From positions 1 to 60,565 of IMG/VR virus record IMGVR_UViG_3300003690_000008: DNA of 60,565 bases; one strand, written 5' to 3'. The translations under genes and the position numbers were made by a program. Positions within the stretch are counted from its first letter, which is position 1; every line of letters starts with the position of its first letter. Of the stretch, positions 1 through 60,565 are shown one piece after another. The notes under the pieces were generated by a model. The model searched no databases and was not told the DNA's origin. It worked only from the letters and a program-made list of their open reading frames with translations. The stretch is from a virus. Taxonomy: Duplodnaviria > Caudoviricetes.

Positions 1-201
1 CGACTCACTAAAAGCATGTATAACGAACGCCTCGGATAGCATGAACGCGGAGATCGCGCGGCTAAAGACGGAGATTGATCTGCTACGGGCTATGGTAGAT
101 CGAGTGGCTCCATTTCTCCATGCCCACAGCCAACTTGGTTTATTGGACCCTAACTTCCAACCCGAGCAGCCACCACCGTCTGGTGAAAAAGGAGGTGCAT
201 A

Positions 202-489
202 ATGGCCGAACTAGATAAATTACCTGAAGCAATTATAGGAGCACTCTTGTATGGGTCAGGGGTGTACAGGAAGAATATCGAAACCTGCCGTCGTGCATTG
301 GAACCGCTGCGGGAAAAAATAAAAGAACAAGACGCCGAGATCGTGCGGTTGCGGAAGGTAATCAACTCAATAGCTGACAACTTATGCAAAGGTACAAGCA
401 TAACGGCCCCTGAGTGCATCAAGGAAGCACGCATGGAGGCTCTCGGCGAGCTTGCGGCTCAGTCGCAGGAACTCGACATGGGGTACTGA
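202..489 (+). CDS. hypothetical protein
   Basis: ORF with strong RBS AAGGAGGT upstream. Confidence 0.7.
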   Translation: MAELDKLPEAIIGALLYGSGVYRKNIETCRRALEPLREKIKEQDAEIVRLRKVINSIADNLCKGTSITAPECIKEARMEALGELAAQSQELDMGY

Positions 490-491
490 CA

Positions 492-674
492 ATGAGCAAC
501 AAAGTTGAACGATGCTGCCTATGCGACGAGCCAACCGGACGCGCCGGCATACATGATGACTCAATCTATGCCACACTGAAAGAAGACGTTCCACCGCATC
601 ATGCTGGCGATGAAATTGGTCCGCTATGCGTAGGTTGCTTTAACCAGCTTTACGATGACGAACTAACAGATTAA
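492..674 (+). CDS. small Cys-rich (Zn-finger-like) phage protein
   Basis: CCLCDEPTGRAG...GPLCVGC; ATG at 492 follows the previous stop. Confidence 0.6.
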   Translation: MSNKVERCCLCDEPTGRAGIHDDSIYATLKEDVPPHHAGDEIGPLCVGCFNQLYDDELTD

Positions 675-853
675 CCTAAAAAGAAAGCCATGTTTGACAT
701 CAACAAAGGAGGCATTGAACGGTTTGAATCATACGTGGTCAAGGCAAACGAGATGGCTGATGAGATTGTGCGATTACTGAACGAGAACGATCGGCTGAGG
801 AACGTAATCAACACACTAGCGGAAAACCTGCGCAAAGCAAAAGGAGCCAAGCC

Positions 854-1615
854 ATGACCGACAAAGACGACAACATGATCGAGATATGCGTGGCCGTTAA
901 GGTCAACAGCGACGGTAGCTATTGGTGTAACGGCTGGGACGTGAAGCACGGAGATCAATCTCCGTTGGTGAAGCAAACATATCACGTCAAGTTCAAGGTC
1001 CCAAAACCGAAGATCATCGTAATGGACCTTGCCGACCAGTCTGTCTATCCGGCGGGGAAGATCACCTTTCCCCCAGGCATACAAGCCGGCCCGTTGGTGA
1101 TTACCAAGCCCCTAGGGATGGAGGTCGCGGTAACGCCGAAACCAGACGGCGACTATATCAAGATGGGACCAGAAGAGACAACACTGGAAATACCCGCGCC
1201 GCCCGTCGTGCCGGAGGCTCTCATAGGAAGTGCAATCCCGAAGGACAAAACAAAGGCCACGGACAAGCCGGTGGTTGTTCTGCCGAAGCCAAGTCCGAAA
1301 TTGCCGCCGGGGGTCATCCCATCAGTCACCGATATCACTATACGCGGCAAACATGCAGTCAGCGATGTCACGAATAAGGTTATCGGTAAACCTGGAAACA
1401 GTGGCCTAACGCGAAAATGGACGCAGTACCGTATGGAAATTGTGGCGTACATCTGCGCTAATGGACCAGCGCGTCAGGGCGAGATAGCCAAAGCATTATC
1501 CATCCCGGTAGGCAGCATGACTTCTATTATGGTCCACGAGTTCTTCGAGCAGAACGCCAATGGAGAATGGATGGTCGTGAAGTCTGAGGTTCAGGTTACG
1601 GAGCCCAGTGAATGA
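854..1615 (+). CDS. hypothetical protein, Pro-rich linker with C-terminal winged-HTH
   Basis: IVAYICANGPARQGEIAKALSIPVGSMTSI pattern; AAGGAG RBS. Confidence 0.55.
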   Translation: MTDKDDNMIEICVAVKVNSDGSYWCNGWDVKHGDQSPLVKQTYHVKFKVPKPKIIVMDLADQSVYPAGKITFPPGIQAGPLVITKPLGMEVAVTPKPDGDYIKMGPEETTLEIPAPPVVPEALIGSAIPKDKTKATDKPVVVLPKPSPKLPPGVIPSVTDITIRGKHAVSDVTNKVIGKPGNSGLTRKWTQYRMEIVAYICANGPARQGEIAKALSIPVGSMTSIMVHEFFEQNANGEWMVVKSEVQVTEPSE

Positions 1616-2012
1616 ATACGCGGCCAGCCGGCACGCGGGCTAGTGTGTGGTTTTCTAATCCGCTGAGTTGCAAAACGGTCGGCTGGCCGCGTTTTGAACT
1701 GGGAGAAACGATGAAAATACCACGGACGACAGTAACAATAAAAGATGGAATCGCTGTAACCCCAGATGCAGGAGTTGATAGTCTGAAGGAGTTATTGGAG
1801 AAAATATACACATGAACACCACATGCACCTGCGGAACATGTATCTTCTGGCATCGAATGGAAAGCGGGGGGGTTACTCACGAAGGCGAGTGCCGAAAGAG
1901 GACGGCAGTGTACGTGCAAGACCTCATTGACGTGTGGCCATGTACATCAGAAAGCGCAGGTTGCGGCCAGCACGAGAGAGACTTCACAAAGGAATACGAC
2001 ACGAAAGGGTAG
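1612..2012 (+). CDS. two small hypothetical proteins (1612-1815; 1812-2012 Cys-rich)
   Basis: ATGA-coupled ORFs; the second has CGTCIFW...GECRK...WP...GCGQH. Confidence 0.55.
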
Positions 2013-2018
2013 ATCACA

Positions 2019-3869
2019 ATGTCTGACGTATCACAAGACCCAGATCAATTAGATAAGTTCTCTGATGAATTAAAGAGAATTTACTCTATGCTCGGTCGGT
2101 ACTTGCCAGGGGATAGCACCGAGGAATTCATCGAGTACCTAAAAGCATCCGATCATCCTCTTCATAGTTTTCTTTTGTGGATGTTCGTGTCTCGCGTTTG
2201 GGCGATCTATCATTCAGGCAGGCCGATGCTGTCGCATGATATCGAAGAGAGATTTATATGCGCACTGATCTCCAAGGGTGCGGAGCTTGGTATAGGCGCA
2301 CACACTGGAAGGGTGCATGGAAACACTAAATGGGACGACATGCCGGATGAGGTGGATAAACGCCGGATGATAACCTGCTGGAGAAAACACGCAAAGGTCA
2401 TCAGGATGCTACACGAAGAACATCAAGGTGCATCCACGGGAAAACTTGCCTCGCTGTTGAATAACATCAAGATGGCCGGCCCCAACAGGAATCTGTCGAA
2501 AAAATTCATTGGTGACGTGAAGGTCGTCTACAAAGTCCTCGGGCCTTACCTTGACATTACACTAGAGGAGTTCTACGACGATTTTAGACGAGACGGTGAC
2601 CCTGACGCAGAACTTAGCATGTGGTTTGTTGTTGCTCACGTCTGGGTATTGTATCACGACCGATACATGAATGGCATTGCAATGGAGTCCGACGAAGACG
2701 AGAAGCTATTCGTCGACGCGCTGTTGACCATAACTGCCGGCACGAAATCATCCAAGGAATTTGGCGACATGCTGCCAGATTGCGTGGACATCGGTGAGTT
2801 GGTGTTGTGCGTTGGTGAGGTTCGTGATGAATTAGATCAACAGTTTAATGACACCCAGCATTCAGGTAGGCCAATGAGCGGTAGCGCAGAGAAACCCCGC
2901 TGCGACTTCTGGGAATGGGAGACCGCCTATCACCTCCACAAGCAAGCCACCAAAAGCAACCGAAAATACAAGCCACCGCCTGAGCCCGCATACTACAACG
3001 ATATATTACGCAAATCCATGGAGCTTCCGCGAAGTAAACAGAACAACATCGACACAGCGAACCTACGCAGCGAGATAGCGTGGGTGAGAGGTGGAAGGCC
3101 GTACTATAAAGTGTGGCCCGCAATGCTCGACATGCTCCTAGAGAGCAAGCTGAATATTGGGTGTAATTACATCAACATGCCGTTTGAGCAATTCGTGTTA
3201 CGATTTCCGAAAGAGAGTAGCTCCATAAAAAACAGCCCCAGGTCGGCTCTTGTCACGGTGATTCGACGGGCTACCTTCGGAAAGGATCGCAGAGACATGG
3301 TAATGGTTTGTTGGCGAGACGAAACGGACTACCCAGGCAGGCCAGGCGGCAGCGTCCCAAGCATGAGCTACGCCAACTTCCCGATAGAAAGCGAGTATAC
3401 TATCGATGATACAATCGAAAAGATAGTGAGCGTTGACACTCCAAGCAACGATCCAGAGACAGTTGAGGGGGTCATGCGGGTTGCGATGTCGGCTACCTTC
3501 TTCGCTGTCAACAACCACGAGATCATCAGGCCAGATATTCCACGGCGATTGATTGAGAAGCACGCAAAGGCCGTCGAGTGTGGCGACGAGGGGGCACGCA
3601 AGCGATACGAGAGCAAGAACAACGGATGGCACCTCGGCGCGGACATACTCACGCCCAAGCCAATCGTAGTTGGCGAGAACGGAAGCAGCGATACCAACGG
3701 CGAGTCAAAGAGACGCCTAGAATTCAGTCACCCCAGAACCGGCTTCATGGGACTGCGGGCTTGCGGCCCCGGGCGAAGCCGTCGCGTGATGACATTCATT
3801 CGCCCGACGATAGTACGACCAGACAGGCCGCTTGGCCCAACGCGAGGACGAGGGGTAAAACAACCATGA
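2019..3869 (+). CDS. 616-aa hypothetical protein with duplicated N-terminal helical domain
   Basis: Long ORF; two related ~100-aa segments; C-terminal HPRTGF..CGPGR...FIRP motif seen in phage proteins. Confidence 0.7.
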   Translation: MSDVSQDPDQLDKFSDELKRIYSMLGRYLPGDSTEEFIEYLKASDHPLHSFLLWMFVSRVWAIYHSGRPMLSHDIEERFICALISKGAELGIGAHTGRVHGNTKWDDMPDEVDKRRMITCWRKHAKVIRMLHEEHQGASTGKLASLLNNIKMAGPNRNLSKKFIGDVKVVYKVLGPYLDITLEEFYDDFRRDGDPDAELSMWFVVAHVWVLYHDRYMNGIAMESDEDEKLFVDALLTITAGTKSSKEFGDMLPDCVDIGELVLCVGEVRDELDQQFNDTQHSGRPMSGSAEKPRCDFWEWETAYHLHKQATKSNRKYKPPPEPAYYNDILRKSMELPRSKQNNIDTANLRSEIAWVRGGRPYYKVWPAMLDMLLESKLNIGCNYINMPFEQFVLRFPKESSSIKNSPRSALVTVIRRATFGKDRRDMVMVCWRDETDYPGRPGGSVPSMSYANFPIESEYTIDDTIEKIVSVDTPSNDPETVEGVMRVAMSATFFAVNNHEIIRPDIPRRLIEKHAKAVECGDEGARKRYESKNNGWHLGADILTPKPIVVGENGSSDTNGESKRRLEFSHPRTGFMGLRACGPGRSRRVMTFIRPTIVRPDRPLGPTRGRGVKQP

Positions 3870-4081
3870 AACCAAAATACAGTCTTACAATCGAGATTGA
3901 CGATCCCGAACGCGAACTACTTCCTGTTTACATACAGATTGGCCGCGAGGGCAAACATGCCGTGACAAAAGAAATAATAGAAGGGGCCGTGTTCGCTGAC
4001 TACGGAACAAAGGGAGAGCTACTTGGAGTAGAGATGCTGGAGCCCTGCGACGTGTCGGTGAAGGATATTATCTCAGAGTAA
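3866..4081 (+). CDS. DUF2283-like small protein
   Basis: VYIQIG...TKEIIEGAVFADYGTKGELLGVEML. Confidence 0.6.
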   Translation: MKPKYSLTIEIDDPERELLPVYIQIGREGKHAVTKEIIEGAVFADYGTKGELLGVEMLEPCDVSVKDIISE

Positions 4082-4088
4082 AATAACC

Positions 4089-4856
4089 ATGGAAATAGAG
4101 GTCGTATTTTCATCTGTTCCAAAGGGATTGCAGAACCTCAAAAAGGGCGAGCGTTGCGATATCTTGTCGATGCGAGGTGGCCGTCTTCGTGTTATCAGGC
4201 ACGGCGATCACGCGCCGGTGGAGTATTGGTTTACGTGGAACAAGGAAGGCCAGTGTTACGACCCGGATGAAGTGAGCGATTGAAAATGAAAGCGAGGTAG
4301 AAGTCATGGTCGCCGCCGCAAGAAGCAAGCCGTTTTCCGTGACAATCCAGCCTGATGGCTGGTTTAATCTAGGCTGGATTGACGCTATAGTAGGCAGCGA
4401 GAAACGGGAATTTTTTGATCCCGATTCACCTGTCCTGGATACTGATATCGACGCCTACGTTGATGGATATGACATGGCGAAGGAAACGCGGTTTCAAGTT
4501 CCTGGTGTGATGCGCGGAATGCGTGAGCGCAATCAGTTAGTTGTGACGTAATTAAAGGAGCCTAGGAAATGACATCGGAATTTATGGTGACGCCTTCTGG
4601 GTTGATGTACCCCCACAAAAAGGAACCAGAGAAGCAAGAGGTTGTGTTCCGCACGCCCCTGGAACTGGAGGACGAAGAACTACGCCAGAAAGCCAAGGAC
4701 GGCCTATTGCTGCTCTGGGACGCCATGAGTCTATCGGAGCCGGGATCACTCTTTGATGGTAAGAAAAAGTACGCCACCTACCGCGCGGCATACGATCTAC
4801 TCGGTACAATGCTGCTTGGCGATGGAGGTTACCCGGTAAAGGAGCAGTACTGCTGA
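4089..4856 (+). CDS. three small hypothetical proteins (4089-4283, 4306-4551, 4569-4856)
   Basis: Consecutive + strand ORFs with RBS-like motifs. Confidence 0.55.
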
Positions 4857-5062
4857 TGGCTAAGATATGGGAACCGATGGCTAAGGGCAACTGGGATTCA
4901 GATGCCGTGGCGGTAGCCGTTGCACCTTTGCCGCCGAACGTTCCGATTCCGTCCAAGATGCCAGTCGAGATGATGCGAATCGACAGTAAAGGCAATCTTG
5001 GGATGGCAACCACTTCTCCAGCAGCACTGCTCTATGTGAAAGGAGCATCATCGTGTCTTTAG
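4856..5062 (+). CDS. small protein with one tail-fibre-type repeat
   Basis: MMRIDSKGNLGMATTSPAALLYVKG resembles the repeats in 12455-13435. Confidence 0.5.
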   Translation: MAKIWEPMAKGNWDSDAVAVAVAPLPPNVPIPSKMPVEMMRIDSKGNLGMATTSPAALLYVKGASSCL

Positions 5063-5373
5063 AACGAAGGGGATTCTTAAAGTCCGTCGCGGGGTTTATC
5101 GGCTGGATAGCAACAGCGCCGCTACTGCCGAGTATTCCGATTACCACGGAGGATGTGTCGCAGTCCACTATGCCTCCACTCAGGGAACTCATGCTCATTG
5201 AGAGAATCGCCGATGGTGATAGCAATTTACCCCTTGGCAGCGTTTGGATATGGGTTGGAGAATTCATTCCGCAGGGATGGGCATTGATGGACGGCAAGCA
5301 GAACTCCGAGGCCATTGGCGGAAGCGGAGAGAATTGGATGAAAGATTTTGCTCCGCACGGTCTCGGCTGGTGA
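5053..5373 (+). CDS. small protein with twin-arginine-like N-terminus and tail-collar-like segment
   Basis: ERRGFLKSVAG; LPLGSVWIWVG..IPQGWALMDG..N..GSG.N resembles the C-terminus of 55007-57547. Confidence 0.5.
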   Translation: MSLERRGFLKSVAGFIGWIATAPLLPSIPITTEDVSQSTMPPLRELMLIERIADGDSNLPLGSVWIWVGEFIPQGWALMDGKQNSEAIGGSGENWMKDFAPHGLGW

Positions 5374-5384
5374 AGAGATAGCTA

Positions 5385-5543
5385 ATGGCTAACCACAAAG
5401 ACATCACAGAAGAAGAAGCGTGGGCGGAGGTCGAGCGAATCGTACCGTCTAACGAGGAGCTACTTGCGTTGGTTGCCCGGTTTCCGCCGCCGCAAGAATG
5501 GTACGACGAAGACGACTGCTGGGAAGAGACGCCAGAGGAATGA
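5385..5543 (+). CDS. 52-aa acidic hypothetical protein
   Basis: Read manually: MANHKDITEEEAWAE...FPPPQEWYDEDD; fills the gap between neighbours. Confidence 0.5.
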   Translation: MANHKDITEEEAWAEVERIVPSNEELLALVARFPPPQEWYDEDDCWEETPEE

Positions 5544-5546
5544 ACC

Positions 5547-6221
5547 ATGAGCCTGGCAGTAATGGACAACCAACAAAATACCGATGGAATCGGCATTACG
5601 GCTGTCACGAAGCTCAAACATGCCGACCTCTGGCGAGCCGCTAAGAAACTCGGCAGCCAGTCAGCGCTAGGGAGGCACCTTGGGTTGCATCCCAGTGAAA
5701 TTGGCCTATGGATAAACTTAAGGGGGGTGCCACCATCCGAAGCAGTTGAGGGAAGTGCAAGGTGGACCGAAGATTACATAATGCAACTGGAAGGCAAGCT
5801 GCTGGCGCTGACTGGAAAATCCTGGGAAGAGTTGTTTCCGCCTGAACTCAGAAATAACACTGAATTTCTATGCTCCCAAAAAACAATCGAGAAAACGGCC
5901 TACCTCCGCGCTTCAGCGCTAGAGCATTATGCCAGAGCGACCACAGAGCGACTGTCATCTCCAGGCAATCACGATGGCGGGGATAAACTGCGAAGTGACT
6001 TGAATAGTGCCATCAAGACGCTCAGCTATCGCGAGCGCGAGATCATCAAGCTCCGTTACGGGCTGGGCGACGGTTACAGCTATACCCTGGAAGAGGTGGG
6101 GCACATTTTCAAAGTAAGTAAAGATCGTATCAGGCAAATCGAAGACAAGGCAATACGAAAGCTCCAGCAACCAAATAGAGCGGGGCTACTGGCAGACCAC
6201 TTACCGGAGTTGGATAAATAA
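5547..6221 (+). CDS. N-terminal HTH plus sigma-70 region 4 protein (no region 2)
   Basis: LSYREREIIKLRYGLGDGYSYTLEEVGHIFKVSKDRIRQIEDKAIRKLQQP is RpoD region 4. Confidence 0.9.
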   Translation: MSLAVMDNQQNTDGIGITAVTKLKHADLWRAAKKLGSQSALGRHLGLHPSEIGLWINLRGVPPSEAVEGSARWTEDYIMQLEGKLLALTGKSWEELFPPELRNNTEFLCSQKTIEKTAYLRASALEHYARATTERLSSPGNHDGGDKLRSDLNSAIKTLSYREREIIKLRYGLGDGYSYTLEEVGHIFKVSKDRIRQIEDKAIRKLQQPNRAGLLADHLPELDK

Positions 6222-6224
6222 CCG

Positions 6225-6530
6225 ATGTACACTTACGGCGACCTAAAAAACGTTGTCAATAGAATGACAGACTTACAACTTTCTCGGCCCGTTCAAGTCT
6301 TGCCACCGCACACAGACGGCGACAAACCCATAGAATTGCACGCTGTCTTGGAGGTGGCTGCTATCCTGGTGATGTGTGGTCAACAGCAGACTCGAAGTTC
6401 CTACGACAATCAACACCACCCCGAAGATATTATACTGTTGACGGACCTGAATCCGTTCGACCCTGACGGCGCAATAGCCGAAGACCTAGGGAAGTGTGAG
6501 AAAATCTACCTAGGGCCACTGAGGGAATAA
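6225..6530 (+). CDS. hypothetical protein
   Basis: Coupled ORF. Confidence 0.55.
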   Translation: MYTYGDLKNVVNRMTDLQLSRPVQVLPPHTDGDKPIELHAVLEVAAILVMCGQQQTRSSYDNQHHPEDIILLTDLNPFDPDGAIAEDLGKCEKIYLGPLRE

Positions 6531-6668
6531 TGCCATGGCCCACTCACGCAAAGACACCTGGACACCGGCTCCGCAGTGGTGGAAGCACCTGCGCAAGTAC
6601 TGCAAGAGGATCGTGTCGAAACAAGAACGCCAAGCGGCAAAGAAACGAATCGAAAAAGGAGAATCATA

Positions 6669-7073
6669 ATGACAAGTCGAAGAGAATTATTTTATGCAAT
6701 TGCCGGGATGCCAGTAATGGTTGCATTCGGCGAACAAGTGACAAAAGCAAAAGGCGATCTCGATGTTCGACGGTTGTACACGCAGGCAGACGCCTATATT
6801 AAGGCCCAACCACTGCCGAGTACCCAGGCCGGATTCAGCGAAGTGAAGGCAGCAATGCAATCGGACGATGATTACGCATGGTCTTGGCATTGCAATGTAG
6901 CTTGTGCCGCGATGGACGAAGGAGTTGACCACAAGACGGCACAGAAGATCGCTGCACGATTCATGGGATGGGCTTTCCAGGTTGACACGGAACGTCTGGT
7001 CCAAGGCCGGACAGAATTAAACAAGGTAGTGAATAATGACGAATCGCGGAAAGCGCAAATACGCATGTCGTGA
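6669..7073 (+). CDS. hypothetical protein with twin-arginine-like N-terminus
   Basis: ATG 6669 after AAAAGGAG; MTSRRELF; DDYAWSWHCNVAC motif. Confidence 0.6.
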   Translation: MTSRRELFYAIAGMPVMVAFGEQVTKAKGDLDVRRLYTQADAYIKAQPLPSTQAGFSEVKAAMQSDDDYAWSWHCNVACAAMDEGVDHKTAQKIAARFMGWAFQVDTERLVQGRTELNKVVNNDESRKAQIRMS

Positions 7074-7683
7074 TTGCGGCCATACCCAATTTGTTCATTG
7101 GGTGGAACTGAATCGTAGGGCACATCCAAGGTGTATTGCCTGCGGAGGGCTCATGGAACCGTATTCCGATGGCGCGGTAAAGGATCGGGAAATAGGCGAT
7201 TCAAATATCCGCGAGCACGACGAAGGACGTGGCGATATAGTTCGCTCATAGGACGATGGGGTGTAAAATGATCGGCGTAAGCAGTGAGTCAGTGCGAGCC
7301 CTTCATGGGCCGCATCCGGTATTGAGATCACAAAGAGATCGGATAAACGATCTGGCGAAGGTGTAATAATGGCAACTGCACTCTTTGTGATATTATTACT
7401 GTCGATGACGTTCGTGGTCCTGTACTTTCTCTGCAACGTACACTTCAGGCTCGAAAGAGATTTGTCGCAAGAATACGAAGACCTTGCTGCCACTAAACGC
7501 CGATTAAAATCAGACGATTCGCTATGCTTGTGGGAAGATGAAAAAGGCAATCTACTTTACGAATGCGACCGATGCGGTTATATGGACCTACCGAAATCTA
7601 AAGTGCTTTGTCCTGAATGCGGTAAGGGATGGATGATGACGACCGTTCGTCGACTGAGAGTTGGCGAGGAATACGAAGAATGA
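7036..7683 (+). CDS. two Zn-ribbon proteins (7036-7251; 7369-7683 with N-terminal TM helix)
   Basis: Paired CxxC motifs in each. Confidence 0.6.
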
Positions 7684-7694
7684 AAGGGAGGCAT

Positions 7695-7898
7695 ATGTCC
7701 AAAATAAAACGCCGTAGCTTCATGGCCTCCATCGGCTGCGCAGTTGCCGGACTGCTTGGAGCAAAGGAAACACCTGCCGCCCATTGCACTAGCACCACAA
7801 CCGTTACTTACAAGGAATACTCGTTCGAGTGCGAAAGTATACGGAAAATAGTTACCGCATCTAAAAAGGGCAATGTGTGGGAAATTACCGTTAAATGA
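7695..7898 (+). CDS. small protein with twin-arginine-like N-terminus
   Basis: GGGAGG RBS; MSKIKRRSFMASIGCAVAGLLG. Confidence 0.55.
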   Translation: MSKIKRRSFMASIGCAVAGLLGAKETPAAHCTSTTTVTYKEYSFECESIRKIVTASKKGNVWEITVK

Positions 7899-9133
7899 AC
7901 GCTCTTGAACTAAACGACGGACGCATCAAGCTCTGGCACGGAGACTGCATAGACGTGATGCGGGGGTTTCCTTTCGAGTCGGTCGACGCGATTGTCACCG
8001 ATCCACCATACGGAATTTTTTTCATGTCAAGGGATTGGGATCACGGAGTTCCCGGAGAGCGGTTCTGGCGTAAGATGCTAACCGTGGCAAAACCTGGGGC
8101 ACACCTCTTGGCCTTTGGCGGGACACGAACACACCACCGGCTGATGTGCGCTATCGAGGATGCGGGATGGGAAATCAGGGATTGCTTGATGTATTTGTAC
8201 GGAAGCGGATTTCCGAAAAGTCTAGACGTGAGCAAAGCCATCGATGAGCGCCTTGGAGCGGATCGGGAAGTGGTAGGGAAACGGACAGACGGTAGATATA
8301 AGTATGGGTTCAGTGAAGATGCCAAGAGAGCAGCCGGATCAGAATGGAAAGAGAACCAGGGCTTTACTGGAGAGATGGGGCAAATCACTGCCCCCGCAAC
8401 CGAACAAGCCAAGCAATGGGAAGGCTGGGGTTCAAATTTGAAGCCGGCCTATGAGCCAATCATCCTGGCACGCAAGCCACTGGAAGGCACCGTTGCCCAA
8501 AACGTACTGGAGCACGGCACTGGCGGACTTAACATAGACGGATGTCGAGTCGGCGTTTCGGAAGAAGATGACATTCACGCAAAGAACCCACACACGAAAG
8601 GTGGCTTCGGACACGCCGGCGAGTCAATCTACGGCGACAGTGATGGAGCAGATGCCTACAACCCAACTCAAGGCCGATGGCCGGCAAATATAATCCACGA
8701 CGGCAGCGAAGAAGTAGTTGGAATGTTTCCTGAAACGGCTATGCAGAAAAGGTCCATGAGAGGAGAGCGGACAGGCGAAATTTACGGTGGTGGCAAAGGG
8801 TTAGGCGGTCCTGATTCAATGCGAGGACACGATGACACTGATAGTTCAGCAGCACGCTTTTTCTATTCGGCGAAATCGTCGAAGATAGAACGAGGCCCCG
8901 GCAACAATCACCCCACAGTAAAACCAATAAGTCTCTGCGAATATCTCGTCAAGCTCATCGCTCCAAAGGGCGCAGTCGTCCTTGACCCCTTCATGGGCTC
9001 CGGCTCAACCGGTATCGCCTGCCATCGCCAAGGCTGCATCTTCTGGGGTATCGAGAAAGAAAACAGCGGCGACACAAAGTACCTCGATATCGCGGTTTCC
9101 CGGCTTGAAGCAGAATTACAAAAGGCCAGTTGA
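7895..9133 (+). CDS. DNA methyltransferase (N4-C/N6-A, beta class)
   Basis: DPPY, HPTVKP and VLDPFMGSGSTG motifs. Confidence 0.95.
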   Translation: MNALELNDGRIKLWHGDCIDVMRGFPFESVDAIVTDPPYGIFFMSRDWDHGVPGERFWRKMLTVAKPGAHLLAFGGTRTHHRLMCAIEDAGWEIRDCLMYLYGSGFPKSLDVSKAIDERLGADREVVGKRTDGRYKYGFSEDAKRAAGSEWKENQGFTGEMGQITAPATEQAKQWEGWGSNLKPAYEPIILARKPLEGTVAQNVLEHGTGGLNIDGCRVGVSEEDDIHAKNPHTKGGFGHAGESIYGDSDGADAYNPTQGRWPANIIHDGSEEVVGMFPETAMQKRSMRGERTGEIYGGGKGLGGPDSMRGHDDTDSSAARFFYSAKSSKIERGPGNNHPTVKPISLCEYLVKLIAPKGAVVLDPFMGSGSTGIACHRQGCIFWGIEKENSGDTKYLDIAVSRLEAELQKAS

Positions 9134-9158
9134 CAACCCTGCCGGCTTCTTGTACAAC
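9130..9158 (+). promoter_or_regulatory. sigma70-type promoter candidate
   Basis: TTGACA-N17-TACAAC. Confidence 0.5.
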
Positions 9159-9166
9159 CTGGGCTC

Positions 9167-9260
9167 AATCCGGGTGAGTTCGCTCTTAAATAATTCTCGC
9201 GTCACCACACTGCTGGTCGAAGCCATTTCAGTGTAGCTCGCGGGATTGGCCCGGATTTTT
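9167..9260 (+). ncRNA. candidate structured RNA or attenuator
   Basis: Nested stems AATCCGGGT/GCCCGGATT, TCTCGCG/CGCGGGA and ACACTG/CAGTGT, ending in a U-tract. Confidence 0.4.
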
Positions 9261-9278
9261 CAATTCAAGGAATGGACC

Positions 9279-9461
9279 ATGAAGATCATGGGCATGATCT
9301 ATATCTGTACCCCAATAATTGCCGTCATCGCCATGGTGGCTGCGCCCGAGCTACTGGGGCCTTGGATGAATGCAATCTTTGCCGCAGCGGTCATAATGAT
9401 TTGGGCTGGACTTGTGATTCTCAAGGCATGGAAGTATCGAGTGTGCTTAATGAACCAGTGA
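9279..9461 (+). CDS. small two-TM membrane protein
   Basis: Two hydrophobic stretches; AAGGA RBS. Confidence 0.55.
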   Translation: MKIMGMIYICTPIIAVIAMVAAPELLGPWMNAIFAAAVIMIWAGLVILKAWKYRVCLMNQ

Positions 9462-9513
9462 AGAAAGCAGCAGGGCAATTCGCTGAAGCAGACACAAAGG
9501 AGAGTAAATCACC

Positions 9514-9819
9514 ATGACAGCCAATCTCAAGCTTGCAGTAAGGCTAAACATTGCTGGGTACTGTAAACAACACACAGCCAACGAGGCTGCAAAAAAGTAT
9601 GGCGTCCCCCTTGGGGCGGTGTACGCAGCCTGCCACAAGTCCAAGGTTACGCCCCAGAAGCCCTTGCCGAACAGCCGCCTATCAAGCAAGAGCCTAGAAA
9701 TACTCAAGCTTCTACTGGATGGAGAAACTGGATCGGACGTGGCCAGGAAACACAATGTCACCAGACAGTGGGTGAGCGCCATCAAAACCATGGCCATCAA
9801 GGCAGGGTTCGATTTATAG
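9514..9819 (+). CDS. HTH DNA-binding protein
   Basis: GETGSDVARKHNVTRQWVSAI plus an N-terminal HTH-like segment. Confidence 0.65.
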   Translation: MTANLKLAVRLNIAGYCKQHTANEAAKKYGVPLGAVYAACHKSKVTPQKPLPNSRLSSKSLEILKLLLDGETGSDVARKHNVTRQWVSAIKTMAIKAGFDL

Positions 9820-9825
9820 AAGGAG

Positions 9826-10074
9826 ATGGATTCAATGCCAATCGAACATCCAGAATGGACGGTGATTACAAACATCGTCAGTCCAGAATCCGGCAAATGG
9901 ATCGGTACGTGCTGGGAGTTCTTTGACGGCAAAGTCAATGCGCTAGAATGCGAAGAAAGGCACAAGGAAGCCGGAAACACGGTTGTGGTTATGCGTCCTT
10001 GGCATTACACCGACGCAAAGCACCTGGGCGCTTGCCATACCATGTCCCCTGTAAAGTTAAGTGATTTCCGCTAA
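9826..10074 (+). CDS. hypothetical protein
   Basis: ORF with RBS. Confidence 0.5.
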   Translation: MDSMPIEHPEWTVITNIVSPESGKWIGTCWEFFDGKVNALECEERHKEAGNTVVVMRPWHYTDAKHLGACHTMSPVKLSDFR

Positions 10075-10098
10075 GTCAAAACTCGAAAGGATTAGATC

Positions 10099-10770
10099 AT
10101 GTACGAAAAACTCACCGATCTCGCTCGCAAGGTCTTTCAGCACGCCAACAACGATGCCAAAGACCGCAACCACGAATACATCGGCACGGAGCATATTCTG
10201 ATGGGTTTGGTTAAAGAACCCAATGGGGCCTGTGTGATCCTGAAGAAAATAAAGATCGATATCAATGAAATCAGGAGCAAAGTAAACGAGTTGGTTGAGA
10301 ATGGAATCGAGATGGTAACCATCGGCAAGGTTCCACATACGCCACGCGCGAAAAAGGTTATCGAGTACTCCATGAAGGAGGCGAGCGACTTAAACCACAA
10401 CTTCCTTGGAACTGAGCACATCTTACTGGGGTTGCTGCGGGAAACAGAAGGCATCGCTGCCCACGTCCTAAAATCTGTCGGGGTGTTTGCGTCAGCAGTA
10501 AGGAGCTACATGGATACCAATCCAGAGCTTAATCCAGAACCAATACCATCCAACGAAGACAAGCCCATTAGAGTCGAGATACTATGGAATGATTCCGGAA
10601 CAAAAAGAATAGCCGAGGAGATAAAAGCAAGCCACGATTTCGACATGGTGAAAAACCTAAAGAACGCCTACCTGAATGGAGTGCGAGATACGCTCGTCGA
10701 CCTGTCATCCAAAATCAACAGTCTTACTTCAGAAATAGACGACATGTACAAAGCCCCAACCGTAACGTAA
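10099..10770 (+). CDS. stand-alone Clp N-terminal (double Clp-N) domain protein
   Basis: Two HEYIGTEHIL / HNFLGTEHILLGLL repeats and TPRAKKVIE; no AAA domain. Confidence 0.9.
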   Translation: MYEKLTDLARKVFQHANNDAKDRNHEYIGTEHILMGLVKEPNGACVILKKIKIDINEIRSKVNELVENGIEMVTIGKVPHTPRAKKVIEYSMKEASDLNHNFLGTEHILLGLLRETEGIAAHVLKSVGVFASAVRSYMDTNPELNPEPIPSNEDKPIRVEILWNDSGTKRIAEEIKASHDFDMVKNLKNAYLNGVRDTLVDLSSKINSLTSEIDDMYKAPTVT

Positions 10771-10836
10771 CAAGGGAAATGGGTTTACCGTAGTGGGTTT
10801 GACGAATCCTGCATCACCAAGTGGATCGACTGAATT

Positions 10837-11430
10837 ATGAAAACAGTGTGCGTAGACCTTGACGGGGTTCTAGCTGAATACGGCGGCTGGAAGGGGGTTC
10901 AACATATCGGAGACCCAATCCCCGGAGCCCGTGAGTTCATGGCGGCGCTCTATGACATTCCCATAAAATTATGCGTGTGGACAACTCGCACGAATCCTGT
11001 CGTCAATAAAGATTCTAAGCTTAGCGACCGTGAACTTTCATTTTTCGTAGACGACTGGCTCACTAAGCACGACATCATTTTTGATTACGTCGCATACGGG
11101 GCAGGTAAGCCCCTAGCTTGTGCCTACGTCGACGACAGGGCCGTCGTGTGCCGGCCAACGAAGGACGTGGAAAACCAGGACTACGACACGGCGCTGGCTA
11201 TGTGCAGGGGGCTGGCTGCTGGACATCCACTTGGGGCGCAGGGAAGATATCCACAGGGACCTGCCTACGAGGACGATGAAGGCAATCTTCATTTAACTGT
11301 GGTAGCAAACAAAGAGAAGGACATCGTAAGAATGGACTTCGGAAAGCCGGTGGGGTGGATTGGTATGAGTAAAGTAGAGGCAATTGAAATGGCAGGCATG
11401 TTACTCAAACAGGCAAGGGAACTAAAATGA
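10837..11430 (+). CDS. HAD-family phosphatase
   Basis: VCVDLDGVL, WTTR, KP..YVDD motifs. Confidence 0.8.
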   Translation: MKTVCVDLDGVLAEYGGWKGVQHIGDPIPGAREFMAALYDIPIKLCVWTTRTNPVVNKDSKLSDRELSFFVDDWLTKHDIIFDYVAYGAGKPLACAYVDDRAVVCRPTKDVENQDYDTALAMCRGLAAGHPLGAQGRYPQGPAYEDDEGNLHLTVVANKEKDIVRMDFGKPVGWIGMSKVEAIEMAGMLLKQARELK

Positions 11431-11849
11431 ATACGCTTGTACTTTGTGTCGGGCTTCCGAGAAGCGGGAAAAGCACCTGGTCAAAAGAGCAGGGCCATCC
11501 AATAGTCTGTCCAGACGCAATCAGGTTGGCGCTACACGGACAGCCATTTATTGGATTGGCCGAGCCATTTGTGTGGGCAATTGCCAAGGTGATGGCGCGA
11601 GCTTTGTTTTTGGCCGGGCACTCGACAGTGATTCTCGATTCCACGAATACCACAAAGAAAAGGCGCGACGAATGGAAATCCGATAACTGGATCAGAAAGT
11701 ACGAGATTTTCACACTTGGAAAAGAGCCATGCAAGCAGCGCGTTCTTCAGTCTGGCGCAACAGAAGAACATAAACTAGGGTTGATCGAAGCGATTGAACG
11801 AATGACTGACCAATACGAACCAATCACACCAGAAGAACAAGACACTTAA
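11427..11849 (+). CDS. P-loop kinase (polynucleotide-kinase-like)
   Basis: GLPRSGKSTW, CPDAIR, VILDSTN...RR. Confidence 0.85.
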   Translation: MNTLVLCVGLPRSGKSTWSKEQGHPIVCPDAIRLALHGQPFIGLAEPFVWAIAKVMARALFLAGHSTVILDSTNTTKKRRDEWKSDNWIRKYEIFTLGKEPCKQRVLQSGATEEHKLGLIEAIERMTDQYEPITPEEQDT

Positions 11850-11949
11850 TCAACACCTAACCAGACAAGAACAACCTGATTCCTTTGGTGGCGCAAAATC
11901 GAATAGTAAAAAACTATTTAATACCATATTTCGCGGCATAATACAACTA

Positions 11950-11976
11950 GCCACCAACCCCATGGTGGCATTTTTT
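11950..11976 (+). terminator. intrinsic terminator
   Basis: GCCACCA-6nt-TGGTGGC then ATTTTTT. Confidence 0.6.
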
Positions 11977-12131
11977 ATTGGGATTGTCAGTAACCCCCCC
12001 ATTTCGGTAAAATGCTTTCGAGAACCATTTACAGGGCTGTTCCACTGCCACCCGTTGCGGATTTCTCGCAGGCTGGGATTAGATACGTTCCTAGCCCAGT
12101 TAGGGTGGGGGTTTTATCGAGAGCCATCTAC

Positions 12132-12443
12132 ATGCCGGAAAATGTAAACCCCAGGCTGATATCTACGGCGGAGTGCGCTCGCCGTCTCGGGATCGATCCA
12201 CGGACAGCTAAGTCTTGGCGTGATTGCGGCAAGATCGTCTCAGTGATACTCCCCGATGGGTCTATAAGGGTCCCAGAATCCGAGATTGTCCGACTGACTA
12301 CCGGTACGGACTTACGTAAATATCTAATCGACAACGGATGGACGAACGGACAAGCCAAGGGCCTTTGGAATAAAGAAAAGAACTCAGATTGCGAAATGGC
12401 GGAAGCCATAAGCATCCAAAGGCGATGTGATTCAATCCACTAA
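12132..12443 (+). CDS. excisionase/MerR-like HTH protein
   Basis: LISTAECARRLGIDPRTAKSWRDCGKI...LPDGSIRVPESEI. Confidence 0.75.
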   Translation: MPENVNPRLISTAECARRLGIDPRTAKSWRDCGKIVSVILPDGSIRVPESEIVRLTTGTDLRKYLIDNGWTNGQAKGLWNKEKNSDCEMAEAISIQRRCDSIH

Positions 12444-12454
12444 GAGGTGACCCC

Positions 12455-13435
12455 ATGCCCCAATCAGCCCCGTCCCAGATCATCGAATCCACCAGCGCCC
12501 CAGGCGTCACTGACGACTCCTCGACGCTATCCGTCAGCAAGGGCATCTATTGGCACAACGCCACGGACGACACCTATTACGTGTGCCTTGACGCAACCGT
12601 CGGCGCGGCAACCTGGGTCAACCTGACTTCTCTGTCTATCGGCGGGACGATTGGCGGCAATCTGATAATCACCGGCAACCTGACTGTCACTGGAACCACC
12701 ACGAGCGTTGTCAACACGACCACGACCGGCACGGTGATAATAGACGTGGCCAACGCCGACGCGCTATCGGTGGGGCCTAACGGCGCGACCAACCCCACAT
12801 TACAGGTTGATACTGCCACGACCAGTGCGGCCACGGGATTGGCCGTGACGGGGGCTGCTGCGGCTGGTGGCGTGGCACTGACTGTGTTGAGCAGCGGGAC
12901 CAATGAGGATTTGAGTGTTGATGCCAAGGGATCTGGGGATTTGATTCTTCAAAACACGGGTACAGGTAATGTAGGAATCAATATATCGTCACCTGCGGAA
13001 AAGCTCCACATTCTAGGTGCTAATTCGGCCATACAGTTTAGTGGAGGAGGCCCGTATAGCTTAAAATCGGATGGTGCTTTGATTATAGATATTGACAGCA
13101 ACGACAATGATACTAGCAGTTATTTCGAGGTGCAGAACAACGGAAGTGACTCTTTGATGAGGATTGTTGATGACGGAAATTTCGGCATCAATATAACCGC
13201 ACCTACTGGTCAATTACACATAGATCAATCTTCTTCTAGTGGAGCAAAACCAGTATTACGTTTAGATCAGGGTGATATAGATGATACATTTGTTGATTAC
13301 ATAGGTACATCTGCGGCTGATGGTACTCGTAGTATAAGTTCTGACACTACAGAAGACTCTGCTAAATTTGGAGCATTCAGAGTTGAAATAAATGGAGTAG
13401 TGAAATGGGTTCGCGTATATGATGATCATTCTTAA
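12455..13435 (+). CDS. virion fibre-like protein
   Basis: Thr/Gly-rich; GNVGINISSPAEKLHI and GNFGINITAPTGQLHI repeats typical of phage fibres. Confidence 0.75.
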   Translation: MPQSAPSQIIESTSAPGVTDDSSTLSVSKGIYWHNATDDTYYVCLDATVGAATWVNLTSLSIGGTIGGNLIITGNLTVTGTTTSVVNTTTTGTVIIDVANADALSVGPNGATNPTLQVDTATTSAATGLAVTGAAAAGGVALTVLSSGTNEDLSVDAKGSGDLILQNTGTGNVGINISSPAEKLHILGANSAIQFSGGGPYSLKSDGALIIDIDSNDNDTSSYFEVQNNGSDSLMRIVDDGNFGINITAPTGQLHIDQSSSSGAKPVLRLDQGDIDDTFVDYIGTSAADGTRSISSDTTEDSAKFGAFRVEINGVVKWVRVYDDHS

Positions 13436-13450
13436 TAAGGAGAAGCGAAG

Positions 13451-14231
13451 ATGAAGACATTGGAGCTTACGAAGCAGCAGGCACGTCATTTGGTGATGAG
13501 CCTGGAGGGGAACGGCAATGGGTTTAACATCGGGAAACTTCGGAAGCTAAGTTCGTTGATTGACAAACTCTGCGAACGGATCACCGAATTCTCCAACGAG
13601 ATCGAAAGGATAGCGCGTACTAACTCGGGCGATAGTGCAGTTCGTGACGACCTTCTGGATACACTCACCAACACAGACGGCCAGGACCCGGTTGACTGCA
13701 TTCTTGAGGACGCCGAATACGATTTACTCAAGGAACTGTGGGGCACCTTGCAGTTCTCGGCAAACAGGCACGCCCGTATCATTGTGCTAAGCATAGATCG
13801 TGCGATAACTGGCGCAAGGACTCCCGAGAAGGAAGCCGAAAAAGAGAAAGTCTCCTAATATGCCTCCACCCACAAGACTCGACGAGACTCCCGCCGGATG
13901 GATTAGAGGTTCGTTTGGCGGTCGGGTTGTGTTTCTGATTGACAGCTTCTTGCCTCTATCCCGTGATGCCGAAACGATGAAACTGACGACTGAATTGCCG
14001 GTCGGTGACGTGGACAAACAGTATTGGGTCTTCAGTGTGCCGAAGAACTTTCTTCGCATCATCAGCGACGTGTTCACGGTGGTGCAGGTAAATCTGGCAG
14101 TCAAGGCATTCGGTTTCGATTCCTACGATGATGCCGAGCAGAAATACGAATACCTGGCAAAGCCTGACTCTGGAGTGCCTTCCGTAAAGCGGGGCCTCGG
14201 AGGATTGTTGCAAATCGGCAGAAAAGACTAA
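13451..14231 (+). CDS. two hypothetical proteins (13451-13858, 13860-14231)
   Basis: Consecutive ORFs; the first has an AAGGAG RBS and could be a fibre chaperone. Confidence 0.55.
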
Positions 14232-14248
14232 ACTTGGGAGCGTAGCAA

Positions 14249-15493
14249 ATGGCAACATCAAGATGGCTAGGTCGAGCGCTCGACGTGAAGCAGGTTGACA
14301 CTATAACTGTTGCGAATACATGGGCCACGGCGGACACCTGTACGATCACAATCAACACGCGAGACTTAGTTCTTACGGTTGGCAGCGATACCACCACGGC
14401 TAACGTTGCTCTAGCTATTCAGGAAATGATTAGCGGAACCACTCAAACTGGAACCGGCAATCATACCTTCTCTGATACCGGCGATAATATTGCTGAATTC
14501 AGCGAGCTTGTAGCAACCGTGTCTGGTTCCGTTGTTACTTTGACTGCGGCAACTGCTGGTGTTCCATTCACGCTAACTGTTGTCGAGGTTACAGCCGGCA
14601 GCGGTACGTCAGTCGAGGCCACGGCCACGGCAGCGGACGGCAAGAACTTCTACAACAACATCAACAATTGGTCTGAAGGTTCTGTTCCTGCGGCTTCAGA
14701 CGACGTGTTTATCGACAACATCGCCGTGAGTATCCTGTACGGGCTGTCTAATGCCGGCGCGACCTTGACTAGCCTAACCATCGGAAAGAACTTCACTGGC
14801 ACCATCGGCCTGCCCAGAACTAGCTCGGGAGGCTACTCGGAATACCGAAACGAATACCTTGCCATCGATTGCACCACAGTGACGATTGGTCGCGGACAAG
14901 GAATCGGCAGCGGTAGAATCAGGCTCGACTTAGGAACTGTTGCTACAACTGTAGAGATATTCGACACCGGCAGTGGCCTGGAGTCGAGTGACGGACTTCC
15001 TGCCATCTTGCTTTTGGGTAGCAATGCAGCCAACACCATTGAGATTCACAACGGCAGCGCTGGCATTGCGTACCTAGGCGGCGAGACAGCCACTTGGGAT
15101 ACACTTCTCGTATCTGGCGGCGAACTGAAATGCGGTAAGGGCGCAACCCTGGATAGTTCCGGCAGCGCCATCACGCAAAGTGGCGGCAGCATGGAGATCA
15201 ACTCCAACATCCTCGGCCTTACCCAAAAAGGCGGCTTTGCATTGTTCAATGGCTCGGGCACGGTCACTACGTTCACCCAGAGCATTGGTGCATCGATCAA
15301 GTATCTATCCAGCGGCACGATCACCACGCTTACATGTGCCGGTCTATTCGACAGTACCGGCGACTTGTCGGCACTGACGATCACCAACTGCACGGTCAAC
15401 CTGGGCGGTGAGATCGTTGACCGACCGGGCCTTGTCACCTACACGAACAACACCATAAAAGGCAGCGACGTAAGGTCCCTCCGGGCTGCCTAG
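14249..15493 (+). CDS. putative virion structural protein (beta-rich)
   Basis: T/G/S/A-rich; NWSEGSVPAASDDVFID followed by beta-helix-like strands. Confidence 0.65.
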   Translation: MATSRWLGRALDVKQVDTITVANTWATADTCTITINTRDLVLTVGSDTTTANVALAIQEMISGTTQTGTGNHTFSDTGDNIAEFSELVATVSGSVVTLTAATAGVPFTLTVVEVTAGSGTSVEATATAADGKNFYNNINNWSEGSVPAASDDVFIDNIAVSILYGLSNAGATLTSLTIGKNFTGTIGLPRTSSGGYSEYRNEYLAIDCTTVTIGRGQGIGSGRIRLDLGTVATTVEIFDTGSGLESSDGLPAILLLGSNAANTIEIHNGSAGIAYLGGETATWDTLLVSGGELKCGKGATLDSSGSAITQSGGSMEINSNILGLTQKGGFALFNGSGTVTTFTQSIGASIKYLSSGTITTLTCAGLFDSTGDLSALTITNCTVNLGGEIVDRPGLVTYTNNTIKGSDVRSLRAA

Positions 15494-15635
15494 TGGCCTT
15501 ACTCGCATACACACTAGTGCATATTATACACAGAAAAGTTGGCGAAAACTGACGTTTGGCAAGTCAGGTAACATTTTTCAACGAGACGTATAGACTTACA
15601 ACGAATTTTCCCCTGCATGTGGGGGATAGGGTATC

Positions 15636-16019
15636 ATGGCCAAAAACAACCCAAATGAGCACCATGAGCCACCACAGCTAGGGTTAGGTGGCGAGACGGT
15701 CACCGATGAGCCAGAAGCCGACAAAATACCCCCTCGGCCCTTGATGCCAGCGGGCACTCAGTTCGTGCTCTACTATCCACCCGAGTTTGAAACCAAGGCA
15801 ATGGAGATTTGCCACTCACTCTTAACTGGAAAGAGCGTAATGATACCATCTGTGCGTGATGAACACGGACGCAGAACGTGGGAAGTTTTACCGTTGACAA
15901 GTACCGGGCAATCTTGTACAAATACGGATCAAGCAGCGGCCACTATCGAGAGTGCCCGGAATCAGGTTAAAGAAATGGGCGATAAGGTGGCCAACTTAAA
16001 ATCATCGCCAGTAGCATAG
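15636..16019 (+). CDS. hypothetical protein
   Basis: ORF. Confidence 0.55.
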   Translation: MAKNNPNEHHEPPQLGLGGETVTDEPEADKIPPRPLMPAGTQFVLYYPPEFETKAMEICHSLLTGKSVMIPSVRDEHGRRTWEVLPLTSTGQSCTNTDQAAATIESARNQVKEMGDKVANLKSSPVA

Positions 16020-16039
16020 AAGAAGGAAACACGGGCGCA

Positions 16040-16696
16040 ATGGACTCGTCCCAACGAACGCCACGGATGCTCTATCGGCTCTGGTATCTATGCCGGGCTT
16101 GCAATGAAACCTTCTCGGTTTTATCTACTGTTCCCCCTGATGTTTCTCCGCGCGAGCATTGGCATCAGTGCGACGAAAACATTCATTACAAGTACAGAGA
16201 AAATCACCCTTGCTGGACCAGGGCTGGCTTGGCGGACTTAGTATCTTTGGAAGTAGAGCCAGTGAACCCACCCGCCGAAGAACCAGAACCACCAATGACT
16301 GGCGTAGAGCGGATCGCAAAGGAACTCAAAAGGCAGATTGAAGAAGATGGTTATAAACCAAAGGAGAATGACATGAAACCATTCACAGAAAACTGGAACG
16401 ACAAAGACGGCAACCCAGGCGGTGGAGTAGCATCAGGCCGAGGGTTTGCAATCAGTTGGCAGAACGGGCCACTAGGCTCAGACATAGAAGGCGCGGATGA
16501 CCTCGAACCAAACGGCGCGCAGGTAGAGGACGTGATTGAAGCGTTAATCGAAAGACTTAGGTTCTTTCAGGACAGTAAGTTTCATTGCACAGAAAACATG
16601 GAAGCGATTGAAGGCTTGTTGGCGGCAAAGGTGGCCCTTTACAAGCGAACTTCCGAACGCAAAAAAAGAGGCGTCGAAGGAAAATACGAAGCCTAA
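16040..16696 (+). CDS. protein with C-terminal Tad1/Acb2-like sponge domain (possible internal start at 16373)
   Basis: ISWQNGP...NGAQVEDVIEALIERLRFFQ.SKF.C.EN..AI..L......RT..R..RGVEG matches the Tad1 pattern from memory; AAGGAG precedes ATG 16373. Confidence 0.65.
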   Translation: MDSSQRTPRMLYRLWYLCRACNETFSVLSTVPPDVSPREHWHQCDENIHYKYRENHPCWTRAGLADLVSLEVEPVNPPAEEPEPPMTGVERIAKELKRQIEEDGYKPKENDMKPFTENWNDKDGNPGGGVASGRGFAISWQNGPLGSDIEGADDLEPNGAQVEDVIEALIERLRFFQDSKFHCTENMEAIEGLLAAKVALYKRTSERKKRGVEGKYEA

Positions 16697-16710
16697 TCAC
16701 GGAAAGAAAA

Positions 16711-17664
16711 ATGGACATTGCACTTAGGGATATGTTTGCTGGCCTTGCATTGGCTGGCGAGTTGGCGGCCCAATTTGACAACGAGACCAGTCGGCTGATG
16801 TGGGAAAAAGGCGATTACCAAAAACTAGCGGAGAGTTGCTACGACATAGCCGACGCCATGGTGGCTGAGAGAGAAAAGAAGGACAAAACCAACGAGGTGG
16901 TGATCCCCGAAGGTCCTACCTCTTTGCAGAAGAACTGCATCAGCTATTGGCTGCCAAAGCTCGCGGAAAACACAAACATTCGCATTCCAGAAACCCACAT
17001 CATGCGGACGGATTGCGAAATCGGTAGATGCCTCGAAGGCAACATAGACAGCCTTTCCTTTCAGACTTTTCTCAAGTCCCTCGGGAAACTCTGTGATCTG
17101 ATAGGCTACCCGTGCTTCCTTCGCACCGGCCAGACATCCGGCAAGCACGACTGGAAAGACACTTGCTGCCTAAATTCCAAGGGTAACCTCACGGGTAACG
17201 TCCTTGCACTCTCCGAGTTTTCAGAATGCGCTGGATTTATTGGACTACCATACGACGTGTGGGCCGTGCGTGAAATGCTTCCGACAGTCCCACTCTTTCA
17301 CGCATTCCACGGCAAGATGCCTATCACCGAAGAGTATCGTTTCTTTTCGATCAACGGCAAAATTCAATGCCGACATCCGTACTGGCCAGCGAGTTGCATT
17401 CGTGAACCGTCCGTGGATGATTGGAAAGAAAAGCTAGAGGCGGCATACGCGACTGGTACAGAGCAAGGTGAGGCATTTATGCAAGCCTCGCTGGCCATTG
17501 AGGCAGTGCCCGGTGACGACTGGTCGGTAGACGTACTGTGGACAGAGAATGGTTGGTACGTCATCGGCATGGCCCTGGCAGACCAGAGTTACCACGATCC
17601 ATCGTGTGTATTCGCGCCAGGCAAAGAAGAAATGGCAGAGCCTATTCCAGCACCGAAAGGGTAG
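16711..17664 (+). CDS. ATP-grasp-like protein with N-terminal small phage domain
   Basis: GYPCFLRTG.TSGKH.W, WAVREML, EYRFF, WSVDVL...GWYVI.MA. Confidence 0.65.
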   Translation: MDIALRDMFAGLALAGELAAQFDNETSRLMWEKGDYQKLAESCYDIADAMVAEREKKDKTNEVVIPEGPTSLQKNCISYWLPKLAENTNIRIPETHIMRTDCEIGRCLEGNIDSLSFQTFLKSLGKLCDLIGYPCFLRTGQTSGKHDWKDTCCLNSKGNLTGNVLALSEFSECAGFIGLPYDVWAVREMLPTVPLFHAFHGKMPITEEYRFFSINGKIQCRHPYWPASCIREPSVDDWKEKLEAAYATGTEQGEAFMQASLAIEAVPGDDWSVDVLWTENGWYVIGMALADQSYHDPSCVFAPGKEEMAEPIPAPKG

Positions 17665-17668
17665 CCGC

Positions 17669-18218
17669 ATGAACGAAAACGAAAGCGATCCAATATCGCA
17701 ACTTCTCAATCAAATACCATGCCCACGAGAAATGCGAAAGGAAATCCGCAAGAGCGAAATCGACACACGCAGGGCAAAATTAAGGAACACGATATTGCGG
17801 CACCTTCTTTACATTTCCGAGCTAATTGAAAAAGACCAAAAGGCACAGGAAAGAAAAAAGAAGGCAAGCGAAAAGGAATGACAGAATGGAAAAGAATGCT
17901 CAACAAAAAGTAGACCCTGCCGTTGCCGTGCATGTAGACGACGAAAGGGTTACGCACATCATCATCCTGCAGACCGTCGAAGTAAACGGAGCGACATGCA
18001 CAAGGGACGAGGCCGTGATGGAACTCCGCAACATCTTGCAGTCACAAAAAAGTAAACTTGGATTTACTATCTGCGGCTACAGGACTCTTGGCGAAGAACA
18101 CCGACAGTTTGAAGAGGAATGGGCCGAGAGAAAAAAACTAAAAGAGATGGGGCTACTTGCGAGGCTCAAAAGGTTCTTGTACAACCCCATTGGCAACAGA
18201 CCACCAGTACAACCATAA
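17669..18218 (+). CDS. two hypothetical proteins (~17669-17881, ~17886-18218)
   Basis: Consecutive ORFs; starts uncertain. Confidence 0.45.
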
Positions 18219-18229
18219 GTCGAGAAGCA

Positions 18230-19060
18230 ATGCCCAATTACAAACCACATCCAGTAGCCGACATCTTCCCTCTCATGGAAGGCGAGCCCTTCGATAGTCT
18301 CGTGGAGGACATCAAAGCCAACGGACTCTTGGACCCCATTGAATTGCTGGATAACAAGATTATCGACGGACGCAATCGCTACAGCGCATGCAAGAAGGCC
18401 GGCGTTGAGCCCCGATTCAAAGACGCCGAGTTCAGCGGCTCACCGGTAGCCTACGCTATGTCTAAGAACCTCCATCGCCGCCACCTAGACGAAAGCCAAC
18501 GCGGCATGGCCGGAGCCCGAGCATTGCCGCTATTCGAGGCCGAGGCAAAAGAGCGGCAGAAGGAACACGGAGGTACGGCACCGGGCAAGAAGAAAACACT
18601 TAGCGCCGCGCGGCCCCAAGTGAAGAAAGGCACGGGCAAAGCCGCTTCCCACGCAGCCAAGGCCGTAAACGCATCTGGTCGTTCAGTAGTACGGGCCACG
18701 AAGATACTCAAGACCGCATCTGAGGAAGTTGTTCAGGCCATTGAAAAGGGGGACCTCAAATTGTTTACAGCAGAAAGCCTTGTCACACTCCCAAAGGCAG
18801 CACAGCGCAAGGCCATTAGAGGCGGCAAGAAGGCCGTCAGTAAGGCAGTTAAGAAGGCTAAAAAGGCACCCCCAAAAACCAGAATAAATAACACCGAGGT
18901 TGCGCGTGAGGAGCTAATCGGCAACGCCCTCAAATCACTCGATACGATAATCCGAGAGATCAAAAAACGCGGGAAACTTAGCGAGAAAATACGTGGGAGC
19001 GCGACACGCAAACTCCAATCGGCAAAGGAGTTTGTAAAAGAGTCTAAGATTGTACTCTAA
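18230..19060 (+). CDS. ParB/Srx N-domain protein
   Basis: HPVADIFPLM...DIKANGLLDPI...IIDGRNRY...NLHRRHL. Confidence 0.85.
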   Translation: MPNYKPHPVADIFPLMEGEPFDSLVEDIKANGLLDPIELLDNKIIDGRNRYSACKKAGVEPRFKDAEFSGSPVAYAMSKNLHRRHLDESQRGMAGARALPLFEAEAKERQKEHGGTAPGKKKTLSAARPQVKKGTGKAASHAAKAVNASGRSVVRATKILKTASEEVVQAIEKGDLKLFTAESLVTLPKAAQRKAIRGGKKAVSKAVKKAKKAPPKTRINNTEVAREELIGNALKSLDTIIREIKKRGKLSEKIRGSATRKLQSAKEFVKESKIVL

Positions 19061-19091
19061 TCACCATCACTCAACGCAAAGGACCACCCCC

Positions 19092-20060
19092 ATGACCACG
19101 GACATCAAAGTCAAAGTTTCTCGGAATGGAAGCCGGAAGTATTTTATGATGTATTACGACGATCCTGTCACCGGCAACCGAAAGCAGCGATCCACCAGAC
19201 AAACCACAAAGAGCAGAGCCGAGAGATCGGCTGGAGTATGGGAATCGGAATTGAAGGACGCTGGTGTCGTCGAGAGCAAGACGTGGATGAGACTAGAGAG
19301 GATCACTCCCAAAAAAGCCAGAGAGTGGCTCGATGCAATGGGTCCCAACCGAAATATCTCCAAGAGGACGGTCAGTGAATACCTTGACGCCATAAGAAAC
19401 GAAGAATGGTGTGTCGATGGTAATACAATCAAGTTTGGGATAAACGGAGTCTTGATTGACGGCCAACATCGCCTCCTGGCTATCGAGCAATCTGGAGTTT
19501 CGGTTATGTCGTGGGTTTGCCGTGGACTTTCTGTCGCGGCCTACGATGTGCTAGATCAAGGAAAGGTACGCAGCACGGCAGATGGTTTTCGACGAGAGAA
19601 TGAACCAAACGCAACGGCTTTAGCCAGCGCCGTGCGGTGGATACACAACTACAGAGACGGGGTAATTCAGTCTAGCGGTCGATTGCGGCAAGTTGTAGCA
19701 AACAACCTTCGTGACGCACACCCTGGAATCCGCGAAAGCGTTTCATTCTGCGCGATATCTAGCCAGAGGAGAATTGTTGCTATAGGTGTGTCGGCGTGCC
19801 TGCATTACTTATTCTCAATAGTCGATAAGGACATGGCAGATGAATTTTGGAGAGGCGTCTTAACCGGAGAGGGGCTCAAAAAAACAGACCCGGCACTCAC
19901 ACTTCGCAACAAGCTCATCAATAACAAGATATCGAAGTCTACGATGTCGCAGGGGCACCAGTGGGTTATTTCCATTAAGGCATGGAATTGCATGAGAAGT
20001 GGACTTAAATGCAAGTCCCTTAGGGTTGGTGCCGAGGAATCGATACCGAAAATCATGTGA
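19092..20060 (+). CDS. ParB-like protein with N-terminal integrase-arm-like DNA-binding domain
   Basis: YFMMYYDDPVTGNRKQRSTR..TKSRAERSAG.WE; NRNIS...LIDGQHRLLAI. Confidence 0.7.
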   Translation: MTTDIKVKVSRNGSRKYFMMYYDDPVTGNRKQRSTRQTTKSRAERSAGVWESELKDAGVVESKTWMRLERITPKKAREWLDAMGPNRNISKRTVSEYLDAIRNEEWCVDGNTIKFGINGVLIDGQHRLLAIEQSGVSVMSWVCRGLSVAAYDVLDQGKVRSTADGFRRENEPNATALASAVRWIHNYRDGVIQSSGRLRQVVANNLRDAHPGIRESVSFCAISSQRRIVAIGVSACLHYLFSIVDKDMADEFWRGVLTGEGLKKTDPALTLRNKLINNKISKSTMSQGHQWVISIKAWNCMRSGLKCKSLRVGAEESIPKIM

Positions 20061-20109
20061 CACACCAATTCGAGAAGTCCTTTTAGCTAACTACAAAAGG
20101 AATCAATAA

Positions 20110-22206
20110 ATGCGAATCTTATTTCTGCTGCCGTCGTGTAACTACGGCGGTCCCGAGCGTTTCGTATCGACGCTCATCAATCACTTCCAGTACGCCGAAA
20201 CTGCCGGCGTTGTGTTCGTGACGAATTACGTCAACCCGAGCGTTTACAGCGACTTTGCGCAGCTAACCAACGTCTACAAGGCAACAGGAACCATAGCCGA
20301 GTGCCGAGACGTTATCGCGGAGGCATCCAAGGACGCCGACGTGATTATCAGCAACGGAATACCAGACCTACTCGTGCTCACCAGAGACATTGACCTACCG
20401 AAGATAGCAGTCAGCCATTGCAGCCACGAATGGGCAGAGCAAACGGCTAAAGTCGTCCACCAAGAGGCCCTCGGTGCCGATGTGCTCATTGGAGTAAGCG
20501 GCCCGGCCTATCTGTCGTTCCCTGAACACATGCAGCAACAGGCCAGCATCATTCCCCTGGGAGTGGATATCGAACATGCAGTGCCTAGGTTTGGTGCCAA
20601 AAACCAGCGCAAAGCGTGGCAGATACCGGAGAACAAAAAGATCGCTCTGTTTCTGGGACGCATGGCTGAAGTAAAGCGTCCCCACGTCCTCGTGAATGCC
20701 ATGCCATACCTGCCTGACTGGGTTGCGGTATTTGTCGGCGATGGTCCAGTTAAGAAACGCATCCAGCGTATGGTTGCTCGTGGAGGATTGGACGACAAGG
20801 TTTTATTTAGTCCACCAGTGCCTCACGTTGGAGACGTGCTTGACGCAGCGGACGTGCTTGTGGTCCCATCGGAGAGTGAGGCCATGCCTACGGCTGTCCT
20901 TGAAGCATGGTCGGCGGAGGTTCCGGTAGCCATGACGAGATGTGAGTTCGCCAAAGAGATTGAAGCTCGCCACGGTCCAATGCTACTAAAGACATTCCAA
21001 AAGGATGCCGGTCCAAAGACGGTTGCCAAGATTATCGAGGCGGCGGAAAGGGACCAGGGACGCACAGCAGAGTACGCGCTGGATGCTGTTCGAGATTGCT
21101 ACACGGCCAGCGCCATGGCAATGCGATGGGAAACACACCTAAACAAAGTCATGTCAACGTGGATGAACTCCGTGCTATCGCCTTCGAGGGCATTCGCTGC
21201 ACCCAAGGCCGGCAAAAAGAAGCTCCATGTCATCTGGGACACGAAAGGGTGGGCCTACTATCACAGAGCCAAGGCACTCGAAAAGTATGCACCCGACGAC
21301 TGGGAGGTCACGTCGAGCAATGAACTGCCATACAACCTGGAATCATACGACATCGTGCTTTTGCTTCGATGCGATGTCGTTCACGTGGTAGCCGAAAGAA
21401 TATTCACCCACGCCCCGCACGTAGTTCTGGTTGGTGGAGTAAATGTAGGACCAGGACGAGATGAGCACGCGGATGCAGTGGAGAGATGCTGTCCGTACAT
21501 CATCCACAACAACAAAAAAAGTTGGGATACGAGAATCGAGAACCCCATCCCCGGGCGCAGGCACTACTGGATCAGCAACGGCGTCGACTTGCAGACATTC
21601 TTCCCTACTGTCCCGATTGAGAAGAGACAAGAAAGGGTTCTCTGGATGGGATCGGAATACCACAAAGAGCTAAAGGGGTTTTCGGTCATTTCCCAAGTGG
21701 ATCACATACTGCTATCCAGGGGGATCACAACCGATATTCAACTGGTTGATTCCTCCAATCCCCCGTGGTCTCACGAGAGGATGCGAGAGTGGTACAATAC
21801 CGGCAGCCTGTTCGCTGTACTCAGCCAGTCGGAAGGCACGCCTAACCCGGCTCTGGAGGCCGCTGCTTGCGGCTGTGGGCTCGTGGCAACTGAGGTCGGG
21901 AATATCCCCGAACTCATAAACAGGGACGAGACAGGCCAGATAGTGCCTCCTAACGGGGTGGTTCCCTTGAGTAACCTGGAGCCGGAATACGTCGCGGATC
22001 AGATAGGGTATGCAATGGATTTGCGACATGAACTCAGTAAGAACATCCAAAATACCATCAAGTTAAATGGGTGGGCCTGGGCAGATCGCTCTCGCAGGTA
22101 CTTTGACTTGTTTAATCACATCCTGGCAGCCGACCCACCCCCAATGGAATGGAATTTGGCTATGTTAGGGACACCGGAACCGGTAACGCCGATAGAGGAA
22201 AAATGA
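20110..22206 (+). CDS. tandem GT-B (GT4-like) glycosyltransferase
   Basis: Two GT-B modules: PSESEAMPTAVLEAW and SQSEGTPNPALEAAACG. Confidence 0.9.
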   Translation: MRILFLLPSCNYGGPERFVSTLINHFQYAETAGVVFVTNYVNPSVYSDFAQLTNVYKATGTIAECRDVIAEASKDADVIISNGIPDLLVLTRDIDLPKIAVSHCSHEWAEQTAKVVHQEALGADVLIGVSGPAYLSFPEHMQQQASIIPLGVDIEHAVPRFGAKNQRKAWQIPENKKIALFLGRMAEVKRPHVLVNAMPYLPDWVAVFVGDGPVKKRIQRMVARGGLDDKVLFSPPVPHVGDVLDAADVLVVPSESEAMPTAVLEAWSAEVPVAMTRCEFAKEIEARHGPMLLKTFQKDAGPKTVAKIIEAAERDQGRTAEYALDAVRDCYTASAMAMRWETHLNKVMSTWMNSVLSPSRAFAAPKAGKKKLHVIWDTKGWAYYHRAKALEKYAPDDWEVTSSNELPYNLESYDIVLLLRCDVVHVVAERIFTHAPHVVLVGGVNVGPGRDEHADAVERCCPYIIHNNKKSWDTRIENPIPGRRHYWISNGVDLQTFFPTVPIEKRQERVLWMGSEYHKELKGFSVISQVDHILLSRGITTDIQLVDSSNPPWSHERMREWYNTGSLFAVLSQSEGTPNPALEAAACGCGLVATEVGNIPELINRDETGQIVPPNGVVPLSNLEPEYVADQIGYAMDLRHELSKNIQNTIKLNGWAWADRSRRYFDLFNHILAADPPPMEWNLAMLGTPEPVTPIEEK

Positions 22207-23165
22207 GCACTGCACTTACCATCAAAAAACTTCTCAACGAATTGGTCCCCATGGATGAAGCCAAGTCGTTCTTGGCTTCTGTATCCGACATCAGCCAGGT
22301 TGCTAACTTCACCAAGGCCATTGAAGCGGCCAAGATGATCGACGGTAAGAATGCCGAGCGGCGGAATTATTGGGGGGAGTTGGCGATCTGGAGCACCAAA
22401 CGGCTGGGGCAATTGATAATAGATGGGCAGAAGAAAGGGGAGATCGACAAGGCTGGCGGCAACAGAAAATCATTATCGCACGATGCGATAATGAAACTCG
22501 ACGACCTTGGCATCAAACCGGATCAATCAGCCCGCGCCCAGAAGATAGCAGCCATCCCAGACAAAACGATCAAGCAGTACGCTAAACAGCAGCAGGAAGT
22601 TGACGCGGACCAAGAAGTCGGTAAGGCAGGCTTGTTGCGATTCATCGGCTCTGGTGGAATCCTGGCCACCAAGCATGGCAATGACGTGATCGAGTGGTAC
22701 ACGCCACCCGCCCATATCGAGGCAGTCCGCGAGGTAATGGGCTCGATTGATTGCGACCCGGCCAGCAGCGCCTTCGCGCAAAAAACAGTTCAGGCAGGTG
22801 TTTATTACACAGCCAAGGACAGCGGATTAGATCACGAATGGAGCGGCAATGTATTCCTGAATCCACCATTCAAGACTCCATTGATTTCGCAATTCGTTGA
22901 TGGCCTTTGCGCTGAACTAGAATCAGGAAATGTCAAACAAGCAATACTACTCACCAACAATAACACGGACACTAAATGGTGGCATCAGGCGGCGACGTTA
23001 GCGGATGCTGTGTGTTTCACGGAAGGACGGATTAAGTTTTACAACGCCGCTGGAGAATGGTCATCTCCCACCAACGGCCAGACGCTCTTTTACTTTGGAA
23101 ACAAGGCAACGAAGTTTACTAGTGTCTTTGCAAGTATCGGGATCGTGCTATCATGCAAACCGTGA
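22203..23165 (+). CDS. phage N6-adenine DNA methyltransferase (Dam-like)
   Basis: EWYTP, IDCDPAS, VFLNPPF, GRIKF. Confidence 0.9.
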   Translation: MSTALTIKKLLNELVPMDEAKSFLASVSDISQVANFTKAIEAAKMIDGKNAERRNYWGELAIWSTKRLGQLIIDGQKKGEIDKAGGNRKSLSHDAIMKLDDLGIKPDQSARAQKIAAIPDKTIKQYAKQQQEVDADQEVGKAGLLRFIGSGGILATKHGNDVIEWYTPPAHIEAVREVMGSIDCDPASSAFAQKTVQAGVYYTAKDSGLDHEWSGNVFLNPPFKTPLISQFVDGLCAELESGNVKQAILLTNNNTDTKWWHQAATLADAVCFTEGRIKFYNAAGEWSSPTNGQTLFYFGNKATKFTSVFASIGIVLSCKP

Positions 23166-23939
23166 AAACGAAAATACAAAAAAGCGCCGTGGCATTCCGG
23201 GATACGGTATGGCCAGAGATAAGTAAATTCCTGGGCGGCGGAAGGATCGTTGCTGTCGAGTCGGTTGTGGATCGGGATTTCTTCAATCAATATCTCGATG
23301 CCTACAGCGGGATCGATACATGGCATGTCGATGACGACAAGAGCCGAATACGCGGATTGGCAATAAGGGTTCAGCGGACGAAGAAGCTATTTGAGTCACT
23401 GACCATCCGATTTCAGCGTCAGAGTGGACGAGACACCGAGATACACAAAAGATTGGCTGCAATAAACAGTCCAGAGCAGGGATGGCTTTGTCCTTCTTTG
23501 ATTGTACACGCCTACTGCCACCCAGTTGCGCAAGATGAATACGGAAGCCTCCGCGCTGTTGCTATAGCAAGGACGGCAGATGTTATACGGATCATAGCAA
23601 ACGGAAACCAAGGTACATCTTGGCGAGATACTGGAGATTGGTATCTGGACACAACCTCCATGAAATGGGGAAACTCAGACAGCACGCAATTTGCCGTTGT
23701 GCCCATAGAAACATTAAGAAAGCAGAACATTAAACACAAATGGATTTTATATGACCACCACAATAGAGATATCCAAAGAGGAGATGATTAAGATCATCCA
23801 GTCCTGGCTATCAGAAAAACAAACAGAGCAACTGAAAATCAAAGTCCCAAAGGTTGTAGACGTGGTAACCGAATGCGTCCATTGTGGGTGCGTAAACTAC
23901 AACGTATCCATTCCATTTCAGGTAACCCTTGAAGAATAA
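23153..23939 (+). CDS. two hypothetical proteins (23153-23791 possibly PD-(D/E)xK-like; 23751-23939)
   Basis: Coupled ORFs; LDAYSGID motif. Confidence 0.5.
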
Positions 23940-24027
23940 GGTGCGACTGGCTGGAATTGGATAAATGCCGTGAGCGAGACGAGTGCCTTGAGAAACTTCG
24001 CAAACTAGGAATCGTAGAGAAAGAAAA

Positions 24028-24297
24028 ATGAATAAAATAGCCGACCGCCCATCGCAAAGCCACCCACCCGGTATTGGCGATCCCTCAGCAGTCGATCACC
24101 CAGCGCATTATAACCAAGGAAAGCATGAGCCCATCGACGTTATCGAAGACTGGAAACTCGATTTCCACTTGGGTAATGTCATAAAATACATTGCCAGATC
24201 AGAACACAAAGGGAACCAACTCAAGGACCTAGAAAAGGCCATGTGGTATCTCGACAGAAAGATCAAAGCACATAAACGCGAGCTATCTAACGACTAA
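24028..24297 (+). CDS. DUF3310 family protein
   Basis: VDHPAHY..G..EPIDVIEDW.L.FHLGNVIKYI.R...KG....DLEKA.WYL. Confidence 0.9.
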   Translation: MNKIADRPSQSHPPGIGDPSAVDHPAHYNQGKHEPIDVIEDWKLDFHLGNVIKYIARSEHKGNQLKDLEKAMWYLDRKIKAHKRELSND

Positions 24298-24316
24298 TGC
24301 GATCACTTGCCTCCCT

Positions 24317-24385
24317 GGCCACGAGCACGGTGCCCGGTCGGACTCATAACCCAACCGGTTGAAGTTCGAGCCTTCTGCGTGGCCG
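24317..24385 (+). tRNA. degenerate tRNA-Met(CAU)-like element
   Basis: Acceptor stem GGCCACG/CGTGGCC; loop CTCATAA; T-arm GAAG-TTCGAGC-CTTC; D-arm truncated; anticodon stem has mismatches; no CCA. Confidence 0.45.
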
Positions 24386-24422
24386 GGGTTTTTGTTTGTT
24401 CATCACCATAAAGGATACTGTC

Positions 24423-25415
24423 ATGGCTAGAGTAAACTGGCTAAGAGACCCGATACTTGAATGGAAAATCAAGAACACTTTCTCGATGTCGTACAGGTTT
24501 ATTAAGGGAGTTGATGTCAGGAAAATCGACATCGAGTCCAGCAAAGAAAATCAAGCAAGGACCGAAGGGGATGTTATAATCGAAGATGAAGTGTTAGATC
24601 ATGCAAGAAACATGGAACAAGGAAACGCTTACACTCCATTGGTCCTGGTTCCAGTAAAGAACAGCAGATATCAATACATTATAATCGACGGCAATCAGAG
24701 GTATCACGGAATCCAGTACTACGACCCTGATTCCAACGCGACGATTGACGCATACGTCATAACAACCAAAGACAAGGCCAAGGTTGCCTGCTTAACGAGA
24801 CTCTTGAACTCCACCGAGATAAGAAAACTCCCGACCAAGGATTCGACTGCCATTCAGATCATTCAGACAGTAAACGATTTCCCTGAGACTACCGTGGATG
24901 AGCTATGCCTCAAAACCCACATGAAGCGGGATTACGTAATGCGTCACAAGCGAGCACAGGAAGTAACCATTGAACTTGCTAAGCGACGAATTGACATCTC
25001 AGGGCATTCGATTGCGACTAAGAATGATATTGGTAAAATCAGAAACCTGAACGCAATGTGCCAAGCAGGGGCGCTTGTGGTGGCGTATGGCCTATCCAGT
25101 CTACACGCGAAAGAATTGGTCGATGAGGTCAACTCCAAGAGAACAGAGAATGCACAGATGGCCACACTAGAAGAAGCAGATGCAAGATACAACGATCAGA
25201 TTCGAGTGACTCGAAAGCCTGGAAAAGATATAGGGAAGGTTAAGATTGCGGCACCTGCGTACATCAACCTAAACCAAAAGATGCACTCTGCATTCGTGTT
25301 TCTCACGAAGTACGGCACGAGGGGTAAGCTCGGAATAAAAACAAAAGATGGACTTGCTAAAGTCAGGAAAGAATGGAGTCAACTTCGCAAGTGCATGGAC
25401 AATCTACTAAAGTAA
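24423..25415 (+). CDS. ParB-like protein
   Basis: NQAR...YIIIDGNQRYHG. Confidence 0.6.
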   Translation: MARVNWLRDPILEWKIKNTFSMSYRFIKGVDVRKIDIESSKENQARTEGDVIIEDEVLDHARNMEQGNAYTPLVLVPVKNSRYQYIIIDGNQRYHGIQYYDPDSNATIDAYVITTKDKAKVACLTRLLNSTEIRKLPTKDSTAIQIIQTVNDFPETTVDELCLKTHMKRDYVMRHKRAQEVTIELAKRRIDISGHSIATKNDIGKIRNLNAMCQAGALVVAYGLSSLHAKELVDEVNSKRTENAQMATLEEADARYNDQIRVTRKPGKDIGKVKIAAPAYINLNQKMHSAFVFLTKYGTRGKLGIKTKDGLAKVRKEWSQLRKCMDNLLK

Positions 25416-25422
25416 AATACCC

Positions 25423-25794
25423 ATGACGCAAGGCGGAAGAAACGCGGCTACTCGTAGCTTTAGATTAAGCCAGGGGATATTGTCCTTCTTGACTGATCGT
25501 AAGTGGCATTACTCTACGGAGGTGATGGCCGAAGCAAGGATTTATATAACAGCCGAACGGGCAGTAAGGAGGGCAGAGAATTTAATCAAGAAAGGGAAGC
25601 ATAAAAGCGCCCCGGATATAGTAGCCAAGATTGACATTGGCATGAAGAAAATTATAGTCGATAGAATAAACCAACTTCGCCGGCAGGGTCATGTTAAAGT
25701 AAAGGGATACTGGCCTGACACTATGACAATAATCACTGAACATGGAATAAGTGAACATGGAAAATACATAGCACGGAAAGATAATCGAGAATGA
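25423..25794 (+). CDS. hypothetical basic protein
   Basis: Coupled ORF. Confidence 0.5.
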   Translation: MTQGGRNAATRSFRLSQGILSFLTDRKWHYSTEVMAEARIYITAERAVRRAENLIKKGKHKSAPDIVAKIDIGMKKIIVDRINQLRRQGHVKVKGYWPDTMTIITEHGISEHGKYIARKDNRE

Positions 25795-27032
25795 ATCCAA
25801 TAATCTCAGAGTTCAATGAATGCAGCAGCCATACATTGATCCATGGCTCGTGTCCACCTGCGATGAACGAGATACCAGACGAGAGTATCCACGTCTGCGT
25901 GACCTCGCCGCCTTATTGGGCAATGAGAAAGTATTCGGATACCGAACCTGTTGATTTTGGTGATGGATGGACAGAGCACCTTGGACAAGAATCAGATGCA
26001 GACATTTACGTCACGCATTTGGTGCAGATATTCAAGGAGGTAAATCGAGTCCTTCGAGACGATGGATTGTTGTTCCTGAATATCGGAGACACTCATAAAA
26101 AAGGAAGCCTCGATGGTATCCCGTGGAAGGTAGCCGAGAGGATGAAGCCAGGTTGGTTCCTTCGGCAGGAAATACAATGGTGCAAAAAAAGTCCGATGCC
26201 ACAAAGCATGTCCGGTTCATGTTGGGAGAAGTGCTGCGGAAACTGCGAAAAGTGCATTCCCTATAACGGATACAAGTACAGCCTTAACGCAGGCAGGCCA
26301 ACGACAGCGCACGAAGTGGTATTCATGTTCTCCAAGTCCGAGAACTACTTTTACAATCAGGAGTCAAACAGAGTCGCCAGCAAAGAACCACCGGCAAGTG
26401 GAGGCGTGAGTTCCAGCGGATACGACAAAGAAAAACACAAGGGCAGAACCGAAGCACTCGCAAGACCCCCAGCGACAACGCAAGACCGAGAATACAACCC
26501 CCGAGGCAGAAACCTCTGGTCATACTGGACCGACATATCGCATCGTGGTGGATTCAAAGGCAAGCACTTTGCCACAATGCCCATAGACCTAGCCGTCAGG
26601 TTAATTAGACTCGGGACAAGCGAGGCCGGGTGTTGCCCAGAGTGTGGAGATCAGTTTGCTCCGGTCGTATCCAAGCGGCGGCGGGCCACTAGGTCTGGCG
26701 ACCAAAACAAACGAAAGGATGCAGGTAAGGAGGCGGGAAACGTAGACCACAAGAGACATGTCACGGACACGCTAGTTGAGGCGTGGTGGCCAACATGTAA
26801 GTGCGATGCTGCGGCAGACGAGGCACCATGCAGGGTACTTGATCCATTTGCTGGCGTGTGTACAACAGGCTTAGCTGCCAAGGCGTTGGGCCATGTATTC
26901 ACCGGAGTGGAGCCTAGTGAAGAATACCTCTTGCTTGGCATCGACAGAATGAACAAGCCTTTCTCTCGGCCTAAGATTGCACCGATAAAACAACATGGCT
27001 CACTCCCTGGGCAATTGAGTTTATTCCCGTGA
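25791..27032 (+). CDS. DNA methyltransferase (SPPY, probably N4-C) with Cys-rich inserts
   Basis: VTSPPYW, HFATMP, VLDPFAG. Confidence 0.9.
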   Translation: MNPIISEFNECSSHTLIHGSCPPAMNEIPDESIHVCVTSPPYWAMRKYSDTEPVDFGDGWTEHLGQESDADIYVTHLVQIFKEVNRVLRDDGLLFLNIGDTHKKGSLDGIPWKVAERMKPGWFLRQEIQWCKKSPMPQSMSGSCWEKCCGNCEKCIPYNGYKYSLNAGRPTTAHEVVFMFSKSENYFYNQESNRVASKEPPASGGVSSSGYDKEKHKGRTEALARPPATTQDREYNPRGRNLWSYWTDISHRGGFKGKHFATMPIDLAVRLIRLGTSEAGCCPECGDQFAPVVSKRRRATRSGDQNKRKDAGKEAGNVDHKRHVTDTLVEAWWPTCKCDAAADEAPCRVLDPFAGVCTTGLAAKALGHVFTGVEPSEEYLLLGIDRMNKPFSRPKIAPIKQHGSLPGQLSLFP

Positions 27033-27502
27033 ACAAATACGAATACCGAATCATGTGCCCCGGAGACTCCCACGAGGTATCTATATTAGATGCGTCGTCA
27101 TTTGGTGAACACTGGGATAAGGATAAGTTCGAGGAGGAAGTGTCTTTAGGTAGATCGGTTGGAATGATTGCAACACACAAGGAGAAGATCGTCGGTTTCA
27201 TTATGTGGAAGACAAAGCCATTCACAACAATCTCAATCATTGCCGTACATGAACGCCACCGAAGAAAGGGTATCGGTATAAATCTGGTTTTCAATTCAAG
27301 CAGGATGGACTGGCCTGAGTACTTCGTAAGTCCATACGAAATGGTAACCATCCACGTAGAGACGACCAATCACACAGCGCAGCGCTTCTGGAATAAGCTA
27401 GGGTTCGCCAAGTTCTCGACCATACCCGAGTACTACGGAGACAATAGGAATGCCAACCTAATGCGTTGCATAGCAGGTAATATCCTGGAGCCGACAAAAT
27501 GA
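27029..27502 (+). CDS. GNAT acetyltransferase (RimI-like)
   Basis: IAVHERHRRKGIG; N..AQRFW.KLGF...IPEYY. Confidence 0.85.
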   Translation: MNKYEYRIMCPGDSHEVSILDASSFGEHWDKDKFEEEVSLGRSVGMIATHKEKIVGFIMWKTKPFTTISIIAVHERHRRKGIGINLVFNSSRMDWPEYFVSPYEMVTIHVETTNHTAQRFWNKLGFAKFSTIPEYYGDNRNANLMRCIAGNILEPTK

Positions 27503-27972
27503 AATCAAAGCACGCAAGAATCCGAGCCCAGCAATGCCTGCAACTTGCAACCGCGTCCAATTGCCCACGGAGGCAGTTTGGATCGCTGCTGCTTGATCCG
27601 GTTAGGAATGTTGTGGTAATGGACGGATACAACGGGGGACCAAGGGGCGGGTCATCTCTTTGTGGCGGCGAGGAGACGTGCCTGCGGACAGAGAACGACT
27701 ACCACTCTGGAACCCACGTTGAGGTTGGATGCGTCCACGCGGAAATGAATGTCATCTGCAACGCGGCCCGATGCGGAGTATCCACCGACAAGATGTGGCT
27801 CTTGATAAACGGAGAGCCGTGCATGATGTGTGCTAAGTTGATCCATCACTCAGGAATAGCTAAGATCGTAATAATCAAAGGCGTCTACGAGACCAACAAC
27901 GGAATAGAATACCTTTTGAAGCACGGAGTTGACATTGTTCAGGATGACCTTAGCCCATGGCAATGCAAATAG
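27499..27972 (+). CDS. dCMP deaminase family protein
   Basis: GYNG, HAEMN and PCMMC motifs. Confidence 0.9.
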   Translation: MKSKHARIRAQQCLQLATASNCPRRQFGSLLLDPVRNVVVMDGYNGGPRGGSSLCGGEETCLRTENDYHSGTHVEVGCVHAEMNVICNAARCGVSTDKMWLLINGEPCMMCAKLIHHSGIAKIVIIKGVYETNNGIEYLLKHGVDIVQDDLSPWQCK

Positions 27973-28427
27973 CCAAAGATAAGATAGTTGGTCGGGTTCG
28001 TGCGAGGGACATTTCCAATGTGGCCGTAGATGTGATATTCGACGAATTCACGAGCATCAAGAACGAGCATGGACTTGACGCTGCGATGACGTTCATTAGA
28101 AAGGTAAGGGACGAGCTAAACAATCTTCTGAGAGAAAAGCCTACGACGGCAGGCGTTGCGAAAGCGGAGCCCAAGGCAGAAAACAAACTGCCAATCGCCG
28201 GCTCGCAGGGCGCACCAGAAAGAGCACTCGAAAAAATAGTGTACGCACTATCTCTTGTGGATGATTTCCCAGACGATGCCCCAGAGAGCGGAAAGAAATG
28301 GGCCAGGTCTGTTGACGAGACGCTCAGGAGTATCTCAGAGACAATAGAAACGTATCATGTCGTATCTCAAAAGCAGATTAAGGCCATCGAAAACATAACA
28401 GAAGCATTAGAGAAATGGATGCCGTAG
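27957..28427 (+). CDS. hypothetical protein
   Basis: Coupled ORF. Confidence 0.55.
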   Translation: MAMQIAKDKIVGRVRARDISNVAVDVIFDEFTSIKNEHGLDAAMTFIRKVRDELNNLLREKPTTAGVAKAEPKAENKLPIAGSQGAPERALEKIVYALSLVDDFPDDAPESGKKWARSVDETLRSISETIETYHVVSQKQIKAIENITEALEKWMP

Positions 28428-28466
28428 TTTTGTTTTGTAGTCACTAACCAAAAGAAAGAAAGAAGC

Positions 28467-28670
28467 ATGAAAACCGGAACGATAAAAAACCTAATAGAAG
28501 ACAAGGGGTTTGGTTTCATCGAGAGCGAGGAGGCAGGGCAGAAGGATTTATTCTTTCACGCCACAAAATGCACGACTCCATTTGATGAGCTTCGCAAGGG
28601 AGACGAGGTTAGATACGAGATCGGGAAATCCGACAAGGGTCCGGTAGCCGAACAGGTTACACTTGTGTAG
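28467..28670 (+). CDS. cold-shock domain protein
   Basis: KGFGFI (RNP1) and DLFFHA (RNP2), KGPVA. Confidence 0.95.
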   Translation: MKTGTIKNLIEDKGFGFIESEEAGQKDLFFHATKCTTPFDELRKGDEVRYEIGKSDKGPVAEQVTLV

Positions 28671-28795
28671 CAAGGGAGTGTACGTGGATACCAACGCATT
28701 GATGAGATTGACATTGGAATGAGCCGAGCGGAAGCGGAAGAATGCTCAAGGGGATGGATAAAAATGACCAGCATCATCCTGGATTACTTTGAGTC

Positions 28796-29206
28796 ATGGA
28801 AAAAATAAGCAATGAGATCGAATCACTTGGCCGGCGAGCCGAAGTCCACATGTCTCACCAGGAGTGGTCGGCCGCGCATCACTGTATCGAGTTAGCCAGA
28901 AAGAGCTATGACGCAAGATGCACCAACGGATCACACAAAAAAGTCAGCCAAAAAAACCTGCTGAAAATGAGTACAATCGAGGCAGGTGTCAGCATTAGAA
29001 CAGCAAACCAACTGGAGAGGCACGGAGTCACGACGATGGGTGATGTAATGAAGACTAGGATGTCTGAAATGAAATCGTGGAATAATGTCGGCCCAAGGAC
29101 GATAAATGAAATCTTGCGAGTCGCGGAAAAGGTTGGGCTAATCGATAAGTGCCGGGGCTGCGGAAAACACTATCCAGCAGGAGGGGATTGCGGTTGTGGA
29201 TATTAA
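28796..29206 (+). CDS. RNA polymerase alpha-CTD-like domain protein
   Basis: VSIRTANQLERHGVTTMGDV...NVGPRTINEI. Confidence 0.75.
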   Translation: MEKISNEIESLGRRAEVHMSHQEWSAAHHCIELARKSYDARCTNGSHKKVSQKNLLKMSTIEAGVSIRTANQLERHGVTTMGDVMKTRMSEMKSWNNVGPRTINEILRVAEKVGLIDKCRGCGKHYPAGGDCGCGY

Positions 29207-29298
29207 AGAAGCAATAGAAAAGCGAAGAGTCAACCGAAACTGGACTTCATTGCTTAACGCCCAGTCTGTATGATTAAATCTCCAAAAGGAGAACTGCC

Positions 29299-29655
29299 AT
29301 GCAAACTTTCGCCCAATCCAACTACGTCGCCGACCAAGACGCCCCGATTGTCATCAAGTACGCGGCAATCAACGTGGCCGGCAGCGGCAACAACACCCTT
29401 GTCGCGGCGGTGACAGGTAAAAAGATACGAGTCTTGTCATTGACCCTGGTAGTTGCTAGTGCCGTGACAGCCCGTTTTGAAAGCGGGGCCAGCGGGACAG
29501 CATTGACAGGGGAAATGCAGTTGGCCGCGAATGCTCAGTATCAACTGGGTTTCAATCCTGGCGGGCATTTTGAAACAGTCGCCGCCGCATTGCTAAATCT
29601 TGAACTAAGTGGTGCCATCGCTTGCGACGGACATCTAACCTACGTCGAAGTCTGA
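29299..29655 (+). CDS. putative virion structural protein
   Basis: Ala/Gly-rich beta protein; LVAAVTGKKIRV; AAGGGAG RBS. Confidence 0.55.
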   Translation: MQTFAQSNYVADQDAPIVIKYAAINVAGSGNNTLVAAVTGKKIRVLSLTLVVASAVTARFESGASGTALTGEMQLAANAQYQLGFNPGGHFETVAAALLNLELSGAIACDGHLTYVEV

Positions 29656-29725
29656 TTCGACGCGACCAGACGACATAAGAAGTCGCTGGTTCCCATGGCG
29701 GCGTTTTCTCTAAAAACACACCTAC

Positions 29726-29755
29726 AATTGCATGTAATTGTATGTAATTGCATGT
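29726..29755. repeat. three tandem 10-bp repeats AATTG(C/T)ATGT
   Basis: aattgcatgt-aattgtatgt-aattgcatgt in the intergenic region before the head genes. Confidence 0.9.
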
Positions 29756-29853
29756 AACCCAATGCACCATTCTTTTGCACTGGTGTTGTGGCTTTTTAGT
29801 CCTGTCCCTATTCTCGCCTCATCGCGTGAATTGTCTCATTCAAGGACAGGCTA

Positions 29854-31290
29854 ATGCCTTTTTACAAAAAGAGCATTCTAAAAGTTGGCAAGTATCACTC
29901 GCCGGACGGCATTGTGAACGTCACGCCTAAGAGATTGAAGCACTGGGCAGAGATGCACAGGTCTCTTTTGGATGCCGGCCAGGTTGTCCCGGTTGAATGG
30001 GATCACGCTGACGATCCAACGCAAGCCATTCCGCTGTCGGCTGAAGAGTACAAAAAGAAACGAAGTGCCAAGAACACGGTTGGCCACCTCAAAGATTTCA
30101 AGGTTGCCGAAGACGGTAAGTCCGCTGAAATCGTAATGAACATCCTCAGAAAGTCTGCAAAAGAATCAGCGGAGTCTAATGCAGTTTTCGTCAGTCCGGT
30201 AATCTTTGGCCAGTGGCGGGACGGTGCCGGCAACGACTACAAGGACGTAATCACTCACATGGACTTCGTGAACCACCCTGTCGATAACAGCCAAGGCCCG
30301 TTCCAGAAGTGCGAACCAGGAACAATCGCCTGCGCTCTTCGCATGGGGCTAGACGTTGGCCATCCTGTTGTTTTTCGCATGGCTGATGATGTGGAAGATG
30401 ACACCAACGGAAAGAAGAAAAGATACCTCGACGACGACAAGGATGATGAAGGAGAAAAAATCGTTGAAATGGGCGAAGAAGATGACGACATGCTCGACGA
30501 CGACGAATACAAAAAGAAGAAAAAGAAGAGTTCCGATGACATGGACATGGAGGACATGGATTACGAAGACGACGATTATGACATTGACGAAATGGGCGAT
30601 GACGACGATGACGAAATGGGCGATGACGACGATGACATGGAAGAGGACCTCGGAATTAACGACGGCGACCCCGAGGAACAGGCTTTGGCTGCGAAGATTT
30701 CCGAGGACCTTGAAGCCGCTGGTATCTCTCCTCCAGAGGGCGTTGATCCCATTAGCGATCCAAAAGACTTCTTGCGACAGCTTTGTGCAGCCTTACGGCA
30801 AAAGGCCATGGATGAGCGCGACGATAAGCTTGACGAAGCCCAAGGCGAAAATAATGAACCAAACGACCTCGGAGATGAAGAAATGATGACAACTTCTCCT
30901 GAATTCGCGGCCCTTAGCCTGACTTCTAAAGTCACCCATCAATGGGCACAAAGACAGTTGAGGGACAAATTGAACGAGAGAGTAAGCCTCTGTTTGTCGG
31001 CAGGAAAAGTCCAGCCAAAGATGGCGGGATTACTAAGGAAGGCATTCAAGAATACAGTGCTTCGTTTGTCCAGAAACGGAAATCAAGAGAAGGGCGAGGC
31101 CGAGAGGCGGCTCGAAGTTTATGAATCCCTTCCCGATGGGGCGTACTGGCCTGGAGATCAGTCTGTGTTGCAATTGGCCATGTCAACGCAACCGAGCGAG
31201 GAAACATTGACCGGCGCAACCGGCAAGGAAGACGCCAAGAAGTACGTTGACGAACAGAAGGAAAGAAACCCCGGCATGTTTGTCGGGTAA
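29854..31290 (+). CDS. prohead protease/scaffold (Mu gpI-like)
   Basis: VPVEWDH...VG...VFVSPVI...ITHMDFVNHP, then an acidic scaffold; precedes decoration and capsid genes. Confidence 0.75.
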   Translation: MPFYKKSILKVGKYHSPDGIVNVTPKRLKHWAEMHRSLLDAGQVVPVEWDHADDPTQAIPLSAEEYKKKRSAKNTVGHLKDFKVAEDGKSAEIVMNILRKSAKESAESNAVFVSPVIFGQWRDGAGNDYKDVITHMDFVNHPVDNSQGPFQKCEPGTIACALRMGLDVGHPVVFRMADDVEDDTNGKKKRYLDDDKDDEGEKIVEMGEEDDDMLDDDEYKKKKKKSSDDMDMEDMDYEDDDYDIDEMGDDDDDEMGDDDDDMEEDLGINDGDPEEQALAAKISEDLEAAGISPPEGVDPISDPKDFLRQLCAALRQKAMDERDDKLDEAQGENNEPNDLGDEEMMTTSPEFAALSLTSKVTHQWAQRQLRDKLNERVSLCLSAGKVQPKMAGLLRKAFKNTVLRLSRNGNQEKGEAERRLEVYESLPDGAYWPGDQSVLQLAMSTQPSEETLTGATGKEDAKKYVDEQKERNPGMFVG

Positions 31291-31337
31291 GTCGCACAAG
31301 CTACGTTCCCAATGATTACCCCAAAAAGGGTTAGCTG

Positions 31338-32186
31338 ATGAACATTTCAAGATATGGTGGCGTACCGGGCATCGGAGCAATTGCGGAAACCGTCGAACGG
31401 GTTGTTTGGTGGGGCCGCGAGTACAACCTGCTTTATGTTGACAATCTGCTCATCGACAATGAGTCGGTTGACGCCGGGAGCACTCCCACATCCGAACTAC
31501 GTGCCGGCCTCATCATGGGCAAGCACACGTCGTCATCGAACTTGTATCAGTGGGACCCTGACGCCGTTGACGGTCGAGAGGAAATTGCGGGCGTGTTGCT
31601 CCGCGACATCTCCATGCTGGACCCGGATGGGAGCACAGAGGACAAGTACGGCCACGTTCTTTTGGCAGGCCCCATGAAGGCTGCCGACATGTTCATCGAA
31701 GGAACGGCCTTTACGACCAGCGGCGACGAGCACCTTGCCCGCCGGCAGATGGTTGGCTCTGGTAAGTTCATCATCGACGATGAGCTTACTGGTGCTGCGA
31801 ACTTCCTTGGTGGTCCACTCAAAAACAAGCAAATCACGACAACAACCCACACTGCTACGACAGCCGATAACGGAACCCGGTATACGTATTCCAATGCCGC
31901 TTCGGTTACCGTTACGCTGCCGACTCTTGAGTCCGGCCTGATATATGAGTTCCTTCGCACTGCAAACGAGGAGTTTATCATCGCTTCGGCGGCTGGTGAC
32001 GACATTGTAGTCGGAGGCGACTTGTCCGCTGACAGCGTGACGTTCACTACTGCCGGTGAACAAATTGGATGCTTGATTCACGTTGAATCCATCTACGTCG
32101 GAACCACGAAGAAGTGGCTCATGTACATACTTCCCGCCCCGCTGGGAGTTGGCCTCGACGCTTGGACGTATTCAATCGCAACGTAA
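31338..32186 (+). CDS. head decoration protein with C-terminal extra domain
   Basis: LRAGLIMGK...YQWDP.A.DG.E.IAGVL pattern; position. Confidence 0.65.
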   Translation: MNISRYGGVPGIGAIAETVERVVWWGREYNLLYVDNLLIDNESVDAGSTPTSELRAGLIMGKHTSSSNLYQWDPDAVDGREEIAGVLLRDISMLDPDGSTEDKYGHVLLAGPMKAADMFIEGTAFTTSGDEHLARRQMVGSGKFIIDDELTGAANFLGGPLKNKQITTTTHTATTADNGTRYTYSNAASVTVTLPTLESGLIYEFLRTANEEFIIASAAGDDIVVGGDLSADSVTFTTAGEQIGCLIHVESIYVGTTKKWLMYILPAPLGVGLDAWTYSIAT

Positions 32187-32234
32187 CCCAAAATTCATTT
32201 TAACTCACTGCCATCACCTTAAAGGAAACTGGAA

Positions 32235-32762
32235 ATGCCCAAGGATGACCTTCAGGATAAAGGGTACGCCAAACGAGAAGAGGAGCTAAGGGCGCGCGAG
32301 GAGCAAATGGTACTCCGCGAGGAATTGATTGTCCGTGAAACGGAAGCCATGCACTCCGAGAAGAAGATCGAGAAACACAAGCTCGAAGGTCGAGTCCAGG
32401 AACTTGAAAGCGCTATCAAGCAAGGAGGAGTCTCTGGCAGGGTTCAGCGAGGGGATAACGTCACCGTAAAGCGTGGCGACTTCCTGATCTACAAGGCAAA
32501 GCAAGGCGGCGTGGACCTTATTCAAGGCGGTTGGTTCAAGTGCCAAAAAGACGACAAGGTAAGCCGAGACTTACCGACAATGGCAGTTTCCAACAAAGGG
32601 TTTATTTACGACAGCGAAGTCGGAATGCCGTACCATCAAGTCGACATGAAATCGTACAAGGTATTCTGGAAGGACCCGGATAAACCACAGGTCGTCAGCG
32701 ATGGATTGCCGAAACCGATAATCATCACAAGCGAGCCTCAACTACAAGTAGCTGGAGTCTGA
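32235..32762 (+). CDS. hypothetical protein (N-terminal coiled coil)
   Basis: ORF with RBS. Confidence 0.6.
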   Translation: MPKDDLQDKGYAKREEELRAREEQMVLREELIVRETEAMHSEKKIEKHKLEGRVQELESAIKQGGVSGRVQRGDNVTVKRGDFLIYKAKQGGVDLIQGGWFKCQKDDKVSRDLPTMAVSNKGFIYDSEVGMPYHQVDMKSYKVFWKDPDKPQVVSDGLPKPIIITSEPQLQVAGV

Positions 32763-32795
32763 CCTCAACTGCCAACTTAACTGGAGTCTATCATA

Positions 32796-33893
32796 ATGGC
32801 CGTACTGCCAAGAATCTTGCATCCCTCGATTGTGAATGAGCGAATTTCACGATTGAAGGTCACTAACACCATCCTTCAGGATGCGTTCGGGATGCGATCC
32901 GGTGGCCCCAACGTCAGGCAGACTCCAAGCCGTCGCGGCTCTTACGACGTGTTCAACGACACCCGAGAAGTTGCAACAGCCGTATTGCCTGGTGGCCACG
33001 CTCAGACCATCGCTCGCAACCCAGTGGGCAATGTGCCATTCACTGTTCCTCGGTCTGCCGAGAAGCTCCCGTTGTTGATGGAAGAGTTGAATCAGTTGCG
33101 TGCCATTGGCGGTCCTGTTGACGGCGTAGACTCCCTCGGCGAACGCTACATCATGGACCAGGAGCGAGTATTCAAGCAGCGGAACACAAACCTCCGAGAG
33201 TTCCAGATTTCGGCCATGCTTCGCGGTAGTTACACCTGGACCCGCGCCGGCACTTCGTTTACTCATGCGTACAGCGGCGGGACAACGACAGTCAACTATC
33301 AGATTCCCGCCGCCAACAAGACCCAGCTTAACATGACCGGTGGCGGTAGCATTCTCGGGACAGCCTGGGACAATTCAGCCGCGCCAATCGTCCGGGACCT
33401 CCTGGCAATCAACTCGGCTTTCAATCAGGTTGTCGGCCAAGGATTGACGGACATCTGGTGCAGTTCTGTTGTTTGGGGTTTTGTCATCACGAACACCGAA
33501 GTCCAGAATCTTGCCGGTTCGGCTTCTAGCCCCGTGGAAAGCTTCCAGCGTGATACCGACAAGCAGACATTCACAGCCGTCATCCGAGGCGCTCCATGGG
33601 TAACCTGGCACGTCACGGACAACGGATTGAACCTGACCGGAACATTCACCAAGCTGATCGCGGACACCGACGCGGTGTTCCTGACGCCCATGGACTCAAG
33701 CGTGGCCGCGTACTACGAGTGTCCAGAGCCGGTTGTGGACCCCGTGACCAACCAGCAATCGAATCAGTTCGGCGAGTACTATTACCACAAACTGATCGAC
33801 GATCCAGTGAGCTACGAGTTCCACGGAAGGCACAATGGATTGCCGGTGCTGTTCGTTCCATCCGCCATTGCCTATGGAACTGTCGATTTCTGA
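32796..33893 (+). CDS. major capsid protein (lambda gpE/Mu-like)
   Basis: 365 aa; REFQISAMLRG, VNYQIPAANK, AWDNSAAPIVRDL, GLPVLFVP; followed by a terminator. Confidence 0.8.
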   Translation: MAVLPRILHPSIVNERISRLKVTNTILQDAFGMRSGGPNVRQTPSRRGSYDVFNDTREVATAVLPGGHAQTIARNPVGNVPFTVPRSAEKLPLLMEELNQLRAIGGPVDGVDSLGERYIMDQERVFKQRNTNLREFQISAMLRGSYTWTRAGTSFTHAYSGGTTTVNYQIPAANKTQLNMTGGGSILGTAWDNSAAPIVRDLLAINSAFNQVVGQGLTDIWCSSVVWGFVITNTEVQNLAGSASSPVESFQRDTDKQTFTAVIRGAPWVTWHVTDNGLNLTGTFTKLIADTDAVFLTPMDSSVAAYYECPEPVVDPVTNQQSNQFGEYYYHKLIDDPVSYEFHGRHNGLPVLFVPSAIAYGTVDF

Positions 33894-33920
33894 TAAACCA
33901 ACAACGAAATGGTGATGAGC

Positions 33921-33957
33921 AAGGGCCGAGTCGGCTAAGTCGGCTCGGCCTTTTTTG
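33921..33957 (+). terminator. intrinsic terminator after capsid gene
   Basis: GGCCGAGTCG-7nt-CGGCTCGGCC-TTTTTT. Confidence 0.85.
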
Positions 33958-33971
33958 ATAAAGACAAAAAC

Positions 33972-34475
33972 ATGCCATCATACACATCAAAAACCCTGAT
34001 GGAGCAGAAGATCGGAATTGCGGCAGTGATAGCGCATAGCGATCACGAGAGTACCGGGTCAGCAGTGACGCTTGTAATCGCCGATGCGATCAATCAGGCC
34101 ACCGAGGAGATCAACTTTTACGCTCGACACAGATACTCAGCAACAGCGCTGGCCGGCAGCACATTGATTACCCGGTGGGCCACGACTCTAGCTTGCTACT
34201 TCCTGATGCAAAACCGAGGAAACCCAGAACCGTTTTCTTTGTCCAATGAGTTCGACCGAATAATGAAGAATCTGGCAATGGTCGGAAAGGGATCGCAACG
34301 ACTACCTGACGTTGCTTTTGAAAACGATATGCGGCCAACCATGAGTAACCGCAGAATCGACAGGCGGTACAAGACAGATACGGTTAGAGTTACTCGCCAG
34401 AACTCGACAGATGCGCCTACCAAGTTGACGCAAGATCGAGCGGAGATTTACCCGTCGTCTCTGGATAAGGTGTAA
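33972..34475 (+). CDS. head-tail adaptor (Mu gp36/DUF1320-like)
   Basis: SYTS...AINQATEEINFY...RY...LACYFL..R; position. Confidence 0.75.
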   Translation: MPSYTSKTLMEQKIGIAAVIAHSDHESTGSAVTLVIADAINQATEEINFYARHRYSATALAGSTLITRWATTLACYFLMQNRGNPEPFSLSNEFDRIMKNLAMVGKGSQRLPDVAFENDMRPTMSNRRIDRRYKTDTVRVTRQNSTDAPTKLTQDRAEIYPSSLDKV

Positions 34476-35233
34476 TGCCAACGATTGAATTTGTCGGAAC
34501 CTATGACGATGTTGTCGCCAAGATCAACGAACTGGCTGCAATATTTTCAGGAGAGGCAGTAGATTTTCAGGACATCGGAAAGGGGTTTGTTTCAGCGATT
34601 GGATTCGCGGCATTGAGCGACATTCACGAAGCGTATGTCACCAAGGCTCGCGGTGGAACGGACGCGATGGGAATACAATGGCCTCCACTAAAGCCGGCCA
34701 CAATCGCCAACAGAAAGGTCGGAAGGAAAGACAAGCAGCAGAATGAAGCAATCCGAACAAGAGAGAAGATACGTAAGCGGGAGTTCAAGAAGTTGTTTGG
34801 TAGGTTCTTGTTGTCGTTGCCGGAGAATGAGGCCCGTACCAGGGCGCTTCAGGTAGCCGGTGCCAGGGCAACCAGAGAAATGGGAAAGAATAAAATTGAA
34901 ACCCTCGGCGGTAGGTCCGTCGAGATACTCAGGGACACGGGGATACTACTCAACAGTTTGTCACCAGGGGAGCTACAAGGGGCCAATTACAGCCCCCCGT
35001 CGCTAGAAGGCTCTGGGTATCAGATATTCACAGCAGGCAACGGAGAGGTGATCGTAGGGACGAACGTGAAATATGCGAGGACACACCAGGACGGAGCCCC
35101 GGATCGCAACATACCACGGAGGCAGTTTTTGCCAGACGAGAATTCAGAGATACCTCACTCGTGGCTGGATAACTGGGGAGACGCGGCACGCAGGGCTACG
35201 GAGGCGGCGATAACAATTTACCTAGCCGCATGA
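34475..35233 (+). CDS. virion morphogenesis protein (Mu gpG-like)
   Basis: WPPLKPATI, ILRDTGILLNSL, VGTNVKYARTHQ.G, IPRRQFL. Confidence 0.85.
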   Translation: MPTIEFVGTYDDVVAKINELAAIFSGEAVDFQDIGKGFVSAIGFAALSDIHEAYVTKARGGTDAMGIQWPPLKPATIANRKVGRKDKQQNEAIRTREKIRKREFKKLFGRFLLSLPENEARTRALQVAGARATREMGKNKIETLGGRSVEILRDTGILLNSLSPGELQGANYSPPSLEGSGYQIFTAGNGEVIVGTNVKYARTHQDGAPDRNIPRRQFLPDENSEIPHSWLDNWGDAARRATEAAITIYLAA

Positions 35234-35236
35234 CAA

Positions 35237-35788
35237 ATGGCCGTTGATTATTATTCAGAGACGGCGCTTTTGCTGGCGGTACGAAATAGACTCAGGAGCC
35301 AGGTAACCGCTTTTACAACGGATACCTGCCAGATCGAATACGATGAACTTGCTCCGGCGACAGTGGGCGATTTGTATGTGGTTGTGCTGCCTGGAGGTAT
35401 AACACCAGGGCCGGTTCACAACAGAAGCGGAACAGTAGTTGATGAGATCATAGGAATTGACGTATCGGTAATCATACGAATACCAGGATACCCAAGGGAC
35501 AGGCGGCGAGAGAAGTTTATTGATGCCTCGGCCAGCTTGAACGCCCACTTGGCAGACGTAAGAAAGCAGATTGATTGGTCGTACACCATCAACGACGACG
35601 CCCTGACCTTGATAACAGCGCAGACAAGTTCCACGGAGGAATTTATTATCCCACTGAGGTTTGCTGGAATAGAAGCAAGACCGAGGCTCGTGCCGTCTGA
35701 GGTATTCGCCGCCAAACCAGGGGAGACCGCAGCGGGATTGAAGAGGGGTATTCAATTTCGAGGTGCCCGCAGAATCCAAACGATATGA
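35237..35788 (+). CDS. putative tail terminator/completion protein
   Basis: Position and size only. Confidence 0.45.
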   Translation: MAVDYYSETALLLAVRNRLRSQVTAFTTDTCQIEYDELAPATVGDLYVVVLPGGITPGPVHNRSGTVVDEIIGIDVSVIIRIPGYPRDRRREKFIDASASLNAHLADVRKQIDWSYTINDDALTLITAQTSSTEEFIIPLRFAGIEARPRLVPSEVFAAKPGETAAGLKRGIQFRGARRIQTI

Positions 35789-36240
35789 TCATGCCAGAAC
35801 CAACAGCAAAAAAACCTGTCGCCGGAATGGCCAAGCCAGTAGTTACAGTGGCCAAGCAGGTAAAGTCCCACCCTAGCGTCAGGTATCCAGAACGGACAAC
35901 CAAGCAACCATTGCACTGGCGGTGCATCAATCCAGAGTGCGTTGAAAATAGAGAATGGTTCGAGTGGACAGGGGACGATGCCGAGTGTCCAAAGTGCAAG
36001 CAGGTTCCGCCGGGGATCGTACTACTGGCGCTGATTCATCTTCTAGTGAAAGACCCAGAAGGGAAGATACAGGGCCAATTCGCTCGCTATAGAATAGCCT
36101 GTGATCCCGGAAAAGACTACATCGCCACCCCCGGTAACAATGAGGCCGGCACAAACAATCCTAATGTGGCCAATTGCCCTGGATGCCTAAAAGCCGTTGG
36201 GCACTCTGTCTCTACGGATTTGATTGGCCGATCAATATAA
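35785..36240 (+). CDS. Cys-rich hypothetical protein
   Basis: CINPEC, CPKC, IHLL, IAC and CPGC motifs. Confidence 0.55.
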   Translation: MIMPEPTAKKPVAGMAKPVVTVAKQVKSHPSVRYPERTTKQPLHWRCINPECVENREWFEWTGDDAECPKCKQVPPGIVLLALIHLLVKDPEGKIQGQFARYRIACDPGKDYIATPGNNEAGTNNPNVANCPGCLKAVGHSVSTDLIGRSI

Positions 36241-36252
36241 AAAGGTGATATC

Positions 36253-36738
36253 ATGGGAAGTTTCATAGCTGGCTCTTACTCAGTAACCTGGAATACAGCC
36301 GCACTAGGCCAGTTGGAGGCTGGTGCCACGATAGAACACCGTGATTTCAAAAGAATTATTACAGGAGACAATTACGCCGATACGCCGCAGGATGCGATTC
36401 ATCGAGGCAACGAAGTGTTTGCCCAGATGACTCTAATTGAATACGCAGCAGCCGGCATTGCTGCTGCTATCTCGCCAGGATCAACAGCTTATCTGGATTT
36501 TGATCGCATCATAGGAACACTGGACGTTGGGTCTGGAACTGCCAATGCCAAGGTTTTGGTGTTGACTGCCCTTGCCGGTACTCCAGCGGCGGCGGTCCCC
36601 GCATCGATCACATTTTCCGCAGCCATACTTGCAGAGGGGTTTCCGGTGTCGATCCTTTTCGCGCCAGACCTAAGAACAGTACCGATCCGCTTCCGTTGCT
36701 ATCCAGACTCAAATCACAAATATGCAGCACTTGCGTAG
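36253..36738 (+). CDS. putative tail tube protein
   Basis: 161 aa; GSYSVTWN..LG..E.G..I pattern; position. Confidence 0.55.
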   Translation: MGSFIAGSYSVTWNTAALGQLEAGATIEHRDFKRIITGDNYADTPQDAIHRGNEVFAQMTLIEYAAAGIAAAISPGSTAYLDFDRIIGTLDVGSGTANAKVLVLTALAGTPAAAVPASITFSAAILAEGFPVSILFAPDLRTVPIRFRCYPDSNHKYAALA

Positions 36739-36752
36739 AAGAATGAAATAGT

Positions 36753-37982
36753 GTGCCTACTGACTTCACAATTCGAGTTGTCGAAGAAGCATCTCGCCGC
36801 ACATCTGGCGGCGGAGTTACCGGTCCAAGCGGATCGTCTGCACCACGAGGCCCAGCCAAGTCTCCCAAGTCTGCACCGGAAGAGGCAGCCCAGAAGAAAC
36901 AAAGTAAAGACGTAGCGGATCAGTTCCGTGAAATTACAAAACTCGGAAGGGACCTTGCTGGAGCACTTGGCCTTGGTGGATTTCTAGGGGTTATCACTAA
37001 GGTTACGGGTGCCGTCAAAACTCTCGTTGCGGTCATAACTGCCGCAAGTGCTGTTGAGGGAGCAAGAGCAGGGTTCAAAGGCGTTGGGGGGGCGGCACGG
37101 GTTGGGGCCAGAATCTTAGGTGCCGCCATAGACAGGGGCTCTTTTAGGGGAGTAGGCTCTGCGGCTGGCGGAGTTGGTAGAACTGGAACATCCCTGGCAG
37201 TAAGAGGTGGCGGCACTGCCGTTGCGGCCAGAGCCGGAACAGCCTTAGCTGTAAGAGGTGGGGCTGCTGCTGGTGGCACTGCTGTCAGCGGCACTGCTGC
37301 TACCGGTGTTGCCGTCGCTGGAGGAGGGGCTGCTGCTGGCTCTCTTTCTCTCCCTGTCATCGGCATTGCGATAGCTGCATTCATAGCAGCCACAACAGCA
37401 GCCGTAGTTGCACTCAAGTTATTGACAGGTGCCTTAGACAAGGCTGCTGCACCTTTAGTAGGGCTATCTCCAGAATTATCCGCCGCCGCAGCACATGCCG
37501 ATGTCGCCAGGCTAATGCGCGATATAGATCGAGCGGAAAGGCTAGGGCCAGGTCTCGCTGAAGTACAGAACACAAGAGTGAAGTTTGAGTTGATGATGTC
37601 GGAGGTCTGGACTCAAATCCTGGAGAACATGTTAAGACTGATAGAACCGATGTTGCCGTTTATCGAGCTTGCGGTTCAAACAATGACAGCTATCGTTAGT
37701 CTTTTTGGTTTATTAGTGGACACTGCGTTTGCAATCCTCAAGGCACTCTCGCCGCTGTGGCTAATACAAAAGATATTAGATGCTCTTTCTACGGATCACA
37801 AAAAGCTCTTTCTGACCATAAGGGAATTTCACGCACAATATCTTGATGATGCTGATACAAAGCTAGATACGTTTACCGATCAGTTTATGAAACTTGTTCC
37901 ACTTAAAAAGGGAATGCCTCCCATTGACGGAAGAAACACACGCGGAGAGGCAAACCTACCACCAAAAGACCCAGAAGAGTAG
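36753..37982 (+). CDS. putative short tape-measure protein
   Basis: Ala/Gly-rich with hydrophobic helices; follows the tube gene. Confidence 0.55.
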   Translation: MPTDFTIRVVEEASRRTSGGGVTGPSGSSAPRGPAKSPKSAPEEAAQKKQSKDVADQFREITKLGRDLAGALGLGGFLGVITKVTGAVKTLVAVITAASAVEGARAGFKGVGGAARVGARILGAAIDRGSFRGVGSAAGGVGRTGTSLAVRGGGTAVAARAGTALAVRGGAAAGGTAVSGTAATGVAVAGGGAAAGSLSLPVIGIAIAAFIAATTAAVVALKLLTGALDKAAAPLVGLSPELSAAAAHADVARLMRDIDRAERLGPGLAEVQNTRVKFELMMSEVWTQILENMLRLIEPMLPFIELAVQTMTAIVSLFGLLVDTAFAILKALSPLWLIQKILDALSTDHKKLFLTIREFHAQYLDDADTKLDTFTDQFMKLVPLKKGMPPIDGRNTRGEANLPPKDPEE

Positions 37983-37984
37983 GA

Positions 37985-39802
37985 GTGGGAATAATGGCGA
38001 CTGTCGGCCTCCCTGTCGTTGGGCACCTAAATTACAACGGCTACACATTCGACGGCGCAACGCATATCAAGGTTCGCTCCGAACCACAGTATGATGAAGC
38101 GCAGAGAGTTATAACATACGTCAAACACGAGATAACTGTTGATGCTATCATAACCCCCGACTCAACATCAGGAACTAGCACGGATAGCGCAATGCTCAAC
38201 ATCAGAAGGAGGTTACTGCAACAAGGCGGAGCACTTATTCTAACCGGAAAAGGGTTTGGCAATGACATCATAGTAAACGTCAGCGATGGCGGGTATGCCG
38301 GCGGCAGCGGCGCGAAGCGAGATGTTAGATGGGGTCCAATACCGAGAATCTTGGCGTGGGAGCCAATTGGAAGCAAGGCCGCATGTCTTGTTACGTGGGC
38401 ATGCACTACATGTGTTCCTCTGTGCCCAGCAGGCATCGCTACCACAGGAGCCTCCGCTAAGTTGGCGTGGAATTACTCTATTAACTTCAGCATTGATCGC
38501 GGAATCACAACAAGAACCATAACCGGATACCTTGAAATCCCACAAACCAGACGAGCTAACATAGTACTAGGAAAAGCATCAACTATCGTGTGGCTTTCAG
38601 TGGATCGGGAATGGGAGGCAGTAATCGGGCCTCCTCTTTTTGGATTTGAAAGGTCCACCAATCGAACGATAAGCAAAAACCGATCTCGAATCGACTATAC
38701 GATTACAGACACAGAGATACCCTCTAATAACGCATATCCACTTGGGATGACTCACGCCAGCGGAGACTACTCAGTGCGATGGAAGAGAGGAAGTAAAGAA
38801 AGCGTATTGTATCGAAGCACGCTGAGCATGGACCTTGAGACGGCTCCCGGAGTTTCTGGGACATGGGCCTGGGTTGTTTTCCTAAAGGAAGCCCAGAGAC
38901 GTATCGAATTTGCCTTAAAAGAGAGCAGCAGCAGCGATCCCCTGAAAAAACAATTCGCAATTGTGAATGAAATTAGCCTCCGTGAATCAATTTTTTCCAG
39001 AGAGTGTTCATTTCGCGTTTCGTGGGTGTTTACCAGTAGCATCAAGGATTTCATGGAGGATTCTGGTCTGTGGACTCCGATTAAAGGAACCGACTGGAAT
39101 AAATGGAGACAGTCTCTTGCTCACTCGGAGTTCCATCCCAGGGGCGTAGCTCAATTAAGCAATCAACCGGGAAATGATATTATCGTTGACTTGTGCTTGG
39201 GTTCGCAGCCGAAATTGCATGACAATACACTTATTGGGTATGGGTATCCAGATAAGATGAAATTTGGACTCAAGAACAAGAAGCCACCAAAAAAGACCAG
39301 TTGGCTCGATTACTTCTCTAGTTACACCATACAAAAAAGCTCGGCTCTGTCCAAGCAGAGGTATCTCCAGGGACCTGAAACTGACAGCGGAAGCGCGTCG
39401 CAAGACGAAGGGAAGCCATCCTACCCGACAAGAAACGGGACGGCAGATGTTATACAACTAGCTGGAGAGACTGGTTATAGTGTAATCTATGAAGGCAACG
39501 CAGAGCGTGCTGGGTGGCCGATACCAAGACCCAAGATAGAAAAAATTGGAGGGCAGGACGCCGTGGAGAGGGAAGGGTTCTTCAAGACCGGTGTCGTTGC
39601 CAACCTGCTAGGCATTCAGATTTACCGCGCTGCCTGGAGCATTGAGTACGAATTAGCCGGAAGTCCCATGGACATAGATTCAGCAGGTCCACTCGGGAAT
39701 CCCCACGAAGACATAGATTCAAGTGACACGCCAGTAACCTTAGCCGCAAGCGCGGGCTCACCAACATCGTCCAGGCTGTCACCCACAACAACGCAGTCGT
39801 AA
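37985..39802 (+). CDS. putative tail tip/hub protein
   Basis: ~600-aa beta-rich ORF after the TMP; LNYNGYTF N-terminus. Confidence 0.5.
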   Translation: MGIMATVGLPVVGHLNYNGYTFDGATHIKVRSEPQYDEAQRVITYVKHEITVDAIITPDSTSGTSTDSAMLNIRRRLLQQGGALILTGKGFGNDIIVNVSDGGYAGGSGAKRDVRWGPIPRILAWEPIGSKAACLVTWACTTCVPLCPAGIATTGASAKLAWNYSINFSIDRGITTRTITGYLEIPQTRRANIVLGKASTIVWLSVDREWEAVIGPPLFGFERSTNRTISKNRSRIDYTITDTEIPSNNAYPLGMTHASGDYSVRWKRGSKESVLYRSTLSMDLETAPGVSGTWAWVVFLKEAQRRIEFALKESSSSDPLKKQFAIVNEISLRESIFSRECSFRVSWVFTSSIKDFMEDSGLWTPIKGTDWNKWRQSLAHSEFHPRGVAQLSNQPGNDIIVDLCLGSQPKLHDNTLIGYGYPDKMKFGLKNKKPPKKTSWLDYFSSYTIQKSSALSKQRYLQGPETDSGSASQDEGKPSYPTRNGTADVIQLAGETGYSVIYEGNAERAGWPIPRPKIEKIGGQDAVEREGFFKTGVVANLLGIQIYRAAWSIEYELAGSPMDIDSAGPLGNPHEDIDSSDTPVTLAASAGSPTSSRLSPTTTQS

Positions 39803-39827
39803 TCAATCTCCAAAGAAAGGATGAGTC

Positions 39828-40597
39828 ATGGACGAGAAAACCGACAACAATGACCTCATGCAGATAATCACCCCCAGCGGGTCGGTTGATGTCAGCATGC
39901 TAAAGGTAATGATCGCAATCGACCGGCTTTTTTCCGAGCACGACCTCATCAACGCAAAGAACAACATAAGCCCCGAATTCTTAGTGGCCTTGGCTGGTGA
40001 GATATCGTCGATTGGTGAATGCGAGTGCTCTCCGACTGCCGCCTGGAAAGCATGGATGGATGCCGACAAGGTGCTGCTAGAGGAAGACGACAGCCTTACT
40101 GTCATCACCGTGCATGGAATCAAGATTGACCTGATAATGGCTAGGTTGGAAATGGAAGAAATAGAAGATGCCCATACTGTATCCAGCAAAAAATTCCAAC
40201 CTAGCGAAGAGTTTGCCGAGAGTCTTGTTAGGTGGATAAAGTCAAAGGGAGTTGACACCTGCACGCCAAGCGAGGCATATCACATCTGGAGGACGGCGTT
40301 CGTCAAGCTTGAGACGTTAAAAAAAAATACCGTGTCGAGTCCGATATAAGCTATTGGTACGGCATAAACGGATTTAGATTGCAAGCCGACGAAAGAGCAG
40401 CGCTATTCGGAAACATAAAGAGAGTCCAGGCACAGCAGCAGGTAATAGATGACGATTACGACATATCCGACTACGACGGCGTGTACAGGTTATTCATGCT
40501 TGCTTACGGTAAGAAGTCTTATGCTGAAAAGATGAAGCTGAAGGCATTAGAGGAGCACGTCAAGAGGAATTGTAACGTCGTTTCAGGTAAGAGATAA
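39828..40597 (+). CDS. tail-assembly-chaperone-like pair (39828-40349 plus -1 frameshift extension to 40597)
   Basis: TTA AAA AAA AAT at 40317-40328; the -1 frame reads YRVESDISYWYG... into ORF 40379-40597. Confidence 0.65.
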
Positions 40598-40600
40598 ACC

Positions 40601-43600
40601 ATGCCGCAAATTGTAGACAACTTCGGTAACCCGATAGCAAGCGAACGTCCCGTTACGCTTGACTACAAGCCAGGCATACGCCACATCTGGGGACGCAATC
40701 CCCGAGACTTGCCGCTGTTTAGTTTTCAAACTATTCAGTACATGATGATCGACCAGACTATCCGCCTTGGCCTTGCCATGCGAATGGCCCCGATATGTTC
40801 GGCAGAATTTGCCTATCGAGAGCAAGGGGAGTGGAAGTCCGGTGTCAAAGCAGACAACCCGGAAGTTGCTGATTTCGTCGAGCGTCAGCTAGAGCGGATA
40901 TGGCGTCACGACGTAGCAAAGATACTGGCAGCGCAAGTCTGGGGGTGGTCCGCTGGCGAGGTGATGTATAAGGTCGTCGGCAACCGCATTGAGTTCGACA
41001 CGATCCTAGAACGACACTCACGAGATGTTAGGACAGTGAGATGGAAGGGCCGTGTTGTCGGCGTTGAAGTACTCCGCCTGCAAGAAGGAAAAGATAAAGT
41101 CCGCCTCGGCCTGCCAGGGAAAGCGTTCTGGCATAGCTTTGATACGGAGGCCGGAAAGGATTACGGACGGAGTGTACTTATAGGCCCGTATTCAGCATGG
41201 GCCGACAAATGGCTGGAAGGTGGTGCCCTTGACGTTAGGCGTCTCTACATGCACGCCGATGCCTACGCTGGCCGGAGGATCGGATATCCGCCGGGAACCA
41301 CGGAGATACCAGGGGAAGGCGACGTTCCCAACCGCGACGTAGCCAGGGAAATGGCCGAGCAATACAAGTCCGGCGACGTGATGGTTTACCCGCAGGTGTG
41401 GGACGAGGACGGCAAGCCGCTGTGGGATATTCAAGACGCAAAGGTTCACAGCAACCCGTCGCATATTCTCCAATACCCAAAAGACCTGGACATTGAAATG
41501 CTTCGCGGGATGGAGATACCGGACGAAGTTGTCACGAGCATGGGTGGCGGCGGCGCTTGGCAGGGAAAGCAAGTTCCGATGCAAGCGTTTTACAACGGCC
41601 TAAACCTATGGGGCAATGCGGTCGTCAAGGTCGTGGTCACGCAAATCCTAGAGCCTCTTGTTAAATGGAACTTTGGCGAGGACGAGGCATTCGAGGCCAA
41701 CATGAAGCCTTTGGATATTCAGGCCATGGAATCGCAGGGGGCGAATCAGCAGCAGCAAGGTCCGATGGGGCCAGCCACCGGAGGATTCGGGCAAGAGCAG
41801 CCAGGAGGATTCGGGCAAGAGCAGCCAGGAGGATTCGGGCAAGAGGCCGGAGGGTTCGGCCAGGAAGCCATCGGCCAGGAGCAGAACGGAAATGGAGTTC
41901 CATTCCCCGGAGCAAGTCAGAGGTTCGCACTGAATCCAGTGAGGGCCGTTGGTGAGGGCGTTCTAAGCGCGGCTCAATTAGTTCAGGCTGCCAATGAAGT
42001 TATCGAAAGGAACACTAACGGCCATACCGAAGCACGATATGATCCCATCCCACAGCCGGCGATTCGGATAGAACACGTCGCCGTTGCCGTGGAGCAGAAT
42101 GACTCCACTAAGCCGGGCGGAGAAGTCCACGAGTACAGCAGCTTGATTTGTCCTCTGCCGCTAGAGTTGGCTATGTCGATCAGGGAGATGTCATCTCGAA
42201 TTGACGGAAGTGATTTTACCGACGAAGGCACTGAGGACGAGCCGCACATAACATTGAAGTATGGATTGCATTGTGAAACCGATGAAGCGGTGCGTCACGT
42301 ACTAAAGGACGTGGAGCCGATCTTAGTCATGTTTGGCAAGACATCTATATTCGAGTGCGACGAATGCGATGTAGTCAAGGTTGAAGTAGAGAGCCAGTCA
42401 TTAGATGACATCAACAAGCTGATCAGCGATGCCATCCCAAATACAGACACATATCCAGAGTATATACCTCACGCGACTGTAGCTCGTGTATTACGCGACA
42501 CCGGTTATAAGTACGAAGACATGGATGACCTGGAAGGAAAAACAGCAACCATAAGTCAAGTTACCTTCAGTGGAAAAACCGGAATCACCAGCGTGATTGA
42601 ATTGAGCGGCAGGACTCGTATGGCAGTTGAAGATTGGAACTTCAACAAGGGTCCACGCGGCGGTTCGGTTTGGACCAACGTCAAGACTGGAGAGATACGT
42701 CGTCAAAAAGAAAACCCAGGCGGAAAGCGAAGAAAAAAAAAACCAGAAAGCACATCCAATAGAAGACAGAAAAAGGAACCGACAGCCAATGCAACCACAA
42801 AACTAATGGATGAATTGGCATCGGGACTGGAAGAATCTCTGGGGTTTCCAAGAGACATGGCTATTCAGTACATCAAGCAAATGAGCGGAGCGGGCCGACA
42901 TGTGCTAAAGGGAACAAGTAAAGGAATGACCACCAAGCAAGCTCTATTTGGTTATGCAAATGCAATAGGAATGCCATCGCAGGATTTTGTGCGCGAGGGT
43001 GGTGTGTATGATTTCGAGGAAGGATATGCGGATAGCATTGTAGACGACGATATGCACAAAGAACTTTCTGAATGGACAGACGCTCTTAACGAGAAAGAAA
43101 GAGATGCGGTAATGGCTTACGCGACAGGGTCGCCGATAAATAAATCCTTACGCGAGTGCCCCGACGAAATGGACTGTCTTGATGAGGAAGAGAAGGATGT
43201 TCATAGCCATCTCGAAAAAATTATCGACAAAGCTAATGGGCTATCAGAACCAATGTTAGCATGGCGAGGCGTTGGCGGAAAACAAGCCGCTCTTGTGGTT
43301 GACCAGATGAAGAAGGCGATATCCGAAGGCAAGACAATGCACATGAACGGCATTCAGTCGTTTTCGGTTGATCCTACTGTAGCGGCGTTATATGTCGACG
43401 ATGCCCAAGAGGGGGTGGTGTTTGAGGTAATGTGCAAAAGCGGTGCTTACGTTGCGAGCATGAGTTTCGACCCTAATGAACGCGAGCTATTGCATGGTCA
43501 CGGCCAGCGTTATCGCCCGTTGAGAGTATTAAAGGATGTGGCATTTAGCAGTGGAAATCAGAAAAGTCTAGTTACAGTCATCCAAATGGAGCAGCTATGA
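40601..43600 (+). CDS. portal protein (DUF935/Mu gp29-like) fused to 2H phosphoesterase, GPRGG tag and ADP-ribosyltransferase
   Basis: WGWSAGEVMY, YGRSVL, ILEPLVKWNFG (portal); PHITL and PHATV (2H); WRG, QSFS and ERE (R-S-E ART). Confidence 0.85.
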   Translation: MPQIVDNFGNPIASERPVTLDYKPGIRHIWGRNPRDLPLFSFQTIQYMMIDQTIRLGLAMRMAPICSAEFAYREQGEWKSGVKADNPEVADFVERQLERIWRHDVAKILAAQVWGWSAGEVMYKVVGNRIEFDTILERHSRDVRTVRWKGRVVGVEVLRLQEGKDKVRLGLPGKAFWHSFDTEAGKDYGRSVLIGPYSAWADKWLEGGALDVRRLYMHADAYAGRRIGYPPGTTEIPGEGDVPNRDVAREMAEQYKSGDVMVYPQVWDEDGKPLWDIQDAKVHSNPSHILQYPKDLDIEMLRGMEIPDEVVTSMGGGGAWQGKQVPMQAFYNGLNLWGNAVVKVVVTQILEPLVKWNFGEDEAFEANMKPLDIQAMESQGANQQQQGPMGPATGGFGQEQPGGFGQEQPGGFGQEAGGFGQEAIGQEQNGNGVPFPGASQRFALNPVRAVGEGVLSAAQLVQAANEVIERNTNGHTEARYDPIPQPAIRIEHVAVAVEQNDSTKPGGEVHEYSSLICPLPLELAMSIREMSSRIDGSDFTDEGTEDEPHITLKYGLHCETDEAVRHVLKDVEPILVMFGKTSIFECDECDVVKVEVESQSLDDINKLISDAIPNTDTYPEYIPHATVARVLRDTGYKYEDMDDLEGKTATISQVTFSGKTGITSVIELSGRTRMAVEDWNFNKGPRGGSVWTNVKTGEIRRQKENPGGKRRKKKPESTSNRRQKKEPTANATTKLMDELASGLEESLGFPRDMAIQYIKQMSGAGRHVLKGTSKGMTTKQALFGYANAIGMPSQDFVREGGVYDFEEGYADSIVDDDMHKELSEWTDALNEKERDAVMAYATGSPINKSLRECPDEMDCLDEEEKDVHSHLEKIIDKANGLSEPMLAWRGVGGKQAALVVDQMKKAISEGKTMHMNGIQSFSVDPTVAALYVDDAQEGVVFEVMCKSGAYVASMSFDPNERELLHGHGQRYRPLRVLKDVAFSSGNQKSLVTVIQMEQL
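41780..41884 (+). repeat. coding tandem repeat GGFGQEQP (24-bp unit, 2 perfect + 3 degenerate)
   Basis: ggaggattcgggcaagagcagcca repeated in the portal linker. Confidence 0.9.
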
Positions 43601-44835
43601 GGGGTGACAGATTTAATGCCGAAGGCGACTCGATTTCCATCGAGGACAATCCGCCCGCAGTCGCTGCGGTCCAAGGCCGCATGGCAGCCAGGAAAGGAGA
43701 GCCGTCGTCCGCTAATCCTTACAAAGATAAACTAGATGATAGAACTATTATGTGGCACGCTGGGTGGAAGTCGGGGCAAATTAAAACAATGGCAGTCGAA
43801 GACTGGAACTTCACTCGCGGTCCTCGCGGCGGCTCAGTCTGGAGCAACGTAAGAACCGGAGAGGTCAGACATCAGAAAGAAAACCCAGGCGGCAACGGGT
43901 CCATTAAGAGTGCCGATGACCCCGAGGAGCCAAAGCGACCGCCAGTAAAAGACAAGCCTCGATCAACTAAACGTCGGGCTGTACGAGGCGAGTTATTTGA
44001 TGCAACGGTCCAAGGAAAAGGAAAGACCAAGAAGATATTTCTCGCAAACGGAGAGCCAGCACCCAGCCACATCCAAGAGGTTGCCGCTGCCATTCAACCG
44101 GGCTGGACCAACATAAAGATTACAGTGGACCCAGAGTCGGATTTAGTTGCCACTGGGGTTGATAGCAAGGGCCGCACGGTTCCGGTTTACACCACCAAGT
44201 TCAAAGCACGCAATGCGGAAAGCAAACGATCTCGCGTATCAGAGTTGATGCAAAAGAAGTCAGCGATCTTAGAGCAGATCGACAAGGCAACACAAAACAG
44301 TAATCCCGCCATCAAGACATCAGCCGACATTCTTTCGTTGATTGCATCCACTGGATTGAGGACCGGAAGCACTCGGGATACAAAGGCCGATAAACAGGCG
44401 TATGGAGCGACCACTCTCTTGGGCCGTCATGTATTCAGCACCCCACGCGGCGTGAGGCTGAAGTTCACAGGCAAGAAGGGCGTTCCACGTAGCGTGCTTG
44501 TAAAAGACGAAAAACTTGCTAACATGTTGTTAAAGAGAAAGCGAGCCGCCGGAAAGAAGGGAAGATTATTTTCGGTCAGCGCCGGCACGGTACAGAAGTA
44601 TGCCAGGAGCCTTGATGGTGGGAAGTTTATGCCGAAGGACTTCCGCACGATGCTAGGTACGGAATCAGCGGTCAATCTTTTGTCGTCCGCAAGGCCGGCT
44701 AGGGACGAACAGGACTACAGAAAGAAAGTAAATGCCATCGGAGATAAGGTTGCGAAGATACTCGGCAACACCAGAAAAGTTGCACTGCAAAGTTACATCG
44801 ACCCTACGGTATTCGGAAAACTGATGCCAACATGA
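43597..44835 (+). CDS. RMF-like leader + GPRGG tag + DNA topoisomerase IB
   Basis: ATGVDSKGR, GLRTG, YGATTL..RH, FTGKKG, KDFRT, LGNT, SYIDP catalytic set. Confidence 0.9.
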   Translation: MRGDRFNAEGDSISIEDNPPAVAAVQGRMAARKGEPSSANPYKDKLDDRTIMWHAGWKSGQIKTMAVEDWNFTRGPRGGSVWSNVRTGEVRHQKENPGGNGSIKSADDPEEPKRPPVKDKPRSTKRRAVRGELFDATVQGKGKTKKIFLANGEPAPSHIQEVAAAIQPGWTNIKITVDPESDLVATGVDSKGRTVPVYTTKFKARNAESKRSRVSELMQKKSAILEQIDKATQNSNPAIKTSADILSLIASTGLRTGSTRDTKADKQAYGATTLLGRHVFSTPRGVRLKFTGKKGVPRSVLVKDEKLANMLLKRKRAAGKKGRLFSVSAGTVQKYARSLDGGKFMPKDFRTMLGTESAVNLLSSARPARDEQDYRKKVNAIGDKVAKILGNTRKVALQSYIDPTVFGKLMPT

Positions 44836-45044
44836 CTCACGACAAAAACGACCCGTTCGGCACTGGCTCCCCCGTTGTCTTTGTCGGTCCCAAGAAGGAC
44901 TGGCGAGACAATCCCGATGTAGCCAACGAGACCGACCCAGACGATGAACTGTTAAGTAAAACTCCCGAGGACGTAGTTGCCATCCTTGGATTCGACCCCC
45001 TGGATGCCGACACAGGGGACGAAGATGATGGTAGCAACATCTAA
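44832..45044 (+). CDS. 70-aa acidic protein (possible Topo IB partner)
   Basis: ATGA-coupled to the topo gene; DDELLSKTPEDVVAILGFDP. Confidence 0.6.
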   Translation: MTHDKNDPFGTGSPVVFVGPKKDWRDNPDVANETDPDDELLSKTPEDVVAILGFDPLDADTGDEDDGSNI

Positions 45045-48000
45045 TATCGCCGACTCAATGTGTGCCGAAATAGATTCGGGAGACTGGCACCCATTTCTCG
45101 ATCAGCATTCCCATACCCGCTGGAAGAACGTCCGCACCGGTGAGATACAGCGTCTCGCCGCCGAGGATTGGTCATCATTCCGAGGTCCTCGCGGCGGCAC
45201 CGGCTGGAAGAATGTTCGCACGGGTAAGGTAAAATACCAGAGAGATCGTCCTGGTGGAAATCGCCCAAAAAGTAAATCTCAACCAGAAAAACGAACACCG
45301 GCAAAATTCACAGGCATAGTCGATGAGTTGAATATACGCGGAAAGGAGAATATTCGATTCAGGAAGGGATTCACAACAAAAGACTATATCGGCGGAATGA
45401 AAGCCGCTGAACGAAGAGGCATTCTCGGCGAGCTACGCAAGCGAGACCTATGGCTAGTCAGTCACCTACTCGTCGACAGTGAAGGAGGGTATCACGGAAC
45501 CAGCGCTGACATACCCACAAGCGACATATCGCACTTCAAGCATCCAGACGAGGTAATTGATAGGGTTGATGAATTCCAGAACGATAACTTATCGGCCATT
45601 GCCGGAAAAATTGGCATGTCGGCTCACGTCCTGAGGGACCAAGTAAACGAAAGTGTGAAAGAGGCCCTCAAGGACGCCTTGCCGTTCATTAGGGTTGAGC
45701 TTCCTGTTGTCAGTAAGATTTTACAATCAGGGAGATTCTTGAGTCAGCACGAAATGGATTTAGCGGCTGGAGAGGACTTCATGGCAGAGGTCAGGAGCGA
45801 TGTGGAGTTGGAAGTAATGGGTGTACCGAGGGGCACCCTGGCTTCATATAGGCCGATATACGGCTACCTATCAAGCCTTCGTCCCGGCGACCCCGGCCCC
45901 AGCGGTCACGCCGACACGACAAGCTATGGTGATGTCGTGGTTGAACTCAAAGAGAATCTTAAAGACCGGTCCACGGTTACATTTCAAGATTCCATGGGTG
46001 CCATGGATACGGGAAACTTCATGGCTACACCAGTAAGCAAGCCCAACATTAGGAGCGTAGATTTAGGTGGAGACGAACTGCCGTACAAAGTTAGAAACAA
46101 AACCGTTGACGGCGACGGATACACCGAGGCGCAAATCCACAACGGTATCTCACTCAAAGACATAGAGAAGGTGTGGTTCGAGTCGTCACCTGATGCCGGC
46201 CTTGCGAAAGAAATGAAAAAGGCCGGGGTGTCGTGGGGCGTTGTCGGAAAGCCTGTCAGTATGGCAGCGGAGGACTGGTCATCCTTCCGTGGCCCTCGCG
46301 GCGGCACCGGCTGGAAGAACGTGCGAACAGGTAAAGTGAAATACCAGAAGGATCGACCTGGAGGCCGAAACGGAAGCGTCGAGAAAACCGGCATTGCCAC
46401 GCAGAGAAAAGAGAGAGTGATCCCAGACATAACCAAGTCCACCAAAAAGGAATACGCCGGGGACATTGATGACTACCTAGGTGGAGAGACGGGACCACTT
46501 GGGTACAAGGAAATGGTGGAGAAATTTGGAGATGAAGCAGTCACGAAGGCATACGCGGACGTGAGAGACAGAGACAAAGAATGGGACAGATACATACGCA
46601 GGGAACTATCGCTAGGGAGGACAACAGAAGACGATGCACGTAAGATCGGGTACTTCAACGCAAGCGGCAGAGCAGTAGAGCCCTTGCCGAAGTACCTGTA
46701 TCACGTCACGACAGCATCAGACTCAATCCTTCGAGATGGACTCAAAACTAGAGACGAGCTAGGACAGAGATCGGGCAAAGGACTCGGGGCCGGGCCAGAC
46801 GATACCATCAGCTTTACAGATAGCCCGAAGATAGCGTCGGGTATTCACCGCGCGATGATTGAAGCCAGGAGCGTTGCTCGTGGAGAGATCAGCGTTCAGG
46901 ATATGCTTGACTACGCCAAACGAGGAGATGGAGTCGGCAAGCCGTGGTTACGTAGACTCGTTCAGAGGTGGGACCCTGAATGGAATGACGGTGACAAGCT
47001 CCCGTTCGGGTTGCAGTTAATAGTAGACGGTCGAGAGCGTGGCACTGGAATGGGGCATCCTCCCCGAGACGGAACCGGATGGGAGCCAGTGGGCGATGGC
47101 ATGTGGGACTGGACACGCAAGCTAGACCCAGATGAAGACAGGGATGAAAGATTTGATTTCTACAAAAGGTTCGCATTTATCCGCGAGGATGCTGGCGGGC
47201 CGCTCGATCCGCTGTTCATGTCCACTGACGTAGGCGCACTGGCCGAGAGTGAACCAGATCAAATACACATCATGCAGTTCAAGCCCAAGCCAAACGCGCA
47301 GGGGTACAAGGTTAGTGCGTTAGGCGAATGGCGGACATGGACCGGTGATGCAGTGGATGTCGTTAGAGGGGACATTGAGAAAACCGGGATCGCCAAAGTC
47401 ATGTCATTCAGGTGGCCTGACGATTGCTACCTCGACTCACCTGTCCGCATGGCAGCCGAGGACTGGCAAGCATTCCGTGGACCACGCGGCGGCACCGGTT
47501 GGAAGAATGTTCGCACAGGTGAGGTTAAATACCAAAAGGATAGGCCAGGTGGTAAAGAGAAACAAGAAGAAGCCAGCGACGAAACGCAATCCAGAAAAAG
47601 GACATCGCGGACCCCCGATGAAGTTCACAAAGAACTACAGTGGGCCATGCATGAGCAACTGAATGCCATCACGGAGTACGGTGCATCTAAAGAGAGAATC
47701 GCTGAGCTATCAAAAATAATAAATAGCATACCACTGCTAGAGATCGAGCTAGAGGAGTCACGCGCGATCAACACTAAATATGGCAATACGATAGTCAATG
47801 GTAACGACAAACTGGAAGCCAGCGACATAAAGCAACTCCAGGAGATCGGAATCAAGTTGTTCGCAAGTAGGGACGAGCAAGACGAATACACAAAGACAGC
47901 CACCCCCAAAGAGTTAATTGGCGCTCCCTTAATGTCTATATCGCCAACCGGAGAAAGAAGCGCAAACCACGAGGCCAGGGTAGAGGTAAAGAAGAAGGTC

Positions 48001-49848
48001 GGCGAAAACATCAGCAATCACTTACTCAAGGAGCTTAGTAGGGACGATATACTTTGGGGTGCTGCCGCAGTATTCACGGCTGTTAGATTTGAGGGGGATA
48101 CGTCTATTGATACTGGTGACCTGGAAACAGAAATGGGCAGTAAAGCATCGCACTTAATGTCATCTGAAACCGAAGAGATAGCATCTATCGCAACCAGGGC
48201 AATAATAAAGACCTGGGCACAGAGTAGCTCTGACAACAACGTGTTGAGTGTGGCGGTTCAATTGGCGGTACAGGAGAAATTTGCCGAGCTATTTGAATCC
48301 GATGTCCAATCTCTTGATTATGTCAACGAAGACGTAAGGCGTGCATCGAAGCATATATACAACAGCAGGAAGCCGTTCTTCGACGCCGTTGTTGGCAAGA
48401 TGTACAGCGACACCCAAGTAGCACTAAAGAACAGCGGCGTCGAAGAGTTGCTGCTATATCGTGGCATGAGCTTTATGACCGAAAAAGACACGCCGGCTGA
48501 AATTAAATCAGCCATGAATAAATCACCAAACTGGAATGATGCGGCGAGTGGTGGACGCATGGGATGGCACACCAAAAGCGGCATCCGGCAGAATCCAATA
48601 TCTTCATGGTCAACCGATTACAAAACTGCCATATCCTTTGCGGGGCAGGGAATTACAGACGCAGAGGCAAGTGTAATGTCAACAGCAACGGTTCCGAGGG
48701 AGAGGATATTCTGCACTTCCTTAACTGGATTTGGTTGCTTGACTGAATCTGAGCTATTGGTTGTTGGCGGCGATCCACTAAACGGAGACGTGACCATCAG
48801 TGATAGCGGCGTGCCGTGGGCCGGACGAGGTACACGAGGTGAGTTCCTTCAGGCAAGTGATCGAGCCAGGCCACTAAGTGAAGGCGAGAAATTATCTCTT
48901 GTTCGCCTTGCTGCCGAGGATTGGAACTACACACGCGGCCCCCGTGGCGGATCGGTTTGGACAAACGTCCGAACAGGAGAGGTGCGACACCAAAAAGAAA
49001 ACCCTGGAGGCAAGGCATCCGCTTCCAAAGAGGAAACCGGAACAAACATCGCTCCCGACAGTCTCCTTTCTCAATTAAAAGATGAGCTTGCGGATACCGG
49101 GATGAGTTCCGCCGACATCGACGTGGCTTTTGGTGGAATGCCGAAGACCGAGCGACAACTGACTCTGGACGTATCGGTAGGGCTGAGCGTCAAGCAATCT
49201 CTAGCAAGACACGCCGCCGCGCTCGGCATGGACAACGAAGATGTTCCTCGCGTATGGAGCGGAGGGCCAGGGGAGAAACTTCATGTCCAAATGTCTAACT
49301 GGATTGATAAAGTTGAGGAGGAAGACGAAGACATGGTAACTAAATACACGGCAGATGGATCACGCGATCTCAATGAAGCGATGAGAGAGTGCCCGGAAGA
49401 ATTGGACTGCCTTGGAGACGAAGATGGTAATATTCTCGAAGGCGTATCGAGGGCTATCAGTGCGGCTGGACTTTTGCCACACACCATGACGGCATGGAGG
49501 GGAGTTCCTGGTGGTGGAGAAAGCGGTAAGGTAATACAGAAAGTCAAAGACGCAATAGAAAACGGACAGACGATAGGGATGAATGGAATTCAGTCATTGT
49601 CCTTTGATCCCGGCACTGCAACTCGGTTTTCTGGATCAAAGGATAGTGCGGTGGTGTTTGAAGTTCGATGCAAGAGCGGGGCTTACGTCGAGGAAGTCGC
49701 GGAGTTACACAATGAGTTTGAATTGCTACATGACCACGGACAGAGATACCGGCCATTGAGGATACTCAACGACGTGCCGTTTGTGCCGAACGAGGCGTTG
49801 CCAGATATGGTCATAAGAAGAACTGTCATTCAAATGGAACAGCTATGA
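45025..49848 (+). CDS. ~1600-aa polyvalent protein: 4 tags, each followed by a cargo (DUF3626-like, H-type ART-like, R-S-E ART, R-S-E ART)
   Basis: RPIYGYL..YGDVVVEL..YTEAQIH; LYHVT...ISFT...GEWR; LYRG...SSWST...ESELLV; WRG...QSLS...EFELL; start uncertain. Confidence 0.85.
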   Translation: MMVATSNIADSMCAEIDSGDWHPFLDQHSHTRWKNVRTGEIQRLAAEDWSSFRGPRGGTGWKNVRTGKVKYQRDRPGGNRPKSKSQPEKRTPAKFTGIVDELNIRGKENIRFRKGFTTKDYIGGMKAAERRGILGELRKRDLWLVSHLLVDSEGGYHGTSADIPTSDISHFKHPDEVIDRVDEFQNDNLSAIAGKIGMSAHVLRDQVNESVKEALKDALPFIRVELPVVSKILQSGRFLSQHEMDLAAGEDFMAEVRSDVELEVMGVPRGTLASYRPIYGYLSSLRPGDPGPSGHADTTSYGDVVVELKENLKDRSTVTFQDSMGAMDTGNFMATPVSKPNIRSVDLGGDELPYKVRNKTVDGDGYTEAQIHNGISLKDIEKVWFESSPDAGLAKEMKKAGVSWGVVGKPVSMAAEDWSSFRGPRGGTGWKNVRTGKVKYQKDRPGGRNGSVEKTGIATQRKERVIPDITKSTKKEYAGDIDDYLGGETGPLGYKEMVEKFGDEAVTKAYADVRDRDKEWDRYIRRELSLGRTTEDDARKIGYFNASGRAVEPLPKYLYHVTTASDSILRDGLKTRDELGQRSGKGLGAGPDDTISFTDSPKIASGIHRAMIEARSVARGEISVQDMLDYAKRGDGVGKPWLRRLVQRWDPEWNDGDKLPFGLQLIVDGRERGTGMGHPPRDGTGWEPVGDGMWDWTRKLDPDEDRDERFDFYKRFAFIREDAGGPLDPLFMSTDVGALAESEPDQIHIMQFKPKPNAQGYKVSALGEWRTWTGDAVDVVRGDIEKTGIAKVMSFRWPDDCYLDSPVRMAAEDWQAFRGPRGGTGWKNVRTGEVKYQKDRPGGKEKQEEASDETQSRKRTSRTPDEVHKELQWAMHEQLNAITEYGASKERIAELSKIINSIPLLEIELEESRAINTKYGNTIVNGNDKLEASDIKQLQEIGIKLFASRDEQDEYTKTATPKELIGAPLMSISPTGERSANHEARVEVKKKVGENISNHLLKELSRDDILWGAAAVFTAVRFEGDTSIDTGDLETEMGSKASHLMSSETEEIASIATRAIIKTWAQSSSDNNVLSVAVQLAVQEKFAELFESDVQSLDYVNEDVRRASKHIYNSRKPFFDAVVGKMYSDTQVALKNSGVEELLLYRGMSFMTEKDTPAEIKSAMNKSPNWNDAASGGRMGWHTKSGIRQNPISSWSTDYKTAISFAGQGITDAEASVMSTATVPRERIFCTSLTGFGCLTESELLVVGGDPLNGDVTISDSGVPWAGRGTRGEFLQASDRARPLSEGEKLSLVRLAAEDWNYTRGPRGGSVWTNVRTGEVRHQKENPGGKASASKEETGTNIAPDSLLSQLKDELADTGMSSADIDVAFGGMPKTERQLTLDVSVGLSVKQSLARHAAALGMDNEDVPRVWSGGPGEKLHVQMSNWIDKVEEEDEDMVTKYTADGSRDLNEAMRECPEELDCLGDEDGNILEGVSRAISAAGLLPHTMTAWRGVPGGGESGKVIQKVKDAIENGQTIGMNGIQSLSFDPGTATRFSGSKDSAVVFEVRCKSGAYVEEVAELHNEFELLHDHGQRYRPLRILNDVPFVPNEALPDMVIRRTVIQMEQL

Positions 49849-50912
49849 ATTCCGAAAAGTTTTTAGCCACCAGTGATTCGATTGTCGTCAAGGACAATCC
49901 ACACATGGCAGCCATGAAGCAAGGCCAGCAATCTGCCCAGCAGGGTGAGCCTTTGGAAATGAATCCATATAAAGAACACAAGGACGCCAGGGCCGTAATG
50001 TGGCTCGTTGGGTGGAAACGCGGTTCCATGCAAACAATGTCTGTCGAGGATTGGAATTTCACCCGAGGCCCTCGCGGAGGAAACATCTGGAGTAATGTTC
50101 GTACTGGTGAAGTGCGTCGTCAAAAAGAGAACCCCGGAGGAAAAAGACGGAACAGTAAACAGAAAGAACGCGACAAGCGACGAAAAAAGAAGCAGAAAAT
50201 GCCAGCGCCTAGCAAGCTATATAAAGTGAAAACATTTGGAGACGTTGATTCTGATGTGCTTCAGACTTATCTAGATGGACTAGACGCCATACCGCCAGAG
50301 ATACGCCATCGAATCGAAGGGAAATTCAAGACAAAGGTTTGGGTTGGCTCTGGTGGCGTTCTCAACATGAAACCACAATGGAGGGGTGAGGTTCCGCGAG
50401 GGCAAAAGGGGAGACGGTCATACGATGCGGTAAGCGCTATCTACGACCCAAATCTAGGTGCAAATGAGATTGTACTATCGTCCAAGATTTTTTATGGTGG
50501 CCAGTGGCGTCCTCAGTCCACTAAGCAGATGCTACATGGTGTTCATCACGAATACGGCCACGCGATAGATTACAGTCGTGGTCGTCTGACGGAACTGTGG
50601 AGCGAAACAGAGGAATTTAGAGACGCCTGGGAAAAAGATGTGGCTGATCTTTTAGAGGATACCGGGAGTGTCGTTGGTAGCGGCGGCACTGGCGAGGAGC
50701 ATAGCCTAACGGGCGATGCGGCTGATCTATCGTATTACATTCAGATACAGCACGGCCAACCGTCAGCAGCGATAGGCGCGAGTGAGGCGTTTGCTGAATC
50801 TGTGGCATTTATACTAGGAGAGCCAAGCAATAGGGAGTTTCCTGGTAGATTCAAGAGGTCGGTTGGTTTTGCCGTGGAAGTCCTGGATAAAATAATGAAA
50901 GGCGAGGCATGA
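49845..50912 (+). CDS. RMF-like leader + tag + zincin metallopeptidase
   Basis: HHEYGHAID and SEAFAE. Confidence 0.85.
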   Translation: MNSEKFLATSDSIVVKDNPHMAAMKQGQQSAQQGEPLEMNPYKEHKDARAVMWLVGWKRGSMQTMSVEDWNFTRGPRGGNIWSNVRTGEVRRQKENPGGKRRNSKQKERDKRRKKKQKMPAPSKLYKVKTFGDVDSDVLQTYLDGLDAIPPEIRHRIEGKFKTKVWVGSGGVLNMKPQWRGEVPRGQKGRRSYDAVSAIYDPNLGANEIVLSSKIFYGGQWRPQSTKQMLHGVHHEYGHAIDYSRGRLTELWSETEEFRDAWEKDVADLLEDTGSVVGSGGTGEEHSLTGDAADLSYYIQIQHGQPSAAIGASEAFAESVAFILGEPSNREFPGRFKRSVGFAVEVLDKIMKGEA

Positions 50913-51115
50913 TACACATTACGCTACAAGACGACAGCATGCTTGTTTCTTCCCGCCACGATTTACCAGGCGGCGCGATAGGAGATTCGTTTTTGACCGT
51001 CACTCCCGGACAGCACATTGGCGATTTGTCCTACGAACAATTGAGAGAACTTGGTAGCGGGCAGCATGACATAGACTTTATAGGGAGCGACTCTAAAGAA
51101 AAGCCGGGAGAATAA
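50909..51115 (+). CDS. 68-aa hypothetical protein (possible peptidase partner)
   Basis: ATGA-coupled ORF. Confidence 0.55.
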   Translation: MIHITLQDDSMLVSSRHDLPGGAIGDSFLTVTPGQHIGDLSYEQLRELGSGQHDIDFIGSDSKEKPGE

Positions 51116-51116
51116 A

Positions 51117-52043
51117 ATGCCTGACACAATTGAAATCAACATAGACCACGACCTAGCACACGCCGACTGGCCAAAGCGCACGCCAGATACCATGGAGGAC
51201 CTTGAAAGAGGTATCGAGGAGGAGAAGGAGGAAGCCAGAAAAAAGAAAACAGAAAAACCAACCAACGGTTCTACGACAACAATGTCCGTCGAGGATTGGA
51301 GTTTCACCATAGGCCCGCGAGGCGGGAGCATTTGGACTAATGTTCGCACTGGAGAAGTTCGCCGCCAAAAAGAAAACCCAGGAGGAAAAAGAAGGAAGAA
51401 AAAAGATGATAAGGAAGGCACGAAGGTTGCCTCAAACAAGAAGTTTATATCAGCGAGACTTGTCAATTTATTTGCAAGCACCCAGAGCAACAAAAACGCG
51501 AAACGCGCATCCGATGATACTATTAACAAAATGTCACCACGGATGATTAAGGGAGTAGCCGAGAACATCGGAGGTGTTTTTGTGTTCGATACGATGAATG
51601 AAGTGCATAAACAGTGGAAAATCCTGTCCGGCAAAACCACCTTGCCGGACGGTGGAATAGCCGCGTTTGTGTCGTCTAGCGAAGGCGAGAGGATGAGCAT
51701 GTATGTAAACGGTGGAGATGATGGGATATGGGCGCACGAATACACACACATGATAGATTACGGAAGCTCGTTTAGTGGAACCGAAGAGTGGAAAAAGATA
51801 TGGCAGGAATGGAGGCGAAACACGAAGTTAGCTGATGAGTATGACGATAGACTAGAGGATGATCCAGATGCAGACTTTGATTTCGATCCGTTTTCTGACT
51901 TAGGTCCATCGAGGTACGCAACAACAAATCCTGCCGAAGCATTCGCAGAATTCGGCAGGATTGTGATTGCGAGCCCAGAGACAGCCAAGGCTCAGCACCC
52001 AACTGCCTGGAAATTCTGGAAACAAGCCGGGTTGATACAATGA
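51117..52043 (+). CDS. leader + tag + zincin metallopeptidase
   Basis: AHEYTHMID; SRYATTNPAEAFAE. Confidence 0.85.
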   Translation: MPDTIEINIDHDLAHADWPKRTPDTMEDLERGIEEEKEEARKKKTEKPTNGSTTTMSVEDWSFTIGPRGGSIWTNVRTGEVRRQKENPGGKRRKKKDDKEGTKVASNKKFISARLVNLFASTQSNKNAKRASDDTINKMSPRMIKGVAENIGGVFVFDTMNEVHKQWKILSGKTTLPDGGIAAFVSSSEGERMSMYVNGGDDGIWAHEYTHMIDYGSSFSGTEEWKKIWQEWRRNTKLADEYDDRLEDDPDADFDFDPFSDLGPSRYATTNPAEAFAEFGRIVIASPETAKAQHPTAWKFWKQAGLIQ

Positions 52044-52777
52044 TCGCACAAACACTATCAGCCGAAGACTGGAATTACACGCGAGGTCCGCGCGGTGGCA
52101 ACATCTGGACGAATGTGAAAACTGGAGAGATACGGAGGCAAAAGGAAAACCCAGGCGGGAAAGAGAAGGGAAGAGTAAAAGAAGATAGCAGCGGCCAAGC
52201 CAAAGCGAGAGCGTTTAAGAAATACGACGATCCCAGATACGTGGCGGCCAGAGAAGAGTGGTTCGGCAGTCTAAGCGACGATGAAATGAATGCTTTTCGT
52301 GCATGGAGCGGGAGCGTGGACATGGCTACTGAGATCAGGAATTATCAAGCCGGTCTACCTGGCAGACATTCGCAGCATGTTAAAAGCGTCACCGAGACCA
52401 TAGCCAAAGCCCTCGATAGGGCACCTAAGTTAGCCACGCCCGTTTACAGGGGACTCAACTTCCGCAGCAGCGAAGATCGCAAGGAATTCATAGCCTTGAT
52501 GTTAAAGAACAAGGGAATGGCTACACGTGGATTTACGTCGACTTCCAGGTCACGGGAGATTGCTAGTAAATTCTCGGATGACTATTACGGTGTTGTGTTA
52601 ATAATCCGCTCCAAGTCTGGCGTAAGCATATCTTTTGAAGACATCGCAATCCTAAATGAAGATGAAGTTCTACTGAGAGAGAAAACGAAATTGAGGTATG
52701 ATTTCAAAACGAAAATCATGGGAGAGCCGAAGTTCGGAAAAAGCGGAACGATATACATCGGGATGACCGAAGTCTAG
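52040..52777 (+). CDS. tag + R-S-E ADP-ribosyltransferase
   Basis: VYRGL, GFTSTS, NEDEVLL. Confidence 0.9.
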   Translation: MIAQTLSAEDWNYTRGPRGGNIWTNVKTGEIRRQKENPGGKEKGRVKEDSSGQAKARAFKKYDDPRYVAAREEWFGSLSDDEMNAFRAWSGSVDMATEIRNYQAGLPGRHSQHVKSVTETIAKALDRAPKLATPVYRGLNFRSSEDRKEFIALMLKNKGMATRGFTSTSRSREIASKFSDDYYGVVLIIRSKSGVSISFEDIAILNEDEVLLREKTKLRYDFKTKIMGEPKFGKSGTIYIGMTEV

Positions 52778-52809
52778 GCCGCGAAACAACAAACCAAGCG
52801 AGATGCAAG

Positions 52810-53208
52810 ATGACAAGCCAACCAAACAGAATGATTGACACAGGCATCGACGAGGCCATGGTAACCTTTGACATGAGTAAAGAAGTAAGCGACTCACGGC
52901 ACTCGCTGCCAGAGATATTCGACCATCCAATCAATGTTGAGTTGGAAGATGGAACGGTGATCCATGCCGATGGACGCAAGAGCCATGATCAAGTCGACGA
53001 AGAAAGCCTGACAGACGACGACCGTAAACTAGGAAAGGAAGCTAGGCAGCAGGCTCTCGACGGCCACAACCCAGCGTCATGGGTAGCCGACGAGGACAAA
53101 TGGGAGAAGGCAAAAGACATTGTGAAAAGCGGCAAAAAAAAGTACAATGAGCCTTATGCCGTGATTACTCACATTTACCTGGAAAAACTTGGAGGCAAGA
53201 TCAAATGA
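52810..53208 (+). CDS. hypothetical protein
   Basis: Acidic N-half; C-terminal NPASWVADEDKWEKAK...YAVITHIY...GG. Confidence 0.6.
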   Translation: MTSQPNRMIDTGIDEAMVTFDMSKEVSDSRHSLPEIFDHPINVELEDGTVIHADGRKSHDQVDEESLTDDDRKLGKEARQQALDGHNPASWVADEDKWEKAKDIVKSGKKKYNEPYAVITHIYLEKLGGKIK

Positions 53209-53963
53209 CCGTCCAAACACTCGCCGCCACAAGAATCGAAGCGTGCCCGACTGTTTTTGCCAGGGCCGGAGGAATGCGGCTATCGACCGACTACGGTGAA
53301 GTCACTTACCCGGAAGCAAGGTCGCTTATCGAAAACGGGTGCGAGATGCTTTCCGTGGAAAACGAAGATGGCATCACGGTTGGTGCCATGATTCTGGATG
53401 ACAAGTGTTCTGGCGATTGGTCGTTCGTGAGGATGGACGCTTCCAGTTGGACGCAATCGAAAGGCCCCCGTGGAGGGTCCATCTGGACGAATAGCAAAAC
53501 CGGGGCCACCAGGCACTCGAAAGAGAATCCGGGCGGGAAAGGCAAAACGCCAAAGGCGGAAAAAGGCAGTTCTGCTGACAAAAAAGGCAGCGGCGTGAAT
53601 CACGCGATCTCCAAGATCGCAAAAGACATCCTTCTGATCCCGACCCTCAAAGAGAGAAAGAGCGATAGCCTGGATTTCCATGAGGTCGCGGTTTGGACAG
53701 TCAGGGATGCGATGCAGAAGGCATTCAATGCTGGCCAAGGGAAGAATTCCAAACCGACGAAGAACACTGTTTCTATGTTCGAGAATATGGTTAAGAAGTA
53801 CATGGACATCGATACACTGAAAACACAAAAAGCTGGCCATCTCGATTTCCATGAGGTTGGCGTGGAGTCTGTTAGGATTGCGCTAGAAAAGGCATACAAT
53901 GCTGGCAAAGCGCGCCGGGAGCACCCAGAGCTACACCGGCGGAGTAAAACGAGACCCCAATAG
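53205..53963 (+). CDS. divergent tag + two DUF6900-like domains
   Basis: IPTLKERKSDSLDFHEVAVW...AFNAG and IDTLKTQKAGHLDFHEVGVE...AYNAG. Confidence 0.7.
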   Translation: MTVQTLAATRIEACPTVFARAGGMRLSTDYGEVTYPEARSLIENGCEMLSVENEDGITVGAMILDDKCSGDWSFVRMDASSWTQSKGPRGGSIWTNSKTGATRHSKENPGGKGKTPKAEKGSSADKKGSGVNHAISKIAKDILLIPTLKERKSDSLDFHEVAVWTVRDAMQKAFNAGQGKNSKPTKNTVSMFENMVKKYMDIDTLKTQKAGHLDFHEVGVESVRIALEKAYNAGKARREHPELHRRSKTRPQ

Positions 53964-53979
53964 CGTATTCGGTTAAGAA

Positions 53980-54996
53980 ATGCCAGACGCGGCCAAACGA
54001 TCCACCGACCTGATTATTGGTCGCGGCCTGATAACGGCTGAAGCGATCGCGCAAAAGCTACGCATCAGACTGGCCCACCGGCTGGCCCGAAATTTCAGCC
54101 GGATGTCGTTCCACCAGTTACTCGGTATGGCCCGGCAGGTTCTAGGCGAGTTCGAGCCACTTCTGGCTACCGCAATGGCCGATACGGAAATCGCGGCCTG
54201 GGTTCGCGGCCTAGGGGTCATCACCAACCGCACCCCCCAGCGGATTCTGGCCCTATTCACTTCCGGGTTTCCCCCCCTAGTCCCTCCAGGGCTCGTTCTG
54301 CCGCCTGACCTCACGATAGGGGACGCAGGGCCTATTGTGGTGTTTCCACGCCTCCAGGAGGCCACACAGGCCCTCGTGGACCGGAATATCGTCACTAGGC
54401 CCCAGTTCGACTCAATGACCCGAGAAGCTCAGGGCCGGGCCTTCACTGTGGCTGGCCAAACCAACGCCGAGGTGATCGGCAGAATCCGAGATGTGCTGGC
54501 CGAGGAAATCACCGAGGGGACCAGTTTCGGTAAGTTCAAAAAACGAATGCGAGAGGAGCTAGATGTAAGCTGGGTAGGACCCGGCCATTTGTCGAATGTT
54601 TACCGCACCAACACACAAGCGGCGTTTGCCGATGGCCAAGAGGTTCTTTTCAACAATCCAATAATCCGAGAGGCATTTCCATACGCTAGATATACTGCGA
54701 TTGACGACGGCAGGGTAAGAGATAATCATTTAGCGCTCGAAACACTTGGGCTGTCTGGCACAAATATATACAGGATGGATGATCCTGTGTGGGATATTTT
54801 CACGCCGCCGTGGGACTACATGTGCAGGTGCTCCAAGACAGCCATGACGATATTACAGGCTGCCAAAGCTGGCGTCCGAGAAGCCAAGCGATGGAACCGA
54901 ACAGGCCAACCACCAGACGATCCAGAGTTCAGAATTGACGACATCCCATTCAGACCGACAAACAACTTTGTTGGTCCACGTCGACGAGTTGCGTAG
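53980..54996 (+). CDS. MuF (Mu gpF/SPP1 gp7-like) minor head protein
   Basis: RAFTVAG, VYRTNTQAA, YTAIDDGRVR..H, PPWDYMCRC. Confidence 0.9.
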   Translation: MPDAAKRSTDLIIGRGLITAEAIAQKLRIRLAHRLARNFSRMSFHQLLGMARQVLGEFEPLLATAMADTEIAAWVRGLGVITNRTPQRILALFTSGFPPLVPPGLVLPPDLTIGDAGPIVVFPRLQEATQALVDRNIVTRPQFDSMTREAQGRAFTVAGQTNAEVIGRIRDVLAEEITEGTSFGKFKKRMREELDVSWVGPGHLSNVYRTNTQAAFADGQEVLFNNPIIREAFPYARYTAIDDGRVRDNHLALETLGLSGTNIYRMDDPVWDIFTPPWDYMCRCSKTAMTILQAAKAGVREAKRWNRTGQPPDDPEFRIDDIPFRPTNNFVGPRRRVA

Positions 54997-55006
54997 GTGA
55001 TTTCTT

Positions 55007-57547
55007 ATGGCATCAGTCCAAACTTGCATCGTTACCGTTGGCGGACAGCAGTGCCTTGATCCAGCAGAGCAGAGGAAAAACGCACTGGAACTTGGCACGC
55101 CGATGGACTTCTGGCAGGTTGCAAGTTCTTACAACTGCCCGAGAGGATTCGAGCCGGGGGTGGCCTATGTTCTGATGCTAAAGGTTCAACTTGACAAGCT
55201 CGGGGAAAACTCAACGCATAGTGTCAAATTCATATGCGACAATAAGTCGCTGACCGTAAAGAACATGCGAATCCACAAAGGTTCGTGCATGGGACTGCGG
55301 GCCAGCCTGGCTGATAACAATGTGCCGTATCTGGTTGAGCTACGTGACGTTAGAGAGGTACTAAAGTTATCGACGATTGCATCGGCTTACAATGTCAGAC
55401 TCGGGGCTCCCTCAACGACCTCTGGCAATAGCCTCTACTACCCTGAGTCTCTCAACAGTGGCTCTGCATGGACCTGGCAGACCATGTTTACAAATATATG
55501 GGCCAGTCTTCCGTCAGTCGCCGGCACAGCGCCGACGCTCCCTGGAACTCCAACGCACGCCCCGGAGAACTATCAATTCATAGGCGTTAGCGCCTGGAAG
55601 TCAATTAAGAGGATTCTCGACTACCTCGGCTACGAAATAATTTACAGCCCAGTCCCAGGTACGTTCACGGTTGTTGAGTATGGTGATACGCAATCGGGAT
55701 TATCGGTTAGTCTAAATGCAATCCTGGACAAGAAGATATTCGACTACCACCCAACGCTCGGCCTGCATAGCTCGGCCCCAGAAAAGATACAAGTGTTCTT
55801 TCCGCGTCAGGAATTGTACCAGGGCATAGAAAAGGACACACAGAGAACCGGCAACTGGTTGATGACGCCGTATTACAGCAAGACGGTGAACGCCATATCA
55901 ACCGGAGTCGCTGGCACGATAATGCCAATCTGGGATTCCACGCCGGCACTTTTTAACTCCTCTGGAACGGTTACAAATTCAACGAACCTAGATTCACGCG
56001 CGGCGGAGATAGTTGCAAACATCGCCAAACGAATGACGGATGATTCACATGACAGGACAAGAGTTTTGTACGGCGGACTGCATACCGCGATCATTCCAGG
56101 TGAGCAGATATCCAACGTAACATGGCGGGACTACCGCGACGGAAACGGAATGATAACAGAGTACACACGGAGGCCAGTATTAAGAGGCGGGGCGTTTTCT
56201 GATGAGCAGACTTTATCCGGCGACACAATGCTGCCGATAGACGTTTCGCGTCCCGGCAAGCCGAACTACCCAAGGCTCGCGCAGATGGTTCAGGCCGATG
56301 ACGGGGCAGCCACGACTGGCGCTACACTGACACCGAACGGAGACAAGCTCACGCCAGGTTTCGTGATGCGGTACGTCGAGGGAACGTGGTCACAGCAAGA
56401 GGCATGTTGGATCAGGGCTGCGGACCTCGTAACCGGATCAAGTCCAAGTGAGACCAACGTAACCAGTATGCGACAGAAGGACAGGTTCCCTGCCAGGCTC
56501 AGCGGAATACAGACTTCCTCTTCGGATACGCGGCCTCTTTATATAGTCCGCCTGGGAGGTAATGCAAATGACATGTTCAAGGTGTCAGCAGATACAGGAT
56601 CAACACAGAATATTAACTCTGGAGACACGCTCGACTTCGACGCCACCGATGTAAGTTTCACAGGAGAGGCCAACAGCACCAAAGGGGATCGTGGAATTGT
56701 CCAGCAGATCGAAGTGGACGGCGGCGATTCAACGATCAAGCATCTACGCACCGCGATAGATAAATCGGTATTGCAGCAGATTAAGCTCCAAGGTGCTTTT
56801 ACGTCTGGCACCACGCCGGTGCTTGCCAAGAGTGGGACACGGAACGATATCACCTTCGATAGCAGCGGCGAGAACCCTGCTGTATCTATCGTCGGCGGAA
56901 CCGGGCTGATTACATGGGACGTTATTCTTGGCACGCTTGCCAAAGTAAAAGATGACCAATCAAGTCCAACCACAGTCGACTTGACCGGCCCAACTGGGTC
57001 TGCTGATATTGAAACAATCCAGTTCGTCGGAACAAACGGTGCGAAGTTCACCGTCTCTAAAGCAAGTGAAGTAATTACGGTTAGCATGGACCCGCTTCCA
57101 ATCGGGGCCGTCATAATGTGGTACGGCGCGATTGAGACGACCGTTGGCGACAACAAAGGCAAGCCAATAATCAGCACCGGACCATCAGTATATATGGACG
57201 ATTGGCGACAGATGGACGGTGTAGAAAACGCCAGTCCGAATCCCGGCAGCGGGATGAACATGAAGAATTTTGCAGTCTGCGGTTTCGATGGCACCGGCAC
57301 GCCAGACGGAGCAGATAAAGCGGTACCTGCCGTTGTCACTGCCCACCCGCCTCACTACCACGGAATGTCAACCTTAACCTCGACTGAAGGCCACGGCGAA
57401 GGAGGTGACGTAACCTTGGCAATAGATGGTTGCACAACCAGGGAAAAGAACTCCGGTTGCGTCTCGGAGGTTACCTTAGCTCATGATTTTACCACCGAGG
57501 GAATTCCCCCGACGAAAGGGCTGCATTTTATTGAAAAAGTCTCCTAA
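55007..57547 (+). CDS. large tail protein with C-terminal collar-like domain
   Basis: 846 aa T/S/G-rich; LPIGAVIMWYG...WRQMDG...HYH. Confidence 0.6.
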   Translation: MASVQTCIVTVGGQQCLDPAEQRKNALELGTPMDFWQVASSYNCPRGFEPGVAYVLMLKVQLDKLGENSTHSVKFICDNKSLTVKNMRIHKGSCMGLRASLADNNVPYLVELRDVREVLKLSTIASAYNVRLGAPSTTSGNSLYYPESLNSGSAWTWQTMFTNIWASLPSVAGTAPTLPGTPTHAPENYQFIGVSAWKSIKRILDYLGYEIIYSPVPGTFTVVEYGDTQSGLSVSLNAILDKKIFDYHPTLGLHSSAPEKIQVFFPRQELYQGIEKDTQRTGNWLMTPYYSKTVNAISTGVAGTIMPIWDSTPALFNSSGTVTNSTNLDSRAAEIVANIAKRMTDDSHDRTRVLYGGLHTAIIPGEQISNVTWRDYRDGNGMITEYTRRPVLRGGAFSDEQTLSGDTMLPIDVSRPGKPNYPRLAQMVQADDGAATTGATLTPNGDKLTPGFVMRYVEGTWSQQEACWIRAADLVTGSSPSETNVTSMRQKDRFPARLSGIQTSSSDTRPLYIVRLGGNANDMFKVSADTGSTQNINSGDTLDFDATDVSFTGEANSTKGDRGIVQQIEVDGGDSTIKHLRTAIDKSVLQQIKLQGAFTSGTTPVLAKSGTRNDITFDSSGENPAVSIVGGTGLITWDVILGTLAKVKDDQSSPTTVDLTGPTGSADIETIQFVGTNGAKFTVSKASEVITVSMDPLPIGAVIMWYGAIETTVGDNKGKPIISTGPSVYMDDWRQMDGVENASPNPGSGMNMKNFAVCGFDGTGTPDGADKAVPAVVTAHPPHYHGMSTLTSTEGHGEGGDVTLAIDGCTTREKNSGCVSEVTLAHDFTTEGIPPTKGLHFIEKVS

Positions 57548-58289
57548 TCTAACGCCTCCTATCAGCGATCTTTTCGGATCATATACCAACCGGCAGGCTG
57601 CTATCATCTTGCCGGGTCCGTCTCTGCTGGACTTCATGCCTCTGCTTCGGAAGAAACTAGCAGAAGGATCGGATGTCCTGGTTTGCAACAATTGGTTTCG
57701 ATTAAAGGAAACAGGACTTCACCTGAAGCCAGACTGGCTATTCCTATTAGACATGTTGTGGTGCATGGAATTGTTGTACACTGAGGCCGAGAAGCTAAGG
57801 CAACACGGCACCAGAATTACAATCTCTTATCAGATTGACCAGAAACCCTTTGCGCCAGACACCGTTTATTCACAGATGTACGGAGAATGGAAGGATTACC
57901 CAGACACAAAAAACCGCCCACGGAACGCCAAGTACTGCTGGCCAATGCGGACCTTTTACCCGTCCGGCAATCGAATGATGGAAACGGCATTGATGCTAGG
58001 ATACAACCGCATCGACGTATTCGGGTGGACGTTCAGCCCAAGGGATAGGTACGGAGAAAAACCTGAAGGAGAAAAGCCAGAAGGAGGGAAGATCATAAAG
58101 ACAAGGGCCTACAAAGCCGAGCCAATAGTGTTGTCGGAGACTTTTATCAATTCTGTAAATAGAGGCGAAAAGTACATGCGTAACTTTTTCAATGAGCTAG
58201 ACGCATCCGAGAAGGCCAAGTTTTTCATCCACGAATACAATGACCACCCGTTGTACACCTGCGTCCCGGAGTGCTTTCATGGAAGCTAG
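57483..58289 (+). CDS. putative sugar transferase (DUF115/MptE-like fold); start uncertain
   Basis: AIILPGPSL, VLVCNN, PDWLFLLD, ALMLGYNRIDVFG. Confidence 0.5.
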   Translation: MILPPREFPRRKGCILLKKSPNLTPPISDLFGSYTNRQAAIILPGPSLLDFMPLLRKKLAEGSDVLVCNNWFRLKETGLHLKPDWLFLLDMLWCMELLYTEAEKLRQHGTRITISYQIDQKPFAPDTVYSQMYGEWKDYPDTKNRPRNAKYCWPMRTFYPSGNRMMETALMLGYNRIDVFGWTFSPRDRYGEKPEGEKPEGGKIIKTRAYKAEPIVLSETFINSVNRGEKYMRNFFNELDASEKAKFFIHEYNDHPLYTCVPECFHGS

Positions 58290-58983
58290 AACACTGGTGG
58301 TCGGCATCATGCGGACAAACAGCACTAGGGTTGAACGGAAAGTATTTCAAAGGGTAGGCGGCATATCGCTTGCGGCCAGGTTCATGCGGAAGCTACGATC
58401 AATCGAGCGGCCTGACGTTGGCATAGGCATCCTAACCAGAGACCAAGACATCATTGATTGCGCAAACGGCAGCGGAGTTAGGGCCTACCATCGCTCAGAA
58501 GGATCAATATCGACTCCGATAGCAGACAACCTATGGAGTCAGTCTTATGAAGAAATCCAACGGAACTACGATAGGGTCATAAGAGTCAATCCCTGTATGC
58601 CATTCCTGGAGGTGAAGACGATAGAAGATGCTATCAGATATTCACGAAGCCTCCCGTTCTGGACTTCGGTATTTCAACGCAACGGCTGGCTGTGGAACGA
58701 AAAACGGGAGCTAACAAACGGCGACGACGAGCCTAGCTCAAGCAGCAGCGGTCCACTATACTACACCATGGGCTCTGCATTCTGGGCCTTCTCGGCTGAG
58801 TCACTTTCCTGGGACAACATACAGAGATGGCAGCAGTGCAGCGAGAGAATCATGCCCTATGAATGGTCGCCAGAATTCTTGGACGTAGATACGCCGTCTG
58901 ACCTGGAGTTATGCAGAGCATGGCACAATCACGCCTTTCACCAAGCGGGGAGAATTAAAAATGAGAAAGACAAAAAAGAGTGA
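58279..58983 (+). CDS. acylneuraminate cytidylyltransferase-like protein
   Basis: R.NSTRV..K....GG.SL, NPCMPFL...TI, LDVDTPSDL. Confidence 0.65.
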   Translation: MEARTLVVGIMRTNSTRVERKVFQRVGGISLAARFMRKLRSIERPDVGIGILTRDQDIIDCANGSGVRAYHRSEGSISTPIADNLWSQSYEEIQRNYDRVIRVNPCMPFLEVKTIEDAIRYSRSLPFWTSVFQRNGWLWNEKRELTNGDDEPSSSSSGPLYYTMGSAFWAFSAESLSWDNIQRWQQCSERIMPYEWSPEFLDVDTPSDLELCRAWHNHAFHQAGRIKNEKDKKE

Positions 58984-59215
58984 GCCGGCCATAAAAACCT
59001 GGAATGCCGCCGAAGTGTCGCAACTACGAAAAGAGCTAGGGGTCACTCAGGTGAGGTTTTCAGTAATTGCTGGCGTGAGCGTGTTCACGATACATAGCTG
59101 GGAGAACCTAGGCACGAACGGCAATCAGCGAAGGATTCCAACCGCCACGTCCAGAGTCGTTCTCGACTCGCTAGAGAACGAAGCCAGAATAACAGCATCC
59201 TGGAAGGCCGGATAA
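58961..59215 (+). CDS. XRE-family HTH protein
   Basis: LRKELGVTQVRFSVIAGVSVFTIHSWE. Confidence 0.85.
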   Translation: MRKTKKSEPAIKTWNAAEVSQLRKELGVTQVRFSVIAGVSVFTIHSWENLGTNGNQRRIPTATSRVVLDSLENEARITASWKAG

Positions 59216-59241
59216 AATTTCAGAATTTACCGATTCTGGGG

Positions 59242-59270
59242 TTGTACTCTGTACAAGTCGATGCTATATT
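59242..59270 (+). promoter_or_regulatory. sigma70-type promoter candidate upstream of csrA
   Basis: TTGTAC-N17-TATATT with extended -10 TG. Confidence 0.55.
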
Positions 59271-59312
59271 TACCCCCGAATGGAAACCACGAAAAGAAAG
59301 GAATCTCGAACA

Positions 59313-59519
59313 ATGCTTGTTTTGTCACGAAAGAAAGACGAATTCATCGTAATCAGGCCACCTGGATGCGAAGAGATTACTATCGTCGTCATCGAAATAC
59401 GTGGCGATAAGGTTCGGCTCGGGATCAATGCTCCACGGGAAGTGCCTGTCCATAGAAAGGAGGTAATGGATGCCATTGACAGAAAAGCGGCAAAAGAAAT
59501 TCCAGACAACATCACGTAG
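59313..59519 (+). CDS. csrA: carbon storage regulator CsrA
   Basis: MLVLSRKK...IRGDKVRLGINAPREVPVHRKEV. Confidence 0.95.
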   Translation: MLVLSRKKDEFIVIRPPGCEEITIVVIEIRGDKVRLGINAPREVPVHRKEVMDAIDRKAAKEIPDNIT

Positions 59520-59690
59520 AGCCTGGAAAGAGCCACGATCAGAAATCAGCACTCAAGAATAGGACAGTTTTTGACACTGCATTGCAGGTATAGAGAAGCC
59601 TGCTGAAATGATTTTGATCCATGTGGTGAGTCCATTTATTTATTTTAGTATCAGTAGCTTGGAGCCAGTGGAGAAGAAAGCACGGATGCC

Positions 59691-60565
59691 ATGCCGGACG
59701 AAAACGAAATCACACTGCCGCCGATTGGTTTATATCACGACATTCCATTCGACACTTACAAGGCATGGCCAGCGCTGAATGCCTCGACTCTGGTTCACGG
59801 AAGAACAAACATGGAGCACCTAAAGGAAGCCATTGATGGCCACATGGGCATGGACTCCAAGGACCTGGCATTCGGCCGCGCCTTCCATTGCCGTCTTCTT
59901 GAACCGCATCTATATCACGAGCGGTATCTTATGAGCCCTGCGGAAACACGGCCAGCTACCTATGGGATGGTTCTGTCTGGATGTGCGGAACACATGCTCC
60001 CGAAGACGCCATTCAACCAGAGGAGTACGTAACCCCAGAGGACGCCGAGACCCTTGAGTTAATGGCTGCAAAGATCAAGAGCCATAACATCATTAAGCTC
60101 ATTAGACAGCACGGCGGCTTTGAGACTTCGATGATCTGGAATTATGAAGGAATTCCCCTAAAGGGCAGGGTGGACAAACACATCCCCGGCGGAACCTGCC
60201 CGGCGACCATTCTCGACCTAAAGAAGGTCCGATCAAAAAAGGGAGACGACGAATCATTCGCCAGGTCTATTAAGGAGTACCATTACGACATCCGCGCAGC
60301 CATGTACGTTGACGCAATAAAAGCCCTGACTGATGAGTATCCGATATTTGTGTGGGGCATCATAGAAGATAAGCGTCCATTCAGCATCAACACAATCTAC
60401 GCCAATAGAGAAACACTTGCCGTTGGCCGGTACAAATACAAGAAATTACTCGACGATTACCGACACTGCGAGAACGTAGGCGAGTGGCCTGGTTACTCTG
60501 ACGATTTACATCCAGGAGGATTGTCTGAGTATGAAATCAAAGTACACTCAAGCGCAATACAGGAG
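59691..60565 (+). pseudogene. RecE/ExoVIII-like PD-(D/E)xK exonuclease (DUF3799-like), frameshifted near 59930 and truncated by the window end
   Basis: Frame 1: LNASTL...FGRAFHCRLLEP; -1 frame open from 59903 to the end: LKGRVDK...ILDLKK...YHYDIRAAMY...WPGY. Confidence 0.75.

Follow-up and report, generated by a model that had tools for sequence, protein, structure and literature searches.

In this virus, as in many uncultured phages and archaeal viruses, nearly all enzymes encoded from the portal gene to MuF are preceded by a 35-residue module with a predicted WW-like fold, here called the tag. The array studied here contains ten copies. The tag constitutes a new mini-domain family in a system of a known kind. 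Selection maintains it as a peptide module, and its cargo is diverse, with cassettes that are shuffled among viral proteins. We infer a docking role, with packaging and ejection: proteins carried in the virus head probably share the tag as a docking label.

Tag copies in the window

We made an HMM from the ten copies and ran it in six frames against the whole window, that is, the entire 60,565-nt stretch of DNA analysed. Every copy was recovered at 62–76 bits (E 1e-20 to 5e-25), and the ten start coordinates given earlier by a reading of the sequence only are all correct (Table 1). The alignment of the ten tags contains 13 invariant columns, namely W6, G11, P12, R13, G14, G15, W18, N20, T23, G24, P33, G34 and G35. 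The motif had been said to occur nowhere else in the window, which holds for full copies but overlooks one degenerate eleventh copy. The sole additional HMM match (45115–45153, model positions 16–28, 7.6 bits, E about 1e-3) is partial, forms part of this degenerate copy and adjoins copy 3 on its upstream side, and all other rows of the scan had E>1.

Among the 45 pairs of window tags, pS is 0.54–1.01, pN is 0.03–0.43 and pN/pS is 0.05–0.60. Synonymous sites are near saturation while pN is low, so selection acts on the peptide, as had been proposed from the mostly synonymous differences between copies. The basic tail behind the tag is lineage-specific. The net charge of the 20 aa after the tag is +3 to +11 in seven of the ten window copies and −1 to +1 in the remaining three, and the same stretch behind 311 tags has a mean net charge of −0.119 per residue; the tail described as usually basic is therefore true of most window copies but is not conserved across the family.

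Table 1. Positions of the array genes and of the tag copies in the window
Feature	Position	Strand	Length	Score (bits)	Description
Portal fusion protein	40601..43600	+	999 aa		portal domain, Gly/Pro/Gln-rich linker, 2H phosphoesterase, tag 1, ART
Topo IB protein	43597..44835	+	412 aa		RMF-like leader, tag 2, Topo IB
Small acidic ORF	44832..45044	+	70 aa		no tag; no Pfam match
Polyvalent protein	45025..49848	+	1607 aa from ATG; 1623 aa from TTG at 44977		degenerate tag, tag 3, DUF3626-like, tag 4, uncharacterised domain, tag 5, ART, tag 6, ART
HExxH (zincin-like) protein	49845..50912	+	355 aa		RMF-like leader, tag 7, HExxH domain
Small ORF	50909..51115	+	68 aa		no tag; no Pfam match
HExxH (zincin-like) protein	51117..52043	+	308 aa		tag 8, then HExxH domain
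ART protein	52040..52777	+	245 aa		tag 9 (starts at residue 6), then ART
ORF	52810..53208	+	132 aa		no tag; no family match
DUF6900 protein	53205..53963	+	252 aa		leader, tag 10, 2x DUF6900
MuF-like minor head protein	53980..54996	+	338 aa		without tag or fused effector; last of array
Tag copy 1	42620..42724	+	35 aa	72.9	residues 674–708 of portal fusion protein
Tag copy 2	43789..43893	+	35 aa	76.1
Degenerate eleventh tag	45073..45153	+			DW...RWKNVRTGEIQ; first W and WKNVRTGEIQ half kept, GPRGG absent
Tag copy 3	45154..45258	+	35 aa	67.2
Tag copy 4	46261..46365	+	35 aa	69.8
Tag copy 5	47449..47553	+	35 aa	70.6
Tag copy 6	48907..49011	+	35 aa	76.1
Tag copy 7	50037..50141	+	35 aa	73.1
Tag copy 8	51282..51386	+	35 aa	73.5
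Tag copy 9	52055..52159	+	35 aa	72.8
Tag copy 10	53433..53537	+	35 aa	62.3	most diverged

Genes and cargo of the array

The majority of the window cargo is encoded by separate, translationally coupled, tagged genes and is not fused to portal or MuF; the start of the Topo IB gene overlaps the stop of the portal fusion gene by 4 nt. In the portal fusion protein, whose linker has GGFGQEQP repeats, Pfam matches Portal_Mu (residues 46–201, E 7e-10), the 2H phosphoesterase family 2_5_RNA_ligase2 (526–636, E 4.4e-8) and ADPrib_exo_Tox (820–992, E 1.3e-9). The MuF protein matches Phage_Mu_F (169–285, E 2.1e-12) and phrog_220 (minor head protein and DNA pilot, E 6.5e-36). These matches bear out the portal, the MuF and the ART after copy 1 as labelled from the sequence only. 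Pfam likewise agrees with the labels of Topo IB (Topoisom_I at 200–396, E 3e-18), of the ART at the C-terminus of the 1623-aa ORF (E 2.1e-8) and of the two DUF6900 stretches (E 3.6e-34), while the cargo at 47554–48906, also called an ART, is homologous to a tag-bearing ART of viral contig G004 (E 1e-18). The RMF-like leaders match RMF above the Pfam cut-off, at residues 23–61 of the Topo IB protein (E 1.9e-7) and 22–61 of the 355-aa protein (E 1.7e-7).

Other labels stood in part. The DUF3626-like cargo gives a Pfam match of E 0.0035, below the cut-off, and resembles gene 2 of mycobacteriophages L5/D29 (tblastn, E 2e-8 to 9e-6). The putative ART at 52160–52774 matches ART (E 1.5e-4) and ADPrib_exo_Tox (E 1.4e-3), both below their cut-offs, and for the cargo at 46366–47448, labelled as H-type ART-like, we obtained a weak Atlas lead only (score 0.88, PARP on 16% of members). 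In the two supposed zincins the HExxH motif is seen by eye, as HEYGH in the 355-aa protein and HEYTH in the 308-aa protein, but the Pfam matches are weak (E 0.21 in the former, Peptidase_M90 at E 0.091 in the latter). The tag is absent from the three array ORFs without a family match. One of these, the 70-aa acidic ORF, is 45% identical over 58 aa to L004:6766-7278 (E 1e-9) and follows Topo IB in contig G004 as it does in the window.

The tag family beyond the window

The tag, which had not been recognised as a described family, indeed matches no Pfam family at E<=10. Out of 1.84 billion (1.84e9), its profile matches 266 representative proteins at E<=1e-3, and the stricter E<=1e-10 leaves 59; the representative P0001 (1607 aa) is the window's polyvalent protein. 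In this search, suggested by the sequence-only reading, the tag is found in many large multidomain viral proteins with varied cargo. Most are 700–4000 aa long, with 2–6 copies placed between unrelated domains, and these are phage polyvalent proteins. The family consensus is W-x2-Y-x-GPRGG-x-G-W-x-N-x2-TGE-V-x-Y-Q-x3-PG, and the usual layout, like beads on a string, is tag, low-complexity linker and cargo.

We then took a detailed census of the 143 non-window proteins among the best 150 of the 266 matches. The tag is present in 142 of them, at least two tags in 101 and six at most, with a median tag-to-tag spacing of 323 aa. Tags favour the N-terminal end: no more than 30 aa separate the first tag from the N-terminus in 45 of the 142 proteins, and the last tag from the C-terminus in three. 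The N-terminal position expected in front of diverse enzymes is seen as a bias, and tags occur at other sites too. The 366 inter-tag segments gave 119 BLAST clusters, with 94 singletons, and architectures recur in varying order, e.g., c1-T-c3-T-c2 and T-c5-T-c1. Among 27 top matches, Pfam identified ART-PolyVal in eight proteins, Portal_Mu in three, RelA_SpoT in two and 19 more families in one protein each. A tblastn search (E<=10) of 50,697 GenBank phage records found no canonical tag; these records yielded degenerate copies only, in HVTV-1 gene 115.

Genome context

The tag DNA pattern alone recovered 15 independent viral contigs with 35 tags in total. A portal was detected in 13 of the contigs and MuF in seven. 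All 35 tags have the same orientation as the portal and, in so far as the two genes were detected, follow it and precede MuF. These contigs agree with the expectation that the tag is confined to portal-MuF loci; one cellular copy departs from it, in a solitary 140-aa protein of Haloarcula salina adjoining an integrase; Phage_portal (PF04860), the sole portal family tried on that genome, had no match. The tag lies between portal and fused cargo in the window and in P0090, P0092, P0111, P0114, P0025, P0056 and L013, and ahead of MuF itself in cluster c4 (13 proteins). The complete genome G011 has a single tag, which makes up the final ~45 residues of its portal fusion and has no cargo after it.

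The Topo IB of contig G004 is 46% identical to that of the window (E 6e-68). The window protein bears the WW-like tag, and at the same site G004 has an unrelated helical module of ~36 aa, which also replaces the tag on the MuF-fused cargo of that contig. This swap on an orthologous enzyme suggests that the role of the tag is independent of the cargo.

Predicted fold

According to the AlphaFold2 models, the tag is a small domain that probably folds by itself into a WW-like three-stranded beta-sheet, in which the invariant GPRGG loop joins the first two strands. Two models from different lead sequences have mean pLDDT of 79.4 and 78.7 (core about 90), and in both of them strands at 11–15, 21–25 and 31–33 form the sheet. 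The Foldseek list consists mostly of WW domains (TM to target 0.65–0.71, rmsd 1.5 A over 26–28 residues). FBP11 WW1 ranks first when either model is aligned with the full PDB (Z 3.4 and 3.2, rmsd 1.4–1.5 A, 30/30 residues, identity up to 30%), and WW domains fill 12 of the 16 rows with Z>=2 in the search with the second model. The absolute statistics of all these searches are weak (Foldseek E>=0.44, Z<=3.4), which is usual for a module of 35 residues.

WW domains (Pfam PF00397; FBP11/PRPF40A WW1, PDB 2dyf) are also about 35 residues long, and both predicted models resemble their three-stranded antiparallel sheet more closely than any other structure matched. They have a characteristic signature pattern, which the tag fits in its spacing, W-(11)-aromatic-x-N-(7)-aromatic with Pro near the C-terminus, and both modules occur singly, in tandem or scattered within multidomain proteins. 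Unlike WW domains, the tag has no Pfam match at E<=10, and its profile-to-PDB matches to WW chains (E 0.4–1.7) are not significant. The second signature Trp of WW domains is Tyr in 232 of 246 tag instances and R, H or Y in the window; moreover, the GPRGG loop is invariant in the tag, whereas the equivalent WW loop is variable. Tag carriers are bacterial and archaeal viruses, and the likeness to eukaryotic WW domains is a predicted structural one rather than established homology. The sequence-only reading mentioned neither this WW-like fold nor the link of GPRGG to the adaptor domain of chloroviruses treated below.

Comparison with known systems

Short transferable labels, such as the T4 capsid targeting sequence of Alt and the internal proteins and the cargo-loading peptides of encapsulins, bring unrelated proteins into capsids. 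All of them are short, unfolded and confined to one terminus, and in T4 the prohead protease cuts the label off. The logic proposed for the tag is the same, but the tag is a predicted folded domain, often internal and repeated, without sequence likeness to them.

The PBCV-specific basic adaptor domain (PF08789), described for chloroviruses, is a 38-position mini-domain that has the GPRGG-aromatic core in common with the tag. Its model positions 7–19 match RPVFRGPRGGYFY in P0022, and the tag profile, when aligned by hhalign with the 12 distinct sequences of this repeat in P0022 (34 occurrences), gave E 3e-4 over 20 columns, with a probability of only 39.6%. PF08789 had no match at E<=10 to the tags or to the six-frame window, and the tag, unlike PF08789, has an N-terminal Trp strand and a TGE...YQ...PG half. 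According to PMC3281028, enzymes of the dsDNA virus PBCV-1 that bear this adaptor domain are virion-packaged and DNA-associated; the kinases A278L and A282L, which carry it, are packaged at about 400–530 copies per virion and remain with the ejected DNA.

Phage polyvalent proteins and portal- or MuF-fused effectors such as MuF toxins string disparate enzymes in one polypeptide or operon of the head module, adjacent to portal and MuF (Iyer et al. 2017, PMC5512222), as here, and they share ART, 2H, zincin-like, Topo IB and DUF3626 enzymes with the window; their packaging and injection are predicted in the same source. Fusions of ART and 2H to portal or MuF have been read as head-packaged, injected effectors (PMC5512222, PMC9503650). 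The window differs from such fusions in its separate tagged genes. The tag is not among the features described for polyvalent proteins in the accessible part of PMC5512222, nor is it matched by any Pfam LPD family.

Proposed role of the tag

At a rough probability of 0.45, the tag is a cargo-independent docking module. It leads or spaces the cassettes of tag, low-complexity linker and cargo that make up the effector proteins encoded between portal and MuF in the window virus, many uncultured tailed phages and haloarchaeal viruses. Each carrier protein would dock through its tag in one shared internal complex near the portal of the procapsid, and proteins held there would consequently be packaged together and leave the head along with the DNA. 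The binding surface may consist of the GPRGG loop together with the sheet's aromatic face; candidate receptors are MuF, the Pro/Gly/Met-rich tail after the portal domain, the inside of the capsid, DNA and other tags. Genome context, the N-terminal bias and the tag swap on Topo IB together argue for such an adaptor, and the capsid-loading or ejection signal proposed in the sequence-only reading is plausible in this light. Also in favour are the selection on the peptide, the breadth of the family, its diverse and shuffled cargo, the untagged state of the three array ORFs that match no family and the reproducible predicted fold, with the packaged PBCV-1 kinases and the published portal and MuF effector fusions as precedents. 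Several observations run against docking: the tags at portal and MuF fusions, where a loading signal seems redundant because both proteins are already virion parts, the cargo-less tag of G011, the helical module of G004, the Haloarcula salina copy, the lineage-specific basic tail, the weak fold statistics and the lack of a canonical tag in the GenBank phage records.

Alternatively, the tag could mark a cut or separation point that releases single enzymes in the head or host; for example, a phage protease might cut the exposed GPR-GG loop, and free-standing proteins would lose an N-terminal tag like a propeptide. Tags do lie exactly at domain boundaries, including portal-cargo and MuF-cargo junctions that would need release from a virion anchor, and conservation is highest in a Pro-Arg loop flanked by Gly. 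Moreover, the array encodes two HExxH proteins, and zincins are predicted to process polyvalent proteins (Iyer et al., PMC5512222). However, the conserved part is a predicted folded domain rather than an extended site, the residues immediately flanking it show no conservation, and no prohead protease was identified in the window, which covers only about 66% of the genome. Processing also explains neither the tandem tags of P0031, P0084 and P0051 nor the extreme C-terminal tag of the G011 portal fusion, and we regard it as unlikely.

Similarly doubtful is a role after injection, in which the tag would bind a common hub, either the entering phage DNA or a host machine, for example the ribosome or RNA polymerase, so that effectors co-localise, and packaging itself would depend on something other than the tag. 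The DNA-associated PBCV-1 proteins (PMC3281028), the strongly basic tail after most window tags and the RMF-like (ribosome modulation factor) leaders are in line with such an address, as is the finding that tags are less acidic than the remainder of their proteins (−0.023 vs −0.076 net charge per residue, Wilcoxon p 2.6e-25). The family is nevertheless not basic overall, with a median net charge of −1 per tag and the negative downstream mean given above; the portal, which often bears the first tag, is not ejected; and a single host protein target is unlikely because the hosts range from bacteria to haloarchaea.

Finally, an inert, fast-folding spacer that separates neighbours or aids folding and spreads by cassette duplication, with no binding, is very improbable: the beads-on-a-string layout with low-complexity linkers would suit it, but the surface positions G-P-R-G-G, T-G-E and Q are invariant or nearly so among distant viruses under strong purifying selection, and neither the tag that starts at residue 6 of a single-domain protein nor the one that ends the G011 portal would be needed as a spacer. 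Duplication, which this explanation invokes, did contribute to the growth of the array, as the "tag-ART then RMF-tag" segment at 42620–43893 is paralogous to 48907–50141 (amino acid identity 42% and 61%).

The tag copies in the window and selection on the peptide

The sequence-only reading had placed ten copies of the tag, a 35-residue mini-domain, in the window and had claimed that selection acts on the peptide. Both claims were confirmed. Translation at these sites gives ten clearly related 35-residue peptides, and their alignment contains 13 invariant columns (W6, G11-P12-R13-G14-G15, W18, N20, T23-G24 and P33-G34-G35). In a six-frame scan of the entire window, an HMM built from the ten copies scored every one of them with 62–76 bits (E of 1e-20 or better), and its sole further match was a partial one immediately upstream of copy 3. 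Together with the residues preceding it, this match makes up a degenerate eleventh copy (DW...RWKNVRTGEIQ), from which GPRGG has been lost. Five of the ten full copies are internal to large proteins (see table).

The pairwise nucleotide identity among the copies is 48–83%, while pS ranges from 0.54 to 1.01 and pN from 0.03 to 0.43 over the 45 pairs. The copies are thus old, and purifying selection acts on the peptide, with pS near saturation and pN low. Chance or a DNA-level repeat is ruled out by the same nucleotide identity, the near-saturated synonymous sites and the HMM E values (≤1e-20). As for the basic tail that was said to follow the motif, it is strongly basic behind most copies of the window, but it is lineage-specific and is not kept across the family.

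Positions of tags, accompanying modules and neighbouring genes
Sequence	Feature	Position
Window	DNA-modification cluster	20110-27032
Window	Head genes preceding the portal	32796-40597
Window	Major head protein	32796-33893
Window	Portal fusion (portal-2H-tag-ART)	40601-43600
Window	Low-complexity linker	41700-41900
Window	Tag 1	residue 674 of portal fusion
Window	Duplicated cassette, first	42620-43893
Window	Duplicated cassette, second	48907-50141
Window	RMF-like leader, Topo IB protein	43663-43779
Window	RMF-like leader, HExxH protein	49908-50027
Window	Untagged ORF, 70 aa, no family match	44832-45044
Window	Untagged ORF, 68 aa, no family match	50909-51115
Window	Untagged ORF, 132 aa, no family match	52810-53208
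Window	1607-aa protein	45025-49848
Window	Degenerate eleventh copy	45073-45153
Window	Partial HMM match	45115-45153
Window	Tag 3, behind degenerate copy	residue 44 of 1607-aa protein
Window	Three further full tags	residues 413, 809, 1295 of 1607-aa protein
Window	ART cargo assigned through G004	47554-48906
Window	MuF	53980-54996
Window	846-aa ORF	55007-57547
G004 (L004)	Helical module, five copies	767-877, 1847-1957, 5677-5787, 8507-8617, 9892-10002
L024	Helical module, one copy	1936-2046
Haloarcula salina scaffold (L031)	Gene with canonical tag, minus strand	3677-4099
HVTV-1 (L033)	Degenerate tags of gene 115	12051-12167, 13980-14093
CpcG (PDB 8iml_4)	Borderline tag-profile match	residues 183-220

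Gene array and cargo

The genes of the array, which runs from the portal fusion to MuF, are packed into a tight operon in which neighbours overlap by 4 nt (ATGA). The portal fusion contains a phosphoesterase (2H), a tag and an ADP-ribosyltransferase-type cargo (ART), and it is followed by RMF-like-tag-TopoIB, the first untagged ORF and the 1607-aa protein, in which four full tags and the degenerate one occur. The second half consists of RMF-like-tag-HExxH, the second untagged ORF, tag-HExxH, tag-ART, the third untagged ORF, tag-2xDUF6900 and MuF. Among the cargo labels of the sequence-only reading, two ARTs, Topo IB and DUF6900 were confirmed by Pfam, whereas DUF3626 and the third ART stayed below the cut-offs. 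Pfam also confirmed the portal, 2H and MuF. One cargo was assigned as an ART through homology with a protein of G004, a viral contig related to the window (E 1e-18). The label “H-type ART-like” has a weak Atlas lead as its sole basis, and the zincin labels go back to HExxH motifs spotted by eye.

An old segmental duplication is present in the array, in which two paralogous cassettes have the order “tag-ART, stop, RMF-like-tag”. Their tag+ART parts are 42% identical and their RMF+tag parts 61%, and the ARTs of both terminate in ...VIQMEQL. Part of the array's growth thus came about by duplication. The RMF-like leaders open the tagged Topo IB and HExxH proteins and exceed the Pfam cut-off for RMF (ribosome modulation factor) with 31.5 and 31.6 against 27.9 bits, which is unexpected on presumed virion cargo. 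Moreover, the first untagged ORF, which is acidic, is kept directly behind Topo IB in G004 (45% identity, E 1e-9). The three untagged ORFs might not be destined for packaging and might serve the adjoining enzymes as partners, inhibitors or chaperones.

A new family of mini-domains

None of the ten tags was matched by a Pfam family at E≤10, in a search in which the HMMER filters let few matches above about 0.1 through. When 1.84 billion representative proteins were searched with the ten-copy profile, 266 of them matched at E≤1e-3, including 59 with E≤1e-10. The best 150 of the 266 include six of the window's own proteins and one eukaryote-like protein (P0022), and we analyzed the other 143. The tag was present in 142 of them, with at least two tags in 101 and a maximum of six; the median distance between their tags is 323 aa. 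The family consensus is W-x-x-Y-x-GPRGG-x-G-W-x-N-x-x-TGE-V-x-Y-Q-x-x-x-PG, with variable flanks, and the tags show an N-terminal bias (45 against 3 C-terminal, of 142 proteins).

The segments between tags, 366 in number, fell into 119 BLAST clusters including 94 singletons, and their orders are shuffled. Among the 27 top matches, Pfam recognized ART-PolyVal (8), Portal_Mu (3) and RelA_SpoT (2), together with single cases of MuF, DUF3626, LPD1, sigma-70, GNAT, poly(A) polymerase and others. In a second protein sample, Portal_Mu was found ahead of the first tag, MuF was flanked by two tags, and the order InPase-tag-TopoIB occurred. According to a cluster look-up, the ten top matches are all unnamed metagenomic proteins. 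The canonical tag had no tblastn match at E≤10 in the GenBank phage collection, and no description of it was found in the full-text literature among the matches listed. The tag is a new mini-domain family, not in Pfam, and it gives a known effector system a modular grammar.

Genomic context of the tags

We scanned viral and prokaryote contigs for the tag at the DNA level with a degenerate pattern, which detected 15 stretches in 2.9 million viral contigs against 2 in 32 million prokaryote genome contigs. One of these two, a Gemmatimonadetes match, is probably due to chance (8.8 bits). The 15 viral records hold 35 tags. A portal was detected in 13 records (6 Portal_Mu and 7 Phage_portal); of the remaining two, one is a fragment of 4 kb and one a contig starting within a tag. 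MuF was detected in seven. The sequence-only reading had named confinement to portal-MuF loci as what would support it, and in all 15 records the tags are on the portal strand, downstream of the portal and upstream of MuF, where these were found.

About 43% of the tags (133 of 311) belong to strongly acidic proteins. This, together with matches in Haloarcula salina and HVTV-1, suggests that many tag carriers are haloarchaeal viruses. Across 185,579 species genomes a canonical tag turned up just once, on a scaffold of Haloarcula salina, where a solitary, acidic protein of 140 aa has it at its C-terminal end. An ORF that resembles a tyrosine recombinase (integrase) by eye lies at a distance of about 2 kb, and the Phage_portal model, the one portal family tried, had no match in this genome. 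HVTV-1 (KC117377) is a cultured haloarchaeal virus whose gene 115 (“zeta toxin”, 1313 aa) lies directly behind gene 114 (“head assembly”). Gene 115 carries two degenerate tags of 18–20 bits, which resemble the degenerate copy of the window in being without GPRGG. A canonical copy was found in no cultured virus, and gene 115 of HVTV-1/HVTV-2 comes closest.

Predicted fold and comparison with WW domains

AlphaFold2 was run twice on aligned natural tags, once on 34 sequences headed by a copy from the window and once on 33 headed by a distant tag (from locus L007). The mean pLDDT was 79.4 and 78.7, with about 90 in the core, and strands were predicted at 11–15, 21–25 and, for a short third one, from 31 (31–33 in the first model and 31–32 in the second). 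The predicted tag thus has in common with the WW domain (PF00397) a three-stranded antiparallel sheet of about 35–40 residues. WW domains dominated the Foldseek results against the PDB, with TM to target of 0.65–0.71 and rmsd of 1.5 Å over 26–28 residues, none of them significant (E≥0.44). In an independent alignment to 48,161 PDB representatives, FBP11 WW1 (2dyf_A) ranked first for both models (Z of 3.4 and 3.2, rmsd 1.4–1.5 Å, 30 of 30 residues, identity up to 30%), and for the second model 16 rows reached Z≥2, of which 12 contain WW domains.

The sequence profile compared with the PDB gave WW chains at non-significant E values of 0.4–1.7, and the tags were not matched by the family profile PF00397. 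WW domains are defined by two signature Trp residues about 20–22 residues apart, with a Pro shortly after the second. In the tag the first Trp is invariant, but the second position differs: 22 residues past the first Trp there is Tyr in 232 of 246 instances, and R/H/Y, mostly R/H, in the window. A Pro follows at +5 from this position, and the residue pattern fits the WW spacing. We therefore describe the predicted fold as WW-like with fair confidence. A borderline match of the tag profile (E 0.017) was found in CpcG, with the sequence SPWERYAGPKFFVGWKDTVEGYTVFGPPKPG, in the C-terminal part of this phycobilisome rod-core linker; going by this match, the structure of a related mini-domain might already have been solved there.

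Relation to known effector systems and to the PBCV basic adaptor

The polyvalent and portal-/MuF-associated effector system is itself already known. Phage polyvalent proteins combine at least two disparate activities in one polypeptide and are encoded among head genes of the portal-terminase type (Iyer et al. 2017). In the window, the portal fusion unites portal, 2H and ART, the 1607-aa protein unites a DUF3626-like domain, an unknown domain and two ARTs, and portal and MuF flank the array. The tag-bearing multidomain proteins are phage-type polyvalent proteins in the sense of Iyer et al. 2017 (PMC5512222), a paper that is not known to mention a module like the tag. MuF toxins have the effector C-terminal to MuF, whereas the window MuF (338 aa) has Phage_Mu_F at 169–285 and nothing behind it; G004, unlike the window, has a MuF-ART fusion. 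The capsid targeting sequence of the T4 type is a short peptide that is confined to the N-terminus and cut off by the prohead protease, and it differs in this from the tag with its internal copies.

P0022 (3223 aa) was picked up by the tag profile via 34 weak partial matches. It contains 34 tandem GPRGG repeats, which Pfam assigns to the PBCV-specific basic adaptor domain (PF08789) and which separate an N-terminal region from a UDP-glucose pyrophosphorylase domain. The tag shares the core motif of PF08789, GPRGG and then aromatics. Positions 7–19 of the PF08789 model align with RPVFRGPRGGYFY of P0022, and hhalign of the tag profile against the P0022 repeats gave an E of 3e-4 and a probability of 39.6% over 20 columns. 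Since PF08789 (cut-off 20.4 bits) had no match to the tags or the six-frame window at E≤10, the tag is, on sequence grounds, not a member of this family, and the two may be distantly related. The link through GPRGG matters because the PBCV-1 kinases A278L and A282L, which carry the PF08789 domain, are virion proteins (about 400 and 530 copies per virion, respectively) and remain bound to the ejected DNA (PMC3281028).

A second module in G004 and linkers behind the portal

The Topo IB of G004 is 46% identical to that of the window (E 6e-68) but is led by another module, which is helical and basic, about 36 aa long and unrelated to the tag (consensus ..EL...AEAAAAG+KRVAS.L.TLAK+AGAS). Six copies occur in the portal-to-MuF array of G004, beside two WW-like tags: two in the portal fusion, one each at the N-termini of Topo IB and another ORF, one within yet another ORF, and one between MuF and the fused ART. 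The helical module fills slots that are held by the WW-like tag in the window. It is absent from the window, the other loci examined and the 150 representative proteins; a DNA pattern scan of viral contigs returned G004 as the sole match, and Pfam gave no meaningful match. That two unrelated short modules occupy the same slot speaks for a generic handling function, and the exchanged leader of the G004 Topo IB is the most telling sign of a cargo-independent role.

A low-complexity linker, rich in Pro/Gly/Met or Gly/Gln, lies behind the portal domain and ahead of the first tag or cargo. It was found in the window, in six representative proteins matched by the tag profile (P0090, P0092, P0111, P0114, P0025 and P0056) and at three loci (L011, L013 and L004), with sequences such as GGFGQEQP x4 in the window, PGGAPGGMPGGLPGG in G004 and PGQPMPGQPMGG in P0025. 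WW domains have Pro-rich peptides as ligands, and those of class III bind Pro-Gly-Met motifs, which is a lead; the Pro/Gly/Met-rich linkers ahead of the first tag in portal fusions show co-occurrence with the tag and no more. A Pro-rich stretch is also present in the window MuF and its G004 homologue (FPPLVPPGLVLPP and LPSDPVPP). A Pro-rich WW ligand in MuF was dropped as a general explanation, with nothing comparable in the other five MuF-like proteins examined. A complex prediction of the tag with residues 1–480 of the window portal, run without controls, scored 0.00 and gave no answer.

Proposed role of the tag

The unrelated enzymes that are tagged, the shuffled cassettes, the N-terminal bias and the three family-less ORFs left untagged in the window together suggest that the tag has the same role whatever the cargo is. 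Portal and MuF fusions are interpreted in the literature as packaged, injected effectors (PMC5512222, PMC9503650). Because of this reading and the strict head-module context, our preferred reading, with a probability of about 0.45, is a docking adaptor by which cargo would be collected inside the procapsid close to the portal. Several findings speak against a simple loading signal. First, the first tag is often directly behind the portal domain, after a Pro/Gly/Met-rich linker. Second, a tag is often ahead of MuF itself. Third, the sole tag of the complete genome G011 ends the portal fusion protein, and the solitary Haloarcula salina copy is outside a portal context (one portal family tried). 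The tag could instead be one half of a mutual docking system, such as tag with tag or tag with Pro-rich linker, and the tags located at the portal, at MuF and in G011 fit such mutual docking better.

A more sweeping form of the docking adaptor is doubtful. It would make the tag a universal, transferable label that docks cargo near the portal for procapsid loading and then injection, in bacterial and archaeal tailed viruses alike, and that alone defines the injected-effector repertoire; interchangeable labels would serve elsewhere, and the chlorovirus domain would be a distant relative doing the same job. Candidate receptors would then include other tags and the Pro/Gly/Met-rich tail that follows the portal domain, and the helical G004 module would be an example of another lineage's interchangeable label. 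Less likely still is a processing or breakaway site at domain junctions, although it also fits the tags behind the portal, ahead of MuF and at the end of the G011 portal fusion. We consider it improbable to much the same degree that the tag is a target-side address which binds DNA or a host hub; the basic tail was dropped as a DNA-binding part of the tag because it is not conserved family-wide. An inert spacer is very improbable, and even if the tag were only that or a processing site, it would still help, as a new mini-domain family, to divide polyvalent proteins into their domains.

Effectors that are packaged in the head and injected are regarded as a first line of phage counter-defence and, to our knowledge, they are recognised at present only via portal/MuF fusion or homology to known enzymes. 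A docking adaptor that acts as a conserved cargo label would make it possible to list, from sequence, the proteins that uncultured viruses inject, among them family-less cargo such as the singleton clusters (94, from 366 segments), and would open a direct experimental route to how phages select the proteins that enter the capsid. With the tag as a candidate tool, foreign proteins might also be brought into phage heads. The family spans bacterial phages and, apparently, haloarchaeal viruses and may reach chloroviruses via the GPRGG adaptor, so the tag may be an old solution.

Other genes of the window

The gene order of the window is unusual, as the major head protein, a neck protein and a tape-measure-like ORF all precede the portal. 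A terminase was not found within the window, which is an entire IMG/VR viral record of 60,565 bases with an estimated completeness of about 66%. Behind MuF there is an 846-aa ORF without known family. The upstream DNA-modification cluster comprises a double GT4 glycosyltransferase (698 aa), a Dam-like methyltransferase and an N6/N4 methylase.

Follow-up and report, generated by a model that had tools for sequence, protein, structure and literature searches.

A duplicated two-gene cassette in a phage effector array pairs an ADP-ribosyltransferase with an Rmf/CrpP-fold leader predicted to cover its active site

The window analysed here is the whole 60,565-nucleotide stretch of an uncultured phage contig (Caudoviricetes; IMG/VR record IMGVR_UViG_3300003690_000008). 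An array of 'polyvalent' effector modules, which we infer to be packaged in and delivered with the virion, occupies the interval between the Mu-like portal gene and the MuF gene. Portal_Mu, 2H, ADP-ribosyltransferase (ART), type IB topoisomerase (TopoIB), zincin, a third ART, two DUF6900 domains and Phage_Mu_F all fall within positions 40601–54996, and the window thus contains multi-domain effectors beside portal and MuF, the arrangement by which a phage-type polyvalent array is recognised. The MuF gene itself is short (53980–54996). The contig has no recognisable protease domain, and six of the eight loci carrying relatives of the portal are in Planctomycetota genomes.

Judged from its sequence, one two-gene cassette within the array is an old duplication. 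Its two copies, A (42614–43899) and B (48901–50147), lie on the plus strand and have the same order: tag, linker, an ART of the R-S-ExE type, an ATGA stop/start overlap, a 62-aa leader and a second tag. Copy A opens within the portal fusion protein with tag T1 (42614–42730; 82.3 bits with the tag HMM), followed by ART module A (42731–43600), the linker plus ART that forms the portal C-terminus and ends in TVIQMEQL before a TGA stop. The overlap (43597–43600) has a GGAG 5 nt upstream, within the Met-Glu codons of the terminal MEQL. Leader A, residues 1–62 of the 412-aa protein P0002 (43597–43782), consists of a ~20-aa acidic N-terminal extension and an Rmf/CrpP-fold core (43663–43779), and tag T2 (43783–43899, found with the tag HMM) closes the copy. 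Copy B begins at T6 (48901–49017; 85.6 bits), the fourth tag of a 1623-aa polyprotein (P0003), whose C-terminus is ART module B (49018–49848), again ending in TVIQMEQL and TGA; here the overlap (49845–49848) has GGAA 5 nt upstream. Leader B, residues 1–62 of the 355-aa protein P0004 (49845–50030), likewise has an N-terminal extension and an Rmf/CrpP-fold core (49908–50027), and is followed by tag T7 (50031–50147, tag HMM).

The first-pass annotation of this DNA had described the ARTs of the portal and polyprotein as paralogues, each followed by an ATGA-coupled gene whose homologous leader precedes a tag, and all of this is borne out. Compared together with the linker that follows the upstream tag, the ART modules are identical at 121 of 306 positions (40%, BLASTP E 6e-62), and the open reading frames that carry them (40601–43600 and 44977–49848) share their last residues; leaders A and B are identical at 28 of 62 positions (45%, E 2e-21), rising to 59% for leader plus tag. 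ART–leader adjacency, the stop and the ATGA overlap are conserved in both copies. When 22 inter-tag segments were compared all against all by BLASTP (E ≤ 0.01), only the two ART modules (4e-56) and the two leaders (1.7e-19) paired up. The motifs and coordinates given for the duplicated unit also stand, but the block is longer at its 5′ side: it begins at the preceding tag (42614 or 48901), so tags flank each copy on both sides. At the nucleotide level, 43060–43893 and 49290–50141 are identical in 475 of 831 aligned columns (57.2%) and blastn matches are confined to the tags and two short parts of the ARTs; the paralogy is therefore visible at the protein level. Synonymous sites are saturated between the copies, which are therefore old.

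The tag is a ~35-aa WW-like mini-domain that occurs ten times in the window. It is also widespread among polyvalent proteins from metagenomes, where tag-bearing proteins carry ART-PolyVal, Portal_Mu, Phage_Mu_F or LPD1. A fold model from the tag alignment has three strands (pLDDT 85.8). Foldseek returned nothing at E ≤ 0.001 with this model, and WW domains, at E 0.39–1.4, made up most of the matches listed (7 of the first 10); the best VIA match was FBP11 WW1 (Z 3.7, rmsd 1.5 Å, 30 aligned residues). No Pfam family matched any of the ten tags at E ≤ 10. It had been suggested that cargos are shuffled by recombination at the tags, and of this we found no DNA trace: the tags are 49–83% identical, their longest exact common run is 26 nt in one pair and at most 17 nt in all others, and synonymous sites are saturated. 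Recombination at the tags is plausible, favoured only by the tag-bounded limits of the blocks and by the N-terminus of the polyprotein, where a degenerate half-tag directly adjoins a complete one.

Both ARTs match Pfam ADPrib_exo_Tox (PF03496; cut-off 23.4 bits), ART-A over residues 820–992 (38.2 bits, E 1.3e-9) and ART-B at 34.2 bits (E 2.1e-8). The closest solved relatives in a PDB profile search are ExoT (E 2.2e-5) and ExoS (E 3e-4). The R, S-x-S and E-x-E elements are intact in both: AWRGV, QSFS and ERE in ART-A, and R1508, S1540/S1542 and E1580/E1582 in ART-B, motifs that we take to be catalytic from their position in the alignment and from what is typical of the family. As the ARTs keep these motifs, pass the Pfam threshold and resemble ExoT and ExoS, a target for an inhibitor exists. 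Matches to phrog_595 ('head maturation protease') coincide with the ART regions.

The leaders had been noted to resemble ribosome modulation factor (Rmf), and both do exceed the gathering score of Pfam RMF (PF04957, 27.9 bits): leader A scores 31.5 bits (E 1.9e-7) and leader B 31.6 (E 1.7e-7), or 35.0 and 34.8 bits in a second search. They share the core motif G..G....PY.....R..W..GW with solved Rmf (2jrm, E 0.69). The nearest Atlas clusters to a model of P0004 residues 1–66 are PF04957 (TM by query 0.77), the CrpP family (0.65) and a viral 'ribosome modulation factor' (0.64); an AF2 model of the leader is poor (pLDDT 45) and has two helices, at 19–32 and 48–58. In NCBIfam the top matches all lie below cut-off (in parentheses): for leader B, NF041886 at 27.6 bits (28), Rmf_like_phage NF041887 at 30.7 (40) and CrpP_fam NF033696 at 28.2 (55); for leader A, NF041886 and NF041887 at 20.7 each (28 and 40), with no CrpP_fam match. 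A phrog of small phage proteins of unknown function, phrog_1757, also matches the leader. The leader is like Rmf/CrpP-fold proteins in its small two-helix core, motif, Pfam score and structural neighbours, and unlike them in being fused rather than a free-standing basic protein of ~55 aa, in lacking a basic rRNA-contact N-terminus and in falling under every NCBIfam cut-off. It is constrained at the protein level (pN 0.37 versus pS 0.70).

Downstream of the leaders and their tags the cargos differ, as the first-pass annotation had it. P0002 carries a type IB topoisomerase domain (43900–44835; Pfam Topoisom_I over residues 200–396, E 3e-18), whereas the P0004 cargo (50148–50912) is a putative zincin peptidase with an HEYGH motif that matches phrog_4415 'peptidase' (E 2.1e-5); the latter has no match to a Pfam peptidase family or, at E ≤ 1, to a solved structure. 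The same annotation had counted a lack of ART–leader linkage in other genomes against its own reading, and none was found within the databases searched: no further protein carrying the leader turned up among 1.84 billion representatives. Among related loci only L008 has homologous ARTs, and it is without a leader; an overlapping ORF of 56–61 aa that is unrelated to the leader (BLASTP, E 1.2) follows the first of these ARTs, and no overlapping ORF follows the second.

A predicted complex of ART-B (P0003 residues 1347–1623) with leader B (P0004 residues 1–66) gave ipSAE values of 0.65, 0.70 and 0.68 (median 0.68), against 0.00 for the best of three controls, with a partner pLDDT of at least 76 and at least 68% of contacts common to the runs. 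This is one prediction, for pair B alone and without alignments. In the calibration of the method, the score mark used let through 51 of 78 solved complexes, 2 of 108 mismatched pairs and 7 of 44 blind neighbour pairs. On the ART side, the predicted interface comprises R1508–P1511 (AWRGV), N1536–S1542 (around the Ser-x-Ser) and E1580; the leader contributes residues 3–18 and, from its core, residues 24, 37 and 46–58. The N-terminal extension of the leader would thus run over the catalytic Arg, the Ser-x-Ser motif and the first ExE glutamate, and its helical core would pack on helices N-terminal to the ART domain. Leader residues F6, A8, D11, S12, I13, D17 and N18 are identical in both paralogues. 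Conservation between the copies is slightly higher at the interface than elsewhere on the ART (27/55 versus 83/221) and lower on the leader (11/30 versus 19/36), a pattern that fits diverging specificity and equally fits no constraint.

We propose, tentatively and with a probability of about 0.45, that the leader is a cognate ART-binding module that occludes the active site, joined to the tagged cargo of a virion-effector array. Because the modelled leader covers the catalytic residues, the ART would be kept inactive for as long as the two proteins stay paired. Translational coupling would ensure that the plug is made whenever the ART is made; the ART might then be silent inside the cell that produces the phage, and perhaps also within the capsid, and be freed when ejection separates the two proteins. 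Several observations speak against such a plug. The leader is joined to a tag and to cargo, both apparently capsid-bound too, so that the inhibitor would travel with its target. The third ART of the window (52040–52777) is followed by no leader, the homologous ARTs of L008 do without it, and it turned up in no other protein among the representatives searched.

The first-pass annotation had left the leader as either an inhibitor of the upstream ART or a ribosome-acting effector. The model, with its score of 0.68 against 0.00 and its catalytic interface, lends support to the former and suggests a role in self-protection or docking rather than as a ribosome factor. An Rmf mimic, ejected with the DNA to bind the 30S subunit close to the anti-Shine-Dalgarno region and shut down or redirect host translation, would account for the Pfam scores, for the core motif shared with 2jrm and for the RMF clusters among the Atlas neighbours. 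We nevertheless think it very improbable, since the leaders reach only 18.1 and 17.9 bits against the Rmf equivalog NF011162 (PRK14563), far from its cut-off of 40, and their best model, Rmf_like_phage, is also missed. The basic residues R3, K5, R8, R11 and R15 of Rmf are conserved and hydrogen-bond 16S rRNA (10.1101/382572). They find no counterpart in the leaders: the match to the Pfam profile begins only at position 11–12, leader B has Ala where 2jrm has R11, residues 1–22 are net acidic, and the pI is 6.5 for leader A and 8.1 for leader B. Furthermore, the relatives of the portal are mostly from Planctomycetota, while RMF-dependent 100S formation has been described for gamma-proteobacteria (10.1101/382572).

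The leader may instead have no relation to the ART and serve the downstream protein as an N-terminal pro-domain, chaperone or nucleic-acid-binding domain, which a cut at the conserved TM[AS]VE-DW junction might remove, with ART and leader copied together merely as neighbours. Its N-terminal position directly ahead of that tag junction fits this account, as do the Atlas fusions of Rmf domains within longer viral proteins (a 195-aa cluster, 54% viruses) and the failure to find the linkage elsewhere; simple segmental duplication would explain the adjacency, and 7 of 44 blind neighbour pairs also pass the complex test. However, 0.68 is well above the 0.34–0.59 of four known false passes, the predicted interface falls on the active site, and a protease for the cleavage was not recognised in the contig, so that we regard this account as unlikely, if still a serious contender. 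The same complex model would also serve a docking role, in which leader–ART contact tethers the topoisomerase or zincin to the ART-bearing carrier, portal or polyprotein, and occlusion is incidental; the cargo would therefore be co-packaged in fixed proportion. The portal is a dodecamer. That the leader is joined to cargo rather than being a free small protein, and that ART-A belongs to the portal itself, are in keeping with docking. Yet the cargos already bear the tag common to all ten modules, six further tagged modules do without a leader, and mere tethering does not need contact with catalytic residues; we find docking distinctly unlikely.

For T4 Alt, no adjacent inhibitor is known to us. 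This R-S-E ART is packaged in the phage head and acts immediately after infection (PMC8120803), a setting that the ARTs of the cassette would share. The nearest parallel to the proposed plug is Tre1–Tri1 of the Serratia proteamaculans T6SS, in which Tri1, the product of the adjacent gene, neutralises the R-S-E ART Tre1 by occluding its active site with an N-terminal extension (PMC8120803). Here leader residues 3–18 are predicted to lie on the catalytic R, S-x-S and E. However, the body of Tri1 is a DraG-like ADP-ribosylhydrolase, whereas that of the leader has the Rmf/CrpP fold and continues into a tag and a second enzyme; Tre1 is a T6SS effector, whereas the ART carrier here is a phage portal or polyprotein, and its inhibition is a proposal. 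The layout is also that of a polymorphic-toxin cassette, with a toxin domain at the carrier C-terminus and a partner directly downstream, but as a fused N-terminal domain. MuF polymorphic toxins of temperate phages carry a C-terminal toxin domain (an ART in 14%) and have, directly downstream, a short coding region with a suggested role in shielding the producer (Jamet et al. 2017, PMC5576092). They likewise place the toxin on a head-module carrier by the portal with its partner immediately behind; here, however, the carriers are the portal and a tagged polyprotein while the phage's own MuF gene is short, the partner is the N-terminal domain of a 355–412-aa protein rather than a free ORF of <150 aa, and one genome holds two copies of the cassette. 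Among phage-type polyvalent proteins, 2H phosphoesterase is found fused to portal or MuF, and ARTs and zincin MPTases are described alongside (Iyer et al. 2017, PMC5512222); these too are multi-domain effectors encoded beside portal and MuF. The ARTs here are of the ADPrib_exo_Tox rather than the ART-PolyVal type, and neither RMF nor WW domain occurs in the main text of that paper.

If the plug reading is wrong, what remains is an orphan phage with an ancient segmental duplication. If it is right, the phage carries several potentially toxic virion enzymes, each co-made with its silencer through translational coupling, and the pair has been copied as a unit; the cassette would then illustrate in detail how tag-delimited modules are built up into polyvalent effector arrays. 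A far broader idea, which we consider a long shot, is that Rmf/CrpP-fold proteins of phages and integrative elements, including the phage 'Rmf-like' family and CrpP, whose role as a fluoroquinolone-modifying enzyme is disputed in the literature, are protein-binding plugs (immunity or anti-toxin proteins) for ARTs or other NAD-using toxins, rather than ribosome factors or antibiotic kinases. The partner would then be visible here for the first time because the pair is fused into a coupled, duplicated cassette. A leader that plugs its ART would give a testable function to the Rmf/CrpP fold family, whose members on mobile elements lack an explanation.

The unit formed by an ADP-ribosyltransferase (ART) and the leader behind it is a real duplication, bounded by tags at both ends; no other cassette of the effector array is duplicated. 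Copy A comprises the ART at the portal C-terminus and the leader of P0002; copy B comprises the ART that ends the polyprotein and the leader of P0004. The ART modules are identical at 121 of 306 positions (E 6e-62) and the leaders at 28 of 62 (aa 1-62, E 2e-21; 59% with the tag included), and an all-against-all BLASTP of 22 inter-tag segments returned these two pairs as the only paralogues at E<=0.01. The duplication proposed by the first-pass annotation is thereby borne out and extended, except that similarity begins right behind the upstream tag and not at the Pfam ART boundary from which the unit had been drawn. Over the stretches originally paired (43060-43893 and 49290-50141) DNA identity is 475/831 (57.2%), and blastn detects only the tags and two ART stretches of ~39 nt. 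Both ART-bearing proteins end in ...TVIQMEQL, and in both copies the stop (TGA) of the ART gene and the start (ATG) of the following gene overlap (43597, ...caaatggagcagctATGA; 49845, ...caaatggaacagctATGA). GGAG/GGAA, five bases upstream of the overlap, falls within Met-Glu codons; the need for a ribosome-binding site may thus constrain a portion of the conserved ART C-terminus. A programmed frameshift at the ATGA was rejected, as the overlap sequence holds no slippery heptamer.

The leader is an Rmf/CrpP-fold domain and not Rmf itself. Leaders A and B independently passed the Pfam RMF model (31.5 and 31.6 bits against a cut-off of 27.9; 35.0 and 34.8 in a second scan), whereas the bona fide Rmf model NF011162 gave 18.1/17.9 bits against a cut-off of 40; the likeness to Rmf noted at first pass therefore holds for the family but not for Rmf proper. 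Among NCBIfam models, Rmf_like_phage (NF041887) ranked highest, leader B scoring 30.7 bits and leader A 20.7 against a cut-off of 40, followed by Rmf_CrpP_fam and CrpP_fam, and the PHROGs match was phrog_1757 (function unknown). For residues 1-66 of P0004, the ESM Atlas model is structurally nearest to RMF clusters (TM by query 0.77); next come a 195-aa 'ribosome modulation factor' cluster with a viral share of 54% and then a CrpP family cluster. An AF2 model of leader plus tag from two sequences was poor (pLDDT 45), with two helices followed by three strands, and phmmer of the leaders against the PDB reached only E 0.6-1.

Both duplicated ARTs keep the catalytic Arg (AWRGV), Ser-x-Ser (QSFS / QSLS) and Glu-x-Glu (ERE / EFE) motifs, and a profile search of solved structures places them closest to ExoT and ExoS. 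We predicted the complex for pair B, combining ART-B (P0003 1347-1623) with leader B (P0004 1-66). The ipSAE values of 0.65, 0.70 and 0.68 (median 0.68; best of three controls 0.00), a partner pLDDT of at least 76 and agreement between runs on at least 68% of contacts support binding of leader B to ART-B in the model; in the calibration of the tool, the ipSAE mark was reached by 51/78 solved complexes and 2/108 mismatched pairs, and 7/44 blind neighbour pairs pass as well. The modelled interface comprises, on the ART, R1508-P1511, N1529-S1542 (including the Ser-x-Ser), E1580, R1590 and helices at 1367-1405, and, on the leader, residues 3-18 together with 24, 37 and 46-58. The contacts of lowest error are those of leader F6-A8 with R1508-V1510 and S1540-L1541 and those of leader I13-K16 with 1519-1534. 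Because these contacts fall on catalytic residues, the N-terminal extension of the leader sits, in the model, within the catalytic cleft. Although the extension is not part of the Pfam RMF match, its F6, A8, D11, S12, I13, D17 and N18 are conserved between the paralogues. Conservation across the interface as a whole is not decisive when judged from the two copies: 27/55 interface positions of the ART are conserved against 83/221 elsewhere, and 11/30 of the leader against 19/36.

As the best-supported mechanism, we tentatively read the unit as a coupled cassette of an ART and a predicted plug of its active site, duplicated as a whole, with a rough probability of 0.45, drawn from one structure-prediction result in a single genome. 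The leader could instead be a pro-domain unrelated to the ART, which we consider unlikely although it is the best placed of the alternatives: each leader is the N-terminal domain of a protein that continues into a tag and a cargo, and the complex predicted for pair B places leader B on the upstream ART. A leader that tethers its cargo to the ART carrier would use the same modelled contact, which runs into the catalytic cleft, and we regard this role as improbable. Least probable is a ribosome mimic. The fold is that of the RMF family, but R3, K5, R8, R11 and R15, described as conserved basic residues that bind 16S rRNA in E. coli RMF (10.1101/382572), have no counterpart in the leader; its match to the RMF profile begins at position 11-12, and in leader B, aligned with 2jrm, a solved Vibrio Rmf, Ala stands at the R11 position. 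The leaders are net acidic over roughly their first 22 residues and have pI values of 6.5 and 8.1.

The window is a full IMG/VR virus record, linear, of 60,565 bases and with a CheckV completeness of 66%, and nearly all its long ORFs lie on the + strand. Genes for DNA methylases, a sigma-70-like protein, glycosyltransferases, a lambda-E-type major capsid protein, a head-tail adaptor and a neck protein lie upstream of the array. The array starts at 40601 with a 999-aa portal fusion (Portal_Mu, aa 46-201; 2H phosphoesterase, 2_5_RNA_ligase2, 526-636; ADPrib_exo_Tox, 820-992) and continues with P0002 (RMF, then Topoisom_I), the 1623-aa polyprotein with ADPrib_exo_Tox at its end, P0004 (RMF, then a HEYGH peptidase-like region, the zincin cargo, which matched no solved structure at E<=1) and three further tagged ORFs, one a third ART and one with 2x DUF6900; the Phage_Mu_F gene is at 53980-54996. 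The third ART (52040-52777; of R-S-ExE type, with YRGL, STS and EDE motifs) sits directly behind an N-terminal tag, is distant from the duplicated ARTs (26% over 149 aa, E 3e-6, in a single comparison) and has no Rmf-like leader after it. The label of phrog_595 ('head maturation protease') looks misleading for the portal and third-ART proteins, where it matches ART regions (portal ORF 40601-43600, aa 715-976; 52040-52777, aa 47-218) and no protease-like part; no prohead protease domain was recognised across the contig. Small, very acidic ORFs follow the TopoIB (44832-45044, 70 aa), the zincin (50909-51115, 68 aa) and the third ART (52810-53208, 132 aa). The first two share an ATGA overlap with the stop of the gene before, the last two matched no family when scanned, and these ORFs may encode additional partners or inhibitors. 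The phage also encodes an RNA polymerase alpha-CTD-like protein (28796-29206), a sigma-70 region-4 protein (5547-6221) and a Clp_N-domain protein (10099-10770); the alpha-CTD-like copy draws attention next to three ARTs because alpha Arg265 is described as the target of T4 Alt (PMC8120803).

Every effector module is delimited by the WW-like tag, which lies on the N-terminal side of the module and often has a basic linker after it. The tag, (M/L)(A/S)xEDWxxxxGPRGGxxWxNVxTGExRxQKxxPGG over ~39 aa, occurs ten times from 42614 to 53543, always in frame of the array genes (117 nt each, starting at 42614, 43783, 45148, 46255, 47443, 48901, 50031, 51276, 52049 and 53427). A fold model from the ten-tag alignment has three strands (pLDDT 85.8). 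Foldseek returned nothing at E<=0.001 for this model, and WW domains made up 7/10 first rows and the majority of the rows listed (E 0.39-1.4, TM by query 0.47-0.60); an independent structural search placed FBP11 WW1 first (Z 3.7, rmsd 1.5 A, 30/30 aligned), with further WW domains at Z 2.2-2.8 mixed with unrelated rows. No family was found in Pfam (E<=10) or in PHROG (3/10 tags scanned, E<=0.01). We regard the tag as a putative packaging, processing or interaction handle.

By Nei-Gojobori counts between the copies, pS and pN are 0.74 and 0.43 for the ART, 0.70 and 0.37 for the leader, and 0.95 and 0.11 for the tag. The duplication is old, since synonymous sites are saturated, and by these counts the tag is under the strongest protein-level constraint of the three. 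The ten tags share 49-83% nucleotide identity, and the longest exact run common to two of them is 26 nt (T3-T4), every other pair sharing at most 17 nt; by these values the tags bear no sign that they recombined or underwent gene conversion recently. Recent gene conversion was rejected on these short runs and the tag pS of 0.95. The first full tag of the polyprotein is directly adjoined by a degenerate half-tag (HTRWKNVRTGEIQ; 45115-45153, polyprotein aa 47-59, HMM i-E 7e-4), which could have been left behind when tags exchanged unequally. The tag-bounded paralogous block and the abutting half-tag favour an exchange of modules at the tags; they are compatible with the suggestion that cargos were shuffled by recombination there, though they do not demonstrate it.

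The linkage of ART and leader was not found in the other genomes searched, and so far the Rmf-like leader is unique to this contig. Megablast of 40601-50912 against phages, tblastn of leader plus tag against phages (E<=1) and a metagenome scan with the portal returned nothing; viral-contig scans with leader plus tag, the tag alignment and the ART alignment confirmed no locus; word-index protein searches (P0004 1-105, the leader alone, the portal ART region) recovered only the window's own proteins; and the leader alone gave only rows at E>=1 against plasmids and phages (E<=10), one Vibrio plasmid row being uninformative. Exhaustive HMMER with the leader-plus-tag profile over 1.84 billion representatives matched 41 proteins at E<=0.001: six were the window's own, two (P0012 and P0043, matching the leader part) were rejected as low-complexity repeats, and 33 matched in the tag part only. 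The last are 63-4048 aa long, carry 1-6 tag copies each, and have their best stretch from query position 55 or later. All of them except the 63-aa fragment P0011 went through a Pfam scan, and 14 of these 32 matched a family at E<=1e-4, namely ART-PolyVal (5), Portal_Mu (3), Phage_Mu_F (1) and, besides these, LPD1, DRAT, 2H, Zeta_toxin, Sigma70, PolyA_pol and SNF2; RMF was found in 0/32.

Portal relatives were found on three viral contigs, one of which (L005) codes for a portal-polyvalent protein carrying 3 tags, followed by an ORF that is tagged as well; PF04957 was present in 0/3 of these records. Eight further loci in prokaryote genome contigs (L007-L014) carry portal relatives of 39-49% identity, one on a complete Pirellulaceae chromosome (L011), and six of the eight are from Planctomycetota (five Pirellula/Pirellulaceae), which suggests that this phage group infects planctomycetes. 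The tag occurs in 1/8 of these loci, ART homologues in 1/8 and the leader HMM in 0/8 (two matches at i-E 0.3 and 1.3); PF04957 exceeded its cut-off in 0/5 portal-relative genomes, with two weak matches (E 0.018, 0.05) outside the portal loci. The layout of portal fusion, ARTs and MuF does recur, and in L008 a small coupled ORF once more follows a homologous ART; this locus reads portal(+kinase-like) gene, 84-aa ORF, ART#1, an overlapping ORF of 56-61 aa, MuF and a 675-aa protein with ART#2. The small ORF behind ART#1 is unrelated to the leader (E 1.2), and L008 has no tags. Its two ART-bearing proteins (L008:13543-14547 and L008:15742-17769) share a different N-terminal region of ~80 aa (MK.I.RLS...CFQRL...) where the WW-like tag would be, which may be an alternative handle.

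The gene order seen here is that of MuF polymorphic toxins, in which a toxin domain lies at the C-terminus of a head-module carrier and its partner is encoded immediately downstream. The cassette is a variation on known kinds, phage polyvalent effectors and toxin-immunity cassettes, in which the fold of the partner is unexpected.
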